Shown here: piece by piece, positions 1 through 64,000 of the stretch | Layout: each line of letters begins with the position of its first letter | Numbering within the stretch: position 1 is the stretch's first letter | Assembly (NCBI GenBank): GCA_963736115.1 | Contig: CAVTNR010000008.1 | Location: 128,001-192,000, forward strand | Source: an uncultured bacterium | GTDB lineage: Bacteria > Zhuqueibacterota > QNDG01 > DTFT01 | Direction: 5' to 3' | Length of the DNA: 64,000 nucleotides | Notes under the pieces: generated by a model | Seen by the model: only the letters and a program-made list of their open reading frames with translations | Databases searched by the model: none | Told to the model about the DNA's origin: nothing | Made by a program: the position numbers and the translations under genes

Positions 1-227
1 CGGTACATGCCCTTGGCGCCGTATGCCTGTCCCATGACGAAATAGGCCTCGTAATTGTCCGGGAACTGGGCGACTGCGAGCTGGCACTGCTCAATGGCCT
101 TGTCGTAGTTGCTCTGCTGCATGTACACCTTTGCCGATGTGGTGTAAGTGTCCTGACAGCCCGTCCAGACGGCGATCAGCCCGAGCAGAGAAAGCGCGGC
201 CGCGATCCGGAAAAACGGTTTGTTCAT
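1..227 (-). CDS. TPR-containing lipoprotein (partial, runs off window start)
   Basis: Translated by hand: MNKPFFRIAAALSLLGLIAVWTGC (lipobox-like), then TPR-like YDKAIEQCQLAVAQFPDNYEAYFVMGQAY. AGGAGG RBS at 235-240 (minus strand). Confidence 0.8.
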   Translation of the reverse strand, partial: MNKPFFRIAAALSLLGLIAVWTGCQDTYTTSAKVYMQQSNYDKAIEQCQLAVAQFPDNYEAYFVMGQAYGAKGMY

Positions 228-276
228 GAACCGACCTCCTGGGAGAGTGATTTTTGGGACAATTGAAAAGACATTT

Positions 277-305
277 AATTTACGTTGATGGATATGAGTT
301 GTCAA
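277..305 (-). promoter_or_regulatory. sigma70-type promoter
   Basis: TTGACA-N17-TAAATT upstream of the TPR lipoprotein gene. Confidence 0.65.
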
Positions 306-408
306 GAATATTTTTGAAAAACGTGTTTTTTTTGCAGACAATCCACTTGATAATCCTGGAAAGATTTCATATATTCGACCCATCCTGTTCAATAACCGGT
401 TCCGAGGC

Positions 409-1137
409 TTGATTACTAGTCACGTAACTCCCCAAAAAACAGCATCCAAGCGCATCGGATGCCTGCTCATTCATGGTTTTACTGGTACTCCGTGGGTTTT
501 TCAGGAATTAAAGTCCTATCTTGAGGAAAAACAAGTAATTGTTTCGGATCCACTTCTGCCCGGTCATGGTACGACTCCGGAAGACCTGAACCGGATCCGA
601 TGGGAACAGTGGGCCGCATGCGCAGCCGAAAACCTGGAAGGTCTTCGATCCAGGTGCGATTCCCTGTTCATTGCCGGCCTTTCAATGGGAGGGGTAATCG
701 CTCTGCGCACGGCTCAGAACCGGCCTTGCGACGGTGTCATCACGATGTCCGCGCCTTTCCGCTTCAGCCGTTCCATGACCGCTTTTATCCCGATTCTCAG
801 GCTGTTCAAGCGGAGCTGGAGAAAATCCGGCCCGAAGGAGCACCAGAAGGAGGAAGTGGGTTATGACCGGTATCCGCTTAATGCACTGAACCAGATGATG
901 CGGATGATGAGGATTGTGCGGAAGGACATGACGCGGTTACGGGTTCCCCTGCTGGTTCTGCATTCAAAGGGAGACCGCCGCGTTCCGGTTTCGGACAGCC
1001 GGGAACTGTTCGATGCCGCCGCATCGGAGCGCAAGCGGATCCGCCTGCTGGACCATCCCTGCCATGTCATCACCAAGGGCTTGGATCAGGAACTGGTTCT
1101 GAAAAGTGCGTGGGAGTTTATCCGGGAAAACGCATAG
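409..1137 (+). CDS. alpha/beta-hydrolase carboxylesterase (Est30/YvaK-like)
   Basis: HGFTG oxyanion motif, GLSMG nucleophile elbow, candidate Asp (GD) and His (CHVI). Confidence 0.88.
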   Translation: MITSHVTPQKTASKRIGCLLIHGFTGTPWVFQELKSYLEEKQVIVSDPLLPGHGTTPEDLNRIRWEQWAACAAENLEGLRSRCDSLFIAGLSMGGVIALRTAQNRPCDGVITMSAPFRFSRSMTAFIPILRLFKRSWRKSGPKEHQKEEVGYDRYPLNALNQMMRMMRIVRKDMTRLRVPLLVLHSKGDRRVPVSDSRELFDAAASERKRIRLLDHPCHVITKGLDQELVLKSAWEFIRENA

Positions 1138-1243
1138 CGCGGCTGCGCAGAAAAGAACGGTCGTGCCGTGTTGCCGATTCAGTTACGAAAGAATGTTTAA
1201 GCTGATGATTTACAGGATATTGAGAGGGATGACTCTGCGGGTT

Positions 1244-1663
1244 TCAACGAAACATGGCTTTAATGCTTCCCCAGGTGTGCTTGATTCCGGACTGGCCTTC
1301 AGCGGATGCGATGACATCGAAAACCTGGGAATTTCCGGAACGGTCGACGAGGATCAGGCGGTAATAGAGGGTGTTGACTCCGGTCTTGAAAATCGTGTTG
1401 TCCCGGTACGAGTAGGTGCGTCTCTGCCAGGAATCGCCGGAAGCTGCTGTTTTTCCTATATGAATCCAGCGGGTCCGGTCGCTGCTTCTCTCGATTTCGA
1501 AGCGGGCCAGGTTGGATTCCTCCTCGGTCGACCAGACCAGAACGACTGCGCTCTGGTCCCGTGTCGCGTAGAATTCGGAGACGCGTGTGGCTGCCCGGCC
1601 GGCCGCCAGTGCCAGTAAAATCAGTAAGAAAACCGGTATGCGGATTTGAATGTGGGGACGCAT
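1244..1663 (-). CDS. small secreted Ig-like protein with C-terminal TWGSIKAMFR tag
   Basis: Signal peptide; W-S-T-E-E-E..FEIERS..YYRL..VD module; terminal TWGxIK motif. ATG at 1663 preferred. Confidence 0.75.
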   Translation of the reverse strand: MRPHIQIRIPVFLLILLALAAGRAATRVSEFYATRDQSAVVLVWSTEEESNLARFEIERSSDRTRWIHIGKTAASGDSWQRRTYSYRDNTIFKTGVNTLYYRLILVDRSGNSQVFDVIASAEGQSGIKHTWGSIKAMFR

Positions 1664-1711
1664 GATAAAAATCAATTTATCGCAAGAGCATGATAAAGTC
1701 AAGGACTTTTT

Positions 1712-1736
1712 GGAACGGTTGATCCCGGGAACCGTA
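1712..1736 (+). promoter_or_regulatory. putative ECF-sigma promoter
   Basis: GGAAC-N16-CGTA upstream of the sigma70 gene; same spacing recurs at 4052-4076. Confidence 0.4.
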
Positions 1737-1789
1737 TAACCAGTGGTTCAGACGGGGGCGTTCCGAAACAAAACGCCGCGAAGGAACCC

Positions 1790-2638
1790 ATGTCGAGAAG
1801 AATGAAAAACAGAGCCAATCAATCACTGGACCGCTATCTGCAGGAGATCGGCGAAGTCCCTCTCCTCAGCCCCGAGCAGGAGATCGACCTCGCCCGGCGG
1901 ATCAAGAAGAACGACCAGGATGCGCTGGAGAAACTGACCAAGGCCAACCTCCGTTTCGTGGTCTCCGTGGCCAAGCAGTACCAGAACCAGGGCCTTTCGC
2001 TCGGCGACCTGATCAACGAAGGGAACCTCGGCCTGATCAAGGCCGCCAAGCGTTTCGACGAAACGCGCGGCTTCAAGTTCATCTCCTATGCGGTGTGGTG
2101 GATCCGCCAGTCCATTCTTCAGGCGCTGGCCGAGCAGAGCCGGATCGTGCGCCTCCCGCTGAACCGGGTCGGCGCCCTGAATAAGATCGGCAAAGCGTTC
2201 AGCAACCTCGAGCAGGAATTTGAGCGGGAACCGAGCGCGAGCGAGATCGCGGAAGAGCTCGAAATGACGGCGTATGAAGTCTCGGACACGCTGAAGATTT
2301 CCGGACGGCACCTGTCGATGGATGCGCCGTTCAACCAGGGCGACGACAACCGCCTGCTCGACGTGATCGAGGACGACCAGCAGCAGCCGCCGGATGACCT
2401 CCTGCTCAACGAATCCCTGCGCATGGAGGTTCAGCGCGCCCTGACCACGCTCTCGGACCGCGAGGCCGAAGTGATCAAGCTCTACTTCGGGCTGGAGCGT
2501 GAGCACCCGCTTACGCTCGAGGAGATCGGCGAGAGGTTCAACCTGACCCGCGAACGCGTGCGCCAGATCAAGGAAAAAGCCATCCGACGGCTGAGGCACA
2601 CGTCCCGCAGCCGCATGCTGAGAAGTTATCTGGGGTAG
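1790..2638 (+). CDS. rpoD: RNA polymerase sigma70 factor, short RpoD/SigA family (no region 1.1)
   Basis: [52 protein letters not shown]. Could be a paralog of the primary sigma. Confidence 0.9.
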
Positions 2639-2657
2639 AAAGCAGGCCAGCGGCTTT

Positions 2658-2777
2658 TTGAATCTGATCGCTCGCGCATTCCCCGTCGCTTGCGGCGGGG
2701 TAAGCGAGCGAATATATAATATATTTTCTTCACTACAGATAGAAGATTCCCCGCGGCTTGCCGCGGGGAATCTTCAA
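2658..2777. mobile_element. MITE/PATE-like double-hairpin element, copy 1
   Basis: TTGAA...TTCAA ends; two CCCCGNNGCTTGCNNCGGGG hairpins around a GCGAGCGAATA...CTACAGATAGAAGATT core shared with 21950-22136 and 28261-28418. Confidence 0.75.
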
Positions 2778-2780
2778 AAG

Positions 2781-2820
2781 AACCTCCCTCGGGTTTTAAC
2801 GACCCGCTGGAGGTTTTTTT
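2781..2820 (+). terminator. intrinsic terminator
   Basis: AACCTCC...GGAGGTT stem followed by T run. Confidence 0.65.
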
Positions 2821-2972
2821 GTCATGAAACCCTGAAAGGTGAACTCTCTGGTTTCGGCTTGTTTCGGCTTTACACGTAAATAAAGAATTTTTATCACCTG
2901 ATAACAGGCCTATTTGCTTGAATTATATAAATTAAGGTCGTTTCCCGGTATGGAATGCCTCCTTCTTTGTCC

Positions 2973-3003
2973 TTGACAATACCATGTAAAATACTTAAAT
3001 TTG
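2973..3003 (+). promoter_or_regulatory. sigma70-type promoter
   Basis: TTGACA-N17-TAAATT(TG); overlaps the ORF-track start 3001, arguing for the ATG at 3073. Confidence 0.65.
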
Positions 3004-3072
3004 CTAAAATTTGTTTCTATAGAAAACAACCCTGTCCTCCATCATTCTGAACCGGATCGCGCGGGAGACGGC

Positions 3073-3993
3073 ATGCTGAACGAGAAAATCCGTTTGCTGT
3101 ATTTTTCCAGAGGGACAGGTCTCAGGCAGTTCAGTCTCAACCCCAAGCAGTTCTACACCTATTCCGCGGCAGGCGGTTTCGCCCTCCTTCTTGTTCTGAG
3201 CATCGGCATTCATCTCATTACCGGGCTTTTCCACGACATCCGCATTGATTCGCTGAAGCAGAACCGGGACGAACTGCAGAAAGAGCTGATCGCGATGAAG
3301 GAGAAAATCGCGGTCCTCAACGGGTATGTGTCCGAGGTCGAGAATACGGGGGACATGCTCCGGAACGTGGCCGGGTTGCCGGCCATCGACCAGGACGTCC
3401 GGCAGGTCGGCGTCGGCGGACCCTACTCCGCCAATATCCCGGAATACCAGTATCTCAATGACGAGGTCAGCCGCACGGCCGCGGAGGCCAGGAATGATCT
3501 GAACAAGATCGAGCGCGAGATCCGGCTCGAACGGGCAAGCCTTCAGGAAATCAACCTGCTGCTCGGCGAACAGAAGACGCGCGCGGAACAGCTCCCCAGC
3601 ATACGCCCGATTCTCGGCGCGAAGGTCATTGAGAATTTCGGTCTGAGGATGGATCCTTTCCTCGACAAGATCGCGTCACATGAGGGAGTCGACGTTCCCA
3701 TGCCCCTCGGAACCAAGGTGCTCGCCACGGCCGCTGGAACGGTCAAGGTCGCGAAGACCATATACACGCCGTACAAGAGTTACGGCATGGAAGTCGTGAT
3801 CGACCACGGGTATGGATTCGAAACACGGTACGCCCACCTTTCCAAGATTCTCGTTTCACCCGGACAGCGCGTCAAGAGATGGCAGGCCATCGGCGAGGTC
3901 GGAGAAACAGGGAGGGCTACCGGTCCCCACCTCCATTACGAGGTTATGAGCTCGGGAAGACCCATCAATCCCTCATTCTTCATGTTCAACTGA
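3073..3993 (+). CDS. M23 family peptidoglycan endopeptidase (TM + coiled coil + M23)
   Basis: HEGVD (HxxxD), YAHL and GPHLHYEV (HxH) motifs. Confidence 0.92.
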   Translation: MLNEKIRLLYFSRGTGLRQFSLNPKQFYTYSAAGGFALLLVLSIGIHLITGLFHDIRIDSLKQNRDELQKELIAMKEKIAVLNGYVSEVENTGDMLRNVAGLPAIDQDVRQVGVGGPYSANIPEYQYLNDEVSRTAAEARNDLNKIEREIRLERASLQEINLLLGEQKTRAEQLPSIRPILGAKVIENFGLRMDPFLDKIASHEGVDVPMPLGTKVLATAAGTVKVAKTIYTPYKSYGMEVVIDHGYGFETRYAHLSKILVSPGQRVKRWQAIGEVGETGRATGPHLHYEVMSSGRPINPSFFMFN

Positions 3994-4051
3994 ACTCCCG
4001 GCCTTTCCCGGAATGGTCAGCCGCTGAGATTTTTCTTGGCGGCTTTTTTTT

Positions 4052-4076
4052 GTAACTTTTTGTCATCCGGCACGTA
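4052..4076 (+). promoter_or_regulatory. putative ECF-sigma promoter
   Basis: GTAAC-N16-CGTA upstream of the M16 pair. Confidence 0.4.
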
Positions 4077-4127
4077 TGCACAAATGAGGCAAACCGTGCA
4101 GATTCCGCTGACAACCAGGATAAAGCC

Positions 4128-5420
4128 ATGAGAATCAAAAACTTAATTATAATTCTGCTATTGGCGGGTATTACGGCCGCTTCGGGCGGTGATAAATCCG
4201 AGGCAGTCACGCTTCCGAACGGAATGACCGTGATTCTGCATCCTTTTCCGCACACGAACGTGACCTGCGTGGCCCTGTTCGCGAAGGCCGGTTCCATTTG
4301 CGAGACGGATTCCACGGCCGGCATCACGCGTTTCATGGAAAAATCGCTTTTCCGGATGACCCAAAACAGAAGCGATGTGCGCGCCGATATCGATTCATAC
4401 GGAGGCGATTTCCAGTCGGGCGTCAACCAGGATTTCGCGGTATTCGCGGTCACGGCCAGCGGCGCGTTCCTGTTTCCCATTCTCGATCTGTTCGATGATG
4501 TCATCCGGGACGCGCGGTTCAGCGACTCGCTCGCCGCGGATGTCCGGTTGGAGCTGACCCGGCGTCTGGAGGAGGAACGGAAGAATCCGGACGTCCGGAT
4601 TCTCTCCCGGTTCCTGTCCCTGGCTTTCCGCGAACATCCCTATCGGTTCATGCCGCACGGGTCCGCTGAAGGATTCCGCGCCCTGGAGGCCGCGGACATC
4701 CGCCGTCACTACGAACAGTCGTTCGTGCCGCGGAATCTCGTGCTGGTGGTCACCGGGCAGTTCGAACGCAAGGAACTGATCGGGCGGCTGAAGAACCGAA
4801 TCGGCCGCTTCGAACGGAAGTCCCCGGCCCTTCCCGCATGGCGGCCAGAACCCTCCCATACCGCGGCCGTGGACGTGCGTGAGCGGCACGGATTCGGTCC
4901 GAACGTGGCTTTCGTGGCGGTCGGCTGGCCCGCGCCGGCCGTGTCCGATCCGGCCACGTATGCGATGGACGTGCTTGTCACCGCTCTCGGAAACGGGCAG
5001 AGTTCCAGGCTCAACCGGCAGGTCCGTGTTTCCGCGCCGTCCCTGTATGCCGTCTGGTCGGATTACCGGACGCCCCGCGATCCGGGCTTCATCCGCATCA
5101 TGGCGGCCTGCCCGCCGGCGGACGCGGATTCGGTGCGCAGCGCCATTCTCCGCGAGGTCCGGATTCTGCGGGACGATCCGATGCCGGAGCCGGAGATGGC
5201 GAGGGCCAAACGCATGCTCACGGCAACGGAATCGTTCAGCCGCGAAGGCGCGACGGATTACGCCAATTACATCGGTTACTGGGCGACCATGGCCGATCTC
5301 GATCTGGCGCGGCAGTACCTCAAGAGGATCCGAGCCGTCCGCCAGGAGGACGTGCGCAACACGGTCCGGACTTTCATGACTGACGAACAGCGTATTTCCA
5401 TCATCCTGATGCCTGAATGA
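4128..5420 (+). CDS. M16 (pitrilysin/insulinase) family protein lacking HxxEH
   Basis: LPNGMTVIL, AGSICE, HPY..PHGS, VPRNLVLVVTG, SSRL. Zinc motif position reads RFMEK. Sec signal peptide. Confidence 0.85.
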   Translation: MRIKNLIIILLLAGITAASGGDKSEAVTLPNGMTVILHPFPHTNVTCVALFAKAGSICETDSTAGITRFMEKSLFRMTQNRSDVRADIDSYGGDFQSGVNQDFAVFAVTASGAFLFPILDLFDDVIRDARFSDSLAADVRLELTRRLEEERKNPDVRILSRFLSLAFREHPYRFMPHGSAEGFRALEAADIRRHYEQSFVPRNLVLVVTGQFERKELIGRLKNRIGRFERKSPALPAWRPEPSHTAAVDVRERHGFGPNVAFVAVGWPAPAVSDPATYAMDVLVTALGNGQSSRLNRQVRVSAPSLYAVWSDYRTPRDPGFIRIMAACPPADADSVRSAILREVRILRDDPMPEPEMARAKRMLTATESFSREGATDYANYIGYWATMADLDLARQYLKRIRAVRQEDVRNTVRTFMTDEQRISIILMPE

Positions 5421-5439
5421 ACAGGGCCGGAGAAAGCCG

Positions 5440-6732
5440 ATGAAGATCCGATGGATTGTGCTGATGACGGCGGCCGGCGTTCTGATCGCGGCCGGATGCG
5501 CGAGGCGGTCCGGCGTCAAAACCGTCGTTCTGGAGAACGGCCTGCGCGTCGTGATCACGGGCATTCCGTCGCCCGTGGCGGCGGCCGTGGTCTGGCTGGA
5601 CTACGGCGAGCGGGACGGCGCGCCCGGAACGGCCCGGGCCGTCAACCGCATGCTGCTGGGCGGCACGGAGATCCGGACCCGGAACCAGATTTTCCGGGAG
5701 ATCGAAAGCGCGGGCGGCTGGATCGGCGTGGAAACGGGCCTCACCGGTTCGATCATGGTGCTTCAGGCGCCGGCCGAGGAGTTCACGTCCTGTTTTGCCA
5801 TTCTTGCCGAATGCCTTTCGAGGTCGACTTTCGACAGCACGGAGCTCGCGGCCGAGGGCGGATTTGAAGAGGGCGGCATCGGATTCGCCAAGATCCTGAG
5901 GAAGAAGCAGAGGAAGGATTCGGCCATTCGTTCCGTCCTGTTTCCCGATTCGCCCGCGGGCGCGCCGGGCAAAAAGAAAACGAGGTCCGTGACGGCTGAT
6001 TCCGTATCCGCTTTCGCGGCCTCGCATGTGCGTCCCGAACGGATGATCATCTCCATCGCGGGCGAATGCGACTGTAAAACCGTTCTGAAATCCCTGAAAT
6101 CGGCCTGGAGCGCCAGACAGGCAGCCGTGCCGTTTCCTGCTTTCGAACCAGGAGCCGCGGCCCCCGGGCCGGTTCCTGGAACGGTGCGGACCTCGCGATC
6201 CGCGGGCCCGGGCCGCGGGGACAGCCTGTTCGTGGCCCTGAGAACCTCCATCCCGTACGGTTCGGATTTTCTGATGGAATACCTGGTCGGCCTGGCCCTA
6301 TCGGCAAAACAGGACGGACTGCTGGCGCGGGCCGCGTCCGGAGGGGCCGCTTCGGCCGCGGGTCTCGAGCTGGATTTTTATTTCCAGAACGAAGCCGACT
6401 ATGGATACTGGGTCGCTTCCGCCGTTCCATCCGAGGGAAAGGCACCCGGAGCGATAAGACGCCTGGAGGATCTCATCGCGGAAGCGGAACGGAACGGGAT
6501 TTCCGAACCTGTTTTCAGCACCGCGCGGCGGCGGCTCGAATCCGCTTTCGCCATCCGTTCCCAGTACACGCTGAACCACGCGTATTTCGGCGCACTGGCC
6601 GAAAGGCTCGACCTTCCTTACCGATCCATATCCGATCTGCAGAAAGCCGCGGCTTCAATGACGCATGCACAGCTGAACGGACGGCTCAAGGACATTTTGC
6701 CGAGGCTGAGAATTCTGGTTTCGGGAGGATAA
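5440..6732 (+). CDS. M16 family non-catalytic lipoprotein
   Basis: Lipobox AAGC; LENGLRVVI; RPERMIISIAG. Zinc motif position reads RAVNR. Confidence 0.78.
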   Translation: MKIRWIVLMTAAGVLIAAGCARRSGVKTVVLENGLRVVITGIPSPVAAAVVWLDYGERDGAPGTARAVNRMLLGGTEIRTRNQIFREIESAGGWIGVETGLTGSIMVLQAPAEEFTSCFAILAECLSRSTFDSTELAAEGGFEEGGIGFAKILRKKQRKDSAIRSVLFPDSPAGAPGKKKTRSVTADSVSAFAASHVRPERMIISIAGECDCKTVLKSLKSAWSARQAAVPFPAFEPGAAAPGPVPGTVRTSRSAGPGRGDSLFVALRTSIPYGSDFLMEYLVGLALSAKQDGLLARAASGGAASAAGLELDFYFQNEADYGYWVASAVPSEGKAPGAIRRLEDLIAEAERNGISEPVFSTARRRLESAFAIRSQYTLNHAYFGALAERLDLPYRSISDLQKAAASMTHAQLNGRLKDILPRLRILVSGG

Positions 6733-6775
6733 GGGCGGCGGGCCGAAAGCCGACGCTGTTTACCGGCATTTCTCC

Positions 6776-6816
6776 AAAAAAAAGGAACCTTCTTCAGGAA
6801 GGTTCCTTTTTTTTTA
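6776..6816. terminator. bidirectional intrinsic terminator
   Basis: A-run GGAACCTTC-loop-GAAGGTTCC T-run between convergent genes. Confidence 0.8.
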
Positions 6817-6866
6817 CAGGTCATAGGACCCCGGGGTTGACCCGGGGTCGGTTCATGCGGCTTCCG

Positions 6867-7409
6867 TCAGCGCGAGACGAATGATTTCAGAAAGCGGAAA
6901 AGCTCGGAAACGCGTTCATCGGCCGGCGCCGCGGATGGTCCGGTGAACAAAAGGTTGTAATAGCGGTCCGCGCACGGTTTATTGAAGCCGATGCACAGCG
7001 GATAGCCCAGTTTTCTCGCGAGGTAAATTGCGGTCAAAGAAAAATCCGGATCCAGGTCGAGCAGGGTGTCGAAGGCCCCGAGGTTCAATCCGGCCAGCAC
7101 CTGGGAGCTTCGAATCTGGTTGATCGTGTTCTTCTTCAGGTGGAGGTAGAGCACGGGCCTGCCGAGATCCGGCCCGCCGGATCCGTCGGGCGCGCCGGGA
7201 CTGATGAAGGTGAAGCGGCCCGCGGGAAACACGGCGTCCAGCTGGCGCATGGTCCTGGCCGTGAGCTTGTGACCGGCCGCGGCGGGAAGCACCACGAGCA
7301 GGCGGGCCGACTTTTTCAGCGTTTTCTTGAATTCAAGCGGAAGGGTGCGCGCGAAGGGCCGCGTGAAGGAACGGACGATTCTTTCCTGTATCTGATCTCG
7401 CAGGTTCAT
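6867..7409 (-). CDS. conserved hypothetical protein (GT9 N-terminal/DUF6913-like)
   Basis: FDTLLDLD...LCIGF...YYNLL pattern; ATG at 7409. Confidence 0.55.
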   Translation of the reverse strand: MNLRDQIQERIVRSFTRPFARTLPLEFKKTLKKSARLLVVLPAAAGHKLTARTMRQLDAVFPAGRFTFISPGAPDGSGGPDLGRPVLYLHLKKNTINQIRSSQVLAGLNLGAFDTLLDLDPDFSLTAIYLARKLGYPLCIGFNKPCADRYYNLLFTGPSAAPADERVSELFRFLKSFVSR

Positions 7410-7428
7410 GAAAAACAATATAAGAAAT

Positions 7429-7959
7429 TCATCCGCGTTTATCAACAGGCACTTGCCGGAATCGGCGCAGGAGGGCGTCCCAGAGAACCGCGAAGGCCAT
7501 GGCCGCAAGACAGGACATAAGCCCCCGGCTGTAACCGTCCGGTTCCACGGGCAGGGAACCGGACGCATCCGCGATCCAGGCTGAGCCTGCTCGTACTGCC
7601 TCATCCGCGAACCGCAGTGCCGCAATTGCCGCCTGTTTGAGCCGCTCCGGCATCCAGACCGCATACACGGCCGTAGCGGCCGCGGCAGCGCCGGACAGGG
7701 CCAGGACGGACGCCCACGGCATGGGATCGCGTTCAGGCCGGAGGGTTTCCGTTTGCGCGATAACCGATCTGAAAAAGGAACCGTCCAGGCCGAAGCAGGG
7801 TTCAGCTGTTTCCAGAACGTCGAAAAGCCTGCGGTAACGGGCGGCCGTCTCGCGGCACGCAGGGCATACGGCCAAGTGACGATTCTGAGAGCGGGTTTCA
7901 GCCCGGCCCAGATCCGCCGAGGACTGCAGTTCCGCGTCGCTCAGGTGTTCATTGCGCAC
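7429..7959 (-). CDS. zinc-finger membrane anti-sigma factor
   Basis: HLAVCPAC (HxxxCxxC) plus two hydrophobic segments; overlaps the 3' end of the ECF sigma gene. Confidence 0.8.
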   Translation of the reverse strand: MRNEHLSDAELQSSADLGRAETRSQNRHLAVCPACRETAARYRRLFDVLETAEPCFGLDGSFFRSVIAQTETLRPERDPMPWASVLALSGAAAAATAVYAVWMPERLKQAAIAALRFADEAVRAGSAWIADASGSLPVEPDGYSRGLMSCLAAMAFAVLWDALLRRFRQVPVDKRG

Positions 7960-8528
7960 AGTTCCTCCTTGGGAACAACGGCCAGCAGCCGGTTTTTCAG
8001 CAGTCGTCTCGCCCGGAACAGCCGGTTCTTCACGGTGCCTTCTGGCATGTCCATGGCCCTGGCGATTTCCGCGATCTGCATGCCGTCCAGATGAAACAGG
8101 GTCAGGATGAGGCGGTAACGGACCGGCAGGCGGCCGATTTCGCGGTGCAGGCTCGAAACCAGGCCCGGATCCGGGCCTTCATTTTCCTCATCCCCGGCCG
8201 GTTCCGCGGGCCCGCCGTCCGGCAGTCGTGCGTCGGTCCACGACACTGGTTTTTTCTTCTCGAGATAATGGATGCAGGTGTTCACCGCGATTTTCGCGAT
8301 CCAGGTGGAAAACCGGCTGTCGCCGCGGAAACCGTCGAGCCCCGCGTACACCTTCAGAAAAATGTCCTGGCAGAGATCCTTCCGGTCCTCGTGATCGTCC
8401 ACGGACCGGGCCACGATGTGCATGACCAGCCGCACATGTCCGGCCATCAGGTCCGAAAAAGCGTCCTTTTCCCCTTGCCGGATGCGGGCAATCAGGCTGT
8501 CCGTGTCGTTTCGGTTCTCGGGCTTCAC
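7941..8528 (-). CDS. ECF RNA polymerase sigma factor
   Basis: DLCQDIFLK, FSTWIAKIAVN, EIARAMDMPEGTVKNRLFRAR. Confidence 0.93.
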   Translation of the reverse strand: MKPENRNDTDSLIARIRQGEKDAFSDLMAGHVRLVMHIVARSVDDHEDRKDLCQDIFLKVYAGLDGFRGDSRFSTWIAKIAVNTCIHYLEKKKPVSWTDARLPDGGPAEPAGDEENEGPDPGLVSSLHREIGRLPVRYRLILTLFHLDGMQIAEIARAMDMPEGTVKNRLFRARRLLKNRLLAVVPKEELCAMNT

Positions 8529-8535
8529 ATTTTAT

Positions 8536-8613
8536 TAGACCGGTTTCGGGTTGAAAGGTTGCATGTTATTTTTTTGCGCGGGAAATGCAACCTTCCGGCT
8601 TTTCGCCGGTCTA
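8536..8613. promoter_or_regulatory. two divergent matching ECF promoters
   Basis: TGCAACCTT-N11-CCGGTCTA on minus (8563-8536) and plus (8586-8613). Confidence 0.75.
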
Positions 8614-8670
8614 TTCATACAGAGACGCAGAGATCGAAAGTAATCGTTCATTCAAAACAAGGAGACCGAC

Positions 8671-9060
8671 ATGGATCATTTTGAACTCACTCCCGTTCTC
8701 GTGATGGGCGTCATTTTCTGGGGGATCATCGCCATACTCCGCGAAGTGTCCCAGAACAAACTGCGGCACCGCATCGTGGACAAGGGCATGGACCCGGCTG
8801 AAGCCAGCGCCCTGTTCCGCAGTGCCTCGGTCGCGCCCCGGTGGACCAGTCTGAAATGGGGAATGGTGTTGACCGGCATCGGACTCGTGCTCCTGATCGG
8901 CCAGCTGATCCCCGCGGATGTTTCGGAGGAGGCGACGATCGGCGCCATGATGGTGGCTGCCGGCCTGGCCCTGCTGGCGTTTCATTTCGTGATGAGCAAG
9001 GCTGTCGCCGCTTCGGACAGCATCGAACCGGCCGGCAAGGCGGAAAGCCGGAAACGGTAG
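8671..9060 (+). CDS. membrane protein, DUF6249-like
   Basis: TM..RHRIVDKGMDP..SLKWGMVLTGIGL; AAGGAG RBS; divergent from the ECF sigma. Confidence 0.78.
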   Translation: MDHFELTPVLVMGVIFWGIIAILREVSQNKLRHRIVDKGMDPAEASALFRSASVAPRWTSLKWGMVLTGIGLVLLIGQLIPADVSEEATIGAMMVAAGLALLAFHFVMSKAVAASDSIEPAGKAESRKR

Positions 9061-9176
9061 GATGATCAGCTTCGACGCACCTGAAAGGTGCGTCGAAGAT
9101 TCTTTTTGCGCAAACCCGCAGAAAAAAAGCGGAGAGGATGAGATCCTCTCCGCTTTTTGCTGTATCTCAGATCTTG

Positions 9177-9398
9177 TCAGGACTTCTGTTTCTTCGGATT
9201 GAACTGAATCGTGTAGAAGACGCCCATGATCAGCAGAAGAACACCCCACCAGATGCCCGCATGCAGTTCGTTCAGGACCACCGGATTTTCGGGGGGATTG
9301 AAGTATCCGTAAATGCCGGCGCCCAGGATCATGACTCCGTACACGTCCAGGAGCAGTCCGATCGCGAACCAGATCGAAAACAGTTGTTGTTTCGCCAT
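9177..9398 (-). CDS. small two-TM membrane protein downstream of the symporter
   Basis: 73-aa ORF, two hydrophobic helices, RBS-like GGGTGAG. Confidence 0.7.
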   Translation of the reverse strand: MAKQQLFSIWFAIGLLLDVYGVMILGAGIYGYFNPPENPVVLNELHAGIWWGVLLLIMGVFYTIQFNPKKQKS

Positions 9399-9407
9399 GT
9401 CTCACCC

Positions 9408-11210
9408 CTACCAGAAAATGATGTTCAGGATCACGAAGATCACGGCCACGACGCCCGCCCAGAAGATGGAACGCTTGTAGAACGGGAAATGGCCTTCCGA
9501 CGGAATCACGGTCTGGCCGTAGACCAGGCCGGTCAGTTCCTTGTCCGGTTTGGGTTTGGTCAGCAGGCTGACCACGACGGTGACGACCACGCAGATCACC
9601 CAGCACCAGAGCGCGCGGTACATGTTTTCGGCCATGTCCGAAATGGGCATTGTCGGTATGACCGTTCCGGCCGGAGCCGAAGCCTTCAGGGCCATCCAAT
9701 CCTGCATTTTGCCGTGCGCGGACGGAGAGAAGGCCATGTACGCCAGAAACGAGGCGTCCACGAACTTCACCCAGGCCCACATCCCGATCGACGACAGCGT
9801 GCCCGCGAGCAGTCCCCAGAATCCGCCGGCCGGGGTGGCCCGCTTCCAGAGCATGCCGAGGATCACCGTGCCGAACAGGGGCGCGATGAAGAAGCTGAAA
9901 AGCGCCTGCACGTAGTCCATGATGCTCTGGAACTGCATGACGAGATAGGCGGTGCCGATGCTGACCAGCACGCCGAGCAATAGTGCACCAACGGCCGACC
10001 TTCACGTAGTGCTGATCGCGATTTCTGCTTGGCCAGCGGACGGTAGATGTCGTAGGTCCACACGGTCGCGAACGCGCTTACGTTGCCGGCCATGCCCGAC
10101 ATGAAGCCCGCGATCAGCGCGGTGATGCCGAGGCCCAGCAGTCCGGGCCCGCAGTACCGCGCGAGCATGAGCGGGAGCACCTCGTTGTAGCTGTGGCCGC
10201 CGGTCGCGATCGCCTCCGCTTCCCCGACCAGCTTGAAGGGCAGAACACCGAGGCCCAGGAGTCCCGGAAGAATGACGATGAACGGGACGCACATCTTGAA
10301 CGCCGCGCCGATGATCGGCGCCAGCTTGGCGGATCGCAGGTCCTTCGCGGTCATCACGCGCTGGACGACCAGGAAGTCGGTCGTCCAGTAACCCATCGAG
10401 ATGATGGCGCCGAGGCCGAATACGATGCCGATCCAGTGGATGCCCATGGGATTGTCCGAGAAGGATCCCATGGTGCGCCAGAGATGGGTGTAGTCGCCGC
10501 CCGGGAAATTCTGGTGGATGCGGGCCACGAGTCCGTTCCAGCCGCCGGTCTCCACGAGGCCGACGATGGGGATCAGCAGGGCGCCGAGCCAGATGAGGAA
10601 GAACTGGAGCACCTCGTTGAAGATCGCGGAGAGCAGTCCGCCGAGCATGACGTAGGCGGCCACGGTGAGCGAAGACACCCAGATGCTGAAATGGATGTCC
10701 CAGCCGAGCACCACTTTCATCACGAGGGCCATGGAGTACATGTTGACGCCGCTCATGAAGACGGTCATGAGACCGAACGAGACGGCCGACAGCCGAGCGT
10801 GCCCCATTGCCGTACCGGAGCTGAAGATAGCCGGGAACGGAATGGGTCTTCGAGATGTAGTAGAACGGCATCATCACCACGGCGAGGAACAGCATCGCCG
10901 GAATGGCGCCGATCCAGTACCAGTGGGTGGCCAGGATGCCGTACTGGTAGGAGGCGGCCGCCCATCCCATCAGTTCGAGGGAGCCGAGGTTCGCGGCAAC
11001 GAAGCTCAGGCCCGCGACCCAGGCGGTCATCTCCCGTCCGGCCATGAAGAAATCCTCGCCGGTTTTCGTGTGCTTCTTGAGCATGACGCCGATTCCGATG
11101 ACCAGCAGAAAGTAGACGACGATGATGAGTACGTCGATGGTACTCATCTTCAGCAGCGACCCGGATGTTCCCAGGTTCGCCGCGGCGCAGAGTGCCAGGT
11201 GACCGATCAT
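9408..11210 (-). pseudogene. sodium:solute symporter, interrupted by about 3 frameshifts (pseudogene or sequencing error)
   Basis: FFMAGREM, YWTTDFLVVQR and TYDIY motifs spread over different frames; shifts near 10795, 10020 and 9980. Confidence 0.85.
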
Positions 11211-11265
11211 ACGCGGTTTCGCCTTCTTTTATGAGAGTGGGGGTGATGGGAAGCGAACTCCGGAC

Positions 11266-11294
11266 AATTTATAACGGTTCGGAGAGAATGTCAA
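11266..11294 (-). promoter_or_regulatory. sigma70-type promoter
   Basis: TTGACA-N17-TAAATT. Confidence 0.65.
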
Positions 11295-11481
11295 GTGGGA
11301 AATCGATTAAGGTAACGATGAAGGACACTGCCGCCCGCGCCGGGTATCGCAAGTAACTTGAACGATGGACGCCGCCCGATTAAAAAGCGGTTGATTTCGA
11401 GTAAAACTTTAATAAATTGCGTCATATTATGGAGTTGCCCTTTCAGCGTTTCATTCCCGGATTTTCAGTTCGAGGTCAGAT

Positions 11482-14400
11482 ATGAAGCGTACGCTTCGCG
11501 CAGTCGCGGGAATCCTATTCGCGGTCGCTGTGTTATTATCCTGCGGCCGTGGCACGCCCGACTCGTCCCTGGCGCTCCGGCCGGATCGGCTCCGGTGCGA
11601 ATCTTTGCGGAATCCCGAGGGTATTTCGGAACCCGCGCCCAGGCTGTCCTGGTCCCTGGCCAGCGCGGCCCGCGGACGTTATCAGACCGCTTTTCGCATT
11701 CTTGCGGCCGCTTCCATGGAAGCGCTCCGGCAGGACCGGGGCGATGTCTGGGACTCGGGGCAGGTCCCGGCCGTCCGAACGGCTTCCGCGGTCTACGCGG
11801 GCCGTCCGCTTCAGAGCGGCGAACCCGTGTACTGGAAGGTCAAGGTCTGGGACAGGGACGGAAGTGAATCGGACTGGAGCGATCCGGCCTTCTGGATGAC
11901 CGGGCCGCTGGGATCCTTCCGGTGGAAAGCGGACTGGATCGGCATGGAAAAGCCCCTGGCCGGGGACAACCCGGCAGGGCCGCGGCCGCGCTGCTCCGCG
12001 AGGATGCTCCGAAAGGAATTCGACGTCCCGGCCGGCCTGAAACGGGCCGTCGTGTTCTACAGCGGACTCGGGCTGAGCGTGCTCAGCCTGAACGGCCGGC
12101 GGGTCGGGGACGAGGTGCTGTCGCCGCCGCTTTCGGATTATTCGAAACGCGTGACCACGGTCACGCACGACGTCACGCCCCACTGCATCCCCGGCCGCAA
12201 CGCGATCGGCGTCATGCTCGGCAACGGCCGCTATTTTCCGCCCAGACCAGACGGAGGCGGAGGTCCTCCGCCGTATCCCAAACTCATTCTGCACCTCCGG
12301 CTTGAATTGGAGGACGGTTCGATCCGTGAAATCGTCAGCGACACGACCTGGACCCTCACCGCGTCCGGACCGATCACGGCAAACAATGAATTCGACGGGG
12401 AATTCCACGACAGCCGCAGGGAAATACAGGGATGGGACAGCCCCGGATTCGACGATTCCGGCTGGATGTCCGCCCGCCGGGTGACCGGCCCGTCCGGCCG
12501 CCTGACCGGCAGGCCCATCGCGCCGATGCGGGTGATCCGGACCCTGAAGCCGGTTCGGCAGACGGCCGGCCCGAAGGGCGCTTTTATCTGCGATATGGGC
12601 GAAAACGTCGCGGGATGGGCGCGAATCACCCTGCGTAAGCCGGCGTCCGGCGCCGCGGTTCGGCTCCGTTTCGCCGAGACCCTGAGGCCGGACGGGGAGC
12701 TTGACACCCGGAACCTGCGCACCGCGCTTGCCGAGGACATGTACATCTCCCGGGGAGACAGCGTCGAGACTTGGGAGCCGAAATTCACCATACACGGATT
12801 CCGGTATGTGGAGGTCTCCGCGGCCCGGGGCTGTGAGCTGGACTCTTCGAGCATCGAGGGCCGCGTCGTGCACGACGACGTCGAGCTCGTCGGCTCTTTC
12901 ACATGCTCGAGCCCGGTGGTGAACCGCACCTTCCGCAATGCCGTGCGCGGCATTCTCGGCAATTACCGGAGCATGCCCACGGACTGCCCCCAGCGCGACG
13001 AGCGTCAGGGCTGGCTCGGCGACCGGCTTGCGTCCTCGCTCGGGGAAAGCTATGTCGCGGACGTGCACGCCCTGTACACGAAATGGATGGACGACATCCG
13101 CGACAGCCAAACGGAAACGGGATCCATTCCCGACGTCGCCCCGCCTTTCTGGAAAGTGTACACAGACAATGTTTCCTGGCCCGGCGCCTATATCTTTTTC
13201 GGCGACATGCTCCGGGTCCAGTACGGCGATTCGCTGATCGTGCGGCGCCATTATCCCGCCATGGCGGCCTGGATGCGGCACATGAAGCGATATCTGTCCG
13301 GCGGCCTGATGCTCAAGGACACCTACGGCGACTGGTGCGCGCCGCCGGAATCGCCCGGTCTCATCCACACGGCCGATCCGGCGCGCATCACCCCGCCCGG
13401 CCTCATCGGCACTGCGCTGTACTGCGGGGAGGCGGAACTCATGCGGTCGTTCGCGCACCTGACGGACGCTCCGGACGACGCCCGGGAGTGGGCCGAACTC
13501 GCGAAGGACCTGCGGGAGGCACTGAACAGCCGGGTGTGGGACGCGGCCGGGCGCACATACGGAAACGGTTCGGTCACCTCCAACCTGCTCCCGCTGGGTC
13601 TCGGGCTGGCGCCGGAACAGGCGGCCAAAGAGGCGATGGCGCGCATTCTGGAGCGCATCCTGGGCGATTATGACGGCCACACGGCCGTCGGCCTGGTCGG
13701 CAGCCAGTGGCTGATGCGCACCCTGAGCCGGAACGGCAGGCCGGACGTCGCGCTCCTTCTCGCGGAAAACACGACCTACCCGAGCTGGGGGTACATGGCC
13801 GAGAAGGGCGCGACCACGATATGGGAACTGTGGAACGGGGACACCGCCGATCCCTCCATGAATTCCGGCAACCACGTCATGCTGCTCGGAGACTTCATCC
13901 CCTGGCTTTTCGAGGACGCGGCCGGCATTCGGCCCGACCCGCTCCTGCCCGGGTTCAGGCACATTCTCATGCGGCCCATGCCCGCGGCCGGACTGACTTC
14001 GGCCCGCGCCTCGCTCGAGTCGCCGAACGGCCTGATTGTCAGCGACTGGCGAATGGCGGACGGACGCTTCGAATGGTCCGTCGAAGTGCCGCCGAACGCG
14101 GAAGCCGAGGTTTTCGTGCCCGCGGCATCCGAAAAGGACGTGCGTGAGGGGGGGAGGCCGGCCGGGAAGTCAGAGGGCGTCCGGTTCGTCCGGATGGAAA
14201 ACGGCCGCGCGGTGTTCGCGGTCGGTTCCGGCAAATACCGCTTCACGTCCGCAAGCGCGGCGCCGGCCGGTCCGGCCAAGACTGCGGTCTCGACGCCCGC
14301 GATCCATCCCTCCGACACTTCCATCGCCGTGCCGGGAACCGCACAAATCCGAATGGAATGCCGCACACCGGGCGCGGAGATCCGGTACACGCTTGACGGT

Positions 14401-14964
14401 TCCGACCCCGACAGCCGGTCTCCCCTGTACGCCGAGCCCTTCGAGACCGACAGTCCGGTTCTCGTGTCAGCGGCCGCTTTCAAACCGGGAATGGAGCGGA
14501 GCTATATCCGGCGATCCCGCATCGACGTGTACCGCCCCGAATCCCACGGCTTGTCCTGTTCCCTGTACGAGGGATTCTGGAACGCGCTTCCGGATTTCAG
14601 CCGGCTCCGGCCGCGCCGGACCGTGTCGCCCGCGGGGATCAGCCTGAACGCGGTTCCGCGTCCTGCGGACGGTTTCGGCCTGGTGTTCACGGGATTTCTG
14701 AACGCGACCGCTGAGGGGGATTACCGCTTTCGCCTCCTTTCGGACGACGGCAGCCGGCTTGATGTGGACGGCAGGACCGTGGTTTCGAATGATTCGGTGC
14801 ACGATGTCTCCGAGGCCTCGGGTTCGGTGCGGCTGTCCAAAGGCCGGCACAGCGTGCGGCTGGAGTACTTCGATGCTCGGGGCGGCGAGTCTCTGCGTCT
14901 CGACTGGGAAGGGCCCGGCATCCCGGCGGGCCGGGTGCCCCGGTCCGTCCTGTCCCCGAAGTAA
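11482..14964 (+). CDS. GH78 alpha-L-rhamnosidase lipoprotein with Fn3-associated and PA14 domains
   Basis: Lipobox LLSC; PTDCPQRDERQGWLGD; ATTIWELW; MNSGNH; IRYTLDGSDP; SDDGSRL (PA14). Confidence 0.93.
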   Translation: MKRTLRAVAGILFAVAVLLSCGRGTPDSSLALRPDRLRCESLRNPEGISEPAPRLSWSLASAARGRYQTAFRILAAASMEALRQDRGDVWDSGQVPAVRTASAVYAGRPLQSGEPVYWKVKVWDRDGSESDWSDPAFWMTGPLGSFRWKADWIGMEKPLAGDNPAGPRPRCSARMLRKEFDVPAGLKRAVVFYSGLGLSVLSLNGRRVGDEVLSPPLSDYSKRVTTVTHDVTPHCIPGRNAIGVMLGNGRYFPPRPDGGGGPPPYPKLILHLRLELEDGSIREIVSDTTWTLTASGPITANNEFDGEFHDSRREIQGWDSPGFDDSGWMSARRVTGPSGRLTGRPIAPMRVIRTLKPVRQTAGPKGAFICDMGENVAGWARITLRKPASGAAVRLRFAETLRPDGELDTRNLRTALAEDMYISRGDSVETWEPKFTIHGFRYVEVSAARGCELDSSSIEGRVVHDDVELVGSFTCSSPVVNRTFRNAVRGILGNYRSMPTDCPQRDERQGWLGDRLASSLGESYVADVHALYTKWMDDIRDSQTETGSIPDVAPPFWKVYTDNVSWPGAYIFFGDMLRVQYGDSLIVRRHYPAMAAWMRHMKRYLSGGLMLKDTYGDWCAPPESPGLIHTADPARITPPGLIGTALYCGEAELMRSFAHLTDAPDDAREWAELAKDLREALNSRVWDAAGRTYGNGSVTSNLLPLGLGLAPEQAAKEAMARILERILGDYDGHTAVGLVGSQWLMRTLSRNGRPDVALLLAENTTYPSWGYMAEKGATTIWELWNGDTADPSMNSGNHVMLLGDFIPWLFEDAAGIRPDPLLPGFRHILMRPMPAAGLTSARASLESPNGLIVSDWRMADGRFEWSVEVPPNAEAEVFVPAASEKDVREGGRPAGKSEGVRFVRMENGRAVFAVGSGKYRFTSASAAPAGPAKTAVSTPAIHPSDTSIAVPGTAQIRMECRTPGAEIRYTLDGSDPDSRSPLYAEPFETDSPVLVSAAAFKPGMERSYIRRSRIDVYRPESHGLSCSLYEGFWNALPDFSRLRPRRTVSPAGISLNAVPRPADGFGLVFTGFLNATAEGDYRFRLLSDDGSRLDVDGRTVVSNDSVHDVSEASGSVRLSKGRHSVRLEYFDARGGESLRLDWEGPGIPAGRVPRSVLSPK

Positions 14965-14970
14965 GCGTGT

Positions 14971-16575
14971 TTGATAAGGACGGCCGTCATGCGGAGACTT
15001 CACATTCCGAAAATCGTCCGGCTCGCGACAGCCGTTCTGCTGGTGCCGGTCTTCCTCTACACCGCGTTTCAGCTCATCCAGCGGGGACGGGAGGAGGACC
15101 TCATCCGGAGTATTTACGAGCGCCAGCTCGAAAGCCTGCTGTTCTCCGTGAACCAGCACTGCTGGGACTCTGTCCGCGCCATGGAATCGGAACTCGCCGC
15201 CGGCCTCGAAGCCCCGGAGGGCCGCAACTCCCTGGACCGTTTTTTCTTCCGGCACCCGGTCGCGGTCGGCGCGTTCGCCGCCGGATCCGGCGGCGCCGGC
15301 ATCCGGATCTGGTGGAACGGCGGGCCGGAGGACGCTTCCGGAACGCCGCGGCCGGATGCGGGCCGATGCATCCTCGAAGCCCTGCGGCCGGAGCAGGCCG
15401 AACTGGATAAGCGCACGGACCGGGCGAGGGAGGGATACACCAAGCCCCTGACGATCCCTTGGCCGGGCGATGACGGCCGTCCGCTCAGCCTGCTCTTCTT
15501 TCCGTCCGTTTCGGACCGGCGCACGGGCTTTCACGGCTTCATTCTGGACGACGGCCAGTTCGCGGTCGAAGTGGTCGGACGCAAGTTCACGGAAATGGAC
15601 GAGGCCGATCTGGTGTTCGGCGTGCGGCGGAGGGAAAGCGGCGCGCTCCTCACCCGGACCCAGGACGCGGGCGCGGTGTCGTTCGAAAAGAACGAGCCGC
15701 TCTGGGTTCTGCCCCATCTCGACCTGGTCACGGCCATCCGCGGGAAAACAATCGCCGAAATTTCCCGCGTCCGGACGCGGGTGAATCTCGCCTTTCTGGC
15801 GCTTGTGAACGTCATCCTGATTCTCGGGTCGGCCGCGCTGATCCGGAACATGACGCGTGAAATCCGGCTGGCGCAGATGAAAACCGATTTTGTGGCCAGC
15901 GTGTCGCACGACCTGCGCACGCCCCTCTCGCTCATCCGGATGTACGCCGAAACACTGGAGCTGGGCCGGGTGCGGGGCGAGGACCGGAAACGGGAATACC
16001 ACCGCACCATCGTGGCGGAAGCCTCGCGGCTCACGCGCCTCATCAACAACATCCTCGACTTTTCCCGCATGGAGTCGAAGCGCAAGGAGTTCCGGCCGGT
16101 CCGCACCCGTCTTCAGCCGGTCGCGGCCGAGGTGGCCGGGATGTACGAATTCCACATGAAACAGATGAACGCGACGCTGAACCTGGACGTGGACCCGGAC
16201 GTGCCGGAAATCGACGCGGACCCGGAAATGGTCACGCAGGCTCTGGTCAACCTCATCGACAACGCCGTGAAATTCAGCCCGGAGCCGAAGTGGATCCGGG
16301 TGGCCCTGTCACACGACGCGTCGGGCGCCCTGCTGTCCGTCGAGGACCGCGGCCCGGGCATCCCCGAGGCGGAACAGAAGCGCGTGTTCGACAAGTTCTA
16401 CCGCGTCGGGCGGGCCGGATCCGGCGCGCCGCACGGCAGCGGGCTCGGGCTCAGCCTGGTGAAGCACGTCATGAACCTCCACCGCGGACAGGTCCGGCTC
16501 CGGAGCCGGACGGGGGAGGGAAGCCTGTTCACGCTGGTTTTTCCGTTTCCAGCCAAGACCCACGGAGGCGTATGA
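14971..16575 (+). CDS. membrane sensor histidine kinase
   Basis: Two TMs; SHDLRTPL; NLIDNAVKF; DRGPGI; GSGLGL. Confidence 0.93.
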   Translation: MIRTAVMRRLHIPKIVRLATAVLLVPVFLYTAFQLIQRGREEDLIRSIYERQLESLLFSVNQHCWDSVRAMESELAAGLEAPEGRNSLDRFFFRHPVAVGAFAAGSGGAGIRIWWNGGPEDASGTPRPDAGRCILEALRPEQAELDKRTDRAREGYTKPLTIPWPGDDGRPLSLLFFPSVSDRRTGFHGFILDDGQFAVEVVGRKFTEMDEADLVFGVRRRESGALLTRTQDAGAVSFEKNEPLWVLPHLDLVTAIRGKTIAEISRVRTRVNLAFLALVNVILILGSAALIRNMTREIRLAQMKTDFVASVSHDLRTPLSLIRMYAETLELGRVRGEDRKREYHRTIVAEASRLTRLINNILDFSRMESKRKEFRPVRTRLQPVAAEVAGMYEFHMKQMNATLNLDVDPDVPEIDADPEMVTQALVNLIDNAVKFSPEPKWIRVALSHDASGALLSVEDRGPGIPEAEQKRVFDKFYRVGRAGSGAPHGSGLGLSLVKHVMNLHRGQVRLRSRTGEGSLFTLVFPFPAKTHGGV

Positions 16576-17252
16576 GCCGAATACTCATCGTCGAGGACGA
16601 GAAGAAAATGGCCGAGGGAATCCGGGACAACCTGGAATTCGAGGGTCATTCGGTGCGCATTGTCGACACCGGAGAGAAATGTCTGGAAGCCGTCCAGTCC
16701 GATCCGCCGGACCTCATCCTGCTCGACGTCATGCTTCCGAAAATGTCCGGATTCGACGTCTGCAAGGCCCTGCGGCAGAAAAAGATACGCACGCCCGTCA
16801 TCATGCTGACGGCCAAGGGCCAGGAGATCGACAAGGTGCTGGGGCTCGAGCTCGGCGCGGATGACTACATCACCAAGCCATTCAGCCTGCGAGAGCTGAT
16901 CTCGCGCATCAAAGCCGTGCTCCGCAGGAGCAGTCCGGACCGCGAAGCGCCGGGTGTGTGCAAAATCGGCCTGCTCGAGGTGGACTTCGGCCGGTACACG
17001 GCCACGGACGCGAAGGGGCCGGTGGATCTGTCGCACAAGGAATTCGAACTGCTCCGGTATTTTCTCGAGCACGCCGGACAGATCGTCAACCGGGACCAGC
17101 TGCTCGACCGCGTCTGGGGGTACGACATTTACCCGAATTCCAGGACCGTGGACAACTTCATCGTCCGCCTGCGCAAGAAAATCGAGTCCAATCCCTCCCA
17201 GCCGAGACACCTGCTGACCGTGCACGGGTTCGGGTACAAGCTTGTCTTGTAG
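16572..17252 (+). CDS. OmpR-family response regulator
   Basis: ILIVEDE, LLDVMLP, KPF, RTVDNFIVRLRKKIE; ATGA overlap with the kinase. Confidence 0.95.
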   Translation: MSRILIVEDEKKMAEGIRDNLEFEGHSVRIVDTGEKCLEAVQSDPPDLILLDVMLPKMSGFDVCKALRQKKIRTPVIMLTAKGQEIDKVLGLELGADDYITKPFSLRELISRIKAVLRRSSPDREAPGVCKIGLLEVDFGRYTATDAKGPVDLSHKEFELLRYFLEHAGQIVNRDQLLDRVWGYDIYPNSRTVDNFIVRLRKKIESNPSQPRHLLTVHGFGYKLVL

Positions 17253-17270
17253 GTCGACTGGGATCAAAAA

Positions 17271-17497
17271 AGTTCATGGTTCATGGTTCATAGTTCATAG
17301 TTTAATGAAAATGGGAGCGGGTCCGATATGCCCGCATCTTTTTGCGGGCCATCGGACAAATCCATGAAGATGTCCGAAAGCCTCGTCCGCTTCACGGTTT
17401 CGGCCGCTTCACGGTTTCGGCCGCTTCGCGGCCTCAACATTTCGGACCTACAACTATGAACCATGAACTATGAACTATGAACTATGAACTGTGAACT
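17271..17497. repeat. composite repeat: (GTTCATR)n arm, inverted REP pair, inverted (YATGAAC)n arm
   Basis: Heptamer arrays at 17271-17302 and 17452-17497; GTCCGA...TCGGAC palindromes at 17321-17358 and 17371-17452. Confidence 0.85.
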
Positions 17498-17521
17498 CTT
17501 GACCGCCTGCGACGGGCAAGC

Positions 17522-17560
17522 TGTTACATTATTATACACAACCGTGACACGCGTGATACG
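17522..17560 (+). promoter_or_regulatory. possible OmpR-type direct-repeat operator
   Basis: TTACA / ATACA / TGACA / TGATA at roughly 9-11 bp spacing upstream of the jelly-roll gene. Confidence 0.35.
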
Positions 17561-17664
17561 GAAACCGCTTACTTTTAAGGGCTTTCGCGCGTACCGGTCC
17601 GAAGGCGGAAAAAGAGGGGCCTGCGCCGGTCCGCTGTTGAGAACCTGACACCGGAAAATCCGAA

Positions 17665-18693
17665 ATGCTTTTTCACCGACATCTTCCATTCCGTTCCTCC
17701 GCGACCCTGTCCGGGATTCTCCTGCTGTCCGCGGTGTCGGCGCTGCGCGGCCAGGATTTCAGATGTGAACTGGATTTCAGCGGACCGTGGAAATTCGAGA
17801 TCCGGGACGACCCGCGGTTCGCGGATCCTTCGTACGACGATTCCGGCTGGGAGACGGTCAAGGTGCCCGACCTCTGGGAAAACCACGGTTTTCCGGGTTA
17901 CGACGGTTACGCCTGGTACAGGCTTGAGTTCGAGGTTTCCACTTCCCTGAAAAACCGTCCCCTGTTCCTGAAGCTGGGCGCCATCGACGACATCGACCGG
18001 ACCTACCTGAACGGCGTGCTGGTCGGCGGCCAGGGCGAATTTCCGCCGCAGGTCAAGACAGCCTGGAACGTCAAGCGCATGTACCGCGTTCCGCCCGAAT
18101 GCGTCCGGTACGGCGGCCGGAACGTGCTGGCCGTGCGGGTGTACGACCTGTGGATGGGCGGCGGCATCGTGGAAGGCGAGGTTGGTCTGTTTTCCAAGAT
18201 CAAGAACCCCGAGCTCGACCATCCGCTGCACAGGGGCTGGAAATTCGCGACCGGCGACGGCCCGGCCAGGGCCGCGGTCGAATTCGACGACTCGAAATGG
18301 GAGACCGTGGACCTGCCCGCCTACTGGGAGTCATGCGGCCACCCGGACTACAACGGATTCGCGTGGTACCGGAAAACGTTCGAGATTCCCGCGGAACTGG
18401 CCGCGGAGAAACTCATTCTACTGCTCGGCCGCATCGACGACGCGGACCAGACCTATCTCAACGGCGTGATGATCGGCCAGACCGGCCGCATCAAACTCGA
18501 AGAGGAAGCCTGGTGGGGCTCCTACATGGCCGAGCGCGCCTATTACCTGCCCGATGACCTGCTGAGGCGCGGCAAACCGAATGTCATCGCGGTCCGCGTT
18601 CTCGACACGGGCGCGGGGGGCGGCGTCTATCAGGGCCCGGTCGGCATCATGACGCGCCAAAAATACCTGCGTTACCAGAACCGCGGCAGATAA
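17665..18693 (+). CDS. secreted protein with tandem beta-galactosidase jelly-roll (sugar-binding) domains
   Basis: Two repeats of WKF..GD..DDS.WETV..P..WE..G..Y.G.AWYR..LG.IDD.D.TYLNGV..N..AVRV.D. Confidence 0.85.
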   Translation: MLFHRHLPFRSSATLSGILLLSAVSALRGQDFRCELDFSGPWKFEIRDDPRFADPSYDDSGWETVKVPDLWENHGFPGYDGYAWYRLEFEVSTSLKNRPLFLKLGAIDDIDRTYLNGVLVGGQGEFPPQVKTAWNVKRMYRVPPECVRYGGRNVLAVRVYDLWMGGGIVEGEVGLFSKIKNPELDHPLHRGWKFATGDGPARAAVEFDDSKWETVDLPAYWESCGHPDYNGFAWYRKTFEIPAELAAEKLILLLGRIDDADQTYLNGVMIGQTGRIKLEEEAWWGSYMAERAYYLPDDLLRRGKPNVIAVRVLDTGAGGGVYQGPVGIMTRQKYLRYQNRGR

Positions 18694-18706
18694 ATCCACC
18701 CTCCCC

Positions 18707-19729
18707 ATGATCCGGCTCAGGATCCTCTCCCCCAGACGCTCCACGGACCGGCATTTCCGGTTCAGGCGGCCCGGTCTTTTCCGCTTCCGCGTATCGGAAG
18801 AGGAATGGACGGATGCCGTCCGCGGGCGCGTCATTCCGGTTCGTCTCTACCGACCGGTTTCCGCTCCGGGCCCGAGGCCGGCCGTGTTCTTCTCGCACGG
18901 GCTGGGCGGCTCCGCGGATTCATACGATTATCTCGGACGGCACTGGGCCGGTCACGGATTCCTGTCCGTTCATCCCGTGCACGCGGGCACGGATAACCGC
19001 ATTTTTACCGGCCCCCTGGATGCGGCCGAAGCCATGCGGCGTGCCGCGGCCGATCCCGGACAATGGCTGTCGCGGCCGGAGGACATCCGGTTCTGCGCGG
19101 ACCGGATGTTGCGGATGTCCGCCGATCCTTCCTCCCCCTGGCGCGGGAGCGTCGATCCGGAACGGCTCGCGGCAGCGGGCCATTCAATGGGCGCCACCAC
19201 GGCGCAGGCCTGCGCGGGCCGTCTGCTTCGCGACGGGGCAGGGAACCCGCGGGGTTTCAGGGATGAGAGAATGCGCGTCTGCCTCGCCCTGAGCCCCTCT
19301 TCAGGGGGGCCTGAGCTTGCGGCCGGGGAGTACGGAGATTTCCGTGTTCCCTGCATTCACATGACCGGAACGCGGGACGCCAGCCCGATCGGCGGCACGC
19401 GGCTGGAACACAGGCGGGTGCCCTATGACGCCATCCGAAGCGGCGACCAGTTTCTGGTGACCTTCCGGGATCTGGATCACATGGCCTTCACGGAGCGCAG
19501 GCGTTCGGCTGACCGCGTCCGGCCGAGACGTCCTCTCTTTCGGAATTATTTTGCCGGAAAGAGGGATGGGCGGACCGTTCAAATCCAGGCGTTTCACGAA
19601 GGCATCCGGGCCGCGGCCACCGCTTTTCTGTGCGCGTTCCTGGCAGGCGAAGTTGATACGGCCGAGTGGCTTCGGTCCGGCGGGCTGGCGGAGCTTCTCG
19701 GAGACGCGGCTGCGGTGGAGATGAAGTGA
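18707..19729 (+). CDS. alpha/beta hydrolase (dienelactone hydrolase/PAF-AH-like)
   Basis: FSHGLGG, RPEDI, GHSMG, GTRD, DHMAF. Confidence 0.8.
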   Translation: MIRLRILSPRRSTDRHFRFRRPGLFRFRVSEEEWTDAVRGRVIPVRLYRPVSAPGPRPAVFFSHGLGGSADSYDYLGRHWAGHGFLSVHPVHAGTDNRIFTGPLDAAEAMRRAAADPGQWLSRPEDIRFCADRMLRMSADPSSPWRGSVDPERLAAAGHSMGATTAQACAGRLLRDGAGNPRGFRDERMRVCLALSPSSGGPELAAGEYGDFRVPCIHMTGTRDASPIGGTRLEHRRVPYDAIRSGDQFLVTFRDLDHMAFTERRRSADRVRPRRPLFRNYFAGKRDGRTVQIQAFHEGIRAAATAFLCAFLAGEVDTAEWLRSGGLAELLGDAAAVEMK

Positions 19730-19945
19730 CGGACTCCGGATAAAAAAAATGGAAGACGGATTGAACGGATGCCGTCGCAATGCGGGACCCATCGATGAAA
19801 CTTTTATGAGCACTGAAGGCTGGCGGCGCGGAATGACACGGATAAAGAATGGGGATGGGGTTATTCGATGATTCGGTTCCGTTCAAACTCCGCCTGGTAT
19901 GAACGAATGGAGCAAGGACGGACTTTCAGAGCCGCGAAGTCAGGG

Positions 19946-19968
19946 TAGCCGCACCCTTCAGGGTGCGT
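19946..19968 (+). repeat. GTAG-type REP palindrome
   Basis: GTAGCCGCACCCTTCAGGGTGCG; related to the interrupted copy at 49542-49610 and the hairpin near 9071-9097. Confidence 0.55.
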
Positions 19969-20065
19969 GTTAAAAAAACGAATCTCATTGCTTTGCTCCC
20001 GCGTTGCGTGGAATAAGTGAGCGATCAGATTCATAGGATGAATGTTTTAAACCAGAGGTCGGAGT

Positions 20066-21247
20066 ATGAATCGTAACAACAACGCTTTTTTTCCCGCACC
20101 CGGCGAGGCGGACAACATTCATTTTCTGAATGTGAATGAGGATGACTGCATGCGGTGCGGCAAATGTGAAGGCGTCTGCCCGACGGGCGCCATCGCGCGA
20201 ACCCTGCCGGAGACTCCCTGGTGCGTTCACCACATCCCCAATCCGGCGGCCTGCATCGCCTGCGGTCAGTGCCTGAAGGGGTGTCCCGAATCCGCGATTC
20301 AGGAGACCGTCTCTTTCATGGATGAAATCCGGCGGAAACTCGCGGATCCGGACGTGGTCACCGTGGCCATGCCCGCGCCGTCGATCCGCTACACGCTGGG
20401 GGAGGCGTTCGGGGACGACGCGCCGCGGTACGAGGCGGGCCGGATGTTCGCCGCGCTCCGGAGGCTCGGATTCGACAAGGTCTGGGACGTTGAATTCGGC
20501 GCGGATCTGACGATTCTGGAGGAAAGCGCCGAACTTCTGGGCCGGATTCGGGGCGAGCTGGACCGGCCGCTGCCTCTCCTGACCTCGTGCTGTCCCGGAT
20601 GGGTCCGTTTCGTGGAAACGTACCATCCCACGCTCATCCCCAACCTCTCAACCGCGCGTTCCCCGGCCCAGATGCTCGGCGTGATCGCCAAAACCAGGGG
20701 CGCGTCGCAGATCGGAGTGAGCGCGGACAATCTCTACACGGTCCAGATCATGCCCTGCATCGCCAAGAAATTCGAGGAATTGAGGATCGAAAACGCGAAG
20801 TCCGGATTTCGGGATATTGACGCCACGATCAATACGCGCGAGCTCATCCAGTGGCTCAAGGACTCGGCCGTGGATTTCGACGTCCTGCCGGAAGAGCAGG
20901 CGGATGATCCTTTCCGCGCATCCACCGGCGCGGCGACCATCTTCGGGGCGACCGGCGGCGTCATGGAAGCCGCGCTCCGCCGCGTGACGGAAGAACTGGA
21001 CGGAAGACCGCTGGAAAACGTGGAATTCCGATCCGTCCGGGGTACCGAAGGGGTTCGTGAGGCGGAAATCACGGCGGGCGGACAGACGTTCAAGGTCGCG
21101 GTCGTGAGCGGCGCGATCAACGCCGGTCCGGTCTGCGCGGCCATCAAGGCGGGAACGTCCCCCTACGCGGCGGTCGAAGTGATGGCTTGTCCGGGCGGCT
21201 GTCTCAACGGCGGCGGTCAACCCATTGAAAAAGAATATACAACTTGA
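20066..21247 (+). CDS. hydA: [FeFe]-hydrogenase large subunit (2x[4Fe-4S] + H-cluster)
   Basis: CMRCGKCEGVCP and CIACGQCLKGCP; L1 TSCCPGW, L2 MPCIAKKFE, L3 EVMACPGGCLNGGGQP; no signal peptide. Confidence 0.96.
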   Translation: MNRNNNAFFPAPGEADNIHFLNVNEDDCMRCGKCEGVCPTGAIARTLPETPWCVHHIPNPAACIACGQCLKGCPESAIQETVSFMDEIRRKLADPDVVTVAMPAPSIRYTLGEAFGDDAPRYEAGRMFAALRRLGFDKVWDVEFGADLTILEESAELLGRIRGELDRPLPLLTSCCPGWVRFVETYHPTLIPNLSTARSPAQMLGVIAKTRGASQIGVSADNLYTVQIMPCIAKKFEELRIENAKSGFRDIDATINTRELIQWLKDSAVDFDVLPEEQADDPFRASTGAATIFGATGGVMEAALRRVTEELDGRPLENVEFRSVRGTEGVREAEITAGGQTFKVAVVSGAINAGPVCAAIKAGTSPYAAVEVMACPGGCLNGGGQPIEKEYTT

Positions 21248-21260
21248 TGCGAGGTCTCTG

Positions 21261-21878
21261 ATGAGTGAAGCCATCAATGAAAAACGGACGGTCACCCGCC
21301 GCGATTTTCTCAAGATATCAGGCGTCATTTCCGCGCTGATCGTGACGGGCATCAAGTCCGCCGCGCACGCGGCGCAGAAGGCGGTTGAAAACTTTCTGGC
21401 GCGGATAGAGGCCGCGTACGCGCAGGATGCCGCAATGCCCCTCCGCAAGTCGCAGGACAATCCGCAGCTGCAGAGCCTGTACGCGGACTTCCTCGGCCGG
21501 CCGCTCGGCGGGATGTCCGAAAGCCTTCTGCATACCAGCTACACGGACCGTTCCTCGGCCGTCTCCGTGGCACGGCCGGGGGCCGTCCGTTCCCTGCCCG
21601 AGTCTCCGGTGATCGAGTCGGTCTATCCGAATCCGTTCAACGCATCGGCTGAAATCGAATTCCGCATATCCGCGCCGGGAATGGTATGGCTCGCGGTTTT
21701 CAACGCCGCGGGACAGCGGGTGCGCTCGCTCGCGGAAGAGCGCATGCCGGCGGGAGACCACCGGATCCGGTGGGACGGAAAGGACTCCTACGGCAGGAGC
21801 GCCCCGTCCGGGATATACATCGCCCGGCTTGTATCGGGATCGCGGACGGCCGCGATCCGCATGACGCTGATGAAATGA
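21261..21878 (+). CDS. hydB: [FeFe]-hydrogenase small subunit with Tat signal, fused to a T9SS/FlgD-Ig C-terminal domain
   Basis: TRRDFLK..AHA; RIEAAYAQD..LRKSQDNP..LY..PLG..LLHT; then YPNPFN..VFNAAGQRVRSL..WDGKD..SGIY..MTLMK. GAGGT RBS at 21251. Confidence 0.92.
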   Translation: MSEAINEKRTVTRRDFLKISGVISALIVTGIKSAAHAAQKAVENFLARIEAAYAQDAAMPLRKSQDNPQLQSLYADFLGRPLGGMSESLLHTSYTDRSSAVSVARPGAVRSLPESPVIESVYPNPFNASAEIEFRISAPGMVWLAVFNAAGQRVRSLAEERMPAGDHRIRWDGKDSYGRSAPSGIYIARLVSGSRTAAIRMTLMK

Positions 21879-21949
21879 TGCCGAATGATGAATCTGACAG
21901 CGAGCGCATTTCCCGGCTTCGCCGGACCAAGCAACCGGATTCTTTCTCA

Positions 21950-22136
21950 TTGAAGGCCCGCGGCTTGTCTTCAACAAGCAGGCATATAATAGCTTGATCC
22001 CGCGCAGCGGGCCGCGGGGTAAGCGAGCGAATATCAGATGTCTCTTCTCTACAGATAGAAGATTCCCCGCCGCTTGCCTTCAAACAGAAGGCATATAATA
22101 GCTTGGTCCCGCGAAGCGGGCGGCGGGGAGCTTCAA
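21950..22136. mobile_element. MITE/PATE-like element, copy 2, with two 44-bp insertions
   Basis: TTGAAG...CTTCAA ends; shared core; both hairpins interrupted (21968-22011, 22077-22120). Confidence 0.75.
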
Positions 22137-22222
22137 TGGCGGAAGGCGGAAGAAAGCCGGATGATCCTCGCCCGTATGCTTTGAACCTTGAACTTTGAAC
22201 TATTACTGGAGGGAGGGCTTCC

Positions 22223-22669
22223 ATGGACTTCGACTCTTTTATGTCCCGTTATTTCTGGATCGTCCTTCCCGTTTTCTGGGTTCTCATGTGCCGGCTGGTC
22301 GCCCGGATAAGCGGATGGAATGCCCTGGCCGAATCCTACGCGGCCCAGTCCGACGCCACTGGAACGATTCTCCGGTTCCAGAGCGGTTCCTTCCGCTGGA
22401 GCGCCAATTACAGCGGGCTGCTGAATGTCGGAGCGGACAGCAGCGGACTGCACCTGTCCGTGATCATGTTTTTCAAGCCCGGGCATGCGCCGCTGTCCAT
22501 CCCGTGGAGCGACATTCGGGCCGAACCGCATGGCGTGTTCACGCCGGCGGTGCGCCTGACCTTCAGCCGCAATCCGAAATGTCCGCTTTTCATTTCCGGA
22601 AATCTGGCGCAGAGGATCGCAACGATGAGCGGGGGAGGGTTTACGGTGCCGGCGCAAAAGAGTTCATAG
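22223..22669 (+). CDS. membrane-anchored hypothetical protein
   Basis: GGAGGG RBS; N-terminal TM; SGW..LA..Y, GLHL, PLSIPWSDI. Confidence 0.75.
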   Translation: MDFDSFMSRYFWIVLPVFWVLMCRLVARISGWNALAESYAAQSDATGTILRFQSGSFRWSANYSGLLNVGADSSGLHLSVIMFFKPGHAPLSIPWSDIRAEPHGVFTPAVRLTFSRNPKCPLFISGNLAQRIATMSGGGFTVPAQKSS

Positions 22670-22782
22670 TTGATAGTTCATGGTTCATAGTTAGAAAAAC
22701 GTGAAATGTAGCTCTGTTTTTCACTATGAACCATGAACTATCAACTATGAACTGTTTTTTTGTTAACCATGAACTATGAACT
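22661..22782. repeat. inverted heptamer arrays
   Basis: 22661-22691 and 22723-22753 are exact 31-bp reverse complements, including the variant unit. Confidence 0.9.
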
Positions 22783-22793
22783 TTTTTTGATAT

Positions 22794-22830
22794 AAAAAAG
22801 CCCCGCCGGTACCGAAACAGGCGGGGCTTT
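22794..22830 (-). terminator. intrinsic terminator downstream of ligA
   Basis: GCCCCGCC-loop-GGCGGGGC with T run on the minus strand. Confidence 0.75.
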
Positions 22831-22964
22831 CATCCCAGAGAAGGAGGAGGGAACGTTCAATGCCGGAGATTTCGCAATCCATCCGAAATCACCATTAAGA
22901 TACGAATGACGCCCCTCCGCGGTGTTGTTTTTCTGTCATTTTTTGTATTCAATCGTCACGCAGC

Positions 22965-25013
22965 CTACAGGCTGATTTTCAGTTGTCCGCCGGCCTGCGG
23001 TTTTCTCCGTTTCGCCTTTTCCAGCCGTCCGACGAAGGTGTCCTCGTCCATGATCGGGATGCCGAGGTCGAGCGCCTTCCGGTATTTGGATCCGGGCTCC
23101 GCGCCCGCGAGCACGAAGTCGGTGTTCCGGCTGACCGATCCCGTGACCACGCCGCCTTCCGCCTCGATGCGCCGCGCCGCTTCCTCTCGCGTGAAGCCCT
23201 GGAGCGTTCCGGTCAGCACGAAAATACGGCCTTGAAAAACGCCGCCTTCGGACGGCTTTTTCCGTTCCTGCTCCGTCCGGACGCCCGCGGTTTTCAGCTT
23301 TTCCAGAACCTTCCGGTTGCCCTTCCGTGAAAAGAACTGCGCGACGCTGTCCGCGATGACCGGGCCGACGCCCTCCACAGCGGCCAGTTCCTCGGGCGAC
23401 GCGGCCGCGATCGCGTCGATGGAGCCGAAACGGTCCGCGAGCAGGGACGCGACGTTTTCACCCACGTGCCGGATGCCCAGGCTGAACAGCACCCGGTCGA
23501 GCGGCCGCTGTTTTGATTTTTCGACCGCGGCCGTGAGGTTGGCCGCGCTTTTCTCGCCCATGCGGTCGAGCGACGCGAGCTTTTCACGCTTCATCGCATA
23601 GAGGTCGCCGAAATCCGAGACCAGACGGTTTTCGAGGAGCAGGCGGACCACCGCGTCTCCGAGCCCGTCGATGTCCATGGCGCCGCGCGAGGCAAAATGC
23701 GTGATCCGGCGGAGCACCTGGGCGGGGCAGGCGACGTTTTCGCACCGCACCGCGACCTCGTCCTCGGTCCGTGAAACCGGCGAGCCGCAGACCGGGCAGT
23801 CCGCCGGCATTTCGAAGGGCCGAGAGTCTTTGTGCCTTTTCGCGAGCACGACGGACGCGATCTTGGGGATAACGTCGCCGCCCTTTTCGATCAGAACGGT
23901 GTCGCCTTCGCGTATGTCCTTGCGCCGGATTTCCTCCTCGTTGTGCAGTGTGGCGCGGCTGATCGTGGACCCCGCGAGGAAAACGGGAGCGAGTTCGGCC
24001 ACGGGCGTGATCGCGCCGGTCCGGCCGACCTGAAAGTAGATTTTTTTCAGCACGGTCGCGGCCTGGCGCGCCTTGAACTTGTAGGCGACGGCCCAGCGCG
24101 GGCTTTTGGCCGTCACGCCCAGCCGCTCCTGCTGGCCGATGGCGTTGACCTTGACGACCACGCCGTCGATCTCGAAGGGGAGGCTGTCGCGCCGCTCCTC
24201 CCAGCCGCCGCAGAACTCGACCACTTCCCACATGGATTTGCACAGGGCCGAGTGGCGGCTGACCGGAATCCCCAGCTCGCGCAGAATGTGCAGGCGGTCC
24301 AGCTGGGTGCCGGCCGGGACGTCCGCGATCAGCGCGTACGCGGTGAACTGGAGCGGCCGCCGGGCCACCGCCTTCGGATCCTGCAGTTTCAGCGTGCCGC
24401 CCGCGGCGTTGCGGGGATTGGCGAAAAGCTTCTCGTCCAGTTTCTCCTGGTCCCGGTTCATTTTCTCGAATCCGGCCTTGGGGATGTACACCTCGCCCCG
24501 CGCCTCGACGTCCGCCGGCAGTCCGGGATCCGCGAACAACCGGAGCGGGATGGAGCGCACGGTCTTCAGGTTTTCCGTGATGTCGTCTCCGCGTTCGCCG
24601 TCCCCCCGGGTCGCGCCGCGGACGAACCGGCCGGCCTCGTAGACCAGGCTGACCGCGATGCCGTCGAATTTGAGCTCGGCCACGTACTCGACGGGCTCGT
24701 CCGGAAGCGCGTTCCGGATCCGCTTTTCGAACTCCATCAGCTCGTCGGTGGAATACGTGTTCGAGAGGCTCAGCATCGGCGCCGCGTGCGTCACCGCAGG
24801 GAATTCCTTCGTCGGCGCGCCCCCGACACGGCGGGTGGGCGAGTCCGGGGTGACGAGGTCCGGCCGGGCCGCCTCCAGGTCCGAGAGCCGGGCCAGGAGC
24901 CGGTCGTATTCCCGGTCCTGAATCTCCGGATCGTTCAGCACGTAATAGCGGTGATCGTGCCTGCGGATCTCCTCGCGGAGGGATTCGATCTCTTTTTCCA
25001 TGTCGGAAGGCAT
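22965..25013 (-). CDS. ligA: NAD-dependent DNA ligase
   Basis: ELKFDG, TRGDG, FANPRNAA, DGVVVK, Zn finger CPVC..C..C, BRCT domain. Confidence 0.97.
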   Translation of the reverse strand: MPSDMEKEIESLREEIRRHDHRYYVLNDPEIQDREYDRLLARLSDLEAARPDLVTPDSPTRRVGGAPTKEFPAVTHAAPMLSLSNTYSTDELMEFEKRIRNALPDEPVEYVAELKFDGIAVSLVYEAGRFVRGATRGDGERGDDITENLKTVRSIPLRLFADPGLPADVEARGEVYIPKAGFEKMNRDQEKLDEKLFANPRNAAGGTLKLQDPKAVARRPLQFTAYALIADVPAGTQLDRLHILRELGIPVSRHSALCKSMWEVVEFCGGWEERRDSLPFEIDGVVVKVNAIGQQERLGVTAKSPRWAVAYKFKARQAATVLKKIYFQVGRTGAITPVAELAPVFLAGSTISRATLHNEEEIRRKDIREGDTVLIEKGGDVIPKIASVVLAKRHKDSRPFEMPADCPVCGSPVSRTEDEVAVRCENVACPAQVLRRITHFASRGAMDIDGLGDAVVRLLLENRLVSDFGDLYAMKREKLASLDRMGEKSAANLTAAVEKSKQRPLDRVLFSLGIRHVGENVASLLADRFGSIDAIAAASPEELAAVEGVGPVIADSVAQFFSRKGNRKVLEKLKTAGVRTEQERKKPSEGGVFQGRIFVLTGTLQGFTREEAARRIEAEGGVVTGSVSRNTDFVLAGAEPGSKYRKALDLGIPIMDEDTFVGRLEKAKRRKPQAGGQLKISL

Positions 25014-25203
25014 GGGGGCTCCTGCATGCGGGGTGGGCGGTGACCCCATAAACTATCACAAAATTTATTCTTAGTCAACAAAATATTTCTTGTTTTCGCG
25101 CGTTTTAAGTAGTATCTTACTGCCCGCGTTTTTGGGCGACGGACCCAAAAGCGGTTTTTTATGCCTTGTGCCAAACAGGAAAGGTGAATAAAAACAACCC
25201 ACT

Positions 25204-27282
25204 ATGTTTACCGACCTCCAGAAACTGCGAAACATCGGGATCAGCGCGCACATCGATTCGGGCAAAACCACGCTCACTGAGCGCATCCTGTTCTACACCA
25301 AGAAAATCCACGCCATCCACGAGGTCCACGACAAGGAGTCCGGCGCCACCATGGATTCCATGGACCTGGAACGCGAGCGCGGCATCACCATATCCTCCGC
25401 CTCCACGAACGTGGAATGGAAGAAATACTCGATCAACATCATCGACACGCCCGGCCACGTGGACTTCACCATCGAGGTCGAGCGGTCGCTCCGCGTCCTC
25501 GACGGCGCCATTCTCGTTCTGTGCGCCATCGGCGGGGTGCAGTCGCAGTCCCTGACCGTGGACCGCCAGATGAAGCGCTACAAGGTGCCGCGCATCGCTT
25601 TCATCAACAAGTGCGACCGCATGGGCGCTGACCCCGACCGCGTCGTCAACCAAATGAAGGACAAGCTGGGCGACAACGCGGTGCTGATGCAGATTCCCAT
25701 CGGCCTCGAGTCGGCCTTTGAGGGCGTCATCGACCTGATCCGCATGAAAGCGCACTATTTCGACGGGGCGAACGGCGAAATAGTGAGGGAGGAGGAAATC
25801 CCCGCCGCCCTGGTGGAGAAGGCGAAAGCCAAGCGCGACGTGATGCTCGACACAGTGTCGCTGTTCAGCGACCGCCTCATGGAGGCGTACCTCGAGGACC
25901 GGGTCGAAGAGGACATGATCCACGAGGCCGTCCGGAAGGGGACGCTCTCGCTCGGCCTCACCCCGGTGTATGTCGGGTCCGCGTTCAAGAACAAGGGCGT
26001 TCAGCTCCTGCTCGACGCGGTGCTGGCCTATCTGCCCGGCCCCGCGGACGTGAAGAACACGGCCCTGGACCTGGACCACGAAGAGGCGCCGGTCGAGCTG
26101 AAGTCCGATGTCGAGGCGCCGCTGGTCATGATCGCGTTCAAGCTCGACGACACCCGGTACGGCCAGCTCACCTACGTCCGGATCTATCAGGGGCACGTCC
26201 AGAAGGGCGACGAGATCACGAATTCCAGGACGGGTAAAAGCGTCCGCGTCGGCCGCCTCATCCGGATGCACGCAGACGAGATGGAGGATATCACGGAGGC
26301 GGGCGTCGGGGACATCGTGGCCCTGTTCGGCGTGGATTGCGCGTCGGGCGATACGTTCACCGGCGGCGGCGTCCGGTACGCCATGACCTCGATGTTCGTG
26401 CCGAACCCCGTCATTTCGCTTTCGCTCAAGCCGAAGGACAACAAGTCGCTCGAGGGCATGGCGAAGGCGCTCAACCGGTTCACGAAGGAGGACCCGACCT
26501 TCCAGACCTACGTGGACCCGGAGAGCAACGACACGATCATCCGCGGGATGGGGGAGCTCCACCTCGACATCTACATCGAGCGGATGCGGCGCGAGTACAA
26601 GGTCGAACTCGAGACCGGCGCGCCCCAGGTGGCCTACCGCGAGAGCATCTCGCGGAGCGCCGATTTCGACTACACGCACAAGAAGCAGACGGGCGGCTCC
26701 GGACAGTTCGGCCGGGTCTGCGGCCGCATGGATCCCTTCCACGAGGGAGAATTCGAATTCGCGGACGAGATCAAGGGCGGCTCGATTCCCCTGGAATTCA
26801 TCCCCTCCTGCCGGAAGGGATTCGAGGCCTGCCTCGCCAAGGGGTCGATCATCGGGTTCCCCATCGTGGGCGTGAAAGTCACCCTCAACGACGGGAATTC
26901 GCATGCGGTCGATTCGTCCGACGTAGCGTTCCAGCAGGCGGCCATCGGCGCCTTCCGCCAGGCCTACGGCAAGTGCAAGCCCGTCATCCTCGAGCCGATC
27001 ATGAAGGTCGTCGTGGAGTGCCCCTCCGAGTACCAGGGCACGGCCCTCGGCACCATCAACCAGCGGCGGGGCATCATCCACAGCGCGACGGAGGACAAGA
27101 ACTTTACCGTCATCGAGTCCGAAGTGCCGCTGGCCGAGATGTTCGGCTATTCCACCGTCCTGCGGTCCGCGACCCAGGGCAAGGCCGAATTCACGATGGA
27201 ATTCTCCCAGTACAAGAAAGTGCCGGAATCCATATCCGAGGAACTGATCAAGAAATACGCTGACAAGGCCAAAGGCCGCTAA
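25204..27282 (+). CDS. fusA: elongation factor G (stand-alone, spd/mtEFG1-like)
   Basis: [36 protein letters not shown]. Confidence 0.96.
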
Positions 27283-27319
27283 CCCCGGTCCACGGACCGT
27301 CATCCGAAAGGCTTTACGA

Positions 27320-28030
27320 ATGGTAAAAAAAGAACTGAACCAGAGAAGCCCCATCCGTGTCCTCGAGAAGTCGATTCACGGGGGACTGGGTCGGGGCAAC
27401 CTCGGAGTATTTGCATCCAAGAAGGGTGTGGGGAAGACCGCCTGCCTGGCGCATGTCGCGCTCGACTGCCTGCTCCGCGGGGAAAAGGTCCTGCACGTGT
27501 CCTTTTCGGACAACCCCAGTCACATCGAGAGCTGGTACGAGCACGTCTTCCAGGAGATGGCGGCGACCTTCCGGCTCGAGGACGTGAGGGACGTGCACGA
27601 CGAAATCGTTTCCAACCGGCTGATCGTTCATTTCCGGCAGGCCGACCGCACGTTGCAGCAGGTCCGCTCGCACATGGACACGGTCACCGCGGGCTCCGGC
27701 TTCACGCCCGCCGTCATCATCGTTGACGGATTTTCGTTCACGGCCGCGAACGACGCGGACTGGGCGATATGGAAGGAAATCGCGGCCGAACGTAAAGTCG
27801 AGATCTGGTTTTCCGCCTCCCTGCCCCCGGGCGAAATCGTCACGGACGATTCCGGCATTCCGGCGCCGGTGGCCGCGGGCAAGCGCTTTTTTTCGGTGAT
27901 CATTCAGCTCCAACCGATGCAGGACCACATCGATCTGAAACTGCTCAAGGACCGCGACAGCGTCGATCTCGAGAAACTCCGCCTCAAGCTCGATCCGAGG
28001 ACACTCCTGATCGCGAATCACCGCGCGTAA
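27320..28030 (+). CDS. RecA/KaiC-like P-loop ATPase
   Basis: GGLGRGNLGVFASKKGVGKTA, KVLHVSF, IIVDG. Confidence 0.8.
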   Translation: MVKKELNQRSPIRVLEKSIHGGLGRGNLGVFASKKGVGKTACLAHVALDCLLRGEKVLHVSFSDNPSHIESWYEHVFQEMAATFRLEDVRDVHDEIVSNRLIVHFRQADRTLQQVRSHMDTVTAGSGFTPAVIIVDGFSFTAANDADWAIWKEIAAERKVEIWFSASLPPGEIVTDDSGIPAPVAAGKRFFSVIIQLQPMQDHIDLKLLKDRDSVDLEKLRLKLDPRTLLIANHRA

Positions 28031-28123
28031 CCGGCCGTAAAAGCCGCCGGCGCGTGACCGGCCGCCCAGTGTCCGTTGTTCCCCGGCCCTGAGCCGTGCC
28101 GCCTGCCCGGCTGTTCCCGGAAT

Positions 28124-28163
28124 AAAAAAAGCCGCCCCCTGGTTGGGGCGGCTTTCGTTTTTT
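28124..28163. terminator. bidirectional intrinsic terminator
   Basis: A-run GCCGCCCC-loop-GGGGCGGC then T-rich tail. Confidence 0.75.
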
Positions 28164-28260
28164 CAGATGACGGCCGGAGCTTCGGGTCCTTGGAACTTCG
28201 GGTGCCTGGAATACGGGAACCCGTGAACGCGGGATCGGCGGATTTTTCCCGAGCGGCGGC

Positions 28261-28418
28261 CGAATCTGTCAGCGAGCGTATACCCCGGAGCTTGCCTTAG
28301 CAGGCATCTGTAGATTGGTCCCGCGCAGCGGGACGGGCTCCGGGGTATGCGAGCGAATATAAATTGTCTTTTCTCTACAGATAGAAGATTCCCCGCCGCT
28401 TGCGGCGGGGAGCTTCAA
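28261..28418. mobile_element. MITE/PATE-like element, copy 3, with one 43-bp insertion
   Basis: Shared core and CTTCAA end; first hairpin interrupted at 28295-28337. Confidence 0.72.
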
Positions 28419-30362
<1,944 letters not shown>

Positions 30363-30381
30363 GAAGACGCCTCCCTTTTCC

Positions 30382-31869
30382 TTATGCGTTGAACGTGATC
30401 GTGAAACGCGCCCCGCGCGCTCCGCCCGCCCCGACCGGTCCGCCGCAGCCGTGGTTCACGTCGATCGTGCCCTTCAACTGCTGGGTGAGGCTGCGTATCA
30501 GCTGCATGCCGAGTGTCTCGCTGCGGTGCAGATCGAACGAATCGCCGAGCCCCACCCCGTCGTCCATGACGGTCAGGGCGACCGTGTTGTCGGCGCCCTT
30601 CGCGCAGTCGATGCGGATCGTTCCCTTCCGGTCGTCGGGAAAGGCGTATTTCAGCGCGTTGGTGACCAGTTCGTTGACGATGAGGGCGCAGGGAATGCCC
30701 TTGTCGATGCTCAGCATGACGTTCTCGAATCGCGTGTCGATGCGCACCTTCTGGAGCTGGGTGCCGTACGAGTTGGCCAGGTGGCCGATGAGGTTGCGCG
30801 TGTATTCCGAGAAGTCCACGTGGACCATGTCCTCCGACTGGTACAGCTTTTCGTGGATCAGCGCCATCGAACGGATGCGGTTCTGGCTCTCCACGAACAT
30901 GTCCAGGGCGCCGGTGTCCTTGATCTTCCGCGACTGCAGGTACAGCAGGCTCGAGATGACCTGGAGGTTGTTCTTGACCCGGTGGTGAATCTCCTTCAGC
31001 AGAACCTCCTTCTCCTGCAGGGACTCCCTCAGCTTGTTCTCAACCCGGATCCGCTCGAAAATCTCCTGCATGAGCTCCTGGGTGCGCTCCTGCACCCGCT
31101 TTTCCAGGTTCTCCTGCGCCCGGGTGAGGGCGTGGTCGCGCTCCTGAATCTGCGAGAGCATCTCGTTGAACCCGTCGATGAGCTGGCCGACCTCGTCGCG
31201 GCTTTTCTTCTCCACCCGGATCGAATAGTCGTTCTTCAGGGACACCGTGAAGGCCACCTCGGCGAGGTTCTGAATCGGCTTGGCGATCATCTGCTGCAGC
31301 CGCGACGCGACCGAGAAGGAGATCATGGCCGAAACCAGGATCATGATCAGCGCGATGAGGCCGTAGCGGGTGAATCGCGCGTGCATCTCCTGAAGGTCGT
31401 ACTTGATGTACACCGTGCCGATCCGGTCCTCCTCCAGCAGGACGGGCCGGGTCAGAATCAGGTGGTCCCCGGTGAAGACCTCCTGATCGACGGCCGAGGC
31501 CGGCGGAAATTCGGGCTTGGCGTTCTCGCGCAGATAGGTCGCGAACACCTGGCCGTCCGGCTTGTAGATGCAGGCCGACACGATGTGCTTCTGCGCGAGC
31601 AGGGCCGAGAGAATCTCCTCAGCGGTGCGGCCGTCGTCGAAGGCGAGCGCGGCGGTGCTGTTCCGGCCGATGATCTCGGCCGTGACGGTCAGCTCGCGGA
31701 GCACCGTGCGGCGGAAGGAGATCCGCTCGTACACGATGAACGCGGAGCAGGCCACGCAGAGCGCGATGGTCGTCGTCAGCAGGTCGATCAGCGTCAGCTT
31801 ACGCTTGATCGACAGGTGCCTAACGGACCGGAACAGGTCCGGCATATGTTCAAGTGCGCTTTTTTTCAT
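30382..31869 (-). CDS. membrane sensor kinase (periplasmic sensor-HAMP-HisKA_2)
   Basis: EIHHRVKNNLQ; NELVTNALKYAF; DDGVG; HAMP DEVGQLIDGFNEML. Confidence 0.92.
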   Translation of the reverse strand: MKKSALEHMPDLFRSVRHLSIKRKLTLIDLLTTTIALCVACSAFIVYERISFRRTVLRELTVTAEIIGRNSTAALAFDDGRTAEEILSALLAQKHIVSACIYKPDGQVFATYLRENAKPEFPPASAVDQEVFTGDHLILTRPVLLEEDRIGTVYIKYDLQEMHARFTRYGLIALIMILVSAMISFSVASRLQQMIAKPIQNLAEVAFTVSLKNDYSIRVEKKSRDEVGQLIDGFNEMLSQIQERDHALTRAQENLEKRVQERTQELMQEIFERIRVENKLRESLQEKEVLLKEIHHRVKNNLQVISSLLYLQSRKIKDTGALDMFVESQNRIRSMALIHEKLYQSEDMVHVDFSEYTRNLIGHLANSYGTQLQKVRIDTRFENVMLSIDKGIPCALIVNELVTNALKYAFPDDRKGTIRIDCAKGADNTVALTVMDDGVGLGDSFDLHRSETLGMQLIRSLTQQLKGTIDVNHGCGGPVGAGGARGARFTITFNA

Positions 31870-31895
31870 GAGATGGTCTTATCCGGGTCTATTTT

Positions 31896-31911
31896 TGCAA
31901 ATTACATGCCA
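31896..31911 (-). promoter_or_regulatory. sigma54-type promoter
   Basis: TGGCATGTAATTTGCA (GG-N10-GC), 26 bp upstream of the kinase ATG. Confidence 0.65.
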
Positions 31912-32024
31912 TAAATAAATGCTTTGCTTTATTTTAGGGGTGTTCTTAATTTGTGGAATACAGGCATTTCGTCCGTGTGGAGGCCATACGGATAAGGACA
32001 GTTTAAACATGAAGATAATTGAAA

Positions 32025-33257
32025 ATGCGCATTTTTGAATATCAGGCCAAATTTCTTCTCATGCGGTCCGGAATCCCAATACCTGCCGGATTCACGGCAA
32101 GCCATTCCAAAACCGTACAGGCCGCCTCAAAATGCATTCAACAGCCCTTCATGGTCAAGGCCCAGGTCCCGGCCGGATCCAGGAAAGCGGCGGGCGGGGT
32201 CCGGTCGGCGTCCGACCGGCTTGAGGCCGAACGCGCCGCATCCGGGCTTCTGGGGTCGGTTTTAAACCCGGCCGGAAGCGGGCCTTATACGGTTCGTCTG
32301 GTTCTCGTCGAGCGGATGGATGACGTGGTTTCTGAAATGTACGCGGCCGTCGCCCTGGACCGGGATTCGGCCTGCGTGTCCCTGCTGTTGTCCGGAAAAG
32401 GGGGAACGGGCGTGGAGGCGGGTGATCCTGTCCGGATTCCACTGACCGCGTCGGATCCGGAGCACGGATTCTCCGCGGTTCTGTCCATGCAAGCCGCGGC
32501 CGCAATGGGGCTGTCGGGAAAAACGGCGTTGGAAACGGCCCGGGTTCTTTCCGGACTCGTACGTTTGTTTTATCAGCATGAATGCACTTTGGCCGAGATC
32601 AATCCGCTCGCTCTCACCCGGGACGGACGCATCGTCTGCCTGGACGCGAAAATGGACTTCGACGATTACGGCCTTTTCCGGCATCCGGAAATCGGGGCCC
32701 TGTCCGATCCTTCGGTTGCCTTTTCCTGTTTGGACGGCCCGGCGTCCGGCGGTTCCGGAAGCTTTTCGTATGATTTCACGGAATCGGACGCGCATGGGAT
32801 CGCGGAAGCGCTCAGGCTTTCCGCTTTGGAGGAGAACGCCTCGATTTGCGGGGGCCGCATCCCTTTCGTGCGCATGAACGGGGATGTCGGGCTGATCGCG
32901 AACGGCGCGGGACTCGCCATGGCCACGGCCGATGCGCTGGCAGCGGCAGGCGCTTCGGCCTCCGCTTTCTGCGACATCGGGGGAGCGGCCTCTGCCGCGG
33001 ATGTGGAGGAAGCGGTCGCGGCCGTGCTGGCCGTTCCGGCTACGCGGCGGCTTCTCGTGCATGTGTACGGCGGAATCGTCCGGTGCGACGTTGTTGCCGA
33101 AGGCCTCGTGTCCGCTTTGAAGAGCAGAGCCTCGCGGCCTGAAGTCACTGTTCGCTTTGAGGGCAACCGAAAGCAGGAGGGTCTGGCCCTGCTGGCCGCG
33201 TCCGGTCTCCCGTTCCGCATCGCGGGATCGTTCGGGGAGGCGGTAGGGAAGGGGTAG
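32025..33257 (+). CDS. divergent succinyl-CoA ligase beta-subunit-like protein (orphan)
   Basis: IFEYQAK, KAQV, EINPL, LDAK, NGAGLAMAT, GGIVRCD; several motifs degenerate; no alpha subunit adjacent. Confidence 0.8.
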   Translation: MRIFEYQAKFLLMRSGIPIPAGFTASHSKTVQAASKCIQQPFMVKAQVPAGSRKAAGGVRSASDRLEAERAASGLLGSVLNPAGSGPYTVRLVLVERMDDVVSEMYAAVALDRDSACVSLLLSGKGGTGVEAGDPVRIPLTASDPEHGFSAVLSMQAAAAMGLSGKTALETARVLSGLVRLFYQHECTLAEINPLALTRDGRIVCLDAKMDFDDYGLFRHPEIGALSDPSVAFSCLDGPASGGSGSFSYDFTESDAHGIAEALRLSALEENASICGGRIPFVRMNGDVGLIANGAGLAMATADALAAAGASASAFCDIGGAASAADVEEAVAAVLAVPATRRLLVHVYGGIVRCDVVAEGLVSALKSRASRPEVTVRFEGNRKQEGLALLAASGLPFRIAGSFGEAVGKG

Positions 33258-33296
33258 GAGTTAACCCTTCAGGTCTTTCGGCAAGGGAGGAATGAG

Positions 33297-33944
33297 ATGA
33301 AGATAAAATTAGTTGCGATTCTATTGGCATTCTTCTCGATTCAGTCGGGCTCAGCCGCCGGGACTCGTATTCAGTCCGGCTGGAATTTATCTTCTTTTCA
33401 GGATAACGACGGTGAAGGCAGATGGAATTTCATAATCGGGATCGAAAAAGATTGGACAATCCATAAAAGTCTATCCTTCTTCAGCGGTTTGAATTACATC
33501 AGGCATGAGTCCTATTTAAACAACAAGACAGTTAAACGGTATTCGTTTGATTCAGACGTATTTATTTATAACGTGAACGCGAATGTCCAGTATATTGACG
33601 TGCCTCTTGGATTTCTTTTCAGGCACCCGATTTACAGAAAATTCGGTTTGATTTTGAATATATCCCGGTCATTTTATATTGCAGTGGATGATTTTTCAAC
33701 AACGGATATTGTCGATCAATATTTATCAGCGGAATCAGTTTATGATTTGTCATTTACCGAGCGCACAAATTTTCTGTTTGATAATTCCGGTTCCTCCTGG
33801 AATTATGGCGTTGGTATTTATCTGAACAGGGTGACATTTGAGTATGGTTACGTGAAAAACTTGAATGAATTAAGCTTTGTAAATGGTCTGAATATCGGGA
33901 AACGATTTCAGGCTCACTTGATTAAAATGGGTTATCGGTTTTAA
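33297..33944 (+). CDS. AT-rich outer-membrane beta-barrel (PorT/porin-family-like) protein
   Basis: Signal peptide; YIDVPL; C-terminal GYRF; visibly lower GC than flanks. Confidence 0.7.
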   Translation: MKIKLVAILLAFFSIQSGSAAGTRIQSGWNLSSFQDNDGEGRWNFIIGIEKDWTIHKSLSFFSGLNYIRHESYLNNKTVKRYSFDSDVFIYNVNANVQYIDVPLGFLFRHPIYRKFGLILNISRSFYIAVDDFSTTDIVDQYLSAESVYDLSFTERTNFLFDNSGSSWNYGVGIYLNRVTFEYGYVKNLNELSFVNGLNIGKRFQAHLIKMGYRF

Positions 33945-33988
33945 AGCCCGCCCAAATGCCAGGCACCTCATAGGAGCCCGGCACTTTT

Positions 33989-36211
33989 TTAAGGTGCCAT
34001 TTTCAGCACGCTCCCGCCGGACCTTTCGATTTTTTCCTTGTCCCACAAGTCCGGCCTGAAATTGTCCCCTGTGAACAAATTCATCTGATCCCTGTAATGG
34101 AGGTCCATGACCTGACCGGATTGGCCGGTCGATAGGCAGGATACGGAACGGTCGAAGTCCGAAAGGTCGATGATGAGTCTGGCCGATGGCCCTGAAACGA
34201 TATGGAACTGCGGGCCTCCGGAGGCATGCGCCCAGCCTTCGATGCTCGACATGGATTTACCCATCGGGAACGGATGCGTTTTAAAGAAGTCCCGGAAGGG
34301 CCAGCGTCCCCCGAGCGGATGGTCGAATTGAAGTTCGTGCACGCCTCCCCAGTTCCATGCTTCAGGCTTGTCCCCTTGTTTTTCCTTCATCGCTGAAACC
34401 GCATCGGCAAAGCTTTTCTCAATGACAGCGACATGCGATTTTACGGCCCATGGCCTGGTCAGGCTGTCCTGAAGCATATCGAGGCGCAGGGACGGGATGC
34501 GCATCGCGAGCCCTGCCGCAACAGGAGGGGATCCGACCTGAATGAGGTTCGAACTGAGCCGGTCGAGAAAGGTTTCGGCCAGAGCCGCGGCCGGACTGCC
34601 GGACCGCATGTCGCCGTCCCATGCGGAAAGCAGGCGCAGGCCGGCGGTTTCGACGGAATCGGTGCGCTGAGCGCGGGTCAATGCGGGAAGAGCGAGACGG
34701 ACGAGAAAGGAAGAACGGACGGAGACCGCATCCGCCAGAAGTCTGCGGCTGTCCGAAAGGGAGACCGGCTGGGAATCGGGCCAGACAGCGGAAAGCCTGC
34801 TGAAGCGGGGGAGGGACCGCGAGTCCGGCGGTACGGGCCGGTCGAGGTTTCCGTTGCAGAGAAACCCCGGGGATGTGATCCATACGGTCCGGGAGTCCGG
34901 CTTGTACCGGACCGGACAGCGCCGGAAATGCCGACGCCGCCCTGCGTATCCGCCGCTATCCAGGAGAATCCGGGAAGCCGGAGGCCAGCGCTTTTCGACA
35001 GGAATTCATCCGCGGTGGCAGCCTTATTCATGTTCAGCAGAACCGCGGTCTCGTCGGCAGGCTCCAGGCCGGCCCATTCCAGAACCACGCCTGACATTTT
35101 ACGGCCGGGTCCGGGTGATGGGGGTGCGCGGCAGACCAGGGGGCCTGAGGGCAGGCGACCAATCTCGATTGGAATATCCGGCGCGTTCAGAACGGCCAGC
35201 GTGTCCCTTTTAAGAACCGGCTGTGCAGATTCGTCCCAGGACACTGCGCGCCAGGGTGTCCGCTTTTTCTCCTGAAGGCGAGAAAGCCCAGGCCGTGGAA
35301 CCGTTGTGGCCCGCGAGCACGAGCGGATAACCGGGAACCATGAAGCCGGAGGCCTCGAAATCCGGGCATCGGAGAACGGCCTGATACCAGGGCGAGGGAA
35401 TCTGCACGGCCGAGTTCGCGACAAAAATCAGCAAAGGTCTGCCTGAATAGGTCCGGGGCCCGGAAACGGCAAGACCAAAAGTGCCCATCAAAGGATCCGG
35501 AGTGAGTCCTTCAGGTTCCGGCTTCCGGACAGCCGCGTCCAGCATGGCGAGAAGGCGGTCAGACGGGTCCGCGGGGATTTGCCTGTCTTTGTCCGGCTTC
35601 GGGACTGCGGACAGAGCCTGACGCACGGGTTGCGTGAGCCACCGCGAGTCCGCCTGCCAGGCGAACAGGCGGAGAACCGATATGCAGTCGGCCGCGGTCC
35701 AGGGCTCGAAAGCGGCATTGAGAAACCTGAATTCGACGGGAATACGCGAACCGGACGGGCCGGCGGACGCGTTCACCCCTGCCGCGTACGCGTCCATGAT
35801 TTCAGCGGATTCCGGGGAAAGGGACATGGCCGCTTGACGGGCCGCGTCCGCCAAACCGATTTTCCGCATCAGGCTGTCCACAGCCGCGGCCTCAGGACCC
35901 AGCCATTCGGACAGCCTGCCGGCCGCGGTGCGGCGGGACAGTTCCATCTGGAAAAGCCTGTCCTGGCCAGTCACGTATCCCAGGCTGAAAAAGAGGTCGC
36001 GCCTGGACGAGGCGGCGATCGCGGGCACGCTGTAGCTGTCGCGCGTCACGCGTACTTCAGCGGACAGGCCGGACAGCCGGATTTTCCCCGTGCGGTCCGG
36101 CAGGGACGAAACGACCGTGCGGTAGCCGTTTATGCACAGCAGAAATACACCGGCTCCGGCGATGAGGGCGGTCAGGCATCCGAAGCGGATGCGGATTTTG
36201 GGTCTGGGCAA
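33989..36211 (-). pseudogene. penicillin acylase (S45 Ntn hydrolase) family, multiply frameshifted and degenerate
   Basis: RDSYSVPAI, QDRLFQMEL.RR..GRLSE, ADTQG, WGGVH..HPL, GQSG..HY.DQ across three or more frames. Confidence 0.8.
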
Positions 36212-36437
36212 GGGCGGGTTCCTTTTTTACGGTTGATTGGGCCTGCGTCTACCGCGGGGCTGAGTTCCGGCTGAGCTGCGCCCCGGGGCGATCACGGATG
36301 ATTCCTTCTTTCATGATTGCCGCTCTTACACTCCACGAAGCCCTTCGGGGGAGAAGCAGGGAAGCAGAGCTCAGGGCGACGGCGGAGAGAAAGGAGTACT
36401 CGTCCAATTTCGTGTTTTATCTTCGCCGGTTTAGGGA

Positions 36438-36466
36438 ATTGTAAGAATTCACCTGCTCAATGTCAA
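36438..36466 (-). promoter_or_regulatory. sigma70-type promoter
   Basis: TTGACA-N17-TACAAT just after the tmRNA terminator. Confidence 0.65.
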
Positions 36467-36477
36467 GACCAAACGAA

Positions 36478-36504
36478 AACGCACGGCTCTGGAAAGCCGT
36501 GCGT
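36478..36504 (-). terminator. tmRNA terminator
   Basis: ACGCACGGCT-loop-AGCCGTGCGT then TTTCGTTT (minus). Confidence 0.7.
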
Positions 36505-36512
36505 CGTAAAAG

Positions 36513-36872
36513 TGGTGGAGACGGTGGGAATTGAACCCACGTCCGAAAACAGAACACCCCGGAATACTACGTGCGTAGCCCTATCATTTGATCTTGCCCG
36601 GGGCACCCAAAGGGCTGGGATCCCAAGGCCAAGTCCGCTGTTGTCTCGCCGGACTTCCGCGGACATGAAGCCGGCCAGCCCGTCTTAAGCGACGCCCCTA
36701 TACGGCCCCGACAGGCGCGGGCCGCGAGGGACGGGTTGCCTATTTAACTAGGCAGCCATGGCATACGAGTAGTTGTTGCCATTTAATCTGTTCCCGGATT
36801 ATTTACCAGGGTCCAGGAACCTGGACACGCATTCCGAGACCTTACTGAATCCGTCGAATCCAGTTCGTCCCC
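36513..36872 (-). ncRNA. ssrA: tmRNA, tag (A)GNNYSYAMAA
   Basis: 5' GGGGACGAACTGGATTCGAC; 3' GTGGGTTCAATTCCCACCGTCTCCACCA; G3-U wobble; tag frame 36780-36748 ending TAG; TTGACA-N17-TAACTT promoter at 36923-36895. Confidence 0.96.
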
Positions 36873-36957
36873 AAATTGTCAATGAACCATCGGTAAGTTA
36901 CACAAATTATACGGTTCTGTCAATGGAAAGGTTCCGGGAGATTCATTCCTCCCCGCC

Positions 36958-36986
36958 CCTGGATCCCCGCTTGCGCGGGGATGACA
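36958..36986. repeat. GTCATCCC-N-GGGATCCAG REP-like palindrome
   Basis: CTGGATCCCCGCTTGCGCGGGGATGAC; related copy GTCATTCCCGC..GCGGGAATCCAG near 49427-49458. Confidence 0.6.
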
Positions 36987-37029
36987 TTAAAGAAAAATGA
37001 TATTTTAATGCCTTCTCAATATGGAACTG

Positions 37030-39012
37030 TCATTCCTTGTCCGTCTGGTTTTCCCCGAACTGAGTCTCGTAAAGGTTCGCGTACAGCCCAGCCTTCTCGA
37101 TCAGATCCCCGTGCGTCCCGGACTCGGCCACGCGGCCCCGGTCCAGCACCAGGATCATGTCCGCGGCCAGGATGGTGCTGAGCCTGTGCGCGATGACGAT
37201 GTTCGTGCGTCCGGCCATGAGCCGCTTCAGCGCCTCCTGGATGAGCGCCTCGGATTCGCTGTCGAGACTGCTCGTGGCCTCGTCGAGCACCAGGATGCGC
37301 GGGTCCTTCAGGATGACGCGGGCCAGTGCGAGCCTCTGCTTTTCCCCGCCGCTGAGGCGGTAGCCCCTTTCGCCGACCACGGTGTCGTACCGGTCCGGGA
37401 GGCCGGCGATGAAATCGTGTATGTTGGCCGCCTTCGCGGCCTCCTCGAGATCGGTCTGGCGAGCGTCGGGCCTGGCGTAGAGCAGGTTGGTCCGTATGGT
37501 GTCGTGGAACAGGTGCGTCTCCTGCGTCACCATGCCGATCTGTGCCGTCAGCGAGGCCAGAGTCGCTTCGCGGATGTCGACGCCGTCGAGGGTCACGCGA
37601 CCCTCGGTCGGGTCGTACAGCCTGGGAATGAGATAGGTCACCGTGGTCTTGCCCGCGCCGCTGGGCCCGACCAAAGCGGCGAGCTGTCCGGGTTTGACCC
37701 TGAAACTGATGTGTTCGAGCGCCAGACTCCGCGCCTGCGAAGCCGGCGTGGTTCCCGGTCCGCTCTTCGCGCCGGAGAATCCGGCCGCCTGTTTTGCTGC
37801 AGGCAGGGCCGGCTCATCGCCCGACAGGGCCGCGGCCGGGCCATCGGACCGTCCGTAACGCTGAACCTCGGTCAGCAGGCCCTCGGGCCTGACCTCGTAT
37901 CGGAAGGACACATCCTCGAAAGCGAGTTCGCCGGCGATTTTTTTCAGCTCGACCGCGCCCGGTTTTTCCCGGATGTCCGGCCGCATGTCGAGCACCTCGA
38001 ACACGCGCTCGAAACTGACCACGGAGGTCGCGAATTCGACCGGGTTGTTGGCCAGGCCCTGCAGGGACGCGTACAGCAGGGCGAGATAGGACCCGAAGGC
38101 CACGATGGTGCCGACCGTCAGGGACCCGGCCATGACCATGGCCCCGCCGAGCCCGTACACCAGGGCCGTTCCCACGGCGCTGACCAGGCCGATGAAAACC
38201 ATGAACGAGGCGCCCAGCACCGCGCGTTTCACGTCCAGGTCGGCCAGGGCCGAGGCCCTGCGGCTGAAGCGCTCCGTCTCCTCCGCGGCGCGGCCGAAGA
38301 GCTTCACCAGCAGGGCGCCGCCGATGTTCAGGGTCTCCGACATGGCCGCGTTCATGGACGCGTTGGCCTCCATCTGGCGGCGCGAGAGGTCCCGGAGCAG
38401 GCGCGCCAGCCGGCGGGAAACCGCGATGAGGAGCGGCAGGATCACGACGCTGACCGCGGTCAGCCGCCATTCCAGCGAGGCCATCACGGCGAGCACGGCC
38501 GCGCACTGAATCAGGTTCGTGGCAAATCCGGTGATGGTGTAGCTGATCGCGTTCTGCGCGCCCATCACGTCATTGTTCAGCCGGCTGATCAGTTCGCCGG
38601 AGCGGGTGTGCGTGTAGAACCGCAGGGACATTTTCTGCAGGTGGCCGTACAGGGCCGTGCGCAGGTCATAGGTCACGCCCTCGCCGATGGCCGCGTTGAT
38701 GCGTCTCTGCCACACCCGGAGCAGTCCGGCGGCGGCGGGCACGGCCAGCAGGGCGGCCGACAGGCCGACCAGCCGGCGGAGGTCGCCGGACGGGATGACG
38801 CGGTCGATCAGCTGACGCATGATCAGCGGCGTGACGATGCCGAGGCCGGAAGCCGCCAGGATCAGGAGGAAGAGGATGAGGATGCGGCCCCGGTAGGGCC
38901 TGGCGTAACCCAGGACCCGTTTCAGCAGGTTCCGGGTGATTTTCGGTTTTTCGCCCGAAGCATGCATGTATTCGCGCCAGCCCGTGCCGCGCATACCCAT
39001 TCCGAGGCCCAT
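37030..39012 (-). CDS. ABC transporter, fused permease/ATPase (MsbA-like exporter)
   Basis: TM domain; GPSGAGKT; LSGGEKQR; ILVLDEATS; low-complexity insertion at the NBD start. Confidence 0.94.
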   Translation of the reverse strand: MGLGMGMRGTGWREYMHASGEKPKITRNLLKRVLGYARPYRGRILILFLLILAASGLGIVTPLIMRQLIDRVIPSGDLRRLVGLSAALLAVPAAAGLLRVWQRRINAAIGEGVTYDLRTALYGHLQKMSLRFYTHTRSGELISRLNNDVMGAQNAISYTITGFATNLIQCAAVLAVMASLEWRLTAVSVVILPLLIAVSRRLARLLRDLSRRQMEANASMNAAMSETLNIGGALLVKLFGRAAEETERFSRRASALADLDVKRAVLGASFMVFIGLVSAVGTALVYGLGGAMVMAGSLTVGTIVAFGSYLALLYASLQGLANNPVEFATSVVSFERVFEVLDMRPDIREKPGAVELKKIAGELAFEDVSFRYEVRPEGLLTEVQRYGRSDGPAAALSGDEPALPAAKQAAGFSGAKSGPGTTPASQARSLALEHISFRVKPGQLAALVGPSGAGKTTVTYLIPRLYDPTEGRVTLDGVDIREATLASLTAQIGMVTQETHLFHDTIRTNLLYARPDARQTDLEEAAKAANIHDFIAGLPDRYDTVVGERGYRLSGGEKQRLALARVILKDPRILVLDEATSSLDSESEALIQEALKRLMAGRTNIVIAHRLSTILAADMILVLDRGRVAESGTHGDLIEKAGLYANLYETQFGENQTDKE

Positions 39013-39064
39013 GATCTATCCCATGCAAAATTTTCGGATTAGGGAATCATATTCGTCAATAACC

Positions 39065-39172
39065 AGTTCATAGTTCATGATTCATAGTTCATAGTTGAAA
39101 ACAGAAAAGATTCTATCGGGATGAACCGTAAGCTTCTTTTCCATGAACTATGAACTATGAACCAGGAACTAT
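39065..39172. repeat. inverted heptamer arrays
   Basis: (GTTCATR)n 39065-39096 and (YATGAAC)n 39141-39172. Confidence 0.85.
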
Positions 39173-39624
39173 TTCTCGATCTTCACCACGGCCTTGCGGA
39201 TCAGGCCCTCGCCGCCCATGGGCGCGTGGCCGTCGGCCGGGAAGAACAGGGCGAAGGACCCGGCCTCTACCGTCTTCCAGGTCTGCGCGTCGTCCCGGAA
39301 GAAGACAATGTCCCTTTCCGCGTCGAAATCCGATTCCGGGGACAGGCAGCGGTCCAGGGGCTTCCACCCCATGACGTCGGCGCCGGACAGGACGAACTGG
39401 AGATCGATGTACCTGCGGTGGGCCTCGAGTCTGGCGCTCTGCCGGCCCTTGCCCTGGCCCGTGCTGATCAGGCAGAACATCCGGTCAGCGTCGATGTCGA
39501 TGCGGCCGTCCGCGGCGTCATCCCGCAGTTCCGTGCGCAGGAATGCGAAGGCGCGTTCCAAGAGCGGGTGGAGGGAGAAGTACGCTTCGGCGTTGTCGAT
39601 CTGGTCGGTTATGAATTGAGCCAT
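39169..39624 (-). CDS. YhcH/YjgK/YiaL (DUF386) family protein
   Basis: EAHRRYIDLQ; FFPADGHAP; KAVVK. Confidence 0.92.
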   Translation of the reverse strand: MAQFITDQIDNAEAYFSLHPLLERAFAFLRTELRDDAADGRIDIDADRMFCLISTGQGKGRQSARLEAHRRYIDLQFVLSGADVMGWKPLDRCLSPESDFDAERDIVFFRDDAQTWKTVEAGSFALFFPADGHAPMGGEGLIRKAVVKIEK

Positions 39625-39646
39625 GTATCGTTCCCCGTCTTTCTTG

Positions 39647-39839
39647 AGTTCATAGTTCATGGTTCATAGTTCATAGTTGAAAAGCGGATGGAGGCGGTAC
39701 TATCTATTCTCTTTTAAGTTGAGTTCATAGTTCATAGTTGAAAAAACCAAAAGGGGAAATAGTTCATGGAAAAAACGAGAGCGGACTGTTTTCATGATCT
39801 CTATTTTAACTATGAACCATGAACTATGAACCATGAACT
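39647..39839. repeat. inverted heptamer arrays
   Basis: (GTTCATR)n 39647-39678 and 39722-39739; (YATGAAC)n 39808-39839. Confidence 0.85.
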
Positions 39840-39844
39840 GTTTT

Positions 39845-42247
39845 TCAGTACTTCCCCGGCGCGAAGCCGAGGTAGGGGCTGGAATGATCGGTTTCCCTTC
39901 CTGCGCGGTATTTCAGGTACAGCATGGCCGAGTGGTGGTAGGTGACCGGGTAGTCCCGTATCAGGTAGGCCAGGGACCGGTAATCCTTCTTTTCCAGATC
40001 CGGTTCAGCCGTGAGAAGGGCTTCGAATGCCAGGCCTCCCAGTATCCCGTCCGGAATCACGATGAGACTGCGTCCACGGATCCAAGGCTCGACGGGCCTG
40101 ATCAGCGTTTTGTAGCACCAGAACGCGTCCTCCGCGTAACGGCCGTAGTCCATTTTCACGATGCCCTCCCGCACGCCGTGGACGCGGCGCTCCAGGATAG
40201 TATCCCTGGGCAGGCGCACGGTTTCGAACAGGCCGGCCGTGATGACGAATATCGTGACGAAGCGGTCTCCGATGAAATATTCCACGAGCGCGTCTTCGGG
40301 TTTCAAGAGCCTTTTCCGCAGGTCCTCCACGGTGACGGTATACGTGCCGTACCGCAGGCTGAGAAATTCCGGGTATTCCCTGTCGAACCGGCCGATGATT
40401 TCGTCCCATTCGCGTTTAATCTTGAACCGGCGCGCTTCCAGGGACTTCAGGCGGCTGTCGTCCGCCGCCGTCCCGTTCCCCATCTCGTCCCGGATGACCT
40501 TTTTGCAGTCCCCGAATTCGATCCGAAGCCGGTTCTCCTTCTCAATCAGGTCGGCAGGGACTCTGCCAAGGCGCATGGCCTGCTTGTCCATGACCGACCG
40601 CATCTGGATAAAGACCTTGCTCTTTTCGGAAAAGAAGAAAGCTTTTTCCTTGAACCCCTCATTCCCGGTCAGCCGGTGGAGCTCGAGCGCCGTTTCGACC
40701 CCATGTTCGAATATAAAACGGTAATCCGAGGCCAGATCGAGCCTCGGCTCGATGGACAGCATGCCTCCGCCGATACGGTCCATCAGCCGCATGGCCAGCT
40801 CCCAGTTCGTCAGGGCCGCCTCCAGGTCGGCCGGGGACCGGCTGACGCGGGTGTAGCGTTCCCCGAAGGTTTCCGCCTTCAGACGTAAAAGGGGGAGCAT
40901 TTGGAAGTCCACGTCCGGCCCGTCGATCTGCGGATTCGACGCAGGATCGAACCCGCTGAAGCCGGGAACCGCGGCGAGAACCGCGTCCTGCAGGGACCGG
41001 AGCGCGGCCGCATAATTCCCTTTTTTTCGATGCACGTTGGCAATGGCCTTGTGCGACTCCGAGGTCCAGTTGGAATACCGGCCCAGCTTTTCCAGCCGGA
41101 GATCGAGCGATTTACCGTAAAAAGCCAGAGCTTCGTCCAGTTCGCCGCGCCGGACCTTGACATGCCCGATCCGGAAAACCGCCTGCGCCGCCTGAAGCAA
41201 GGTCGATTCCCTGTTTTTGGCGCAGACAGCCAGGCATTGTCGGTAACAGCGCAGGGCCTCTTCCGTTTTTTTCTGCCGCCAGAAGATGTAGCCCATGTGG
41301 TTGTACACGCCCGCGACCGAAGGATGGTCCGGCCCCAGGGTCGTGACGTAGGCCGAGAGGGCCTTTTGCTGGAATGCCATTGCCTTCGGGAAGTCGTCTT
41401 CGAGCAGGGCCAGGGACCCGAGGTTCTCGTACGCACGGCCGGTTTCCGGATGCGCGTCGCCGAAATGCAGCTTGTTGATGTCGAGCGCCCGGCCGTAGAA
41501 AAGTCCGGCGTTTTCCCAGTCGTGCCGGCTCTTGTAGACATTCCCCATCTGCAGGTAGACCTGCGCGAGGTCCGGATGGTTTTCGTCGCGGCATTTCCGC
41601 AGTATGGCCAGTGCCGTGTCGAGGTAGGCCAGTGCGGTCGGATATCGGGTCCTGGCGATGTAGACTTTTCCGATGCGACGGTACGCCATGCCGAGAAGCG
41701 GGCCGTCCGCGGCCGCGAGGGGCAGGGCGCGGAAATAGCAGCTCAGCGCGCTGTCGAAATCGTTCCGTTCGAAACGGAGCTGTCCCAGTCCTGCCCAGGA
41801 GGCCGCGGTTTCCGGCCGGCCGGGGCCGAGCCGGGTATCGGCGATCTGCATGGCGCTGTCGAAGGCCGCATGCGCCGCGTCGAATTCCATGCTCTGAATC
41901 CGGTTCTCACCTATGCCGTTGAGGCATCGGACTACGCTGGACCAGTCCCTTTGCGCGGCGGCCAGCGTCATGGCCCTGCGGAAACTCAGTATGGACGGAC
42001 CGTGCCGGCTGTCGAGAAGCTCCTGCTCGGCCGTGACCATGAGGGAATGAATCCGATCCGAACCGGAACCATGCGCGGAGGGATCCGTTCCCGAGCCGCC
42101 GTGACGCGGAACGGGATTCGCGATCCAGAGCGCGACGAGGAGAAGGATGACCGCGAGAATCCAGGCCCTGGTATTGAAGGCCAAACAGACCTTTTTGAAA
42201 CCGGCCGTGAACCGGCGGCCGGCCCCGCGGCCCGGGGCCCGTTTCAT
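39845..42247 (-). CDS. membrane-anchored TPR protein ending in the N-terminal, non-catalytic half of a CHAT domain
   Basis: N-terminal TM; kinesin-light-chain-like TPRs (HPDLAQVY, HPETGRAY, HPSVAGVY); AF..SEKSK; LVEYF; LIVIPDG.L..L.FEAL; stops at YLGFAPGKY. Confidence 0.85.
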   Translation of the reverse strand: MKRAPGRGAGRRFTAGFKKVCLAFNTRAWILAVILLLVALWIANPVPRHGGSGTDPSAHGSGSDRIHSLMVTAEQELLDSRHGPSILSFRRAMTLAAAQRDWSSVVRCLNGIGENRIQSMEFDAAHAAFDSAMQIADTRLGPGRPETAASWAGLGQLRFERNDFDSALSCYFRALPLAAADGPLLGMAYRRIGKVYIARTRYPTALAYLDTALAILRKCRDENHPDLAQVYLQMGNVYKSRHDWENAGLFYGRALDINKLHFGDAHPETGRAYENLGSLALLEDDFPKAMAFQQKALSAYVTTLGPDHPSVAGVYNHMGYIFWRQKKTEEALRCYRQCLAVCAKNRESTLLQAAQAVFRIGHVKVRRGELDEALAFYGKSLDLRLEKLGRYSNWTSESHKAIANVHRKKGNYAAALRSLQDAVLAAVPGFSGFDPASNPQIDGPDVDFQMLPLLRLKAETFGERYTRVSRSPADLEAALTNWELAMRLMDRIGGGMLSIEPRLDLASDYRFIFEHGVETALELHRLTGNEGFKEKAFFFSEKSKVFIQMRSVMDKQAMRLGRVPADLIEKENRLRIEFGDCKKVIRDEMGNGTAADDSRLKSLEARRFKIKREWDEIIGRFDREYPEFLSLRYGTYTVTVEDLRKRLLKPEDALVEYFIGDRFVTIFVITAGLFETVRLPRDTILERRVHGVREGIVKMDYGRYAEDAFWCYKTLIRPVEPWIRGRSLIVIPDGILGGLAFEALLTAEPDLEKKDYRSLAYLIRDYPVTYHHSAMLYLKYRAGRETDHSSPYLGFAPGKY

Positions 42248-42258
42248 TCCGCGTGTTT

Positions 42259-43089
42259 TCACGGACGCAATTTCCGTTTCGCCGGCCGATGGCCGCGCTT
42301 CATCCGCGTCCATGCGAGGCCCGCGGCCAGGGCGGCGGCCGCGAGACACCCGGCCGCGGCGAGGCTTTTCCGGGTGCGGGACGATGACGGCTTCAAGCGC
42401 AGGGGTTCCACGCTCCCGGACTGGACCATGCCGGCCCAGAAAATCGGATTGGCGCTCCTGGCGTCCGCGTTTTCCAGCCAGGCCAGTTTCGCGTCCCGGA
42501 GTGCCACATGCTTTCTGCGTCCGGCCGCGAGCCCATCGTAGTACGCGGCCACCAGGGTTGACGATGACCTGTCGTCCACGGGCCAGAGGCTCATCAGAGC
42601 GCTGTTGCATCCGGTGAGCATGAAACAGCGTCCCAGGCTGAGGTATCCGTCTCCCTCGGCCAGCACGCCCGAGCCCGTGTTGCAGGCGCTGAGCACGGCC
42701 AGGTCCGCGGAGAATCGCATTTCGTAAATTTCGTGCATGTAGAGGACGCCGTCCTGGCCTGACCCGGCATCGGGCGAGAGGATGAGGCCGGTATCCGCGT
42801 TGTTTTTCTCGTCTACGACACAATGTGTGGCGATGTGGAGGATGCCGGCTTTCGGGGCTTCCCGCTTGAAGCGGCTTTCCGTGGCCCGGCCGCCGCAATA
42901 GGCCTTACCGTGCGCGCGGCCCGCGACCGCGGTGACTTCCCGTTCCGCCCAGCTCAGGCGTATCATGGCCGGCCTTGCGGAATCCGCGGGGGCCTTGCTT
43001 TTAATCGAACGGGAAACGGGACCGGAACCGCCGCAGGACCACAGCAGCAGGACCGCGGCTGAACCGATGAGGACAAGGGGGATTCGGAT
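42259..43089 (-). CDS. lipoprotein carrying the catalytic caspase-like half of a CHAT domain plus C-terminal TM
   Basis: Lipobox LWSC; AEREV; ATESRFK; ILHIATHC; LAVLSACNTG; MSLWPVDD; PIFWAG. Start inferred at an ATC codon after AAGGAG. Confidence 0.82.
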   Translation of the reverse strand: MRIPLVLIGSAAVLLLWSCGGSGPVSRSIKSKAPADSARPAMIRLSWAEREVTAVAGRAHGKAYCGGRATESRFKREAPKAGILHIATHCVVDEKNNADTGLILSPDAGSGQDGVLYMHEIYEMRFSADLAVLSACNTGSGVLAEGDGYLSLGRCFMLTGCNSALMSLWPVDDRSSSTLVAAYYDGLAAGRRKHVALRDAKLAWLENADARSANPIFWAGMVQSGSVEPLRLKPSSSRTRKSLAAAGCLAAAALAAGLAWTRMKRGHRPAKRKLRP

Positions 43090-43150
43090 GACCGTTCTCC
43101 TTGAAGGGCGGGCCCCCGCTCGCCGCGGGAGTGCGGGGGAAAAGTTCCGG

Positions 43151-43951
43151 CTACGGACCGGGCGCGTTCCGCCGCAGGCGTCCGGCCAGTTCGGCGGATT
43201 CCCGGCTGAACGGTCCTCCCACGAGGCGGAGGGTGTCGAGCAGGGCCAAAGCGTCTTCGGTTTCACCCTGCCGGACGTGGCAGAGCGCCGCGTACCAGGC
43301 GGCCTGCAGTTCCCAGTCGCTTCCGCGGCTGAGCGCCGCTTCCCTGAGATGGGACAGGGCCGAGCGGGTGTCGTTCATGGCCAGGCTGGAGATTCCCGCG
43401 TAGAAATGCGCGGTCGCGTTCTCCGGTTCGCGGGCCAGAAGGGTTTCGAGCATGATACGGGAGCCCTGGTAATCGCCGGCATCGTATTCGGCCATCGCGT
43501 TTTCCAGCCATCCGGCCGGTTCCTGACTGCGGAACAGAGGGACGGTGTTCGGATACGGCTTGAAATAGGAGTCGAACAGGCTGTTCGTTTCCGGTCCGCG
43601 GGAAAGGACGGTCAGGAGCACAACGGCCGTAACCGGAATCAGCGCGGCCAAACCCAGAACCCAGACTCTGCCGCGCCTGCGTTCCGGAGTCCGGGACAGG
43701 CGCGACGCCCTCGCGCGAAGCTTGAGTTCCGAGACGGTTTTACCGGCAGTTACCGGATCCCCGGCCGCTTCCATGCCGTCCATGGCCTCGGAACAGAACA
43801 GGCAAGCCGCCAGGTGCTCCTCGATTTCGCGATGATCCGCGGCCGTGCCGCGGCCGGACGCGTAAGCCGCGAACTGGTCGAAGCTCAGGCATTGCGTCTG
43901 CCGGAATATGCCGCACACGGGCAGGGCCGGCTTCCGGACGTTTTTCTTCAT
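43151..43951 (-). CDS. zinc-finger anti-sigma factor with TM and extracytoplasmic TPR domain
   Basis: HLAACLFC; TM; LFDSYFKPYPN; FYAGIS; AAWYAAL; ATGA overlap with the sigma gene. Confidence 0.85.
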   Translation of the reverse strand: MKKNVRKPALPVCGIFRQTQCLSFDQFAAYASGRGTAADHREIEEHLAACLFCSEAMDGMEAAGDPVTAGKTVSELKLRARASRLSRTPERRRGRVWVLGLAALIPVTAVVLLTVLSRGPETNSLFDSYFKPYPNTVPLFRSQEPAGWLENAMAEYDAGDYQGSRIMLETLLAREPENATAHFYAGISSLAMNDTRSALSHLREAALSRGSDWELQAAWYAALCHVRQGETEDALALLDTLRLVGGPFSRESAELAGRLRRNAPGP

Positions 43952-44514
43952 TTTTCCCCTCCCGCGAAACGGGTTGCCGCAATCTTCAGGTTTCTTCTTC
44001 CGTTCTGGATACTGCTTTTCACCTGCCTGACCGGGACGCCCATGATTTCCGCGATTTCCCGGTAGGACTTCCGTTTCAGGTAAAAGAGCTCGACGCACGT
44101 TCTCTGCTCCCCGTCCAGTCCGGCGAGCAGGGTCTCGCAGTCCGGAAGATCCCTGCCTGTAAGATTCAAAAAGTCCCCGTTTTCCACAACCGCGGCGTCC
44201 TTTTCCATCAGCGGCCTGAAAATCATTTTCAGGCGCGAGGCCTTGCGGAGCCGCATCAGGCAGTGGTTTTTCGTGACCGCGTGCAGCCAGGCCGGCACAT
44301 TGGAGACCCGGTGTTTCCCGGCCTCGGACAGGAGTTTGTGGAAGATGTCCATGACCGCGTCCCTGCATTCCTCCTCGTCTTTCAGGTATTTCCGGCACAC
44401 GAGGAAAATTGTGTGGCTGTAGCGCAGGAACCAGGATTCCACGGTAGCGGCGTCGGGTACGGTGAGCTCTTGGGAAGGTGAGGAAGATTCGGATTTACCG
44501 AATGGAATTCGCAT
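43948..44514 (-). CDS. ECF sigma factor (Bacteroidota-type)
   Basis: CRKYLKDEEECRDAVMDIF; WLHAVTKNHCL; QRTCVELFY..SYREIA..VKSSIQNGRRNL. Confidence 0.92.
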   Translation of the reverse strand: MRIPFGKSESSSPSQELTVPDAATVESWFLRYSHTIFLVCRKYLKDEEECRDAVMDIFHKLLSEAGKHRVSNVPAWLHAVTKNHCLMRLRKASRLKMIFRPLMEKDAAVVENGDFLNLTGRDLPDCETLLAGLDGEQRTCVELFYLKRKSYREIAEIMGVPVRQVKSSIQNGRRNLKIAATRFAGGEK

Positions 44515-44799
44515 GAAGTCCTGACAGTCGTTCTGGACGGGGAGAATACCTAAATTTATATTCCAAATGAACTTAAATGTAAAACTGTTTTTTGAAAAAT
44601 GCAACAGGAAAAATAATATTTATGGAATCCGGGGATTTCCCGCATCTATCATTTATGGACAGGACGCATTCGGATATCCGTTCCAGGTCCATGCAGAAGC
44701 AATAGAGGATGGATTTCCGGACTTCTTCGGCGGGAGAGGATCGTTCCGGAAAACCATACGTTGATACAACCCCCGGGAGGGGGGTCATAGGGAGAGAGA

Positions 44800-44842
44800 A
44801 AAACCACCCGTCTGAGAGGGAGCAGGCGGGTGGCTTTTTTTT
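44800..44842. terminator. bidirectional terminator
   Basis: A-run CCACCCG...CGGGTGG then T run. Confidence 0.65.
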
Positions 44843-44874
44843 AATATCGGGTCAAATTTGTAATCTTGTCATAG

Positions 44875-45100
44875 ATAGTTCATGGTTCATAGTTCATAGT
44901 TCAGCTGAAGGTCCGAAATGCCGAGTCCCGCCCCCGGATCCAGTCCGTGGCAAGCCATGCGGGACGAGGCTTTCGGACATCCGTTAAGAAAAGTCCGATA
45001 GCCTCGCTGAGGATATGCTCGGCATATCGGACCTACAATGCTTTTTTTACTATGAACCATGAACTATGAACTATGAACTATGAACAATGAACCATGAACT
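44875..45100. repeat. composite repeat: heptamer arm, inverted REP pair, inverted heptamer arm
   Basis: Arms 44875-44902 and 45049-45100; GTCCGA..TCGGAC palindromes 44911-44979 and 44993-45037. Confidence 0.85.
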
Positions 45101-45104
45101 TTTT

Positions 45105-47802
45105 TTAAAGAGTAAACCAGTAACTCGCCTTCACCAGGAAAACGTTCTCCGCGGCGGCGGACGAGAGGGCGTCGAGGTTTTCGGACACCGATTGCTCCCA
45201 CAAGTCCGTCCAGCTCGTCCGGCCCTGCGACCACACCGCGTACAGCACCGATCCCGGCCTGTATTCCCATCTCAGCACAAGGTTCGAGCGGAATTCGCGG
45301 AAGCTGAAGGACGGGTCGTAGAATCTGTATTCCGGCCCGCCGGATTCGGTCACCCAAAGCGTCTGGTCCGCCTCAAGCCGGACGATTTCATCCTTTCCGA
45401 CCTCCCTGAAGCGTTCCTTCCCGGAAATTGCCAGAGGCGAGAGCACCCGCTTGTAATCCGAGTACCGTCCCGTGGAAATGAACGGGCTCCCGTAGAATTG
45501 CACCGAAAAGTCCGGAGTCGCGTACCAATTGAGCCGAAAGGTCGCGGACAGGGTTTTCTGGTCGATGCGGCCGAGCACGTACAGGGTTTCGCCCGGGGAC
45601 CCTTCCACGGTCGTGGCGTACTGCAGGTTCTGGATGTTCCGCGAATGGCTGAAGTCGGCGGACAAAGAAACGCGGTCCGCCGCGCGCCACGAGAATCCCG
45701 CGGACGGTTCGTGCAGTTCCGATACGCCGCCGCCGAAAAAGTGCGCGTGGTCCGAGATCCGGGCGCTGAAGGGTTTGCCGCCGTCGCTCGACACGCTCGC
45801 GGAGACGCAGATCAGGCCGGGCATGCGGAAGGCCGGGCCGCCCCTGAGCATGCGCGTGTCCGCGTACGGCCGCAGGTGGTTGAATCCCGCGTTGAAACCC
45901 CAGCGGTTGTGAAAGGCGCCGCCGAACGAAAGGCCGGTTCCGTCGCTGGTCGAAAGCCCGCCGAAGTCCCAGTTGTTCCACTGGCTGAAATAAACGGACC
46001 AGGAGCGCAGGATTTTGCCCGGGTCGGTCTGGCTGTATTCCACGGACGCGCTGTTCGCCAGCACGTCGGCCTGCTGCAGCCAGCCGATGTCGTTGAGGTC
46101 GAGTCCCGGCGAGTACCAGTGGAACGCGTTTTTCCACCGGAGCTTGCTGTTTCCGGCCCGGCCGAAAGACAGGAATCCGCCGTGGCCGGAAAGCGACTCC
46201 GCGAGGGAATCCACTGTGACGTGACCCGCGTCCGGCCGCTGAAAGAAGTGCACGGCTCCGGTCTGGGCCCGGAGCATGGCTTCCGCGTCCCCCGACAGCC
46301 GGCTGGCGAACACGCGCGCCTCGGCCAGGTAGTTCCGGTTCGCGAGATAATGGCTGAATTCGAGGCCGCCGGTCTGTGCAGATCGGGGCATGAAGCGGAG
46401 GTGCCGGTCGTCGATGATCCGGTTAACGGATGTCGCGATGCCGCCCAGGCTCGTGGTGCCCTTGTCCCAGTCCTTTTTCAGCCTGGCCATGACATAATTC
46501 GTGACCGGCTCGACCGCGGTTTTCTCCTCCCCGGAACCCGGGCCGCCGGGAGAGATGCGGGCCGTTTCCCTCTGCGTCACGCTCTGCAGAACGCCGAGCG
46601 AGAGCCCGTCCACGGTCTTGCCCGTGACCTTCACGGCGTTCAGAATGGTGGTGTTCTCCGGCATTTTAACGTAGCCGTCCGGCACGAAGGGCGTGTATGA
46701 CGGCGCGTGGCCGACACGGCGCGAGTAGAACAGATCGGCGCCGTCCCCTCCCGCGTCGAAGGTCATGAGGTTTCGGCCCTCCAGAAAGAAGGGCCGCTTC
46801 TCGGAGTAGAATGTCTCGAAGGCCGACAGGTTCATCACCGACGGGTCCGCCTCCACCTGGCCGAAGTCCGGGTTGAACGCGGCGTACGAGCGTGATGTCC
46901 GTGGTGAGCCCGATCTTCGCGTCCAGGCCCAGCATGCCCGACACGTCCGACCCGTCATGGAACGGGTCGCCCGGCGCCGCCGGTTTCGCGTCGATACGGC
47001 CCAGGCCGTAGGGCAGAATCTCGACGCGGCGCGAGCGTTTCAGCCCCTTGATGCCGCGCAGTTCGCCGATGTGGTAGAACCGGCCGTTGTTGTTGCGCGG
47101 AATGAGGTTCCACTGGTCCTCCTCCTGGTTCCGGTCCAGCCAGCGCCAGGCGTGCATGCCCCAGACCTGTTCCTCCTGGGGGCCGTAGCGGAGCTGGCTC
47201 AGGGGAATGCGGAACTCGGAGGTCCAGGCGGAGTCTTCCGTTCCGACTTTTCCCTCCCAGACCGCGTCCCAGTTCATGTCCCACTGGCAGTCGCGCTCCG
47301 CGTTCATCAGCAGAAGGTCGATCTTGCCGCCCCCGGCCGTGAGGTCGAATTCGAAGCCCTGGCGTTTCGACCCGTAGCTGTCGAAGCAGATGCCCACGAC
47401 GTCGCCCGTCATTTCGTCGCGCCGCGACACGAACCGGTGCATCAGGGACGGATCGTCGAAGGCGCGGATGGCGAAATAGACGTTGTCGTCGTCGTACAGG
47501 ATGTTCATCTCGGTTTTCGCCGTGGGCGGCGCGTTCTCGGTAGGAATCTGCATGAGAAAATCACCATGCCATTCGCCCTCGGCCCAGCAGGCGTCGTCGA
47601 GTTTTCCGTCGATCACGGGCGGAGGCGACTGAAATCGCCGGGTCTCGTACACGCGCACCGGGTACACGCGGCCGAAGCGGTTCCCGGGAGCCGGGTTCAG
47701 GCTGTCCGGCGCCTGCCCGGAAAGCGGAAAAGCGGCCGTGAAAAGGCCCGCGGCCGTCAGCAGGGCTGCGGGAACGGACAGGATGGGTCGGGTCGAACGC
47801 AT
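45105..47802 (-). CDS. CBM9-like + DUF5916 outer-membrane protein with one frameshift near 46886
   Basis: PVIDGKLDD..W; WTSEFRIPLSQLRY; NPDFGQVEADP; EKRPFF; LFYSRR; VLRWEYRPGS. Removing one base restores TLDAAFNPDF. Confidence 0.85.
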
Positions 47803-48009
47803 CGGATCTCCTGGTCTGTTGGGATGAACAGTGTCCCTTCCGTGACAGGGGATAATATAAGCAACACGCTCATATCCGGCAAGTAAAAGGATGTAATAAA
47901 CTTCGGGTCCGCGGAATGGGAGAAAGGGCTTGATTTTATCGGAAGCGGGGGCTAATTTGACTTCGGGCGGCCGCATCCGCGGCGCCCGGTTTTCACAAGG
48001 AGGGTTGAT

Positions 48010-48483
48010 ATGAACAGTTACCGCATGCTTCCGGTCCTGGTTCTCAGCCTGGCCGTCACTGTCCCGGTCCTCGGACAGACGGCCGATTCCGCGGCTGTTC
48101 CGGCCGTGGTCCCGGACATCGTTTCCGAATCCGCTCCGGATTCGGTGCCGCCGAAAACCCCGATGCGTTCTCTCACCATAGAGAACAACACGGACGTTTT
48201 CACCTCGGTCCGCATCCGCATCCTGCCCGCGGATACGACAGCCGCCTCGCTGGAGATACCGGCCGGCGGGAAAGAGACGGCGCGCCTTCCGAACGGGAAA
48301 TACGTGGAACTGATCCGTTTCGGGTCCGATTCCACCGAGTACCGGTACGGCAAAGGCGAGGGATTCGAGCTGGCCGCCCCCGGGCCGAACCAGTGGATCG
48401 AGGCGACTCTGACGCTCGACGGCCTGGAGGAGGGCAATTACCGCCAGGACGACACGACTGCCGAGGAGTTTGAGGCTAAATGA
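48010..48483 (+). CDS. secreted hypothetical protein
   Basis: AAGGAGG RBS; signal peptide; beta-rich acidic domain. Confidence 0.7.
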   Translation: MNSYRMLPVLVLSLAVTVPVLGQTADSAAVPAVVPDIVSESAPDSVPPKTPMRSLTIENNTDVFTSVRIRILPADTTAASLEIPAGGKETARLPNGKYVELIRFGSDSTEYRYGKGEGFELAAPGPNQWIEATLTLDGLEEGNYRQDDTTAEEFEAK

Positions 48484-48526
48484 CATCCGACCCCGGGGTC
48501 GATTTTACGAATAAGGAGAAACAACC

Positions 48527-49375
48527 ATGCGCTGGATAGGTCGAAGGCAGAGCGAGAACGTCGAGGACAGAAGGGGCATGTCGCCCAAGACCATGGTCGG
48601 CGGCGGCCTCGGAACCCTCGTCATCCTGATCATCGTGTTTCTGCTCGGCGGCAATCCCCTCGAACTCCTGCAGAACATGCCGGATGCGGAAACGGGCATG
48701 GTTGATCAGACCACGAGCCAGGAGGACAACGAGCTGGCCCAGTTCGCCAAGGTCGTGATGGCCGATACCGAGGACATCTGGGGCAAGCTGTTCCAGCAGG
48801 CGGGCAGCCAGTACCAGCCGCCCGTGCTCGTGCTGTACACCGACATGGTGCAGTCCGCGTGCGGATACGGCAGCGCGGCCACGGGCCCGTTCTACTGCCC
48901 GGGAGACAACCGGGTGTACATCGACCTTTCCTTCTACCGCGACCTGCAGACGCGCTTTCAGGCGCCTGGCGATTTCGCCATGGCCTATGTCATCGCGCAC
49001 GAGGTCGGCCACCACATCCAGAACCTGCTGGGCGTCAATGACAAGGTCATGGCGGTGCGCGAGCGCGTCGACGAGCGCACGTACAACCGGTACAGCGTGG
49101 CCATGGAGCTCCAGGCCGATTTCTTCTCCGGCATCTGGGCGCATTACGACCAGAAGCTGAACAACGTGCTCGAGGAGGGCGACCTGGAGGAGGCCCTGAA
49201 CGCGGCTTCTGCTGTCGGCGACGACCGCATTCAGAAGCGCACGCGTGGCACGGTCGTGCCCGACGCGTTCACGCACGGCACGTCGGAGCAGAGGCGCATG
49301 TGGTTCGAAAAGGGATTCAAGACCGGCGACCTGAGCCAGGGCGACACCTTCGCGGCGTACGGGTTAGAGTTGTAA
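48527..49375 (+). CDS. ypfJ: neutral zinc metallopeptidase, YpfJ family
   Basis: RQSENVEDRRG; GPFYCPGD; AHEVGHH; ELQAD; FTHGTS. Confidence 0.92.
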   Translation: MRWIGRRQSENVEDRRGMSPKTMVGGGLGTLVILIIVFLLGGNPLELLQNMPDAETGMVDQTTSQEDNELAQFAKVVMADTEDIWGKLFQQAGSQYQPPVLVLYTDMVQSACGYGSAATGPFYCPGDNRVYIDLSFYRDLQTRFQAPGDFAMAYVIAHEVGHHIQNLLGVNDKVMAVRERVDERTYNRYSVAMELQADFFSGIWAHYDQKLNNVLEEGDLEEALNAASAVGDDRIQKRTRGTVVPDAFTHGTSEQRRMWFEKGFKTGDLSQGDTFAAYGLEL

Positions 49376-49378
49376 ATA

Positions 49379-49696
49379 AGTTCATAGTTCATGGTTCATA
49401 GTTCATAAAAAAATCATAAGGGGGGTGTCATTCCCGCATTCTTTAAGCGGGAATCCAGGGGTGGGGTGGAAAGTAGGCCGAGTCGCGGCGCGCGGTTTTT
49501 TGCGCGGCTATCGGACAACTCCGTGTCCGGTTGAAGGTATGGTAGCCGCAACCCTTCAATATTCTCAAGATATAATGGTTTGGTCCCGTTCATCGGGGCT
49601 TTAGGTTGCGCTGGTCAGCTTTTATAGATCCGAAATGCCGGGTCCCGCCCCCGGATCAAGTCCGGGGCAAGCTTTGCGGGACGAGGCTTTCGGACA
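49379..49696. repeat. cluster of several palindromic repeat families
   Basis: Heptamers 49379-49406; GTCATTCCC repeat 49427-49458; REP 49473-49517; interrupted GTAG REP 49542-49610; REP with CCCCGGATCAAGTCCGGGG insert 49625-49696. Confidence 0.75.
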
Positions 49697-49730
49697 TTTC
49701 CTTCTAATACTTCAAGGATCGGACACTGCC

Positions 49731-52250
49731 ATGAGAACATTTCATCGGATCGCAGCCGCAGCACTGTTGACCGCCCTGTTCTACATTTTGCCGGCAGCCA
49801 TTCAGGCCTCAGACCGCATCGAATCCCTCCTGGGCCGCATGACCCTCGGGCAGAAAATCGACTTCATCGGCGGTTACGAGGGTTACTGCATCCGTCCGAT
49901 GCCCGAACTGGGCATACCGCAGATTCTCATGGCGGACGGTCCGCTCGGCGTGCGGGGCAAGACGCCGTCCACGGCCTTTCCGGCCTCCATCGGTCTGGCC
50001 GCTTCATTTGACACGTCCCTGGCGCGGCGCTACGGCGCGGCCATCGGTATGGAGTCGCGGGCGAAAAACGTGCACATCCTGCTCGGCCCTGCCATGAACA
50101 TTCACCGCGCTCCCATGTGCGGCCGCAATTTCGAGTACCTCGGCGAAGACCCCCTGCTCGCGGGCCGCATCGCGGTGCCGTACATCCACGGCCTTCAGGC
50201 GCAGGGCGTCATGGCCACGGCCAAGCATTTCGCGGCCAACAACCAGGAATGCGACCGGAACAACGTGTCGTCCGACATGGACGAACGCACGCTCCGCGAA
50301 ATCTACCTGCCCGCGTTCAAAGCCTCCGCTGTGGAGGGCAATGTCGCGGCCTTCATGACGTCGTACAATCTCCTCAACGGCGTGCACGCGTCCCAGCACG
50401 ACCAGCTGATCAACCGGATACTGAAAGAGGAGTGGGGTTACGACGGTATCGTGATGTCCGACTGGACCTCGGTGTACGACGGTGTGGCCGCCGCGGCAGG
50501 CGGCCTCGACCTCGAGATGCCGTCCGGAAAGATGATGTGCCGCGACACGCTTCTGCCCGCCTTCCGGTCCGGCAGACTCGCGGAATCCGTGATCGACGAC
50601 AAGGTCCGCCGTATTCTGCGTCAGTATGAGCGCTTCGGGCTTCTGGACAACGCTGAACTGGCCAAAGGATACAGCCTCGACTCATCCTTCGTCCGTTCCG
50701 TGGCTTTAGACGCGGCCAGGGGCGGCATCGTGCTTCTGAAGAACGATTCCGGGCTCCTGCCGCTCAATTCCAGAACGATCCGCCGCGTCGCGATCATCGG
50801 CCCGAACGGCCACCCTGCGGTCACGGGCGGAGGCGGCAGTTCACAGGTCACTTCAGCCGTTTCCCTGTCCCTTGTCGAAGCGGTGAGGAAAATCGCGGGC
50901 CGGGATGCGGTCGTGTCGCATGAAAGCGGGCTGATTCCGTCCGGACCAGAGGAGGCGTCTTTCTACGAATCGTCCCGGTTCATGACCGAATCGGAAGGCA
51001 GGCCGGTGTCCGGGTTGAAAGCCGAGTTTTTCTCCTCCCGCAGGCCCGAGGGAAAGCCGGAGGCGGAAATGGTGATGCCCTTCCTGAACAAGACATTCAC
51101 GGACAGCATTCAGGGCATCAAAAAAGGCCGCCTGTTCGTCCGCTTCTCCGCGACACTAAAGCCTGAAAAGTCCGGGCCGCACCGTTTCGTGGTGTCGAGC
51201 GACGGCGGTTTCCGCCTGACCCTGGACGGCAAGCCGGTCGCGGGCATGTGGTGGGGAAGGGGAGAGAACAGCCGCGACGCGATCGTGAACCTGGAGGCCG
51301 GGCGATCCTACCCGATCGAACTCGGATACATGCAGAGGGGAGAGACGGGGACCATACGCATGGGATACGAAGGCCCGGACGCGGTGGAGGCGAAAATGGC
51401 GGCCGCAGCCGATCGGGTCCGCAAGCTCGCGGCCGAAAGCGACTGCGTGATTCTGTCCCTCGGGTTCAACCCCGAAACCGAGACCGAGGGCTCGGACCGT
51501 TCTTTCGGTCTTCCGCCCGAGCAGGAGAAGCTGGCGCTCGAAATCATACGAACAGGCGCGAACGTGATCGCGGTTCTGAACGCGGGCGGCAACGCGGACA
51601 TCGCGGCCTGGGCCGGAGGGGCGAAGGCCCTGGTACACGCCTGGTATCCGGGACAGGAGGGTAATCTCGCTGTCGCTGAAATCCTGTTCGGCCTGACGAA
51701 TCCTTCCGGAAAACTCCCGATCAGCATCGAGAAGCGCTGGGAGGACAACGCGACCTTCAACAGCTACCTCGACCCGGACGGGGACAAGAAGGTGTTCTAC
51801 TCCGAGGGCGTGTTCCTCGGGTACAGGCATTTCGACACACGCGGCGTCGAGCCCCTGTATCCCTTCGGATTCGGGATGTCGTACACGACTTTCGAGTTCG
51901 GCAAGCTGAAAGCGGACAGAAAAAAAATCAAGGACGGGGAGAGCGTGACCGTTTCCCTTGAAATAAAAAACACGGGCAAGCGGGAAGGCGCCGAGGTGGT
52001 GCAGATCTACGTGGCCGATCCTGTTTCGTCCGTTCCCAGGCCCCCGAAAGAACTCAAGGCTTTCGCGAAGGTGCACCTGTGGCCGGGGGAGAAGAAGCTT
52101 GTGACGCTCACGCTCGGCCCGGACGCGTTTCAGTTCTTCCATCCGGAGTTGAAGGCCTGGACCGCCGAACCCGGCGAGTTCTTGCTCATGGCAGGGCCGT
52201 CGTCGAGGGATATACGAGCGACGGAGAAGATCAGGCTGATCGGGGAATAA
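49731..52250 (+). CDS. GH3 beta-glucosidase with PA14 and Fn3-like domains
   Basis: ADGPLG; GRNFEY; KHF; MSDW; SDGG (PA14); EGVFLGYR; PFGFGMSYT. Confidence 0.95.
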   Translation: MRTFHRIAAAALLTALFYILPAAIQASDRIESLLGRMTLGQKIDFIGGYEGYCIRPMPELGIPQILMADGPLGVRGKTPSTAFPASIGLAASFDTSLARRYGAAIGMESRAKNVHILLGPAMNIHRAPMCGRNFEYLGEDPLLAGRIAVPYIHGLQAQGVMATAKHFAANNQECDRNNVSSDMDERTLREIYLPAFKASAVEGNVAAFMTSYNLLNGVHASQHDQLINRILKEEWGYDGIVMSDWTSVYDGVAAAAGGLDLEMPSGKMMCRDTLLPAFRSGRLAESVIDDKVRRILRQYERFGLLDNAELAKGYSLDSSFVRSVALDAARGGIVLLKNDSGLLPLNSRTIRRVAIIGPNGHPAVTGGGGSSQVTSAVSLSLVEAVRKIAGRDAVVSHESGLIPSGPEEASFYESSRFMTESEGRPVSGLKAEFFSSRRPEGKPEAEMVMPFLNKTFTDSIQGIKKGRLFVRFSATLKPEKSGPHRFVVSSDGGFRLTLDGKPVAGMWWGRGENSRDAIVNLEAGRSYPIELGYMQRGETGTIRMGYEGPDAVEAKMAAAADRVRKLAAESDCVILSLGFNPETETEGSDRSFGLPPEQEKLALEIIRTGANVIAVLNAGGNADIAAWAGGAKALVHAWYPGQEGNLAVAEILFGLTNPSGKLPISIEKRWEDNATFNSYLDPDGDKKVFYSEGVFLGYRHFDTRGVEPLYPFGFGMSYTTFEFGKLKADRKKIKDGESVTVSLEIKNTGKREGAEVVQIYVADPVSSVPRPPKELKAFAKVHLWPGEKKLVTLTLGPDAFQFFHPELKAWTAEPGEFLLMAGPSSRDIRATEKIRLIGE

Positions 52251-52258
52251 TCTACAGT

Positions 52259-52305
52259 TGCAGGTCCGATATGCCGCGCGTTTTTCTCCGCGCGGCTATC
52301 GGACA
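52259..52305 (+). repeat. GTAG/GTCCGA REP palindrome
   Basis: GCAGGTCCGATATGCCGCGCG-loop-CGCGCGGCTATCGGACA. Confidence 0.7.
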
Positions 52306-52590
52306 TCTCCGGATTCCGGGTTACAGGGGGGGTGTCAACCCCATAAAATGGACCAAGCTATTATATTTGTAAATTATTGAAGGCCCGAAATCTGTTATCG
52401 GGGATCCAGGACTGGGCGGACAATGAAAGGAAGAATGTGACCTTCTGACAGAAGGTTGCCTTTTTCCTGGTTCCGTAGCGATGACGCGGTGCGTCGCCCG
52501 TATTTGGGATTCAGGTTCCGCTGCGAGGAACCAAGCTATTCGTTATTTTTAGTCATTGAAGGCCTCAGCCTTTCATCCTCCGGAAAAAAC

Positions 52591-53679
52591 ATGACCGTTC
52601 CGAACGATTCGAATCCAGCGCCTGCCTTTCCGTCGCCGGTTTCCAAGCGCGCGGCTGAGGAATTCCGCGCCTCTCTTCCTTCGCTACTCGCCCAGGCTTC
52701 AGCCTGCCTTGAAACGTCCGGTTTTACCGCGGTCGGCAAACCCGGGCCCGCGGAGCGCGGCTTCATGCTGGACCTTCAGGGCTATTTCGGCGAAACGCTC
52801 GCCGCTGTCTGGGAAATGGACCTGGCTGCGGCTTTGCCGGAGGAAATGGAATGGCTCTCGGACGCGCTTGCCGGACGCGGTCTGGGCCCGCGCAGTCTTC
52901 AGGTCTTGTGCAGGGCCTGGATCGCCGCCATGCACGGAGCGCTGGGCATCGCCGCACTGAAGGAGACGGTACCCTGGCTCGAGTGGATTTCCGCGTCCGC
53001 GGACCGTTTCCGCCTGTCTTCCGCTTCCGCTGCACCAGCCTCCCCGGATCCTGAAACAGAGGCTTTCCTGAAAAGCCTGATCGCGAACCGCACGGAAGAG
53101 GCGGTCGAAGCGGCGGTCCGCCACAGCCGGAAACACGGCGTCGAATCCTGCCTGGAGAAACTCTTTCTGTCCGGCCTGCGGGAGATCGGCCGGGCCTGGG
53201 CCGGCAACCGGTTCACGGTCGCGGATGAGCATCTCGCCACGGTCAATCTCATCCGGGCCGCATTCCGTTTTTTTTCAAGCCTGAAGCCGGAGACAGGCCG
53301 CGGAAGGAGCGTGGCTGTTTCCTCTGCGCCGGGCGACGCGCATTCCGTCTCCGGGGAGCTCCTGTCACTCTACCTCGAACACAGGGGATGGACGGTGCTG
53401 TTCTTCGGAAACAGTATGCCCGAATCCGACCTGGTCCGGGCAATTGTCGAAGCCGACCCGTCCGCCGCCGTGATCACCGCCTCCATGCTGGCCCGACTGC
53501 CGGCACTGCGCCGCGTCGCGGCCGCGCTCCGCAAACAGAAGCCCGGCCTGCGCGTTCTCGCGACCGCGCCCCGCAAGGCCGCCCGTCCGGCGGTTCAGGC
53601 CTTTTGCGACGGGGTGTTCGGCTCCTTTGAAGAATGCCACGCGCTCCTCAGCGGAAAGGGTGGCGGCCATGCGGCGTGA
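52591..53679 (+). CDS. cobalamin-binding domain protein (helical N-domain + B12 cap + Rossmann), no HTH
   Basis: WAGNRFTVADEH (Wx9EH); APGDAH; GWTVLFFG. Confidence 0.8.
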   Translation: MTVPNDSNPAPAFPSPVSKRAAEEFRASLPSLLAQASACLETSGFTAVGKPGPAERGFMLDLQGYFGETLAAVWEMDLAAALPEEMEWLSDALAGRGLGPRSLQVLCRAWIAAMHGALGIAALKETVPWLEWISASADRFRLSSASAAPASPDPETEAFLKSLIANRTEEAVEAAVRHSRKHGVESCLEKLFLSGLREIGRAWAGNRFTVADEHLATVNLIRAAFRFFSSLKPETGRGRSVAVSSAPGDAHSVSGELLSLYLEHRGWTVLFFGNSMPESDLVRAIVEADPSAAVITASMLARLPALRRVAAALRKQKPGLRVLATAPRKAARPAVQAFCDGVFGSFEECHALLSGKGGGHAA

Positions 53680-54793
53680 GTCCGCGGCGTTCAAGATGCT
53701 GTTTCACGACCGGGCCTCTGCCCTCGGGTCCATCGCCGGAGTCGTGGCCATTGTCTTTCTCGTGGGCCAGCAGCTGACCATTTTTTTCGGGCTCCTGAGC
53801 TATATGTCCGGCCTGGCCGACCGGAGCGGAGCGGACATCTGGGTGCTTGCCGGGAAGGCCGACAACGTGAACTCATCCGCCTCGATTCCCATGGCCTACC
53901 GGGACCGCGCGGCAGGCGTCAGCGGCGTGGCCTCGGTGTCGGCTCTGGTTCTCGCGGCCGGTTCCCTGAAAAGAACGGACGGTAATTCGCAGGCCGTGCA
54001 GGTGGTCGGCCTGGAAAGGCCGGCCATGACGGGCGGGCCGAACCGGTTCGACGTCGGGTCGGTGAACGACCTTCTCGACGGCGAGGCCGTCAGCGTGGAC
54101 AGGCTCGACCTGCCCCTGCTGGGAAACCCTGAAATCGGTACCGTTCTGACCATCAACGGAAAGCGCGTCCGGGTCGCGGCCATTACCATGGGACAGCAGG
54201 GTTTCGCCGGCACTTTGGTGTATGCCAATTCGGAGAAAGCGCGGGAAATCGCCGGCCTTCCGCAGGACCGGTGCACCGGCCTGCTGGTGAACGCCCGCCC
54301 CGGCCTGTCCGCCGCCTCCCTGGTTCCGGCCCTGCGGCAGTCTCTGCCCCGCACCGAGGTGTTCCTCACCCGCGAGTTGTCGCTCATGAGCCGGCTGTAC
54401 TACCTGCGCAACACGGGCATCGGCACGAGCTTTCTGTTCTCGACCCTCATCGGCGCCCTGGTCGGGCTGGTCATCATCACGCTCACCATGTACACAAACG
54501 TCCTGAACAAGAGCCGCGATTACGCCATGCTGAGGGCGCTGGGCGGACGCCGCAGGGACGTGCTGTATATCGTCTTCATTCAGTCGCTGTACATCGCGGC
54601 CATCGGCATTCTGGCCGGGTTCACGCTCCTGGCCCTGTTCCTGACCGGCACCGCGGACACGGCCCTGCCCTCGAAACTGCCCTGGCAGGCGCCGGCGGTT
54701 CACGCGGCCGCCACTCTGGCCTTATGCATGCTGGGGTCCCTGATCGCCATGCGCCGCGCTGTAGCCATCGATCCGGCCAGCGCTTTCCGGTGA
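53669..54793 (+). CDS. ABC exporter permease (DevC/MacB-FtsX type)
   Basis: ADIWV periplasmic domain; DYAMLRALG; terminal IDPASAFR. Confidence 0.88.
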   Translation: MRRESAAFKMLFHDRASALGSIAGVVAIVFLVGQQLTIFFGLLSYMSGLADRSGADIWVLAGKADNVNSSASIPMAYRDRAAGVSGVASVSALVLAAGSLKRTDGNSQAVQVVGLERPAMTGGPNRFDVGSVNDLLDGEAVSVDRLDLPLLGNPEIGTVLTINGKRVRVAAITMGQQGFAGTLVYANSEKAREIAGLPQDRCTGLLVNARPGLSAASLVPALRQSLPRTEVFLTRELSLMSRLYYLRNTGIGTSFLFSTLIGALVGLVIITLTMYTNVLNKSRDYAMLRALGGRRRDVLYIVFIQSLYIAAIGILAGFTLLALFLTGTADTALPSKLPWQAPAVHAAATLALCMLGSLIAMRRAVAIDPASAFR

Positions 54794-54801
54794 GGCGGCC
54801 G

Positions 54802-55515
54802 ATGGCGAACCAGAAAAGCGGCCGGACCCCGGCCCCGGTGATCCGGCTCGAAGCCGCGGCCCGCGATTTTTTCGACGGCCGGCAGACCCGCCGCGTCCTG
54901 CACCCGACCGACATCGCGTTCCGGACGGGATCTCTCGCCGTCCTCTCCGGACCGTCCGGAAGCGGCAAGACGACCCTGCTGACGATCATGGCCCTGATTC
55001 TCGCGCCCTCGGCCGGCAGGGTCTTCGTGAGGGACCGGGACGTCACGCAGGCGACCGAGGACGGACGCGCCACGCTCCGCATGCGGCATTTCGGGTTCGT
55101 GTTCCAGAACGCGGCGCTCATCCCGGCGCTCTCCGTGACCGAGAACGTGCTCATCGCGTCAACCATTCAGGGCGGCCGCGCTCCCGCCGCCGCGGTCCGG
55201 CGGGCGGAAACGTCGATTGAACGGCTGGGGCTCGCCGAATTCTCGCACATGAAGGTCGAGAAGCTTTCGGGCGGGCAGAAACAGCGCGTCGCCATCGCGC
55301 GGGCGCTCGTCAACGACCCAGAGGTCATTCTGTGCGACGAGCCGACTTCGGCGCTCGACGTCGAAAGCAGCGCCGTCGTGCTGAAGACGCTCCAGGACCT
55401 CAGCCGCGAGAACCGTTCCGTGGTGCTGGTCACGCACGATCCCCGGGTGTTCCCGTACGCGGACCGGCTGATTCAGATGGAAGACGGCCGCGTGATCACC
55501 GACACCGACCCCTGA
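54802..55515 (+). CDS. ABC exporter ATPase (DevA/LolD type)
   Basis: GPSGSGKT; LSGGQKQR; DEPT; VTHD. Confidence 0.93.
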   Translation: MANQKSGRTPAPVIRLEAAARDFFDGRQTRRVLHPTDIAFRTGSLAVLSGPSGSGKTTLLTIMALILAPSAGRVFVRDRDVTQATEDGRATLRMRHFGFVFQNAALIPALSVTENVLIASTIQGGRAPAAAVRRAETSIERLGLAEFSHMKVEKLSGGQKQRVAIARALVNDPEVILCDEPTSALDVESSAVVLKTLQDLSRENRSVVLVTHDPRVFPYADRLIQMEDGRVITDTDP

Positions 55516-55538
55516 ACCGAAGGCGGAGAGAAACTTAA

Positions 55539-56399
55539 ATGAAGCCGAAAATCAGAAACGCGGCGGTCGCCGCGGCCGTCATCCTGCTCGTCATTTTCAT
55601 CGTGACCAGCCTGCGGCGCGCGTCCAGCCGGCCGGCTCCCGCGCCTCCGGCCGGATTGGACAGCGCAGCGGCCGCGTTTTACGGCAGGGTGGAGCCCGAG
55701 GGCAAGGCCGCGGCCGTGAGCCCGGCCGTTCCGGGGCGCGTGAAGTCCGTTCTCGTCAAAGAGGGCGGCCGCGTCCGGCCCGGACAGACGCTGGTCCTGC
55801 TTGAAGCCGCGGAGCAGGAGGCCGAATGGAAAGCCGCGCTCGGTCGGGCGGCCGCGGCCCGCAAGTCCGCCGAACTCAGCCGCGACCAGCGCGTCCGCGC
55901 CGAGGCCCTGAGCCGCGGCGGAGGCATCTCGGAGGCCGAGGTCGTGCGACTGCGCCTCGCCAGCGAACTGGACGAGGAAGTTGTGACCGTGGCCGTCCGG
56001 GAGGCCGAGTTGGCCCGAGAGCGGCTGGAGAACCGCACGGTCCGCGCCCCCTTGGCCGGAATCGTTTACAAGGCCGATCTGAGGCCGGGGGAGTATTTCG
56101 GGAGCGGCGGGGGAGAGATTCTGATCGGATCGGAGCGTCTCGAGTTGAGATGCGACGTGGAAGTGTTCTGGATCGGCAGACTCGATCCGGCGACAGAGTA
56201 CCGTGTGTTCAATGCGGAATCGGGCGAGCCGGTCGGCAGGGCCAGGCTCGTGTCCGTGTCGCGCTACCTGCGGCCCAAGGAGACGCGCACCGAGGATACG
56301 GGCGAGCGGCTCTCGGCCGATTATCAGGAGGCGGTTCTATCCTTCGAACCGGATCGTCCGGGCATTCCCATTGGTCTGCCTGTGCTGGTGAAGCCTTAG
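55539..56399 (+). CDS. periplasmic adaptor (membrane fusion) protein
   Basis: N-terminal TM; GRVKSVLVKEG; helical hairpin; VRAPLAG. Confidence 0.85.
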   Translation: MKPKIRNAAVAAAVILLVIFIVTSLRRASSRPAPAPPAGLDSAAAAFYGRVEPEGKAAAVSPAVPGRVKSVLVKEGGRVRPGQTLVLLEAAEQEAEWKAALGRAAAARKSAELSRDQRVRAEALSRGGGISEAEVVRLRLASELDEEVVTVAVREAELARERLENRTVRAPLAGIVYKADLRPGEYFGSGGGEILIGSERLELRCDVEVFWIGRLDPATEYRVFNAESGEPVGRARLVSVSRYLRPKETRTEDTGERLSADYQEAVLSFEPDRPGIPIGLPVLVKP

Positions 56400-56512
56400 A
56401 TCGAAGCGAAGGGTTTCTCCCTTTCAGAGTGATGATTCCGCAGGGGCGCCGCGCCGCGTCGCCCGTGTTCTTTGGAGTGCGGTGACTGTTTCGCTGCTTT
56501 TAAATAGAATAT

Positions 56513-56541
56513 TTGACATTCCCCCTCCAAATCATTAAATT
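56513..56541 (+). promoter_or_regulatory. sigma70-type promoter
   Basis: TTGACA-N17-TAAATT; LacI-like TTAACGTTTAA downstream near 56588-56598. Confidence 0.6.
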
Positions 56542-56640
56542 GCATATATTAGTGTGATTGGGGAGGGCTTATTTTTTATAGGGTTAGTTAACGTTTAAGT
56601 CACCAATGACTTAAAATCCAAGTACAAATTAAGGTAAAAA

Positions 56641-57654
56641 ATGCGAAAATCATCCAACATCACGCAGGCGCAGATCGCCAAAATGCTGAACATCTCCACG
56701 GTCACGGTTTCCAAGGCCCTGCGCAACCATCCCGACATTTCATCCGAAACCATACACCGCGTCAAGAAGCTGGCCGACGAGATCGGATACACGCCCGATC
56801 TCATCGCTCGCGCCCTCTCCTCGCGCCGCTCGAACATCATCGGCGTGGTCGTCCCCGAAATCGACCATACCTTCTTCTCGGCCGTGACCAAGGGCATTTA
56901 CTCCGCGACCAAGGACCAGCAGTTCCAGGTTCTGCTCACGGTCTCGCACGAGGACGAGCAGCGGGAGGTCGAGAACCTGCACACGCTGGTCGCGATGCGC
57001 GTCGACGGCATTCTCATTTCCATCTCCGAGACAACGCAGAATCACAACGTGTTCAAGATGATCCGGCGCAAGGGCGTTCCGCTGGTGTTCTTCGACCGCT
57101 ACATCCACGATCCGGACTTCACGCGCGTGATCGTCGACGACCGCAAGGGCGCGTCCGACGCGGTGGCGCATCTCGTGTCAAAGGGCCGCCGGACGATCGC
57201 GCATCTCGGCGGCACGCCGCAGGTGTCGGTGTCCATCGAGAGGCTCGCGGGGTACAGGGAAGGCCTCGAGGCCGCGGGCATTGCGTTCGACGAGAAGTGG
57301 GTCGTACCGTGCGGGTTTTCGGAGGAGGAAGGATACAAGGGATTCATGGAGCTGTATAAAAACGCGGGAAGGCCGGACGCGGTGTTCGCGGTGAACGACC
57401 CGGTGGCGATCGGCGTGTACGACGCCGCGCGCGAACTCGGTCTTCGCATCCCGCAGGATCTCGGTGTGGTCGGATTCTCGGACCTCACCATGGCGCGGTT
57501 CATGTCGCCGCCGCTGACCACGGTTCATCAGCCCGCGCTCGACCTCGGCAAGGAAGCCGTCCGCGCTCTGCTGGAGGCAATTCAGAAACCCGACTCCTAC
57601 GTCCCCCGCGAAATCGTAATGCCCACGAGGCTGGTGGTGAGGGAGTCGGGGTGA
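56641..57654 (+). CDS. LacI-family transcriptional regulator
   Basis: QIAKMLNISTVTVSKAL HTH; IPQDLGVVGF; PPLTTV; LVVRES. Confidence 0.95.
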   Translation: MRKSSNITQAQIAKMLNISTVTVSKALRNHPDISSETIHRVKKLADEIGYTPDLIARALSSRRSNIIGVVVPEIDHTFFSAVTKGIYSATKDQQFQVLLTVSHEDEQREVENLHTLVAMRVDGILISISETTQNHNVFKMIRRKGVPLVFFDRYIHDPDFTRVIVDDRKGASDAVAHLVSKGRRTIAHLGGTPQVSVSIERLAGYREGLEAAGIAFDEKWVVPCGFSEEEGYKGFMELYKNAGRPDAVFAVNDPVAIGVYDAARELGLRIPQDLGVVGFSDLTMARFMSPPLTTVHQPALDLGKEAVRALLEAIQKPDSYVPREIVMPTRLVVRESG

Positions 57655-57806
57655 GGGGGGAAGTCAATATCCCAAAAAAATATAAATCAATCGAAGATTT
57701 TAATTATCGAACACAATGATGGTACCTATACTTTTTGAATAATTTCATATTCCAAGAAAGATAAATTAATATTATATTAATATACTACATAATAATTAAA
57801 AATCTC

Positions 57807-57835
57807 TTGACAATGAAAATTTAATTTCATAAGAT
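57807..57835 (+). promoter_or_regulatory. sigma70-type promoter in the AT-rich islet
   Basis: TTGACA-N17-TAAGAT. Confidence 0.55.
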
Positions 57836-58049
57836 AAAGCACAATTAAGAGAAACTAGAATTTTCCCTCTTTTTTGTCCCGCTCATCTCGCACCCTCATC
57901 CTGGTTTACATTTCAGTATAGTGAATTTAGGTAATTATTATGGCTTTTATTGTTGGGATACCACCATAAATAAGTAGTGATTACTTATTTATTTTTTAAA
58001 AAATAATTAACTAGAAGATCTTTAAAATACCATGTTTTGGGAGGGACAA

Positions 58050-58637
58050 ATGAAAAGCAATATCGTCATATTAATAACCTCTTTTTTCATCTTTCTGAGC
58101 TGTTCGAAATACGGGGAAAATAATATTACAAAATGGACTGATGTTAGTGCAAAATCACAAGAGATTTATGAATTAGAAATGATAAGAGATTTTGTCTATA
58201 ATAGGATTTCAGATTATAATATAAGCAGGAAGGATTTTCTTAAGGCAATATTGTTAAATGATGTAAGTAATACGGCAAATTTATTGCGGTGTTCTATTGC
58301 AGAAATAGAAGATTTAAACAATAAATTATCTGAAACAGTTAATGTTCTAAAAGATGATTGTTATTCGAGATTCAATATAAAAAGTAACAATAATTTAGAA
58401 TTTTTTATTGGCAATTATGACAACATTCAGCCAAAGCTAAAACAATTCTCTGGAGTTATCAATAAAAGTCAACAACGCGTAGGATGTAAGTATGGTCAAT
58501 ATACAACATGTTTAATGCTTGCTGGTTATGGGGCGGCTGCCACAGGAGGGGCGGCATTACTCGTATATGCTGGAGGATCATATTTATGCTTGTGTAGTTA
58601 TTGTAGCGGTGGGTGGGTCAACTGGGCTTGTTTTTAA
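58050..58637 (+). CDS. lipoprotein with C-terminal Cys-rich, Gly/Ala-rich bacteriocin-like domain
   Basis: GGAGG RBS; lipobox FLSC (C18); last ~50 aa hold 6 Cys and GYGAAATGGAALLVYAGG. Confidence 0.7.
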   Translation: MKSNIVILITSFFIFLSCSKYGENNITKWTDVSAKSQEIYELEMIRDFVYNRISDYNISRKDFLKAILLNDVSNTANLLRCSIAEIEDLNNKLSETVNVLKDDCYSRFNIKSNNNLEFFIGNYDNIQPKLKQFSGVINKSQQRVGCKYGQYTTCLMLAGYGAAATGGAALLVYAGGSYLCLCSYCSGGWVNWACF

Positions 58638-58654
58638 ATATACGAGTTTAAAAT

Positions 58655-58897
58655 ATGAATACAATTAACAATTATATCCCGATAATATTAATATTTGTTG
58701 TGTATTTATTTATACGTTTTATAAAAAATCGGCTTTTAAATTGGATTATAATAAATATTGTCGCTATCACCTATATTATATTGGGAATTAGCGACAGAAG
58801 TAGTTCGTTAAATATCTATAAAATAGATCTTTTTATATACTTAATGATGATATTCATGGCTATTAGATTGAAAAATCGCCACAGTAAAATCAACTAA
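58655..58897 (+). CDS. small hydrophobic membrane protein (immunity-like)
   Basis: 80 aa, three hydrophobic stretches, basic; 17 bp after the lipoprotein gene. Confidence 0.6.
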   Translation: MNTINNYIPIILIFVVYLFIRFIKNRLLNWIIINIVAITYIILGISDRSSSLNIYKIDLFIYLMMIFMAIRLKNRHSKIN

Positions 58898-58905
58898 TAT
58901 GTATC

Positions 58906-58951
58906 ATTCGATCGAATCCGGTATATGTATTATATTGCCGGATTCGATCGA
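58906..58951. terminator. hairpin at the islet boundary between convergent genes
   Basis: TTCGATCGAATCCGG...CCGGATTCGATCGAA 15-bp perfect stem. Confidence 0.6.
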
Positions 58952-58978
58952 ACCATTATAATTAAATCCCGCGAACTT

Positions 58979-60139
58979 TTATTTATTTCCCAGCACTTCC
59001 CCCAGCTTCTCCGCGACGAAGTCGAGATCTTCCGTCGGGATGGTAAGTGGCGGGAGGAGGCGGATCACAGTCATGCCAGAGGGGAGCGTCAGCACGCCCT
59101 TTTCCGTCAGTGCCTGGATGAACGGTTTCGCCTTTTCCTTCAGTTCGATGCCGATCATCAGCCCGAGGCCGCGGACCTCCCGGATCAGACCGGAACGGAT
59201 GGCATTCAGCTTCTCCATCATATAGGCGCCCTTGGACGCGGCCTGCTCGTCGAGCCGCTCGCGCTTCATGAAGTCGATGGCCGCGTTCGCGGCCGCGCAG
59301 GCAAGCGGGTTGGCGCCGAATGTGGTGCCGTGCCGTCCCACGGGCGACTGAATCTTCTCAGAGCACAGCACCGCGCCCATGGGCACACCCCCGGCAATGG
59401 CCTTGGCGACGACCATCATATCGGGCAGCACGCCGAAATGCCCGCAGGCGAACCACTTGCCCGTGCGGCAGAATCCCGACTGAATCTCGTCCATGATCAG
59501 CAGGATGCCGCGCTCGTCGCAGAGGGCCCGGATCCGTTCAAAATATTCCTTTTTCCCGATATGGATGCCGCCTTCGCCCTGCACCGGCTCGAGCAGGACC
59601 GCGGCGGTTTTTTCGTTCACCTGGGCCAGGAGCGCCTCGAAATCATTGTACGGCACGTGGCGGAACCCGGGAACCAGGGGCTCGAAATCCTCCTTGTATT
59701 TCGGGTTGTGCGTCGCGGAGAGCGCCCCGAACGTGCGGCCGTGGAAGCTCCGCATGGCGCAGATGAACTCCGTTTTCTTTGTCGTGAAACGCGCGAACTT
59801 GAGCGCCGCCTCGACGGCTTCAGCGCCGGAATTGCAGAGAAAGGAGCGGTTCAGCCCAGAGGGCGCGACGGACGCGAGCTTCTCGAAGAGCCGGGCGCGC
59901 TGGTCGTTGTAGAAAATGCCCGAGCAGGTGATCAGCGTCTTCGCCTGGCTGGCCAGGGCAGCGGCCACGTCCGGGTTCGCGTGCCCCACGCTGGCCACGC
60001 CGTGGCCCGCGATGCAGTCCACATAGACGTTCCCCTGGTCGTCCCACAGACGGGCGTTCTCCCCGCGGACGATGCAGACGTCCCGCTTGGTGAACACGTC
60101 GAATTCATAGCGCCGTTCCAGATCGATCGATTCGCTCAT
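58979..60139 (-). CDS. lysJ: class III aminotransferase, LysJ/ArgD type
   Basis: NSGAEAVE; FHGRT; EPVQGEGG; DEIQSG; AKAIAGG; HGTTFG; follows lysZ. Confidence 0.82.
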
Positions 60140-60927
60140 CTGATCAGAGTCCCTTTCCCTTCAAGCGCGTCCGACACCGGGTTTTCCGCCCGGCCGTCCG
60201 CGATATGCACGCACGCCGCCCCGGCATCGAACAGGTTCCGCAGGGCGAGCATTTTACGTTTCATCCGTCCCTCCACCTGGGCCTCGCGGCCGGCCAGATC
60301 GGCTTTCTCGATCACCGGGACGAGGGAGGCGGGGTCGTTTTTATCCTCGAGGAATCCAGGCGCCTCGATGAACTGGAATATCCGTTCCGGCCGGAAGGCG
60401 CCTGCGAGAACGGTGAGGATGTCGTCGTTCTCGGAATTGATCGCGAAGCCGTTCTCGTCCGCGATGGGAACGCAGAGCACGGGCGTGTACCCGTGGTCGA
60501 GGAGGAGGCGGAGAAGGCCCTCGTTGACGGACTGCGGCTTGCCCGAGAGATCCCGGCGCATCAGGGTTTTGCCGCCTTCGCGCACGCGGATGCCCGCGTT
60601 CCGCTTTCCCTGCACGGTGCGGCCGTCCAGTCCGGAAAGGCCCACGGCGTTGAGCCCGTACCGCTGGGCCGTCTCGACGATGCGTTTGTTCCGCAGGCCC
60701 GCGTAGGCCATCATCTGCAGATCGATGACGCGTTCATCCGAGAAGACGCTCGAATAACCCGACACCGACGTGACGGTTTCCTTCTCAATGCCCAGGGAGG
60801 CGGCCAGGCGGTCACGGGCGGCGTTCGCGCCGTGCAGAAGAATCACAGGCTCCTTCCGTCCTGCCAGATCCCGGATAATTCCCTCGGCGTTGATGCCGCC
60901 GCCGCCGCCGATCTTCACGATCCACAT
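60136..60927 (-). CDS. lysZ: [LysW]-aminoadipate/glutamate kinase
   Basis: VKIGG; HGAN; TSVSGYSS; GLSGLDG..G.R..IR; GRMKRK - LysZ-like rather than classical ArgB. Confidence 0.82.
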   Translation of the reverse strand: MWIVKIGGGGGINAEGIIRDLAGRKEPVILLHGANAARDRLAASLGIEKETVTSVSGYSSVFSDERVIDLQMMAYAGLRNKRIVETAQRYGLNAVGLSGLDGRTVQGKRNAGIRVREGGKTLMRRDLSGKPQSVNEGLLRLLLDHGYTPVLCVPIADENGFAINSENDDILTVLAGAFRPERIFQFIEAPGFLEDKNDPASLVPVIEKADLAGREAQVEGRMKRKMLALRNLFDAGAACVHIADGRAENPVSDALEGKGTLIR

Positions 60928-61563
60928 TCAGACTTCCCCTATGAAACGGTTGTCCACGGATTCCCATCCCGGTTCGCCCGGAAAAGGTTCGGAGCAGAGC
61001 AGACGGACCCCGTCCGCCGTTTTCCTGCGCAGGGTGAAATAATCCGGGTTCTCGGAGAAGAGGGACGAGGCCCAGGCGCGCTCCCCGTCCAGCCAGACGA
61101 TGTTCATGGCCCGGATGGTGCGGGAGCGTTTCTCGATGACGCCCACCGCGCGGCGAAGGGCCTCGAGCCGGTCGCCATGGTCGAAGCCCCGGATCAGGTT
61201 GTAGATTTTCTCGGCGCCGATGCGGCCCTCGGCGCGGAGCCGCACGCCGTGCAGTTCGCCGTTGAAGGCGAACACACTGCGGCCGTCCGAGAACGGCATG
61301 TTGTTCTCCACGGCGATGCCCTCGTCCCGGAAAGCCGAGCGCGCGTGGCCGAGCAGGCGCGTCGTCGGCGCGAATCGGGAAAGGTCATCCTCCCAGACCG
61401 GCCGGATGTTCCGGTACAGGGCCCAGCCCGATCCGTCCCACGAGGCACAGCCCCATCCGTGGCCCTGGTATTCACGGCTGTTCCGCGAGACTTCAGCGAA
61501 GGACCGGAGATACGGCGCCGGGTCAAAAGGCCGGGCGGAAGTGACGAGCAGAAGTCGGCACAT
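60928..61563 (-). CDS. class II glutamine amidotransferase-like Ntn hydrolase (EgtC/YafJ-like)
   Basis: N-terminal MCRLL; HGWG; HARSA; NNMPF; FNG; SEP; abuts lysZ. Confidence 0.85.
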   Translation of the reverse strand: MCRLLLVTSARPFDPAPYLRSFAEVSRNSREYQGHGWGCASWDGSGWALYRNIRPVWEDDLSRFAPTTRLLGHARSAFRDEGIAVENNMPFSDGRSVFAFNGELHGVRLRAEGRIGAEKIYNLIRGFDHGDRLEALRRAVGVIEKRSRTIRAMNIVWLDGERAWASSLFSENPDYFTLRRKTADGVRLLCSEPFPGEPGWESVDNRFIGEV

Positions 61564-61605
61564 GTTTTTGTCCTGGGATGAAGGGAAACGCGGCCGGCCG
61601 CGGCG

Positions 61606-62385
61606 TCAGAATCGGTTCGGGGCCTGCGGTTTTGTCCGGAAAATCGCGGCCCGGTACAGGCCGAGCCTGTGCAGCAGGTATTTTCCCATGACGCCGACGG
61701 TCTGGATGCCGTATTTCAGGGAGCGGCGGAAATTGATGGAGGAAGCATCGTCCGCGTAACGCGTGGGAATGGGGATGTCGCCGATCCGGAATCCCAGGAC
61801 CACGGCCTGGGCCAGCAGTTCGGTGTCGAATATGAAATCGTCGGAATTGCCCTGATAGGGAACCGCCTCCAGCACGCGGCGGTGATACACCCGGAAACCC
61901 GAATGGAAATCCCCGAGGTTCTGGCCGAGCACCACGTTCTCGAATATGGTGAGGATTCGGTTCGAGAGGTACTTGTACACCGGCATTCCGCCTTCCAGCG
62001 TCTCGCGGCGGGTGCGGACGCGCGATCCGATCACGATGTCGCAGATGCCGGTTTCGATGAATCCGACGGCGAAGGGAATGACCCTCGGATCGTACTGGTA
62101 GTCCGGGTGCACCATGACCACGATGTCGGCCCGGTCCGCGAGCGCGGCGTCATAGCAGGTTTTCTGGTTTCCGCCGTATCCCTTGTTCTTTTCGTGCCGG
62201 ATCACCCGTATGCCGAGCCGTTCGGCCGTGGCCACGGTGCTGTCGCGGCTCGCGTCGTCCACGAGAAGCACGCTGTCCACGCTTCCGGGAGGGATGTCGC
62301 GGAAAGTCTTTTCCACGGTCCGCTCGGCGTTGTACGCCGGCATGACGACCATGACCCTGGATTTGCGGTTGTATTCGTTCTGCAT
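61606..62385 (-). CDS. GT2 glycosyltransferase (DPM1-like)
   Basis: VVMPAYN; VDDAS.D; NKGYGGNQK; HPDYQY; HSGFR; FIFD.E. Confidence 0.92.
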   Translation of the reverse strand: MQNEYNRKSRVMVVMPAYNAERTVEKTFRDIPPGSVDSVLLVDDASRDSTVATAERLGIRVIRHEKNKGYGGNQKTCYDAALADRADIVVMVHPDYQYDPRVIPFAVGFIETGICDIVIGSRVRTRRETLEGGMPVYKYLSNRILTIFENVVLGQNLGDFHSGFRVYHRRVLEAVPYQGNSDDFIFDTELLAQAVVLGFRIGDIPIPTRYADDASSINFRRSLKYGIQTVGVMGKYLLHRLGLYRAAIFRTKPQAPNRF

Positions 62386-62515
62386 AAGCCTATTCCATTT
62401 CGGAGAAAAGTGATAAAATATAAGGTCTGGGAGGCCGATATGCAAGGAAAGTTTGTAAAAATCGGCATTTAGGCGGTGAAGCAGGGAGGACGGGGCGCGT
62501 TCAACGGAACCGCGT

Positions 62516-63082
62516 TCAGCGTATATGCAGAACCTGCCGCATGGTCGGGAGGATGAGAACCGCGGCCGCTCCGCCTGCGATCGCGGTGAACAGCTGGGGC
62601 AAGGCGAGGGCCGCTGCGGCCTGGGCCGGAACAGCCCGTCCCAGTATGAGCGGCATCCACCACGCGACCGCGGCCGCCAGCCAGGCGAATTTCACTCCAG
62701 CGGCCGGTAAAATCGCGAATGCGTCGGTCAAGCGGCTGACCGGTTTCTTTGGTGCGAGCCGCAATCTCCGGAAAGCGTGAAAGACCAGGACCAGGAGAAT
62801 ATTGCCGACAGCGATGACCGGCAGGAAAGGCCACAGCGGGGGCGGGAGCTGGCCCAGCAGGAGGGCCGGAAAAGGCGTCAGGCATCCGACTACGGCCGCG
62901 GTCCAGGGTCCGAAAAGGGCGGCGGACAGGAACAGGACGCAGTTGACAAATGTCCCGGTGACCGGCTGGGGCAGACCCAGGGCCTGGAAGGCCAGGGTCA
63001 GGCCCAGCATTACGCCGATACGGGTGATGAAAAGGGTTCCGTGTTCCGTGTTCCGGGTTCCGGGTTGAGAAGATGGTTTCAT
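62516..63082 (-). CDS. ECF transporter S component (stand-alone)
   Basis: QPVTGTFVN..L; LTP..A; P.IAVGN; PQLFTAIAGG; start uncertain. Confidence 0.78.
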   Translation of the reverse strand: MKPSSQPGTRNTEHGTLFITRIGVMLGLTLAFQALGLPQPVTGTFVNCVLFLSAALFGPWTAAVVGCLTPFPALLLGQLPPPLWPFLPVIAVGNILLVLVFHAFRRLRLAPKKPVSRLTDAFAILPAAGVKFAWLAAAVAWWMPLILGRAVPAQAAAALALPQLFTAIAGGAAAVLILPTMRQVLHIR

Positions 63083-63270
63083 TCAAGACGACTCGTGTCT
63101 GTGACTGGTTTGAAAAACAGGGTTCCGGGTCGGGAATGAGGATTCATGACAATCCGTCCGCGGTTGAGTTTCTAAAAGTACGATGCCGAAAGTATGTCCG
63201 AAAGGCCCGCGAAAAGAAGCGGGCCATTTCGGACCTACAACTTGGAATACGGAACACGGAACTCGGAACC
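63036..63270. repeat. composite repeat with a second heptamer type (GTTCCGN) flanking a REP
   Basis: TTCCGTG/TTCCGGG array 63036-63066; inverted CGGAAC array 63243-63270; REP 63195-63239. Confidence 0.7.
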
Positions 63271-63365
63271 GCTGGTTTCACCACTCCGTCCTCACCCCGA
63301 CTGCGACATCCCTTCCCGGCCCGTCCCACCAGGTCACGCCCGAAAGCGGGTCCCGGACGCTCCGG

Positions 63366-64000
63366 TCAGGAGCCTGATGCGATCTCCCCGGCCGCAGCTC
63401 CCCATGTCGGAAAAAATACGGAATCCGTCGTCGCCGGGGCGTCCTCCGTCAGGCTTCCCCCGTATCGTTCGCGGCAAGTATGCAATATTTCCGAAAAACG
63501 GCCTTTTCCGAAGGGAGACGGAATCCGCCGGCTCTCCTGGGCGAAGGAAATGAGGATGCCGAGCCGGATGGGCCCTTTTTCCGCATATTCGAGGGCCATC
63601 CAGCGGTTTTGAGCGTCGCAGCGCGTCCGGCAGAACCGGCTTCCAAGCAGCCGCCGCGAGCGGATCCGAATCAGGTCTCTGTACAAAATCCACAGACGGG
63701 AACCCGGACTTCCTTCCGGAAAATCCCAGCGTAATTTTGAGTCCAGGAAAGTCTTTTCCGCAGCGGGGTCCGGAATCTCGGTCCAGCCGAAATGCGCGAA
63801 CTCCCGTTTTCTCCCTTCCCGGACGGCTCGGACCAGATCCGGATCGGAGTGGTCGATGAAATAATGAAAGGGCGTACGCTCGCCGTATTCCTGGCCCATA
63901 AATAAAAGCGGCGTGGCCGGGGATAACAGAAGAAGAAGGGCCGCGAGTTTCTGCTGTTCAAAATCGACCAGGGTGGAGAGCCGATCGCCCGAGGCCCGGT
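63366..64000 (-). CDS. treZ: malto-oligosyltrehalose trehalohydrolase (GH13), C-terminal part
   Basis: PLLFMGQEYGERTPFHYF.DH.DP.L..AVREGRKREF..IPDP..TF..SKL.W. Confidence 0.88.
   Translation of the reverse strand, partial: RASGDRLSTLVDFEQQKLAALLLLLSPATPLLFMGQEYGERTPFHYFIDHSDPDLVRAVREGRKREFAHFGWTEIPDPAAEKTFLDSKLRWDFPEGSPGSRLWILYRDLIRIRSRRLLGSRFCRTRCDAQNRWMALEYAEKGPIRLGILISFAQESRRIPSPFGKGRFSEILHTCRERYGGSLTEDAPATTDSVFFPTWGAAAGEIASGS

Follow-up and report, generated by a model that had tools for sequence, protein, structure and literature searches.

A Desulfovibrio-type [FeFe]-hydrogenase small subunit continuing into a sorting domain of the T9SS type A class: a candidate for surface export in an FCB-like uncultured bacterium

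To our knowledge, the hydrogenases of bacteria lie in the cytoplasm, are bound to a membrane or work in the periplasm. The hydAB locus described here, found in a 64-kb stretch of DNA (64,000 nucleotides, below called the window) from an uncultured bacterium, raises the question whether an [FeFe]-hydrogenase could be placed beyond the outer membrane. [quoted passage not shown] The readings to be weighed are the following: the enzyme could be exported by the twin-arginine (Tat) system and then carried to the cell surface by a T9SS-like translocon that reads the C-terminal domain (CTD); it could stay in the periplasm, the CTD being kept as a working part; the CTD could be read by some non-canonical route; or the fusion could be an artefact.

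The hydAB locus and its products

The features of the locus are listed below, with positions in the window.

20066..21247, + strand: hydA, large subunit of an [FeFe]-hydrogenase (393 aa), without signal peptide
21251..21254, + strand: GAGG, likely ribosome-binding site of hydB (the sequence is read, the role inferred), with the ATG 6 nt on
21261..21878, + strand: hydB, encoding a small subunit with a sorting domain fused at its C-terminus (205 aa and a stop)
21261..21371, + strand: twin-arginine signal peptide of HydB (T-RR-D-F-L-K, hydrophobic stretch, AHA before AQ; TIGR01409), with a probable cleavage site
21393..21551, + strand: Fe_hyd_SSU domain (PF02256, E 4.9e-19)
21552..21605, + strand: variable Ser/Ala/Pro-rich linker, alignable with the Desulfovibrio HydB C-terminal tail
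21606..21875, + strand: C-terminal sorting-type domain (CTD), with YPNPFN start and RMTLMK end (TIGR04183, PF13860)

The hydA stop codon occupies 21245-21247, and 13 nt lie between it and the hydB ATG at 21261. The mechanical hydB ORF (21225-21878(+), 217 aa) opens with a TTG at 21225; the ATG at 21261 is the start in 11/15 HydB homologues and yields 205 aa. The residue ranges of the HydB domains are given below in the numbering of the 217-aa ORF. A promoter and terminator scan around hydAB gave nothing exceeding shuffles. The downstream ORF 22223-22669 was left out, because it belongs to a widespread hypothetical family without a hydrogenase link.

HydA is a group A [FeFe]-hydrogenase, the large subunit of the heterodimeric periplasmic type. 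It matches PF02906 (E 5.8e-81) and TIGR02512 (group A; 436.1 bits, cutoff 405.95), and its best solved match is the periplasmic large subunit of D. desulfuricans (E 2.2e-120, residues 13-387). Its translation contains TSCCPGW, MPCIAKKFE and MACPGGCLNGGGQP, which we take to be the H-cluster binding motifs L1-L3, and, N-terminal to the H-domain, two CxxCxxCxxxCP ferredoxin-type [4Fe-4S] motifs (PF00037, 2 stretches, E 3.4e-11). The same translation, read for an export signal, has no RR motif and no hydrophobic N-terminus, so that within the hydAB pair the Tat signal is borne by the small subunit only.

HydB consists of a twin-arginine signal, a small-subunit (SSU) domain, a linker and the CTD in one frame, as the HMM scan of 21261-21878 confirmed. 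The Tat signal (TRRDFLK ... AHA, residues 23-43) scores 18.3 bits with TIGR01409 (cutoff 16.7) and 19.0 with PF10518, which is below the Pfam cutoff of 22.7; R13, R14 and F16 of the signal are invariant in 9/9 HydB sequences. The SSU domain (residues 57-109) has its best solved match in 1hfe_S (E 1.7e-17) and also aligns with 1e08_D. The linker has a pLDDT of 26-37 in the HydB monomer model and shares 11-31% identity with distant fusions.

The pair resembles D. desulfuricans/vulgaris HydAB (PDB 1HFE, 1E08), the best solved match for both chains, in its two-ferredoxin plus H-domain large subunit without a signal peptide and its separate small subunit with a twin-arginine signal. Unlike the present protein, the Desulfovibrio HydB precursor (aligned over residues 5-121 of 123) ends where the 90-residue CTD begins here, and since the pre-CTD part of HydB aligns from end to end with the precursor of D. 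desulfuricans, the CTD is a pure addition to a Desulfovibrio-type HydB. The preliminary description of this locus had read HydA as a signal-less subunit with L1-L3 and two ferredoxin clusters, HydB as the four-part protein above, the layout as that of the Desulfovibrio periplasmic enzyme, and the Desulfovibrio HydB as ending soon after the SSU domain; all these readings stand.

In Desulfovibrio, the C-terminal tail of HydB packs against HydA. If the similar tail does so here, perhaps little free linker would remain for a sortase; moreover, the pre-CTD stretch aligns with this tail, and therefore the CTD may sit on HydA, as it could in an enzyme that stays periplasmic. The predicted complex of HydA with the CTD alone scored 0.12 against a mark of 0.32 and was counted neither for nor against binding.

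The surroundings of the locus also differ from those of the Desulfovibrio enzyme. No cytochrome c3-like gene lies near hydAB, no ORF in the 64-kb window has two or more CxxCH motifs, and by its window genes, which point to polysaccharide degradation, the host would be an FCB-like uncultured bacterium with no evidence of a sulfate reducer. An rRNA search of the window found none, and one tmRNA. The LigA relatives of the window are labelled '[bacterium]' at 61-66% identity, the nearest named one being KSB1 (59%), and the nearest labelled relatives in NCBI read 'T9SS type A sorting domain-containing protein [Candidatus Latescibacterota bacterium]'. Both Latescibacterota and KSB1 are within the FCB group, and the labels of the LigA and CTD relatives suggest FCB-group affinities of the host.

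The C-terminal domain and its other carriers

The CTD comprises 90 residues and is exactly C-terminal. TIGR04183 of NCBIfam (T9SS type A sorting domain) matches HydB at 26.7 bits (cutoff 23, residues 133-212) and PF13860 (FlgD_ig) at 37.4 bits (cutoff 27, residues 154-200); PF18962 scores 17.6, below the Pfam cutoff of 27. In the same HMM scans, the PorU model's own CTD region was matched at E 4.7e-7. As the AlphaFold2 model of whole HydB was poor (mean pLDDT 52.5, with generic Ig matches in Foldseek), a CTD-only model was used. It has a pLDDT of 96.4 and forms a seven-strand Ig-like sandwich with predicted strands at 2-9, 14-21, 25-33, 38-47, 50-56, 69-77 and 80-88 of the 90 residues.

Foldseek aligned this model with the CTDs of PorU (TM 0.71), PorZ (0.61) and NucA in the T9SS translocon (0.63); FlgD, which the fold fits equally, gave the best Foldseek and sequence E-values among solved structures. 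With the CTD sequence profile, FlgD Ig domains were matched at E 3.6e-9, whereas the similarity to solved T9SS CTDs was weak (E 4.9e-4 to 0.5, with the PorU CTD at E 4.9e-4). Thus, the sequence being nearer to FlgD Ig domains than to any solved T9SS CTD, the fold leaves the function unsettled, and the fact that these strongest solved relatives are structural modules favours a CTD retained as a working part of a periplasmic enzyme.

Vice versa, the hallmarks of a tag argue against such retention: the domain stands exactly at the C-terminus, has a PNPF start, keeps an invariant glycine in a loop and has a basic C-terminal strand. All of 42 sequences have Gly36 of the CTD, which the model places in the beta3-beta4 loop; midway along beta7, R85 of the window stands in for the consensus K, and K90 is the final residue. 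According to one review, secretion in P. gingivalis needs a glycine between beta3 and beta4 as well as a basic residue in the final strand, and CTDs can differ in this function from species to species (PMC11285876). The same two residues, about 90 C-terminal residues in a seven-strand sandwich and a TIGR04183 score above the cutoff liken the domain to the T9SS type A CTDs of RgpB, PorU and PorZ of P. gingivalis and NucA of Flavobacterium. By HMM, predicted fold and terminal position, we assign the CTD to the T9SS type A class of sorting domains, which bears out what the preliminary description had said of the extra domain of HydB.

An assignment of HydB as a FlgD hook-cap protein, with which it shares the PF13860 Ig-like domain, was rejected: only this part (residues 154-200) matches, the N-terminal FlgD region is absent at E <= 1, the window map has no flagellar genes, and the domain is terminal and tag-like.

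The CTD profile matches 205,422 representatives at E <= 0.001. In 17 of the 20 carriers scanned, the tag stands at the very C-terminus behind unrelated domains, the remaining three being HydB fusions, and a Sec-like N-terminus was seen in 78 of 150 Met-starting non-HydB carriers by a crude hydrophobicity measure. The tag is a general C-terminal label, and its place at the end of many unrelated exported proteins of the Sec type does not favour a domain retained for the needs of a periplasmic hydrogenase. On the other side, FlgD_ig units are likewise known inside proteins as tandem repeats, with as many as 19 matched stretches in a single protein. An RR motif with a hydrophobic N-terminus was found in only 2/150 other tag carriers, neither being a good consensus fit, so that in combining a Tat signal with the CTD tag HydB is almost unique.

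Spread and constraint of the fusion

In the search for HydB homologues, 15 of the 17 matches had both PF02256 and PF13860. The larger search found both domains in 19 of the 120 matches listed (protein clusters from three source collections), and the whole layout of Tat signal, SSU domain, linker and CTD is kept in at least 19 clusters, down to 38% identity. In three further clusters (38-43% identity), RR motif, SSU domain and CTD are all retained.

Three species-representative genomes also have the fusion. L001 has an intact 217-codon hydB ORF and the gene order of the window. In L002, a masked run lies within the end of the CTD; the suggestion that hydB is frameshifted there was rejected, the long ORF being an effect of this run. 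HydB of the third genome, L003, is truncated; it shares 93-97% identity with the N-terminal parts of P0010, P0013 and P0014, which are fusions of full length. The single frame kept in homologous clusters and other genomes agrees with the earlier view of the small-subunit/CTD fusion as real, and the independent assemblies make a stop codon or chimeric join at about 21600 unlikely; the fusion is neither an assembly error nor a product of chance.

For the window and L001 (one pair, small counts), dN/dS is 0.20 in the CTD, 0.20 in the SSU domain, 0.18 in HydA and 0.49 in the linker. The value of 0.20 shows that the CTD is under purifying selection. A CTD as constrained as the SSU domain, with 61-94% identity inside the close HydB clade, speaks for a domain at work in the periplasm. 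Between distant HydB clades, in contrast, the CTD (39-41% identity) diverges more than the SSU domain (52-63%), and the CTD of each clade shares more identity with the tags of unrelated proteins (46-57%, in a comparison set picked by similarity to those HydB CTDs) than with the CTDs found in the remaining HydB clades (38-49%); both observations count against retention as a working part of the enzyme. The tree of 79 CTDs, including every third non-HydB one (60 of 181), is unresolved (2/76 inner branches starred); the HydB label needs 3 changes on it, and a single origin is still compatible.

Export route and alternatives

The best reading of the HydB route is, in our opinion, Tat export followed by type IX secretion. 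By analogy with the family, HydA would get its clusters in the cytoplasm, then bind pre-HydB, and reach the periplasm by way of Tat on the twin-arginine signal of its partner. There the CTD would be recognised by a type IX-like translocon of the outer membrane, and the heterodimer, folded and with its cofactors in place, would be moved to the cell surface. The CTD could then be cut off and the enzyme anchored or released, or it could stay on as a tether; production or consumption of H2 would take place beyond the outer membrane. That Desulfovibrio-type HydAB is exported by Tat and carried to the surface by a T9SS-like translocon reading the CTD seems to us about an even chance, if slightly short of it. 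More tentatively, HydAB may be the first Tat-then-T9SS cargo, a cluster-loaded heterodimer hitch-hiking on the two signals of HydB past both membranes.

T9SS cargo uses Sec, according to two reviews (PMC9251779, PMC11285876); unlike such cargo, HydB has a Tat signal, not the Sec signal expected of type A cargo, and belongs to an iron-sulfur heterodimer. A Tat-exported cofactor-loaded complex is not considered as T9SS cargo in the available portions of T9SS and Tat reviews (including PMC9251779, PMC11285876 and PMC10202324), and the 2023 T9SS effector review (PMC10202324) has no occurrence of Tat, twin-arginine or cofactor. The main texts of the open-access literature describe neither a T9SS-tagged hydrogenase nor a Tat-routed T9SS cargo, in agreement with the earlier statement that no characterised example exists.

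Several observations count against the surface route. Pfam scanning of the C-termini of 46 other window ORFs, signal-peptide-bearing glycosidases included, found the tag in none (0/46) and thus gave no sign of its heavy use by the host, and a narrow HydB-CTD HMM gave no further carrier in the window or L001-L003 (a small sample, of about 50 genes); PF18962 falls short of its cutoff. Genes for a T9SS, for Tat or for HydEFG are absent from the 48 window ORFs scanned (80 aa or longer, so that a small TatA could escape) and from the hydAB flanks of L001-L003, and no electron partner gene is encoded near hydAB.

If the enzyme were periplasmic, its Ig-like CTD would be kept as a working part, which could hold HydAB to the periplasmic side of the outer membrane, or to some partner, PorV-like or other, or could serve oligomerisation. 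We consider this unlikely, albeit the strongest of the alternatives. Besides the constraint on the CTD, its FlgD relatives and its possible seat on HydA, it is favoured by the lack of any Tat-routed T9SS cargo in the open-access literature and by the true T9SS CTDs of PorU, PorZ and PorA, which are never removed, as stated in PMC11285876; the tag hallmarks, the unrelated carriers and the divergence between clades stand against it.

It is distinctly less probable that HydAB leaves the periplasm with the tag read by a non-canonical route, such as a divergent or partial system or outer-membrane vesicle loading. A host outside Bacteroidota by its labels, the FlgD_ig flavour of the tag, which outscores PF18962, and the absence of T9SS genes among the 48 window ORFs scanned would be in line with it. 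However, TIGR04183 is above its cutoff, the predicted CTD fold agrees with that of CTDs observed in the translocon of the T9SS, and nothing in the data points to another machine; T9SS may also occur outside Bacteroidota within FCB, its genes being reported for several other FCB phyla in PMC11285876.

An artefactual fusion (a misjoin, two-gene read-through or a decaying remnant) is scarcely credible: the masked run in L002 and the low pLDDT of the first whole-protein model speak for it, and against it stand the single frame in 19 clusters among the 120 matches listed, the intact ORF and same gene order in L001, the purifying selection acting on the CTD and the high pLDDT of the CTD-only model.

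Tat-dependent exoproteins of Pseudomonas aeruginosa take type II secretion as their second step and have no C-terminal tag, and there is no hydrogenase among them. The route preferred here, Tat and then type IX secretion, resembles theirs in the passage of the outer membrane after folded Tat export, as described in PMC4899797. In being held outside on the cell surface, the enzyme would resemble the extracellular [NiFe]-hydrogenase of corrosive Methanococcus maripaludis (PMC11452385), which differs in being archaeal, with a single membrane and no outer membrane, a [NiFe] enzyme, glycosylation anchoring and no T9SS tag. Hydrogen exchange outside the cell is, in the portion of the literature at hand, ascribed in bacteria mostly to leaked enzymes, and is a dedicated trait only in an archaeon.

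If Tat export followed by type IX secretion is correct, an FCB-like lineage would carry [FeFe]-hydrogenase at its outer surface or past it, with H2 turnover outside a diderm cell, and H2 exchange past the outer membrane with partners, cathodes, metals or minerals would be genetically encoded. The syntrophy and mineral roles suggested in the preliminary description found no sequence support, given the absence of multi-CxxCH ORFs in the window and of a conserved partner gene beside hydAB across L001-L003. The type IX system, in turn, would accept a Tat-exported, cofactor-loaded protein complex, and Tat substrates and hetero-oligomeric metalloenzymes would be added to its known cargo. A specific C-terminus of mature HydB follows as a prediction from the tag boundary, and the 19 clusters are a ready sequence set.

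As a separate observation, bearing on other Tat-signal proteins that may end in this tag, the Atlas gives a hint of DUF362 iron-sulfur proteins, a Tat signal being present in 17% of the members of one cluster.

Gene structure and the Desulfovibrio-type layout

The genes for the large and small subunits of the [FeFe]-hydrogenase are co-directional, and their coordinates agree with the preliminary description:

20066–21247, + strand: hydA, ORF of 393 aa
21225 (TTG)–21878, + strand: hydB, mechanical ORF of 217 aa
21261–21878, + strand: hydB as adopted, 205 aa

The hydA stop codon ends at 21247. We set the hydB start at 21261, because 11 of 15 homologues start at the Met encoded there and GAGG is found six bases 5' of this codon.

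HydA matches Fe_hyd_lg_C (E = 5.8e-81) and exceeds the cutoff of the NCBIfam group A model (436.1 vs. 405.95 bits); all three H-cluster motifs are present in its translation, along with a pair of CxxCxxCxxxCP motifs, and inspection of it revealed no signal peptide. HydB carries a Tat signal (TIGR01409, 18.3 vs. cutoff 16.7; TRRDFLK ... AHA), the small-subunit domain Fe_hyd_SSU (SSU; E = 4.9e-19, residues 57–109 in the 217-aa numbering) and a 90-residue C-terminal domain (CTD), which is above the cutoffs of both PF13860 FlgD_ig (37.4 vs. 27) and TIGR04183, the NCBI "T9SS type A sorting domain" model (26.7 vs. 23, residues 133–212 in the same numbering); the score of the Pfam Por_Secre_tail model was under its cutoff (17.6 vs. 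27). Every particular observed earlier in the sequence (ORFs, motifs, Tat signal, SSU, CTD) was borne out, and the three domain models proposed for scanning HydB, Fe_hyd_SSU, FlgD_ig and TIGR04183, all matched.

The best solved relative is the D. desulfuricans periplasmic enzyme (HydA, E = 2.2e-120; HydB, E = 1.7e-17). The alignment with its HydB precursor starts at the Tat signal and runs through residue 121 of 123, stopping precisely at the 'YP' with which the CTD begins; therefore, the CTD has been added to an otherwise complete small subunit. This agrees with the suggestion that the layout is that of Desulfovibrio, where HydB ends soon after the small-subunit domain, and the enzyme is very likely a Desulfovibrio-type, Tat-exported heterodimer.

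Conservation of the fusion

The same fusion, which the preliminary description had proposed to seek in other genomes, recurs. In a word-indexed search, PF02256 and PF13860 occurred together in 15 of 17 matches (60–100% identity), and when 1.84 billion representatives were searched exhaustively with HMMER, three more fusion clusters emerged at 40–45% identity, each of which has an RR motif as well as the SSU and FlgD_ig domains. In total, the profile search yielded 19 fusion clusters among the 120 matches listed, drawn from three source collections, none with a functional name.

Among species-representative genomes, we examined the best 80 of 177 stretches encoding a relative. One locus (L001) has an intact hydB fusion and the gene order of the window; in a second (L002) the fusion gene is present as far as a masked run; in a third (L003) the contig ends within HydB, the part present being 93–97% identical to the N-terminal parts of three complete fusions. 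In most other loci of these 80, HydA is a single chain ending in a fused small-subunit domain, and only one further locus (L013) has a split, RR-bearing HydB, which lacks the tag. Between the window and L001, a single pair with few substitutions, dN/dS was 0.20 in both the CTD and the SSU and 0.18 in HydA, the linker reaching 0.49. The fusion is real and conserved, combining two known modules; an artefact can practically be dismissed.

In L013 (8638–10318, a Leptospiraceae MAG) HydA itself has an RR motif (MELNRRNFLKF...), and the HydB ORF, of 121 codons stop to stop, has an RR motif and is untagged; here export of the same enzyme type is solved in another way. A predicted protein of 4122 aa (P0037), either a giant polyprotein or an artefact of gene prediction, strings together seven [FeFe]-hydrogenase H-domains in tandem, with a small-subunit domain accompanying each one, and continues into flavodoxin and FAD-binding domains.

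The C-terminal domain and the possible export route

Modelled by itself from an alignment of 42 sequences, the CTD had seven strands (pLDDT 96.4). Foldseek matched the model to the PorU CTD (TM 0.71), FlgD Ig domains (0.62–0.67), the NucA CTD within the T9SS translocon (8glk_D; 0.63, 26% identity) and PorZ (0.61). By sequence profile FlgD was stronger (E = 3.6e-9), followed by the PorU CTD (4.9e-4), other T9SS CTDs being marginal. Thus, the CTD belongs to the FlgD_ig/T9SS-CTD superfamily, within which neither fold nor sequence separates the two.

The domain occupies the exact C-terminus of HydB. Gly36 in its beta3-beta4 loop is invariant in 42/42 sequences, and a basic residue lies mid-beta7; a passage of PMC11285876 reports that secretion in P. 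gingivalis needs a Gly in the beta3-beta4 loop and a basic residue in beta7. At E <= 0.001, 205,422 representatives matched. In 17 of 20 scanned proteins the tag was the last element, preceded by a variety of modules (propellers, cohesin, nuclease-like and others), and the remaining three were HydB fusions. We fetched 181 non-HydB carriers; of the 150 starting with Met, 78 had a Sec-like N-terminus by a crude hydrophobicity measure and two had any RR with a hydrophobic N-terminus. NCBI assigns the nearest labelled relatives to Candidatus Latescibacterota, as proteins with a T9SS type A sorting domain.

Between distant HydB clades, identity is 39–41% in the CTD, 52–63% in the SSU and 11–31% in the linker. 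The CTD of each clade is 46–57% identical to tags of unrelated proteins, a set picked by similarity to these CTDs, vs. 38–49% to CTDs of other HydB clades. Such a pattern would be expected if the tag follows the sorting machine of the host; a tree built from 79 CTDs did not resolve their relationships. We conclude that the CTD is probably a T9SS sorting tag, of the type A class.

The Tat signal would export the heterodimer, as in the Desulfovibrio type, and the CTD, if a type A tag, would then take the enzyme across the outer membrane. The Tat-then-T9SS mechanism put forward earlier stands as the best available reading, with a key step that we infer, and the whole chain from Tat export through outer-membrane passage is offered tentatively, at slightly less than even chances. 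Alternatively, the enzyme could be periplasmic, retaining an Ig-like domain; the stronger FlgD profile is consistent with this, the terminal position of the tag, its invariant loop Gly and the basic residue in beta7 point to sorting, and we consider it less likely. Sorting by another route seems improbable, the type A model match pointing to T9SS.

The earlier statement that no characterised example is known agrees with the open-access literature: among the matches listed, none described a hydrogenase with a T9SS tag; a mention in a table of some MAG study may have been missed. Nothing specific was found among the open-access matches listed for twin-arginine/Tat together with T9SS, no open-access match was returned for 'FlgD Ig-like' with 'T9SS' or 'Latescibacter' with 'type IX secretion', and Tat-routed T9SS cargo is mentioned neither in a review of Tat nor in one of T9SS effectors. 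The module combination is apparently undescribed. Among the open-access matches, the clearest dedicated extracellular hydrogenase is the Methanococcus [NiFe] enzyme (PMC11452385).

The tag also occurs on redox proteins (DUF362 iron-sulfur, C_GCAxxG_C_C, dioxygenases, multicopper-oxidase fragments; Atlas clusters and database proteins P0210 and P0217), with a Tat signal in 17% of the members of one Fibrobacterota-labelled DUF362 cluster. These are leads only, since all Atlas scores were below 0.8; they suggest that a class of tagged cofactor enzymes may exist.

Genomic surroundings

The window map comprises glycosidases, peptidases, two-component systems, LigA and tmRNA; genes for a T9SS, for Tat, for HydEFG or for multihaem cytochromes were not found in it, nor was a conserved functional neighbour of hydAB, and the tag was seen on none of the ends of 46 other window ORFs. 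Relatives of the window LigA are '[bacterium]'-labelled (61–66%) and KSB1-labelled (59%). KSB1 and Latescibacterota are FCB-group taxa, and T9SS may exist in several FCB phyla besides Bacteroidota (PMC11285876).

In L003 (7130–10222) a transposase (DUF772 + DDE_Tnp_1) immediately precedes hydAB within a sugar-transport region; the GC content is 49% over the locus vs. 62% around the window hydAB, and HydA is 77% identical to that of the window. This context hints that the cassette is mobile between lineages.

Just 3' of hydB lie two direct repeats of 63 nt (21957–22019 and 22066–22128, 87% alike), each bounded by complementary GC-rich ends, and a 52-nt inverted arm (21913–21964). The repeat core AGGCATATAATAGCTTG is confined to the region 21913–22128, bar one site with three mismatches at 52354–52370. 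The repeats could be a REP-/MITE-like element or a terminator hairpin pair.

The tmRNA gene (36513–36872, – strand; Rfam, 186.8 bits) encodes the tag peptide GNNYSYAMAA. The ORF at 35210–36211 (– strand) looks like a truncated penicillin amidase gene, as it matches just positions 1–241 of the 675-position model. At 8611–11210 (– strand) a 402-aa ORF, matching just the first 83 positions of a sodium:solute symporter model, adjoins a 464-aa ORF with no family match; together they may represent a frameshifted or very divergent transporter.

Follow-up and report, generated by a model that had tools for sequence, protein, structure and literature searches.

A 44-nt hairpin-ended DNA unit in the loops of REPs and other palindromes of an uncultured bacterium, a candidate non-autonomous mobile unit of the REP kind

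The window analysed here is a 64,000-nt stretch of a contig from an uncultured bacterium of the Zhuqueibacterota. It holds copies of a short repeat unit, designated U, together with composite repeats and with palindromes that are either filled by U or empty. The features are listed below by position; a caret marks a junction of U with its host, and E values are from nhmmer.

2749..2768, plus strand: empty host hairpin CCCCGCGG-CTTG-CCGCGGGG, by sequence inspection
19944..19968, plus strand: empty GTAG-type REP of the family that hosts U at 49553, by sequence inspection
21891..22134, plus strand: composite repeat of type I, AATCTGACAGCGAGCG...GGGGAGCTTC, holding the U copies at 21913, 21968 and 22077
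21913..21956, minus strand: U copy with the 3' hairpin CCGGCGAAGCCGG, CCGGC-GAA-GCCGG, a compensated stem (E 0.006)
21968..22011, plus strand: U copy of T...A type, member of the three-copy composite, in the loop of CCGCGG-CTTG^...^CCGCGG (E 1.4e-14)
22077..22120, plus strand: U copy of C...G type, occupying the loop of CCCCGCCG-CTTG^...^CGGCGGGG and bearing CCTTC/GAAGG as a 5' hairpin (E 1.1e-14)
28263..28416, plus strand: composite repeat of type I, its first hairpin filled and its second (28391-28410) empty
28295..28337, plus strand: divergent U copy with the 5' end CCTTAGC and without TATAAT, in the loop of CCCCGGAG-CTTG^...^CTCCGGGG (E 5.8e-4)
28391..28410, plus strand: empty host hairpin CCCCGCCG-CTTG-CGGCGGGG, by sequence inspection
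49553..49598, plus strand: U copy of a separate subfamily with the hairpin CCCGTTCATCGGGG, placed in a GTAG-type REP (49541-49611), where it occupies the 5' edge of the loop
52341..52383, minus strand: solitary U copy outside any hairpin, 3' hairpin CCAT-TTT-ATGG (E 1.8e-3)
about 52518..52562, minus strand: weak, divergent U-like copy, 3' hairpin GGTTCC...GGAACC (E 0.17)

Four of these copies (21968-22011, 22077-22120, the divergent 28295-28337, and 49553-49598) had been pointed out in a sequence-only reading of the window, and all four lie where it placed them. Their removal joins complementary flanks and restores a host hairpin at every site, at 49553-49598 in the form GCCGCAAC^CTTTAGGTTGCG. 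Equally confirmed are TATAAT in three copies, the two empty hairpins (2749-2768 and 28391-28410) and, near 19946, a related REP that is empty. The minus-strand copies at 21913-21956, 52341-52383 and about 52518-52562 had been overlooked, as had the composites 21891-22134 and 28263-28416 around the copies at 21913-22120 and 28295. The copy at 21913-21956 lies directly 3' of a hairpin arm on its own strand and stands head-to-head with the copy at 21968, with 11 nt between them. A 181-bp copy on contig C12 (C12:324547-324727) is 98% identical to the inner part of this composite (about 21957-22137 in the window). The filled hairpins fold as three-way junctions, with z-scores down to -5.6.

The unit measures 43-46 nt, usually about 44, and consists of YCTTCAA, some 22 variable AT-rich bases, GCTTGRTCC and a GC hairpin. 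Read from end to end, it comprises a terminal YC within YCTTCAA, an AT-rich spacer, TTGR, one T and a terminal GC hairpin of 5-7 bp. Changes in the stem are compensated (CCCGC/GCGGG, CCGGC/GCCGG, CCAGC/GCTGG, CCAT/ATGG). The two ends (YCTTCAA and ...GCGGG) are no inverted repeats and share merely a 1-nt repeat. A TAnnAT box stands at a constant distance from the hairpin in several subfamilies and in distant relatives; the CCGGC and CATCTG subfamilies lack it. The CCTTC...GAAGG subfamily alone has a 5' hairpin.

Copies were sought across the genome with blastn-short and nhmmer, a word search that the sequence-only reading had proposed. A structural pattern recovers 162 copies in the source genome (3.3 Mb), with a length of 43-46 nt in 138 of them; a perfect hairpin was a requirement of this pattern, so that stem statistics are partly built in. 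The profile search gives 132 matches at E<=0.01 in the same genome, and the exact pattern gives 47-101 copies per genome within the genus. The reversed-pattern control found no match in any of 31 genomes of the order. Within the window, CTTCAA-N16-22-TTGRTCC matches five times against 0.04 expected from 100 shuffles, and the window matches therefore exceed chance. Copies lie both ways round, often as inverted pairs; 15 head-to-head pairs are spaced by 11 nt, and tandem and mosaic arrays occur too. A comparison of U with viral contigs gave no matches, and no sequencing run contained more than a fraction of 0.11 of the words sampled from 21600-22500.

The placement of U is not random. Perfect pairing of the flanks over at least 5 bp is found at 70 of the 162 copies, compared with 216 of 5000 random controls (4.3%). 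U is inserted at the 3' end of the host loop, usually after CTTG: the loop remainder to its left is CTTG in 37 cases, TTG in 7, CAAG in 3 and GAAG in 2, and nothing remains to its right. Over all 162 copies, the left-hand pentanucleotide is GCTTG in 59, GCGGG in 29, CGAAG in 11 and various in the rest. The hosts include the P hairpins, a GTAG-CCGCA REP in both orientations and a second GTAG-REP, more than the two unrelated host families originally proposed; several other palindromes serve as hosts in relatives, and in nine cases U is nested in the hairpin loop of another U. Many of the apparent host flanks are opposite-strand copies of U or parts of composite repeats, and each subfamily of U tends toward one host context. 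A covariation between left-flank positions -2 and -3 and bases of the AT-rich box was set aside because of the confounding of subfamily and host context. No replication-strand bias was found by local GC skew (77 vs 70 copies, p 0.62), a comparison made on draft contigs with weak skew. U is thus placed preferentially at hairpin loops, in several unrelated host repeats. Its copies are neither mostly outside hairpins nor always inseparable from a single larger repeat, and the idea of a discrete, hairpin-preferring unit has held up, with sharp ends, paired flanks, self-nesting and differences by U alone at two sites.

These differences come from orthologous sites, a filled-versus-empty comparison also called for by the sequence-only reading. 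At two of them U is present here and missing in a relative, with exact ends and no target duplication: CAAG^U^CGGTGGGG corresponds to CAAG^CGGTTGGG, and TTTG^U^CGGCGGAG corresponds to CTTG CGGCAGAG. The flank pairing likewise shows no duplication, and the sequence-only reading had seen no obvious one. Between species, however, differences mostly involve the entire composite (150-300 bp), less often U alone. A repeat block of at least 100 bp in a relative corresponds to 15 bp or less in the source genome at 12 of 40 orthologous loci, and all three loci of the window are gained or lost as whole blocks. The composite 21891-22134 is missing as a whole at the orthologous site of genome G003, as is the REP at 49541-49611 together with its U. 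The composite 28263-28416 is missing in both G003 and G001, and G002 has at this site a shorter form with another U subfamily. One orthologous site carries different U subfamilies in two species.

The first base of U (position Y1) and the R of TTGR covary according to Watson-Crick rules in 201 of 206 distinct rows, with a mutual information of 0.83 bit. The 162 pattern-defined copies comprise 97 with C-G, 51 with T-A and 14 with other combinations, and loci of relatives comprise 46, 46 and 3, respectively. In the profile-defined set 104 of 111 are paired, 21 of the 132 matches being unscorable. Both states occur within eight groups that share one middle 8-mer, and the C2:G3 pair is invariant. 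This covariation implies that the ends of U are under a constraint of their own. Published work on IS200/IS605 elements and REPs assigns a guide role to the tetranucleotide on the 5' side of the hairpin, which directs the cut through base pairing with the cleavage site (PMC8266576). In REPs C^T, with the caret at the cut, pairs with A3G4 of GTAG (PMC8266576, PMC3333891). The Y1:R4 and C2:G3 geometry of U matches this guide/cleavage-site pairing, with the terminal YC as the putative cleavage dinucleotide. A cut after Y1 and before C2, the position known from E. coli REPs, would not fit the empty sites of the T-type copies, and the cut positions of the REP model may therefore not hold for U.

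No gene has been connected with U. The source genome, which is 87% complete so that a gene could be missing, contains three RAYT genes (contigs C17, C2 and C19), each flanked by another REP family; the one on C2 is flanked by the family that hosts U at 49553. A scan with the U profile found U flanking Y1-transposase genes at none of 53 loci (32 of the order plus 21 of the genus and G026). The scan matched a single copy of U, which lies within a REP at a distance of 1.4 kb from a RAYT; in G001 the strong Y1 gene has a fourth GTAG REP at its flanks. A RAYT of G019, whose 35-nt inverted repeats contain AGCTTGGTCC, was considered and rejected; its protein shares only 23% identity with one RAYT of the source genome. 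About 30 matches to TTGRTCC occur in the scanned loci, so the motif in these repeats could be due to chance and is no more than a lead.

Longer elements with the ends of U around an IS110 or HUH gene, which the sequence-only reading had proposed to look for, did not come to light in the source genome or at the Y1 loci. Unpaired 3' modules of U, candidates for the ends of long elements, were chance matches in coding sequence or copies with a mutated 5' motif, and for the one truncated copy, on C12, no partner end lies within 1.3 kb. Between neighbouring copies 300-4000 bp apart no transposase was found; the intervening genes encode a methyltransferase, a subtilase, a tyrosyl-tRNA synthetase and a phosphodiesterase, besides four ORFs without a family. 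The single IS110-family gene of the source genome has AT-rich surroundings and ends dissimilar to U. Y2_Tnp is found in none of four genomes of the genus (76-96% complete) and in 7 of 31 genomes of the order. Relatives have IS91-like elements, whose end, ...GGGGNTTAGTTC, differs from that of U. A composite of G026 shares a 17-nt palindrome with an IS91-like locus; the link was dismissed, the palindrome being judged another dispersed one. The earlier proposal of a minimal non-autonomous element mobilised in trans is therefore sustained as regards a discrete, hairpin-preferring unit, and not as regards its partner, neither an enzyme nor a longer element with the ends of U having been found.

The closest likeness is to the REP/BIME/REPIN-RAYT systems. 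Like these, U is short, extragenic and present in high copy, with a GC hairpin kept by compensated changes and a tetranucleotide 5' of it whose last two bases can pair with a distant dinucleotide; inverted doublets, tandem and mosaic arrays, the lack of target duplication and RAYT genes in the genome are also shared. The tag of U is TTGR, however, whereas REPs have GTAG or CGTC, and GTAG is described as the defining REP tag (PMC8266576). U further includes a 30-nt AT-rich arm and flanks no RAYT gene; its hosts are the loops of other REP families, among them two canonical GTAG REPs that themselves border RAYT genes in the source genome. IS200/IS605 elements and PATEs resemble U in their hairpin-based, single-strand logic, in a guide-to-cleavage-site pairing that is putative for U, and in strand-specific insertion without duplication 3' of a short motif, which would apply to U only in part. 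They differ in that U has one constant hairpin instead of two, 44 nt instead of at least 100, variable left targets and no full-length element with the same ends; unlike IS608-type elements, U shows no orientation bias with GC skew.

Insertion inside REP palindromes is also shared with the REP-targeting insertion sequences (IS1397 and ISKpn1 of IS3; IS621, ISPa11 and ISPpu9/10 of IS110), for which such specific insertion is described (PMC1525189). These elements are autonomous, at least 1 kb long and have their own transposase, whereas U has neither coding capacity nor a full-length relative. IS91 inserts 3' of CTTG on the active strand, has a palindrome abutting its terminating end, makes no duplication and passes through a single-strand circle (PMC13181058). 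The CTTG target, the lack of duplication and the palindrome at the terminating end recur in U, but no Y2 transposase was found in the four genomes of the genus, and the IS91-like ends of relatives are unrelated. Classical MITEs differ in having terminal inverted repeats and target-site duplications, both of which U lacks. Heterocystous cyanobacteria reportedly contain SDR repeats (Elhai et al. 2008) of 21-27 nt that look mobile, are often nested in other repeats and have no known enzyme; they belong to a different phylum and have different sequences.

Taken tentatively, and with a little less than even confidence, U may be a discrete non-autonomous mobile DNA unit of the REP kind. A single-stranded form of U would be processed in trans by a hairpin-binding HUH tyrosine nuclease of the RAYT or IS200-IS605 type, with the 3' hairpin as the putative enzyme-binding part. 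The TTGR at the hairpin foot would pair with the YC at the opposite end and thus bring both ends of U to one active site. The excised strand would then be joined into another extruded hairpin, whose loop exposes single-stranded DNA. The junction would fall at the 3' end of this loop, as a rule behind (C/G/T)WWG, with CTTG the commonest, and the target would not be duplicated. Once within a REP or a composite repeat, U might be further amplified as a passenger of its host. A bolder version is possible, if doubtful: U could be the smallest self-contained substrate of single-strand DNA transposition (one hairpin, a guide and a paired dinucleotide in 44 nt), a hyperparasite in REP loops that either relies on a RAYT 'domesticated' for these hosts or employs a class of enzyme so far not linked with REPs.

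In another account U would now be immobile by itself. It would be a module of REPs and of larger MITE-like composites, of which type I is AATCTGWCAGCGAGCG...GGGGAGCTTC and type II has CATCATCCAAG; these larger units would move, and the filled/empty differences would go back to a small number of old events, to deletions or to gene conversion among paralogous repeats. This account is unlikely, but it draws on the blocks gained or lost at 12 of 40 loci and at the three window loci, on the 98% identical composite part on C12 and on the tendency of subfamilies to one host context; different U subfamilies at one orthologous site would fit conversion. It explains less well the two orthologous sites at which only U, with its exact ends, is present or absent; the ends of U share a 1-nt repeat, too little for slippage to remove it precisely. 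The occurrence of U in unrelated contexts, in both REP orientations, self-nested, in tandem and solitary, and the Y1:R covariation as a constraint on its own ends, also argue against it. A cellular function of RNA or DNA, with U kept for binding a protein, as a structured end of transcripts or through a promoter-like TAnnAT box, and with its spread secondary, is considered very unlikely. The box at a fixed distance from the hairpin, in several subfamilies and distant relatives, and the three-way junctions of the filled hairpins speak for such a role. However, a scan of 21800-22250 called neither a sigma-70-like promoter nor an intrinsic terminator, Rfam searches yielded tmRNA alone at gathering cut-offs and chance-level matches only (E of 1.5 or more) over 21850-22200, the box is missing from two subfamilies, and copies are found either way round, frequently in inverted pairs.

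Other enzymes might also mobilise U. A rolling-circle HUH enzyme of the IS91/Helitron kind (Y2), to which the GCTTG preceding 59 of 162 copies and the 3' hairpin abutting the end of U would point, is quite unlikely given the absence of Y2_Tnp from the four genomes of the genus (though present in seven of the order), the dissimilar IS91-like ends of relatives and left flanks such as GCGGG, GAAG and GCAAC, which are neither CTTG nor GTTC. It is highly improbable that U is inserted by a site-specific recombinase for folded or palindromic targets, either a DEDD enzyme of IS110/IS1111 or a tyrosine recombinase acting as integron integrases do. IS110-family elements are known to target REPs (PMC1525189), and one such gene is present in the source genome; yet its ends have no similarity to U, no recombinase gene is bracketed by U, the intervening genes being housekeeping ones, and U is far below the size of any known non-coding part that these enzymes need.

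If the bolder reading of U as a minimal transposition substrate is true, the guide-like pair, T-A or C-G, would provide a natural handle for reprogramming cleavage. The two-state compensatory pair between the end of U and the hairpin foot leads to a testable prediction of cleavage, and U offers a small substrate for the study of hairpin-guided single-strand DNA nucleases. The spread of REPs is poorly understood, and it is debated whether the moving unit is a single REP, a doublet or a mosaic. In this lineage several layers exist side by side, namely GTAG REPs with RAYT genes, two composite repeats, and the 44-nt U that enters the loops of all of them, with natural filled and empty sites at hand for comparison. 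For annotation, these repeats explain the intergenic blocks of 150-300 bp by which species of the genus differ.

The 44-nt repeat unit under study (U) is a real, sharply bounded and structured repeat family. It opens with YCTTCAA(T), continues through about 22 variable, mostly AT-rich bases in which TAnnAT is frequent, and passes by way of (A)GCTTGRTCC into a GC hairpin that forms the unit's end. The commonest hairpin is CCCGC-GNA-GCGGG, sometimes followed by one additional A or G. Compensated changes occur in the stem, as CCGGC/GCCGG in about 15-20 copies and further as CCAGC/GCTGG, CCAT/ATGG and GGTTCC/GGAACC. With four copies as blastn-short queries, 85 separate loci were detected in the 3.34-Mb draft genome. 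A profile made from 62 copies matched 85 times at E<=1e-6, 100 times at 1e-4 and 132 times at 1e-2, and 162 copies satisfied a structural pattern that combined the 5' motif with a TTGRTCC-like motif and a perfect hairpin; 138 of these copies measure 43-46 nt. No Rfam family matches U, and a scan of 21800-22250 called no promoter-like or terminator-like sites at its copies.

In the window, CTTCAA-N16-22-TTGRTCC has five matches, compared with 0.04 expected from shuffles. The four segments named by the sequence-only reading (21968-22011, 22077-22120, 28295-28337 and 49553-49598) are located where it placed them, and each one splits two complementary half-stems. Its empty sites were recovered too, namely the hairpins at 2749-2768 and 28391-28410 and, near 19946, an empty REP. 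A tmRNA gene lies at 36513-36872 (minus strand; Rfam RF00023, 186.8 bits).

Further copies of U in the window
21913-21956, minus strand, extra copy overlooked by the sequence-only reading
52341-52383, minus strand, extra copy overlooked by the sequence-only reading
About 52518-52562, minus strand, divergent copy

The exact pattern was matched 101 times in this genome, 64, 53 and 47 times in three other species of the genus, and once in the family's only other genus. Four genomes of other families contain 15 (G026), 4 (G023), 4 (G005) and 1 (G028) matches, and the order's other 22 genomes contain none. The reversed-pattern control gave no match across all 31 genomes, and viral contigs gave no match to U. 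The species-representative genome collection holds at least 81 U loci; among the matches listed, all come from seven assembly accession prefixes.

U has inserted into loops of several further palindromic repeat families, leaving no target duplication, and these hosts are unrelated, as had been proposed. Perfect flank pairing of 5 bp or more is seen in 70 of the 162 copies, versus 216 of 5000 random position pairs. In these paired-flank copies, the host-loop remainder to the left of U is CTTG (37), TTG (7), CAAG (3) or GAAG (2), and none has a remainder to the right; U is therefore positioned at the 3' end of the loop, directly ahead of the descending arm. The main host, P, is the hairpin CCCCGCSG-CTTG-CSGCGGGG. 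When the 162 copies are sorted into categories, 66 lie within a loop closed by a perfect flank stem of at least 5 bp, 13 within a loop with a 4-bp flank stem, 11 directly 3' of a perfect hairpin, and 9 nested in the hairpin loop of another U (...GGTCCGGCGAAG-U-CCGG...). Many of the remaining 63 follow CAAGCSGCGGG, the 3' arm of the same host hairpin on the opposite strand, and others occupy REPs with imperfect stems. Perfect plus-strand hairpins of at least 6 bp number 17 with a CTTG loop, 33 with a CAAG loop and 10-15 with each of six control loops, and GCTTG directly precedes U in 59 copies; empty P hairpins thus exist, and filled ones are commoner. Part of the apparent host flank is U on the opposite strand. 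Fifteen pairs are arranged head-to-head, 11 nt apart (e.g., 21913-22011), and eight same-strand pairs stand 65 nt apart (e.g., 21968/22077). Single-strand DNA folds of filled hairpins contain three-way junctions, with z-scores of -1.8 to -5.6.

Three RAYT-like genes (REP-associated Y1 transposases; Y1_Tnp) are present in this genome, each with its own flanking REP family.

RAYT-like genes of this genome (L001-L003)
Contig C17, 75072-75362
Contig C2, 71517-71777
Contig C19, 57621-57866

The first of these REP families is GGGAGTGCCGCGCCCCAACGCGGC. The second, GGTAGCCGCAGCCTTTAGGCTGCGC, hosts the window copy at 49553 and receives U in both orientations, by different U subfamilies; the third, GTAGGTCCGAAATGCCGAG...CGAGGCTTTCGGAC, hosts a third subfamily. 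The canonical GTAG tag occurs in two of the three. Among the matches listed from relatives, hosts include GTCCCCT-GACAAG-U-AGGGGAC and CCCCT-TTTTAAG-U-AGGGG, and U also lies within an arm of ACGCTCCGGG-U-GAGGTT... or adjoins an AT-rich hairpin in a different composite. A fourth RAYT-like gene, flanked by GGTAGCCCACGACTTTAGTCGTGGGG, was found in the same-genus genome G001. In G019, from another family of the order, a RAYT-like gene (L128) has a 35-nt inverted repeat, TATATTTATCAATATTTTAGCTTGGTCCGACCCCA, on either side, at 1052-1086 and 2141-2175; these repeats have an AT-rich stretch plus AGCTTGGTCC in common with U, a resemblance that may be due to chance. At 49647-49677 of the window, the inner loop of a GTAGGTCCGAAATGCC-type REP is occupied by a different insert of 31 nt (GCCCCCGGATCAAGTCCGGGGCAAGCTTTGC), the loop of the orthologous repeat in the same-genus genome G003 being TGAA. 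A similar insert is found on contig C17. The insert represents a second small repeat that resides in loops; the shared motifs GCTTG and TTGATCC lie on its opposite strand.

The first base of U (C/T) covaries with R (G/A) of TTGRTCC.

Pairing of the first base of U with R
162 pattern-defined copies: C-G 97, T-A 51, other 14 (several being evident false positives of the loose pattern)
Relatives' loci: C-G 46, T-A 46, other 3
206 distinct anchored rows: C-G 112, T-A 89, other 5
Profile-defined hits, 111 of 132 scorable: C-G 68, T-A 36, other 7

Mutual information between both positions is 0.83 bit (206 rows), the highest within the unit. Both states were found inside each of eight groups with a common middle 8-mer, which implies repeated joint switches at these two positions. 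C at position 2 and the G preceding R are nearly invariant and also able to pair. One account (PMC8266576) describes how, in IS200/IS605, a guide tetranucleotide directly 5' of each hairpin selects the cleavage sites by pairing, how GTAG is thought to act as the guide in REPs, and how an altered GTAG led to an altered cut in a Marinomonas system; in REPs the C|T cleavage site (PMC3333891) would pair with G4 and A3. In U, TTGR occupies the same place, and Y1:R4 and C2:G3 have the same geometry. Mainly because of this match, a hairpin-binding HUH tyrosine nuclease, which would act on single-stranded U DNA, is favoured.

Several features fit these models poorly. The left flanks of U vary, in contrast to a single fixed target tetranucleotide, and a cut between Y1 and C2, the position used in E. 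coli REPs, would not yield the empty sites of T-type copies. U also lacks two features that define a REP: it has no GTAG tag, and no RAYT gene was found next to it. The sequence-only reading had suggested looking for longer elements sharing the ends of U and enclosing an IS110 or HUH (TnpA/RAYT) gene. No such longer elements were found, the ends of the genome's single IS110-family gene are unrelated to U, and U was found at the flanks of 0 of 32 Y1 loci in the order and 0 of 21 further ones in the genus and G026. No enzyme could be linked to U; this genome is 87% complete, and a partner gene may therefore be unassembled. Neighbouring copies enclose housekeeping genes. IS91-type Y2 transposases were found in none of the four genomes of the genus; they would otherwise suit both the terminal palindrome of U and its CTTG target (PMC13181058). 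Orientation relative to GC skew is unbiased overall (77 vs 70), and the main subfamily gives 66 vs 45 (p 0.057). The closest functional analogue of U appears to be a single-strand substrate of the REP or IS200 type.

An IS91-like element of G026 (L161) contains a U-like 45-nt block after CATG at about 205-250 (minus strand), just upstream of, or inside, an N-terminal ORF extension of an integrase gene. The first 11 bases of the block repeat host bases downstream of it, and the block is absent from the same place in a related element of G020 (L162).

Two families of composite palindromic repeats, 150-300 bp long, differ between species by the presence or absence of the entire block at an orthologous site.

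Composite repeats
Type I: window 21891-22134 and 28263-28416; relatives' loci L036, L074, L095 and L077
Type II: relatives' loci L063, L054, L061, L048, L067 and L037

Type I reads AATCTGWCAGCGAGCG...GGGGAGCTTC, and its insertion adjoins AA, so that a 2-3 bp ambiguity or duplication may be present; CATCATCCAAG lies within type II, whose end is ...GGCTTCTGGCCGCCCGA. The block 21891-22134 is missing from the orthologous intergenic region of G003, the block 28263-28416 from that of both G003 and G001, and the REP with U at 49541-49611 from that of G003. The G001 stretch orthologous to the first locus (L007) is a run of N, and the comparison there rests on G003. In G002, also of the genus, the site of 28263-28416 (L018/L021) has a shorter arrangement, in which a U from a different subfamily stands between the left arm of hairpin 1 and the right arm of hairpin 2; it looks as if two U copies had recombined or a replacement had taken place. 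Among 80 loci compared between the relatives and this genome, both flanks were matched in 40; the relative has repeats of 100-300 bp versus <=15 bp in this genome at 12 of these, and something is present in both genomes at 26. When 45 aligned pairs were screened automatically for differences in U only, two clean cases emerged, a third flagged case not being clean: CAAG-U-CGGTGGGG in this genome versus CAAG-CGGTTGGG in the relative, and TTTG-U-CGGCGGAG versus CTTG-CGGCAGAG. Neither shows a duplication, in agreement with the sequence-only reading. A 181-bp part of a window composite is repeated on contig C12 with 98% identity; the composites are therefore being copied with U as a passenger. By these comparisons of sequences, U can be gained or lost by itself, and most current turnover is that of the larger composites carrying it.

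Follow-up and report, generated by a model that had tools for sequence, protein, structure and literature searches.

A probable split CHAT protease

Two adjacent minus-strand genes in the window (the whole 64,000-nucleotide stretch of DNA analysed here) probably encode a single two-chain CHAT cysteine protease, anchored in the inner membrane and facing the periplasm; sequence comparison and structure prediction lead us to give this reading a probability of about 0.75. The enzyme would belong to a circularly permuted branch of the family whose canonical members run signal peptide, TPR, CHAT and C-terminal TM helix. A complete CHAT domain in N-to-C order within one polypeptide is absent: the domain is divided between two genes, of which the one carrying the C-terminal part (gene A) comes before the one carrying the N-terminal part (gene B). 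The two ORFs, the one CHAT part on each and the swapped order are as the original prediction had them.

Chain A would comprise a leader, the caspase fold from its second strand onward with His89 and Cys136, and a C-terminal TM helix. Chain B would open with a TM helix, continue through the TPR array and a helical region, and close with the N-terminal subdomain of CHAT, whose last strand is LGFAPGKY. This strand would complete the sheet of A beside its His-bearing strand, and the TM helices of A and B would take the place of a TM hairpin that links the same parts in single-chain relatives. We infer that assembly of the two chains is obligate. In the literature searched we found no published description of a circularly permuted or split CHAT architecture.

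Table 1 Features of the locus, with positions in the window.
Feature	Position	Strand	Basis and remarks
ECF-type sigma-70 factor	43948..44514	-	188 aa from ATG; ORF open to TTG 44604
Anti-sigma-like protein	43151..43951	-	N-terminal H-x3-C-x2-C (HLAACLFC), one hydrophobic helix, C-terminal TPR domain
Shine-Dalgarno-like hexamer AAGGAG	43097..43102	-	7 nt before ATC 43089; same in window, L001 and L003
Gene A, CHAT catalytic half, 276 aa	42259..43089	-	Pfam CHAT, alignment; ATC start argued from L001
Make-up of gene A			Hydrophobic leader, caspase-fold strands after beta1 with His/Cys dyad, C-terminal TM, basic tail
His89 codon (HIATHC), proposed catalytic His	42823..42825	-	Invariant in 8/8 C-halves
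Cys136 codon (LSACNTG), proposed catalytic Cys	42682..42684	-	Invariant in 8/8 C-halves
Gene A C-terminal TM helix, residues 242-260	42310..42366	-	Hydrophobicity scan; basic tail TRMKRGHRPAKRKLRP after it
Gene B, TM-TPR-CHAT N-terminal half	39845..42313	-	822 aa from ATG 42313; 800 aa from ATG 42247
Gene B N-terminal TM helix, about residues 27-43	42119..42169	-	Hydrophobicity scan; Arg/Lys-rich segment before it
TPR array, about residues 114-424, kinesin-light-chain-like	40976..41908	-	Pfam TPR_12, 168 bits, 5 stretches
CHAT N-terminal subdomain, residues 710-793	39869..40120	-	Pfam CHAT profile 6-82/289; aligns to P0010 up to LGFAP
C-terminal strand YLGFAPGKY, residues 792-800	39848..39874	-	Proposed beta1 of the caspase fold, in trans

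The catalytic chain

Gene A matches the C-terminal portion of the Pfam CHAT profile (PF12770, positions 102–289 of 289) with 154.2 bits against a cut-off of 24 (E = 6.7e-45); an NCBIfam search matched it to no family. Both catalytic motifs, HIATHC and LSACNTG, lie in this gene, and their His89 and Cys136 we take, by the CHAT family motif, to be the catalytic dyad. Along with His85, these residues are invariant in all eight aligned short C-halves. Hydrophobic segments at residues 1–22 and 242–260 of gene A and at residues 20–48 of gene B, found by hydrophobicity scan, agree with the earlier view that both products are membrane-anchored.

The ORF coordinates given for the pair stand, but both gene starts need revision. 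Position 43089 is an ATC codon, and from the hydrophobic leader back to GTG 43266 there is no ATG, GTG or TTG. Downstream of the leader is the next ATG (MIRLSW), the start picked by gene callers for the relatives P0030 and P0031; translation from it would deprive chain A of its signal peptide and overturn the periplasmic model for the window's subclade. We argue for initiation at ATC 43089 by comparison with the related locus L001, where a TAA stop lies in frame 20 codons ahead of the ATC and no ATG, GTG, TTG, CTG or ATN intervenes; GTG 43266 is for the same reason an unlikely start. The strong DNA conservation of the AAGGAG–ATC region is weakened as proof of function, since this region is the end of a block, about 90% identical between loci, that contains the sigma and anti-sigma genes. 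Read-through of the anti-sigma stop into gene A was set aside as well, the stop being in frame only in L001 and not in the window or L003.

The bacterial lipobox, [LVI][ASTVI][GAS]C, lies at the end of the signal peptide. The corresponding site of gene A is weak (LWSC, with an unusual Trp at −2); it reads LSSC in L001 and LAGC in L003, which both fit, and LSRC in P0029, which does not. P0032–P0035 and the fused permuted forms have no such lipobox Cys.

The TPR chain and the break point

Gene B probably starts at ATG 42313 (MDADEAR...) rather than ATG 42247, as alignment suggests: the Met at 42313 is kept in all three of the closest full-length relatives, and that at 42247 is replaced in two of them. 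With this start, genes A and B overlap by 55 nt. Residue numbers of chain B are counted here from ATG 42247. Best PDB sequence matches for its TPR array are TPR proteins, and NCBIfam returned only sub-threshold TPR models for the gene. Its Pfam CHAT match covers profile positions 6–82 of 289 with 21.9 bits, below the 24-bit cut-off (E = 1.4e-4).

Taken together, the two genes cover the CHAT profile except for positions 83–101, which bears out the expected complementary coverage. In the fused relative P0010, LGFAP lies at residues 815–819 and the catalytic part aligns from residue 859; gene B is 28% identical to this protein over 732 aligned columns and gene A is 36% identical to its C-terminal part. 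The break thus falls just after the LGFAP strand, at the subdomain boundary, as predicted.

Gene B ends with LGFAPGKY followed by the stop codon. A GFAP-x-x-Y ending is shared by all eight TPR halves compared (49–86% identity), in which G794, F795, A796, P797 and Y800 are invariant and among the best-conserved residues of the protein.

A circularly permuted branch

Single polypeptides with the catalytic part first make up 7 of 150 listed representatives and 18 of 107 further proteins. These run from a signal peptide through the catalytic part, two TM helices and TPRs to an N-part ending in GFAPxx[F/Y]; two adjacent TM helices follow the catalytic part in the seven representatives scanned for hydrophobicity. 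A GFAP-like motif, defined as [GA][FLM][AS]P and located by reading protein tails by eye, lies at most 13 residues from the end in 24 of the 25, P0245 being the exception. One of them, P0054, is collinear with both window genes, its residues 22–227 matching 43005–42400 and its residues 271–1031 matching 42100–39848. P0054, P0076, P0086, P0098, P0134 and P0167 share the order of parts with the window pair and fall in the same clade on trees of the catalytic segment; their sources list them simply as 'CHAT domain-containing protein'.

The existence of these proteins overturns the statement that single chains always place the TPRs before the catalytic part. Because they share the swapped order and P0054 is collinear with the pair, the swap appears to be a circular permutation at the level of the family, not a peculiarity of the split form. 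The window pair shows every part that defines the branch: catalytic part first, then TM helix, stop and TM helix, TPRs and a GFAPGKY end. The single-chain forms are one polypeptide with a TM hairpin; the window, L001 and L003 differ from them by a stop and a fresh start within the predicted cytoplasmic loop, which yield two chains.

By position of the catalytic part, 120 of 185 proteins are canonical, with named examples from Catalinimonas, Adhaeribacter, Aquimarina, Fulvivirga, Bacteroidales and Saprospiraceae. Most canonical rows have a hydrophobic segment at the C-terminal end, as read by eye from the scan. These proteins have the same domains, catalytic motifs and kinds of membrane signals at both ends as the window pair, but as one chain they run TPR, N-part, C-part and TM. 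The permuted forms have their new termini in the variable linker that follows LGFAP.

In the hairpin, TM1 is the counterpart of the C-terminal TM of gene A, and TM2 that of the N-terminal TM of gene B. By the positive-inside rule, the soluble parts of both chains would face the periplasm, and the split would lie in the cytoplasmic loop of the hairpin. The targeting signals that the original prediction saw on each half need not have been acquired separately: TM helices at the C-terminus of A and the N-terminus of B match the C-terminal anchor and N-terminal signal of most canonical relatives, and only the leader of A and the stop of B appear to be new relative to canonical forms. The original prediction had also held that a simple frameshift could not produce the arrangement. 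This is sound with respect to a canonical gene but not with respect to a permuted single chain, for which a stop or frameshift in the loop between the TM helices suffices.

A FastTree phylogeny of 179 rows contains one clade of 23 (support 86) with all seven fused forms and 14 short C-halves. Outside this clade are five short rows (P0090, P0179, P0193, P0041 and P0053). In the first three an AFAP- or AFGL-type strand precedes the catalytic part, and these rows resemble pieces of canonical proteins. An IQ-TREE quick tree of 62 rows, which left out P0090, P0179, P0193, P0041 (a fragment) and the partial P0037 and P0047 and kept P0053, has a 17-row core clade with support 88. The window lies inside the clade holding all seven fused representatives. 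A tree holding all 22 permuted and split rows together has a log-likelihood 15.9 higher (p-AU 0.767); a single clade of permuted and split forms is thus compatible with the AU test, at modest tree support (86 and 88).

Three proteins (P0048, P0051 and P0061) are tandem double units. We infer that the permuted form arose when a canonical gene was duplicated in tandem and the redundant ends were lost; the hairpin or gene junction would then consist of the former C-terminal anchor and the former signal peptide. Circular permutations named in PMC3320104 include those of DNA methyltransferases, saposin/swaposin and transhydrogenases. Compared with these, the TPR-CHAT family shows intermediates of both textbook models, the tandem units pointing to permutation by duplication and the separate halves to fission and fusion; it differs in being another protein family and in that its old termini are joined by a membrane hairpin made from anchor and signal sequence. 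It would be a natural and well-populated case of circular permutation in a multi-domain membrane enzyme.

Predicted assembly of the two chains

The halves are predicted to assemble: the multimer model of A and B scores 0.82, against 0.00 for the best of three controls. Of 80 solved complexes 58 pass the score mark, as do 2 of 110 mismatched pairs; these counts are only rough because own alignments were used. Runs share at least 76% of contacts, with a partner pLDDT of at least 78. In the model the C-terminal LGFAP strand of B lies next to the His-bearing strand of A, with B residues 784–798 and 800 contacting A residues 59–67 and 80–88, and B residues 793–795 contacting His85. The interface comprises 220–227 contacts and resembles that within a single domain. 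The score may reflect mere likeness to solved single-chain CHAT, separase and craspase folds, as expected for the halves of one domain. If the model is right, a caspase-fold domain tolerates a sheet strand from another chain.

We consider it very improbable that the two products act independently, A as a minimal stand-alone protease and B as a TPR scaffold with a vestigial CHAT remnant. Gene callers and databases do treat the halves as separate, separately named proteins, and the CHAT match of B is under the Pfam cut-off; yet the last residues of B are invariant in 8/8 rows, the same ending closes 24/25 of the single-chain permuted relatives, the two genes diverge in parallel, and the model sets the end of B inside the sheet of A. 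With a two-chain enzyme, the pipeline names 'CHAT domain-containing protein' and 'tetratricopeptide repeat protein' would conceal one enzyme.

Whether joining of the chains is itself a switch was the other proposal of the original prediction, which had the protease active only once the sensor and catalytic halves dock. On this reading the halves stay apart in the membrane until a signal sensed by the TPRs causes them to dock, completing the fold and turning the protease on. In its favour, the catalytic half has neither the LGFAP strand nor the N-terminal subdomain and should have no activity by itself, the two chains are anchored in the membrane separately, and the split state is maintained throughout the window's subclade. 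We nevertheless find regulated docking unlikely: the genes are adjacent or overlapping, which makes joint synthesis of the halves probable; relatives in the same clade have these parts permanently joined by the TM hairpin; and the very large predicted interface is typical of an obligate assembly and not of reversible docking. Sequence and model together make an obligate, constitutive two-chain enzyme the likelier reading.

Conservation of the split

The same pair, in the same order and with the same stop in gene B, is present in the independent assemblies L001 and L003, which answers the search for the split order elsewhere. L002 begins inside the TPR half and is informative for the gene B stop only, which it shares; L004 and L005 are generic TPR matches at 22–23% identity and were set aside. 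The overlap of genes A and B is 55 nt in the window and L001 and 4 nt in L003. A reverse change in the short cytoplasmic loop would fuse the two genes.

The two genes diverge in parallel, A and B being 87% and 81% identical to their L001 counterparts and 57% and 53% identical to those of L003. Estimates of dN/dS are 0.22–0.39 for gene A and 0.30–0.46 for gene B, at dS up to 1.19. The idea that the pair is an assembly error, or a TPR-CHAT gene that was lately disrupted and rearranged and is heading for loss, draws on the uncultured source organism, the MAG contigs that are its closest relatives and the missing canonical start codon of gene A. It is close to refuted by the recurrence of these junctions in L001 and L003 (and of the B stop in L002), by protein clusters from several sources with the same forms, by dN/dS below 0.5 in both genes, which indicates purifying and not relaxed selection, and by intact catalytic residues; a tblastn search of the whole 64 kb also turns up no leftover pieces of A or B outside the pair. 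On these comparisons the swapped, split arrangement is conserved and not a broken gene.

The sigma/anti-sigma neighbourhood

Directly upstream in the window, L001 and L003 is a sigma gene, and the order sigma, anti-sigma, C-half, TPR half is kept in both informative loci (L001 and L003). The sigma factor is 91–92% identical to its copies there, with Pfam Sigma70_r2 and r4_2 matches and an NCBIfam sigma70-ECF score of 62 bits (cut-off 42.9). Its stop overlaps the anti-sigma start by 4 nt. The anti-sigma-like gene stops short of gene A, and its TPR part is no more than a short domain (Pfam TPR_16 and TPR_19); Pfam zf-HC2 has no match in it at E ≤ 0.01. The association with a sigma/anti-sigma pair draws on just three closely related loci (the window, L001 and L003).

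Among PDB sequences the C-half profile matches 8rot/8rw5 alone (991 aa; E = 2.2e-7), an entry that by length and name corresponds to DdvA, by sequence the apparent nearest characterized system. According to PMC11506125, DdvA of Myxococcus xanthus is an anti-sigma factor with a periplasmic TPR-CHAT domain that controls a CBASS-CRISPR island; autoproteolysis, and CHAT-mediated cleavage ahead of RseP, are proposed, and release of sigma by CHAT-dependent anti-sigma cleavage is, even for DdvA, a proposal. The window resembles it in encoding a predicted membrane-anchored periplasmic TPR-CHAT protein with an ECF sigma factor and a zinc-type anti-sigma N-terminus, and an ECF sigma gene adjoins in the window, L001 and L003. 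In DdvA, however, the anti-sigma domain, TM, TPR and CHAT form one chain in canonical order, whereas the window has three genes and a permuted CHAT, with the anti-sigma domain and TPR-CHAT in separate polypeptides. The 35 window ORFs scanned show no sign of a CBASS-CRISPR island.

Craspase TPR-CHAT (Csx29) and separase have a His-Cys dyad and a TPR part that gates the protease, as summarized in PMC11506125. Likeness to the window extends to the combination of TPRs with a CHAT/caspase-fold protease; both are cytoplasmic single chains in canonical order, and Csx29 partners Cas7-11. The C-half profile has no sequence-level PDB match to craspase or separase at E ≤ 0.001, and the 35 ORFs scanned of 48 selected contain no Cas or CRISPR domain, with no type III-E Cas7-11 association. 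An Rfam scan gave a tmRNA only, and PADLOC nothing beyond a generic TPR model.

By analogy with DdvA, one can speculate that the two-chain enzyme acts together with the ECF sigma/anti-sigma pair beside it, perhaps cleaving the anti-sigma factor as a site-1 protease gated by the TPRs. If the link is functional, protease-coupled envelope signalling of the DdvA type would extend beyond Myxococcota in modular form. Sequence identity falls sharply at the start of gene A between loci that are otherwise about 90% identical. A broader reading, which we regard as doubtful, is that the family retains canonical, tandem double, hairpin-permuted and split stages, and that the split enzyme, whose new chain ends lie at a strand which the model sets within the sheet, has to be completed in trans. 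In the window's lineage it would serve an ECF sigma/anti-sigma switch as an interchangeable module, sensor and site-1 protease in one, so that the whole would be the equivalent of DdvA in three polypeptides; the drop in identity at gene A would then mark swapping or diversification of sensor cassettes.

The two genes and their neighbourhood

The locus is best described as a circularly permuted TPR-CHAT protease in two-gene form. Canonical members of the family carry TPRs, the N-terminal part of CHAT (N-part), the catalytic part and a transmembrane (TM) segment in one chain; in the permuted order the catalytic part comes first, followed by a TM hairpin, the TPRs and the N-part. No published description of the permuted architecture was found in the literature searched.

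Encoded by gene A is the catalytic half, and by gene B the TM-TPR half with the N-part. The original prediction described two open reading frames, each with half of the CHAT domain and its own membrane segments, and was right in this: the matches to the Pfam profile (PF12770) are complementary in coverage, that of gene B scoring 21.9 bits, slightly below the 24-bit cut-off; on a hydrophobicity scan, gene A has a leader and a C-terminal helix, and gene B an N-terminal helix; and gene B ends in LGFAPGKY.

Features of the locus and of the surrounding window
Feature	Position	Strand	Description
Housekeeping-type sigma-70 factor, 282 aa	1790-2638	+	Regions 1.2, 2, 3, 4
333-aa ORF	35210-36211	-	Matches only 1-241 of 675-position penicillin amidase profile
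tmRNA gene	36513-36872	-	Rfam 186.8 bits; gathering score 47
Gene B	39845-42247 or 42313	-	Pfam CHAT positions 6-82, after strong TPR array
Gene A	42259-43089	-	Pfam CHAT positions 102-289 of 289, 154 bits
Anti-sigma-like protein	43151-43951	-	HLAACLFC motif, one hydrophobic helix, C-terminal TPR domain
ECF sigma factor	43948-44514	-	Heads the minus-strand block
DUF386 gene, then ABC transporter	3' of gene B		Pfam-scanned neighbours
Tandem GTTCAT[A/G] heptamer arrays	17272-17496, 22662-22781, 39066-39162, 39648-39838, 44878-45099, 49380-49406		Intergenic

Conservation of the split

The split arrangement is real, maintained and conserved. A scan of species-representative genomes returned five loci, three of them true relatives; the split order recurs in L001 and L003, which have the same four-gene order, and L002 starts within gene B and runs on into the same downstream genes. 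All seven relatives of gene B (49–86% identical) stop at GFAP-x-x-Y, and H85, H89 and C136 are kept in all seven short relatives of gene A. Nei-Gojobori dN/dS is 0.22–0.39 for gene A and 0.30–0.46 for gene B, with dS up to 1.19, compared with 0.13–0.16 for the sigma gene and 0.19–0.30 for the anti-sigma gene. Elsewhere in the 64-kb window, tblastn found no other pieces of either half.

Permuted single-chain relatives and the break point

A HMMER search with gene A gave 90,122 matches at E ≤ 0.001. The best 150 of these, pooled with earlier matches to give 185 proteins and classed by where the catalytic segment lies, comprised 120 canonical proteins, 7 permuted single chains, 21 short C-halves of the gene A type and 37 others or fragments. 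The seven permuted single chains (946–1222 aa) consist of a leader, the His/Cys part, two adjoining TM helices, TPRs and an N-part that closes with GFAPxx[F/Y] at the C-terminus or close to it. A search with the homologue P0076 yielded 18 more among 107 new proteins, and P0054 is collinear with gene A plus gene B on alignment. The swapped order belongs to the family and is not particular to this locus.

On the fused protein P0010 (1045 aa), gene B aligns through LGFAP (residues 815–819) and gene A aligns from residue 859; by these alignment limits the break lies within the 39-residue linker immediately past the LGFAP strand. The C-terminal TM of gene A and the N-terminal TM of gene B look inherited, since in the scan most canonical relatives carry a C-terminal hydrophobic segment and many an N-terminal signal segment. 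Together the two helices are the counterpart of the hairpin in the single-chain permuted form, and in the window the stop and restart fall in the short basic loop between them. Given the single-chain permuted relatives, two earlier arguments fail, namely that a frameshift could not have produced the arrangement and that the halves work by regulated docking.

Among the homologues is also P0096 (451 aa), with a catalytic C-half close to that of P0086 and about 240 unrelated residues ahead of it in place of the signal peptide; this odd N-terminus could reflect either an error of gene calling or another kind of fusion.

Predicted assembly of the halves

Multimer structure prediction, which the original prediction had proposed as a check, was run with gene B residues 430–800 and gene A residues 36–232, each with an 8-row alignment. 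The halves scored 0.82 (runs 0.82, 0.82 and 0.83), against 0.00 for the best of three controls; this is above a mark that 58 of 80 solved complexes pass, as do 2 of 110 mismatched pairs, counts that are only rough here owing to the custom alignments. At least 76% of contacts are common to the runs, and partner pLDDT is at least 78. In the model, gene B residues 784–798 and 800 contact gene A residues 59–67 and 80–88, with gene B residues 793–795 lying against His85 of the GILHIATH strand, a geometry that fits the final strand of gene B completing the sheet of gene A. The pass shows that the parts fit together rather than that they bind in the cell, and is expected for halves of one known fold because of their likeness to solved single-chain structures.

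Start codons and overlap

The open reading frames originally assigned stand, with both starts corrected: the codon at 43089 is ATC, and the start of gene B is more likely to be the ATG at 42313 (MDADEAR...) than 42247. For gene A, the frame in the window is open upstream to a GTG at 43266. In L001, an in-frame TAA lies 20 codons 5' of the same ATC, and between the two there is no ATG, GTG, TTG, CTG or ATN. Placed 7 nt 5' of the ATC is an AAGGAG hexamer common to the window, L001 and L003 (hexamer through ATC at 43087–43102, 3311–3326 and 1786–1801, respectively), and the downstream ATG (MIRLSW) is replaced by Leu in P0029 and P0032–P0035. On these sequence grounds the ATC is the best candidate start; part of the DNA conservation around AAGGAG-ATC follows from its place in the highly similar sigma/anti-sigma block. 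Being non-canonical, the candidate ATC could keep levels of the catalytic chain low.

The Met of 42313 is present in P0003–P0005, and that of 42247 is replaced by Arg in P0004 and by Thr in P0005. With the start at 42313, genes A and B overlap by 55 nt in the window, as in L001; in L003 the overlap is 4 nt.

Origin of the permuted and split forms

Tandem units in a single frame are found in three proteins, P0048 (2061 aa), P0051 (2498 aa) and P0061 (1163 aa). Each of the first two has two catalytic parts, P0048 consisting of two complete TPR-CHAT-TM units one after the other; P0061 comprises a catalytic part (the end of one unit), a TM and a full second unit, and may be cut off at a contig edge. 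According to PMC3320104, a tandem precursor, such as these proteins represent, is what the permutation-by-duplication model predicts, and the fission-and-fusion model is recognised by separate halves.

A FastTree phylogeny of 179 catalytic segments contains a 23-row clade (support 86) of all seven fused permuted proteins, 14 short C-halves and two fragments. A quick IQ-TREE tree was built from 62 rows, 22 permuted or split and 40 canonical (5 sister rows and 35 random), with P0013 and P0061 excluded as long branches and P0037, P0041, P0047, P0090, P0179 and P0193 dropped as fragments; it has a 17-row core clade (SH-aLRT 88). Constraining all 22 permuted or split rows together gave a log-likelihood 15.9 above that of the free quick tree and a p-AU of 0.767, so a single origin is compatible with the data, though not proven. 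The window's own subclade is all split in both trees, which accommodate either order of events, split first or fused first.

Mosaic divergence from L003

Compared with their L003 counterparts, the sigma and anti-sigma proteins of the window show 91% and 89% identity (dS 0.25–0.30), and those of gene A and gene B only 57% and 53% (dS 1.19 and 0.88). Sliding-window DNA identity falls sharply from 0.85–0.93 to 0.43–0.77 at about 43130, where gene A begins, and stays low to the end of gene B (window 39870–43130 against L003 1760–5004); identity to L001 remains mostly 0.8–0.9. The protease pair thus acts as a single unit whose history differs from that of its regulators. Either recombinational exchange or fast divergence could suffice as the cause.

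Possible function

We infer that the soluble parts of both chains are periplasmic, because basic residues lie at the cytoplasmic ends of both helices, following the established positive-inside rule. In the PDB, the C-half profile matches by sequence only 8rot/8rw5, a 'CHAT domain-containing protein' of 991 residues (E 2.2e-7), equal in length to DdvA, an anti-sigma factor of Myxococcus xanthus. According to PMC11506125, the periplasmic TPR-CHAT domain of DdvA is proposed to clip itself before RseP, freeing its ECF sigma factor. In all three loci (3/3), neighbouring genes encode, one apiece, the sigma factor, the anti-sigma-like protein and the two halves of the protease. By analogy, a DdvA-like role would be the most attractive idea, if a speculative one.

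Other features of the window

Flanking the block from the sigma factor to gene B are two GTTCAT[A/G] elements. The arrays are mostly inverted pairs around 40–170 bp; a 13-mer search allowing one mismatch gave 38 matches against 0.01 expected, and similar sequence is present in L001. They resemble an intergenic repeat family of the REP or MITE kind. The tmRNA gene is the sole Rfam match in the window. The gene behind the penicillin amidase reading frame may have been truncated or frameshifted, or the short match may reflect crude ORF choice. The sigma-70 factor is of the short form typical of Bacteroidota and their relatives.
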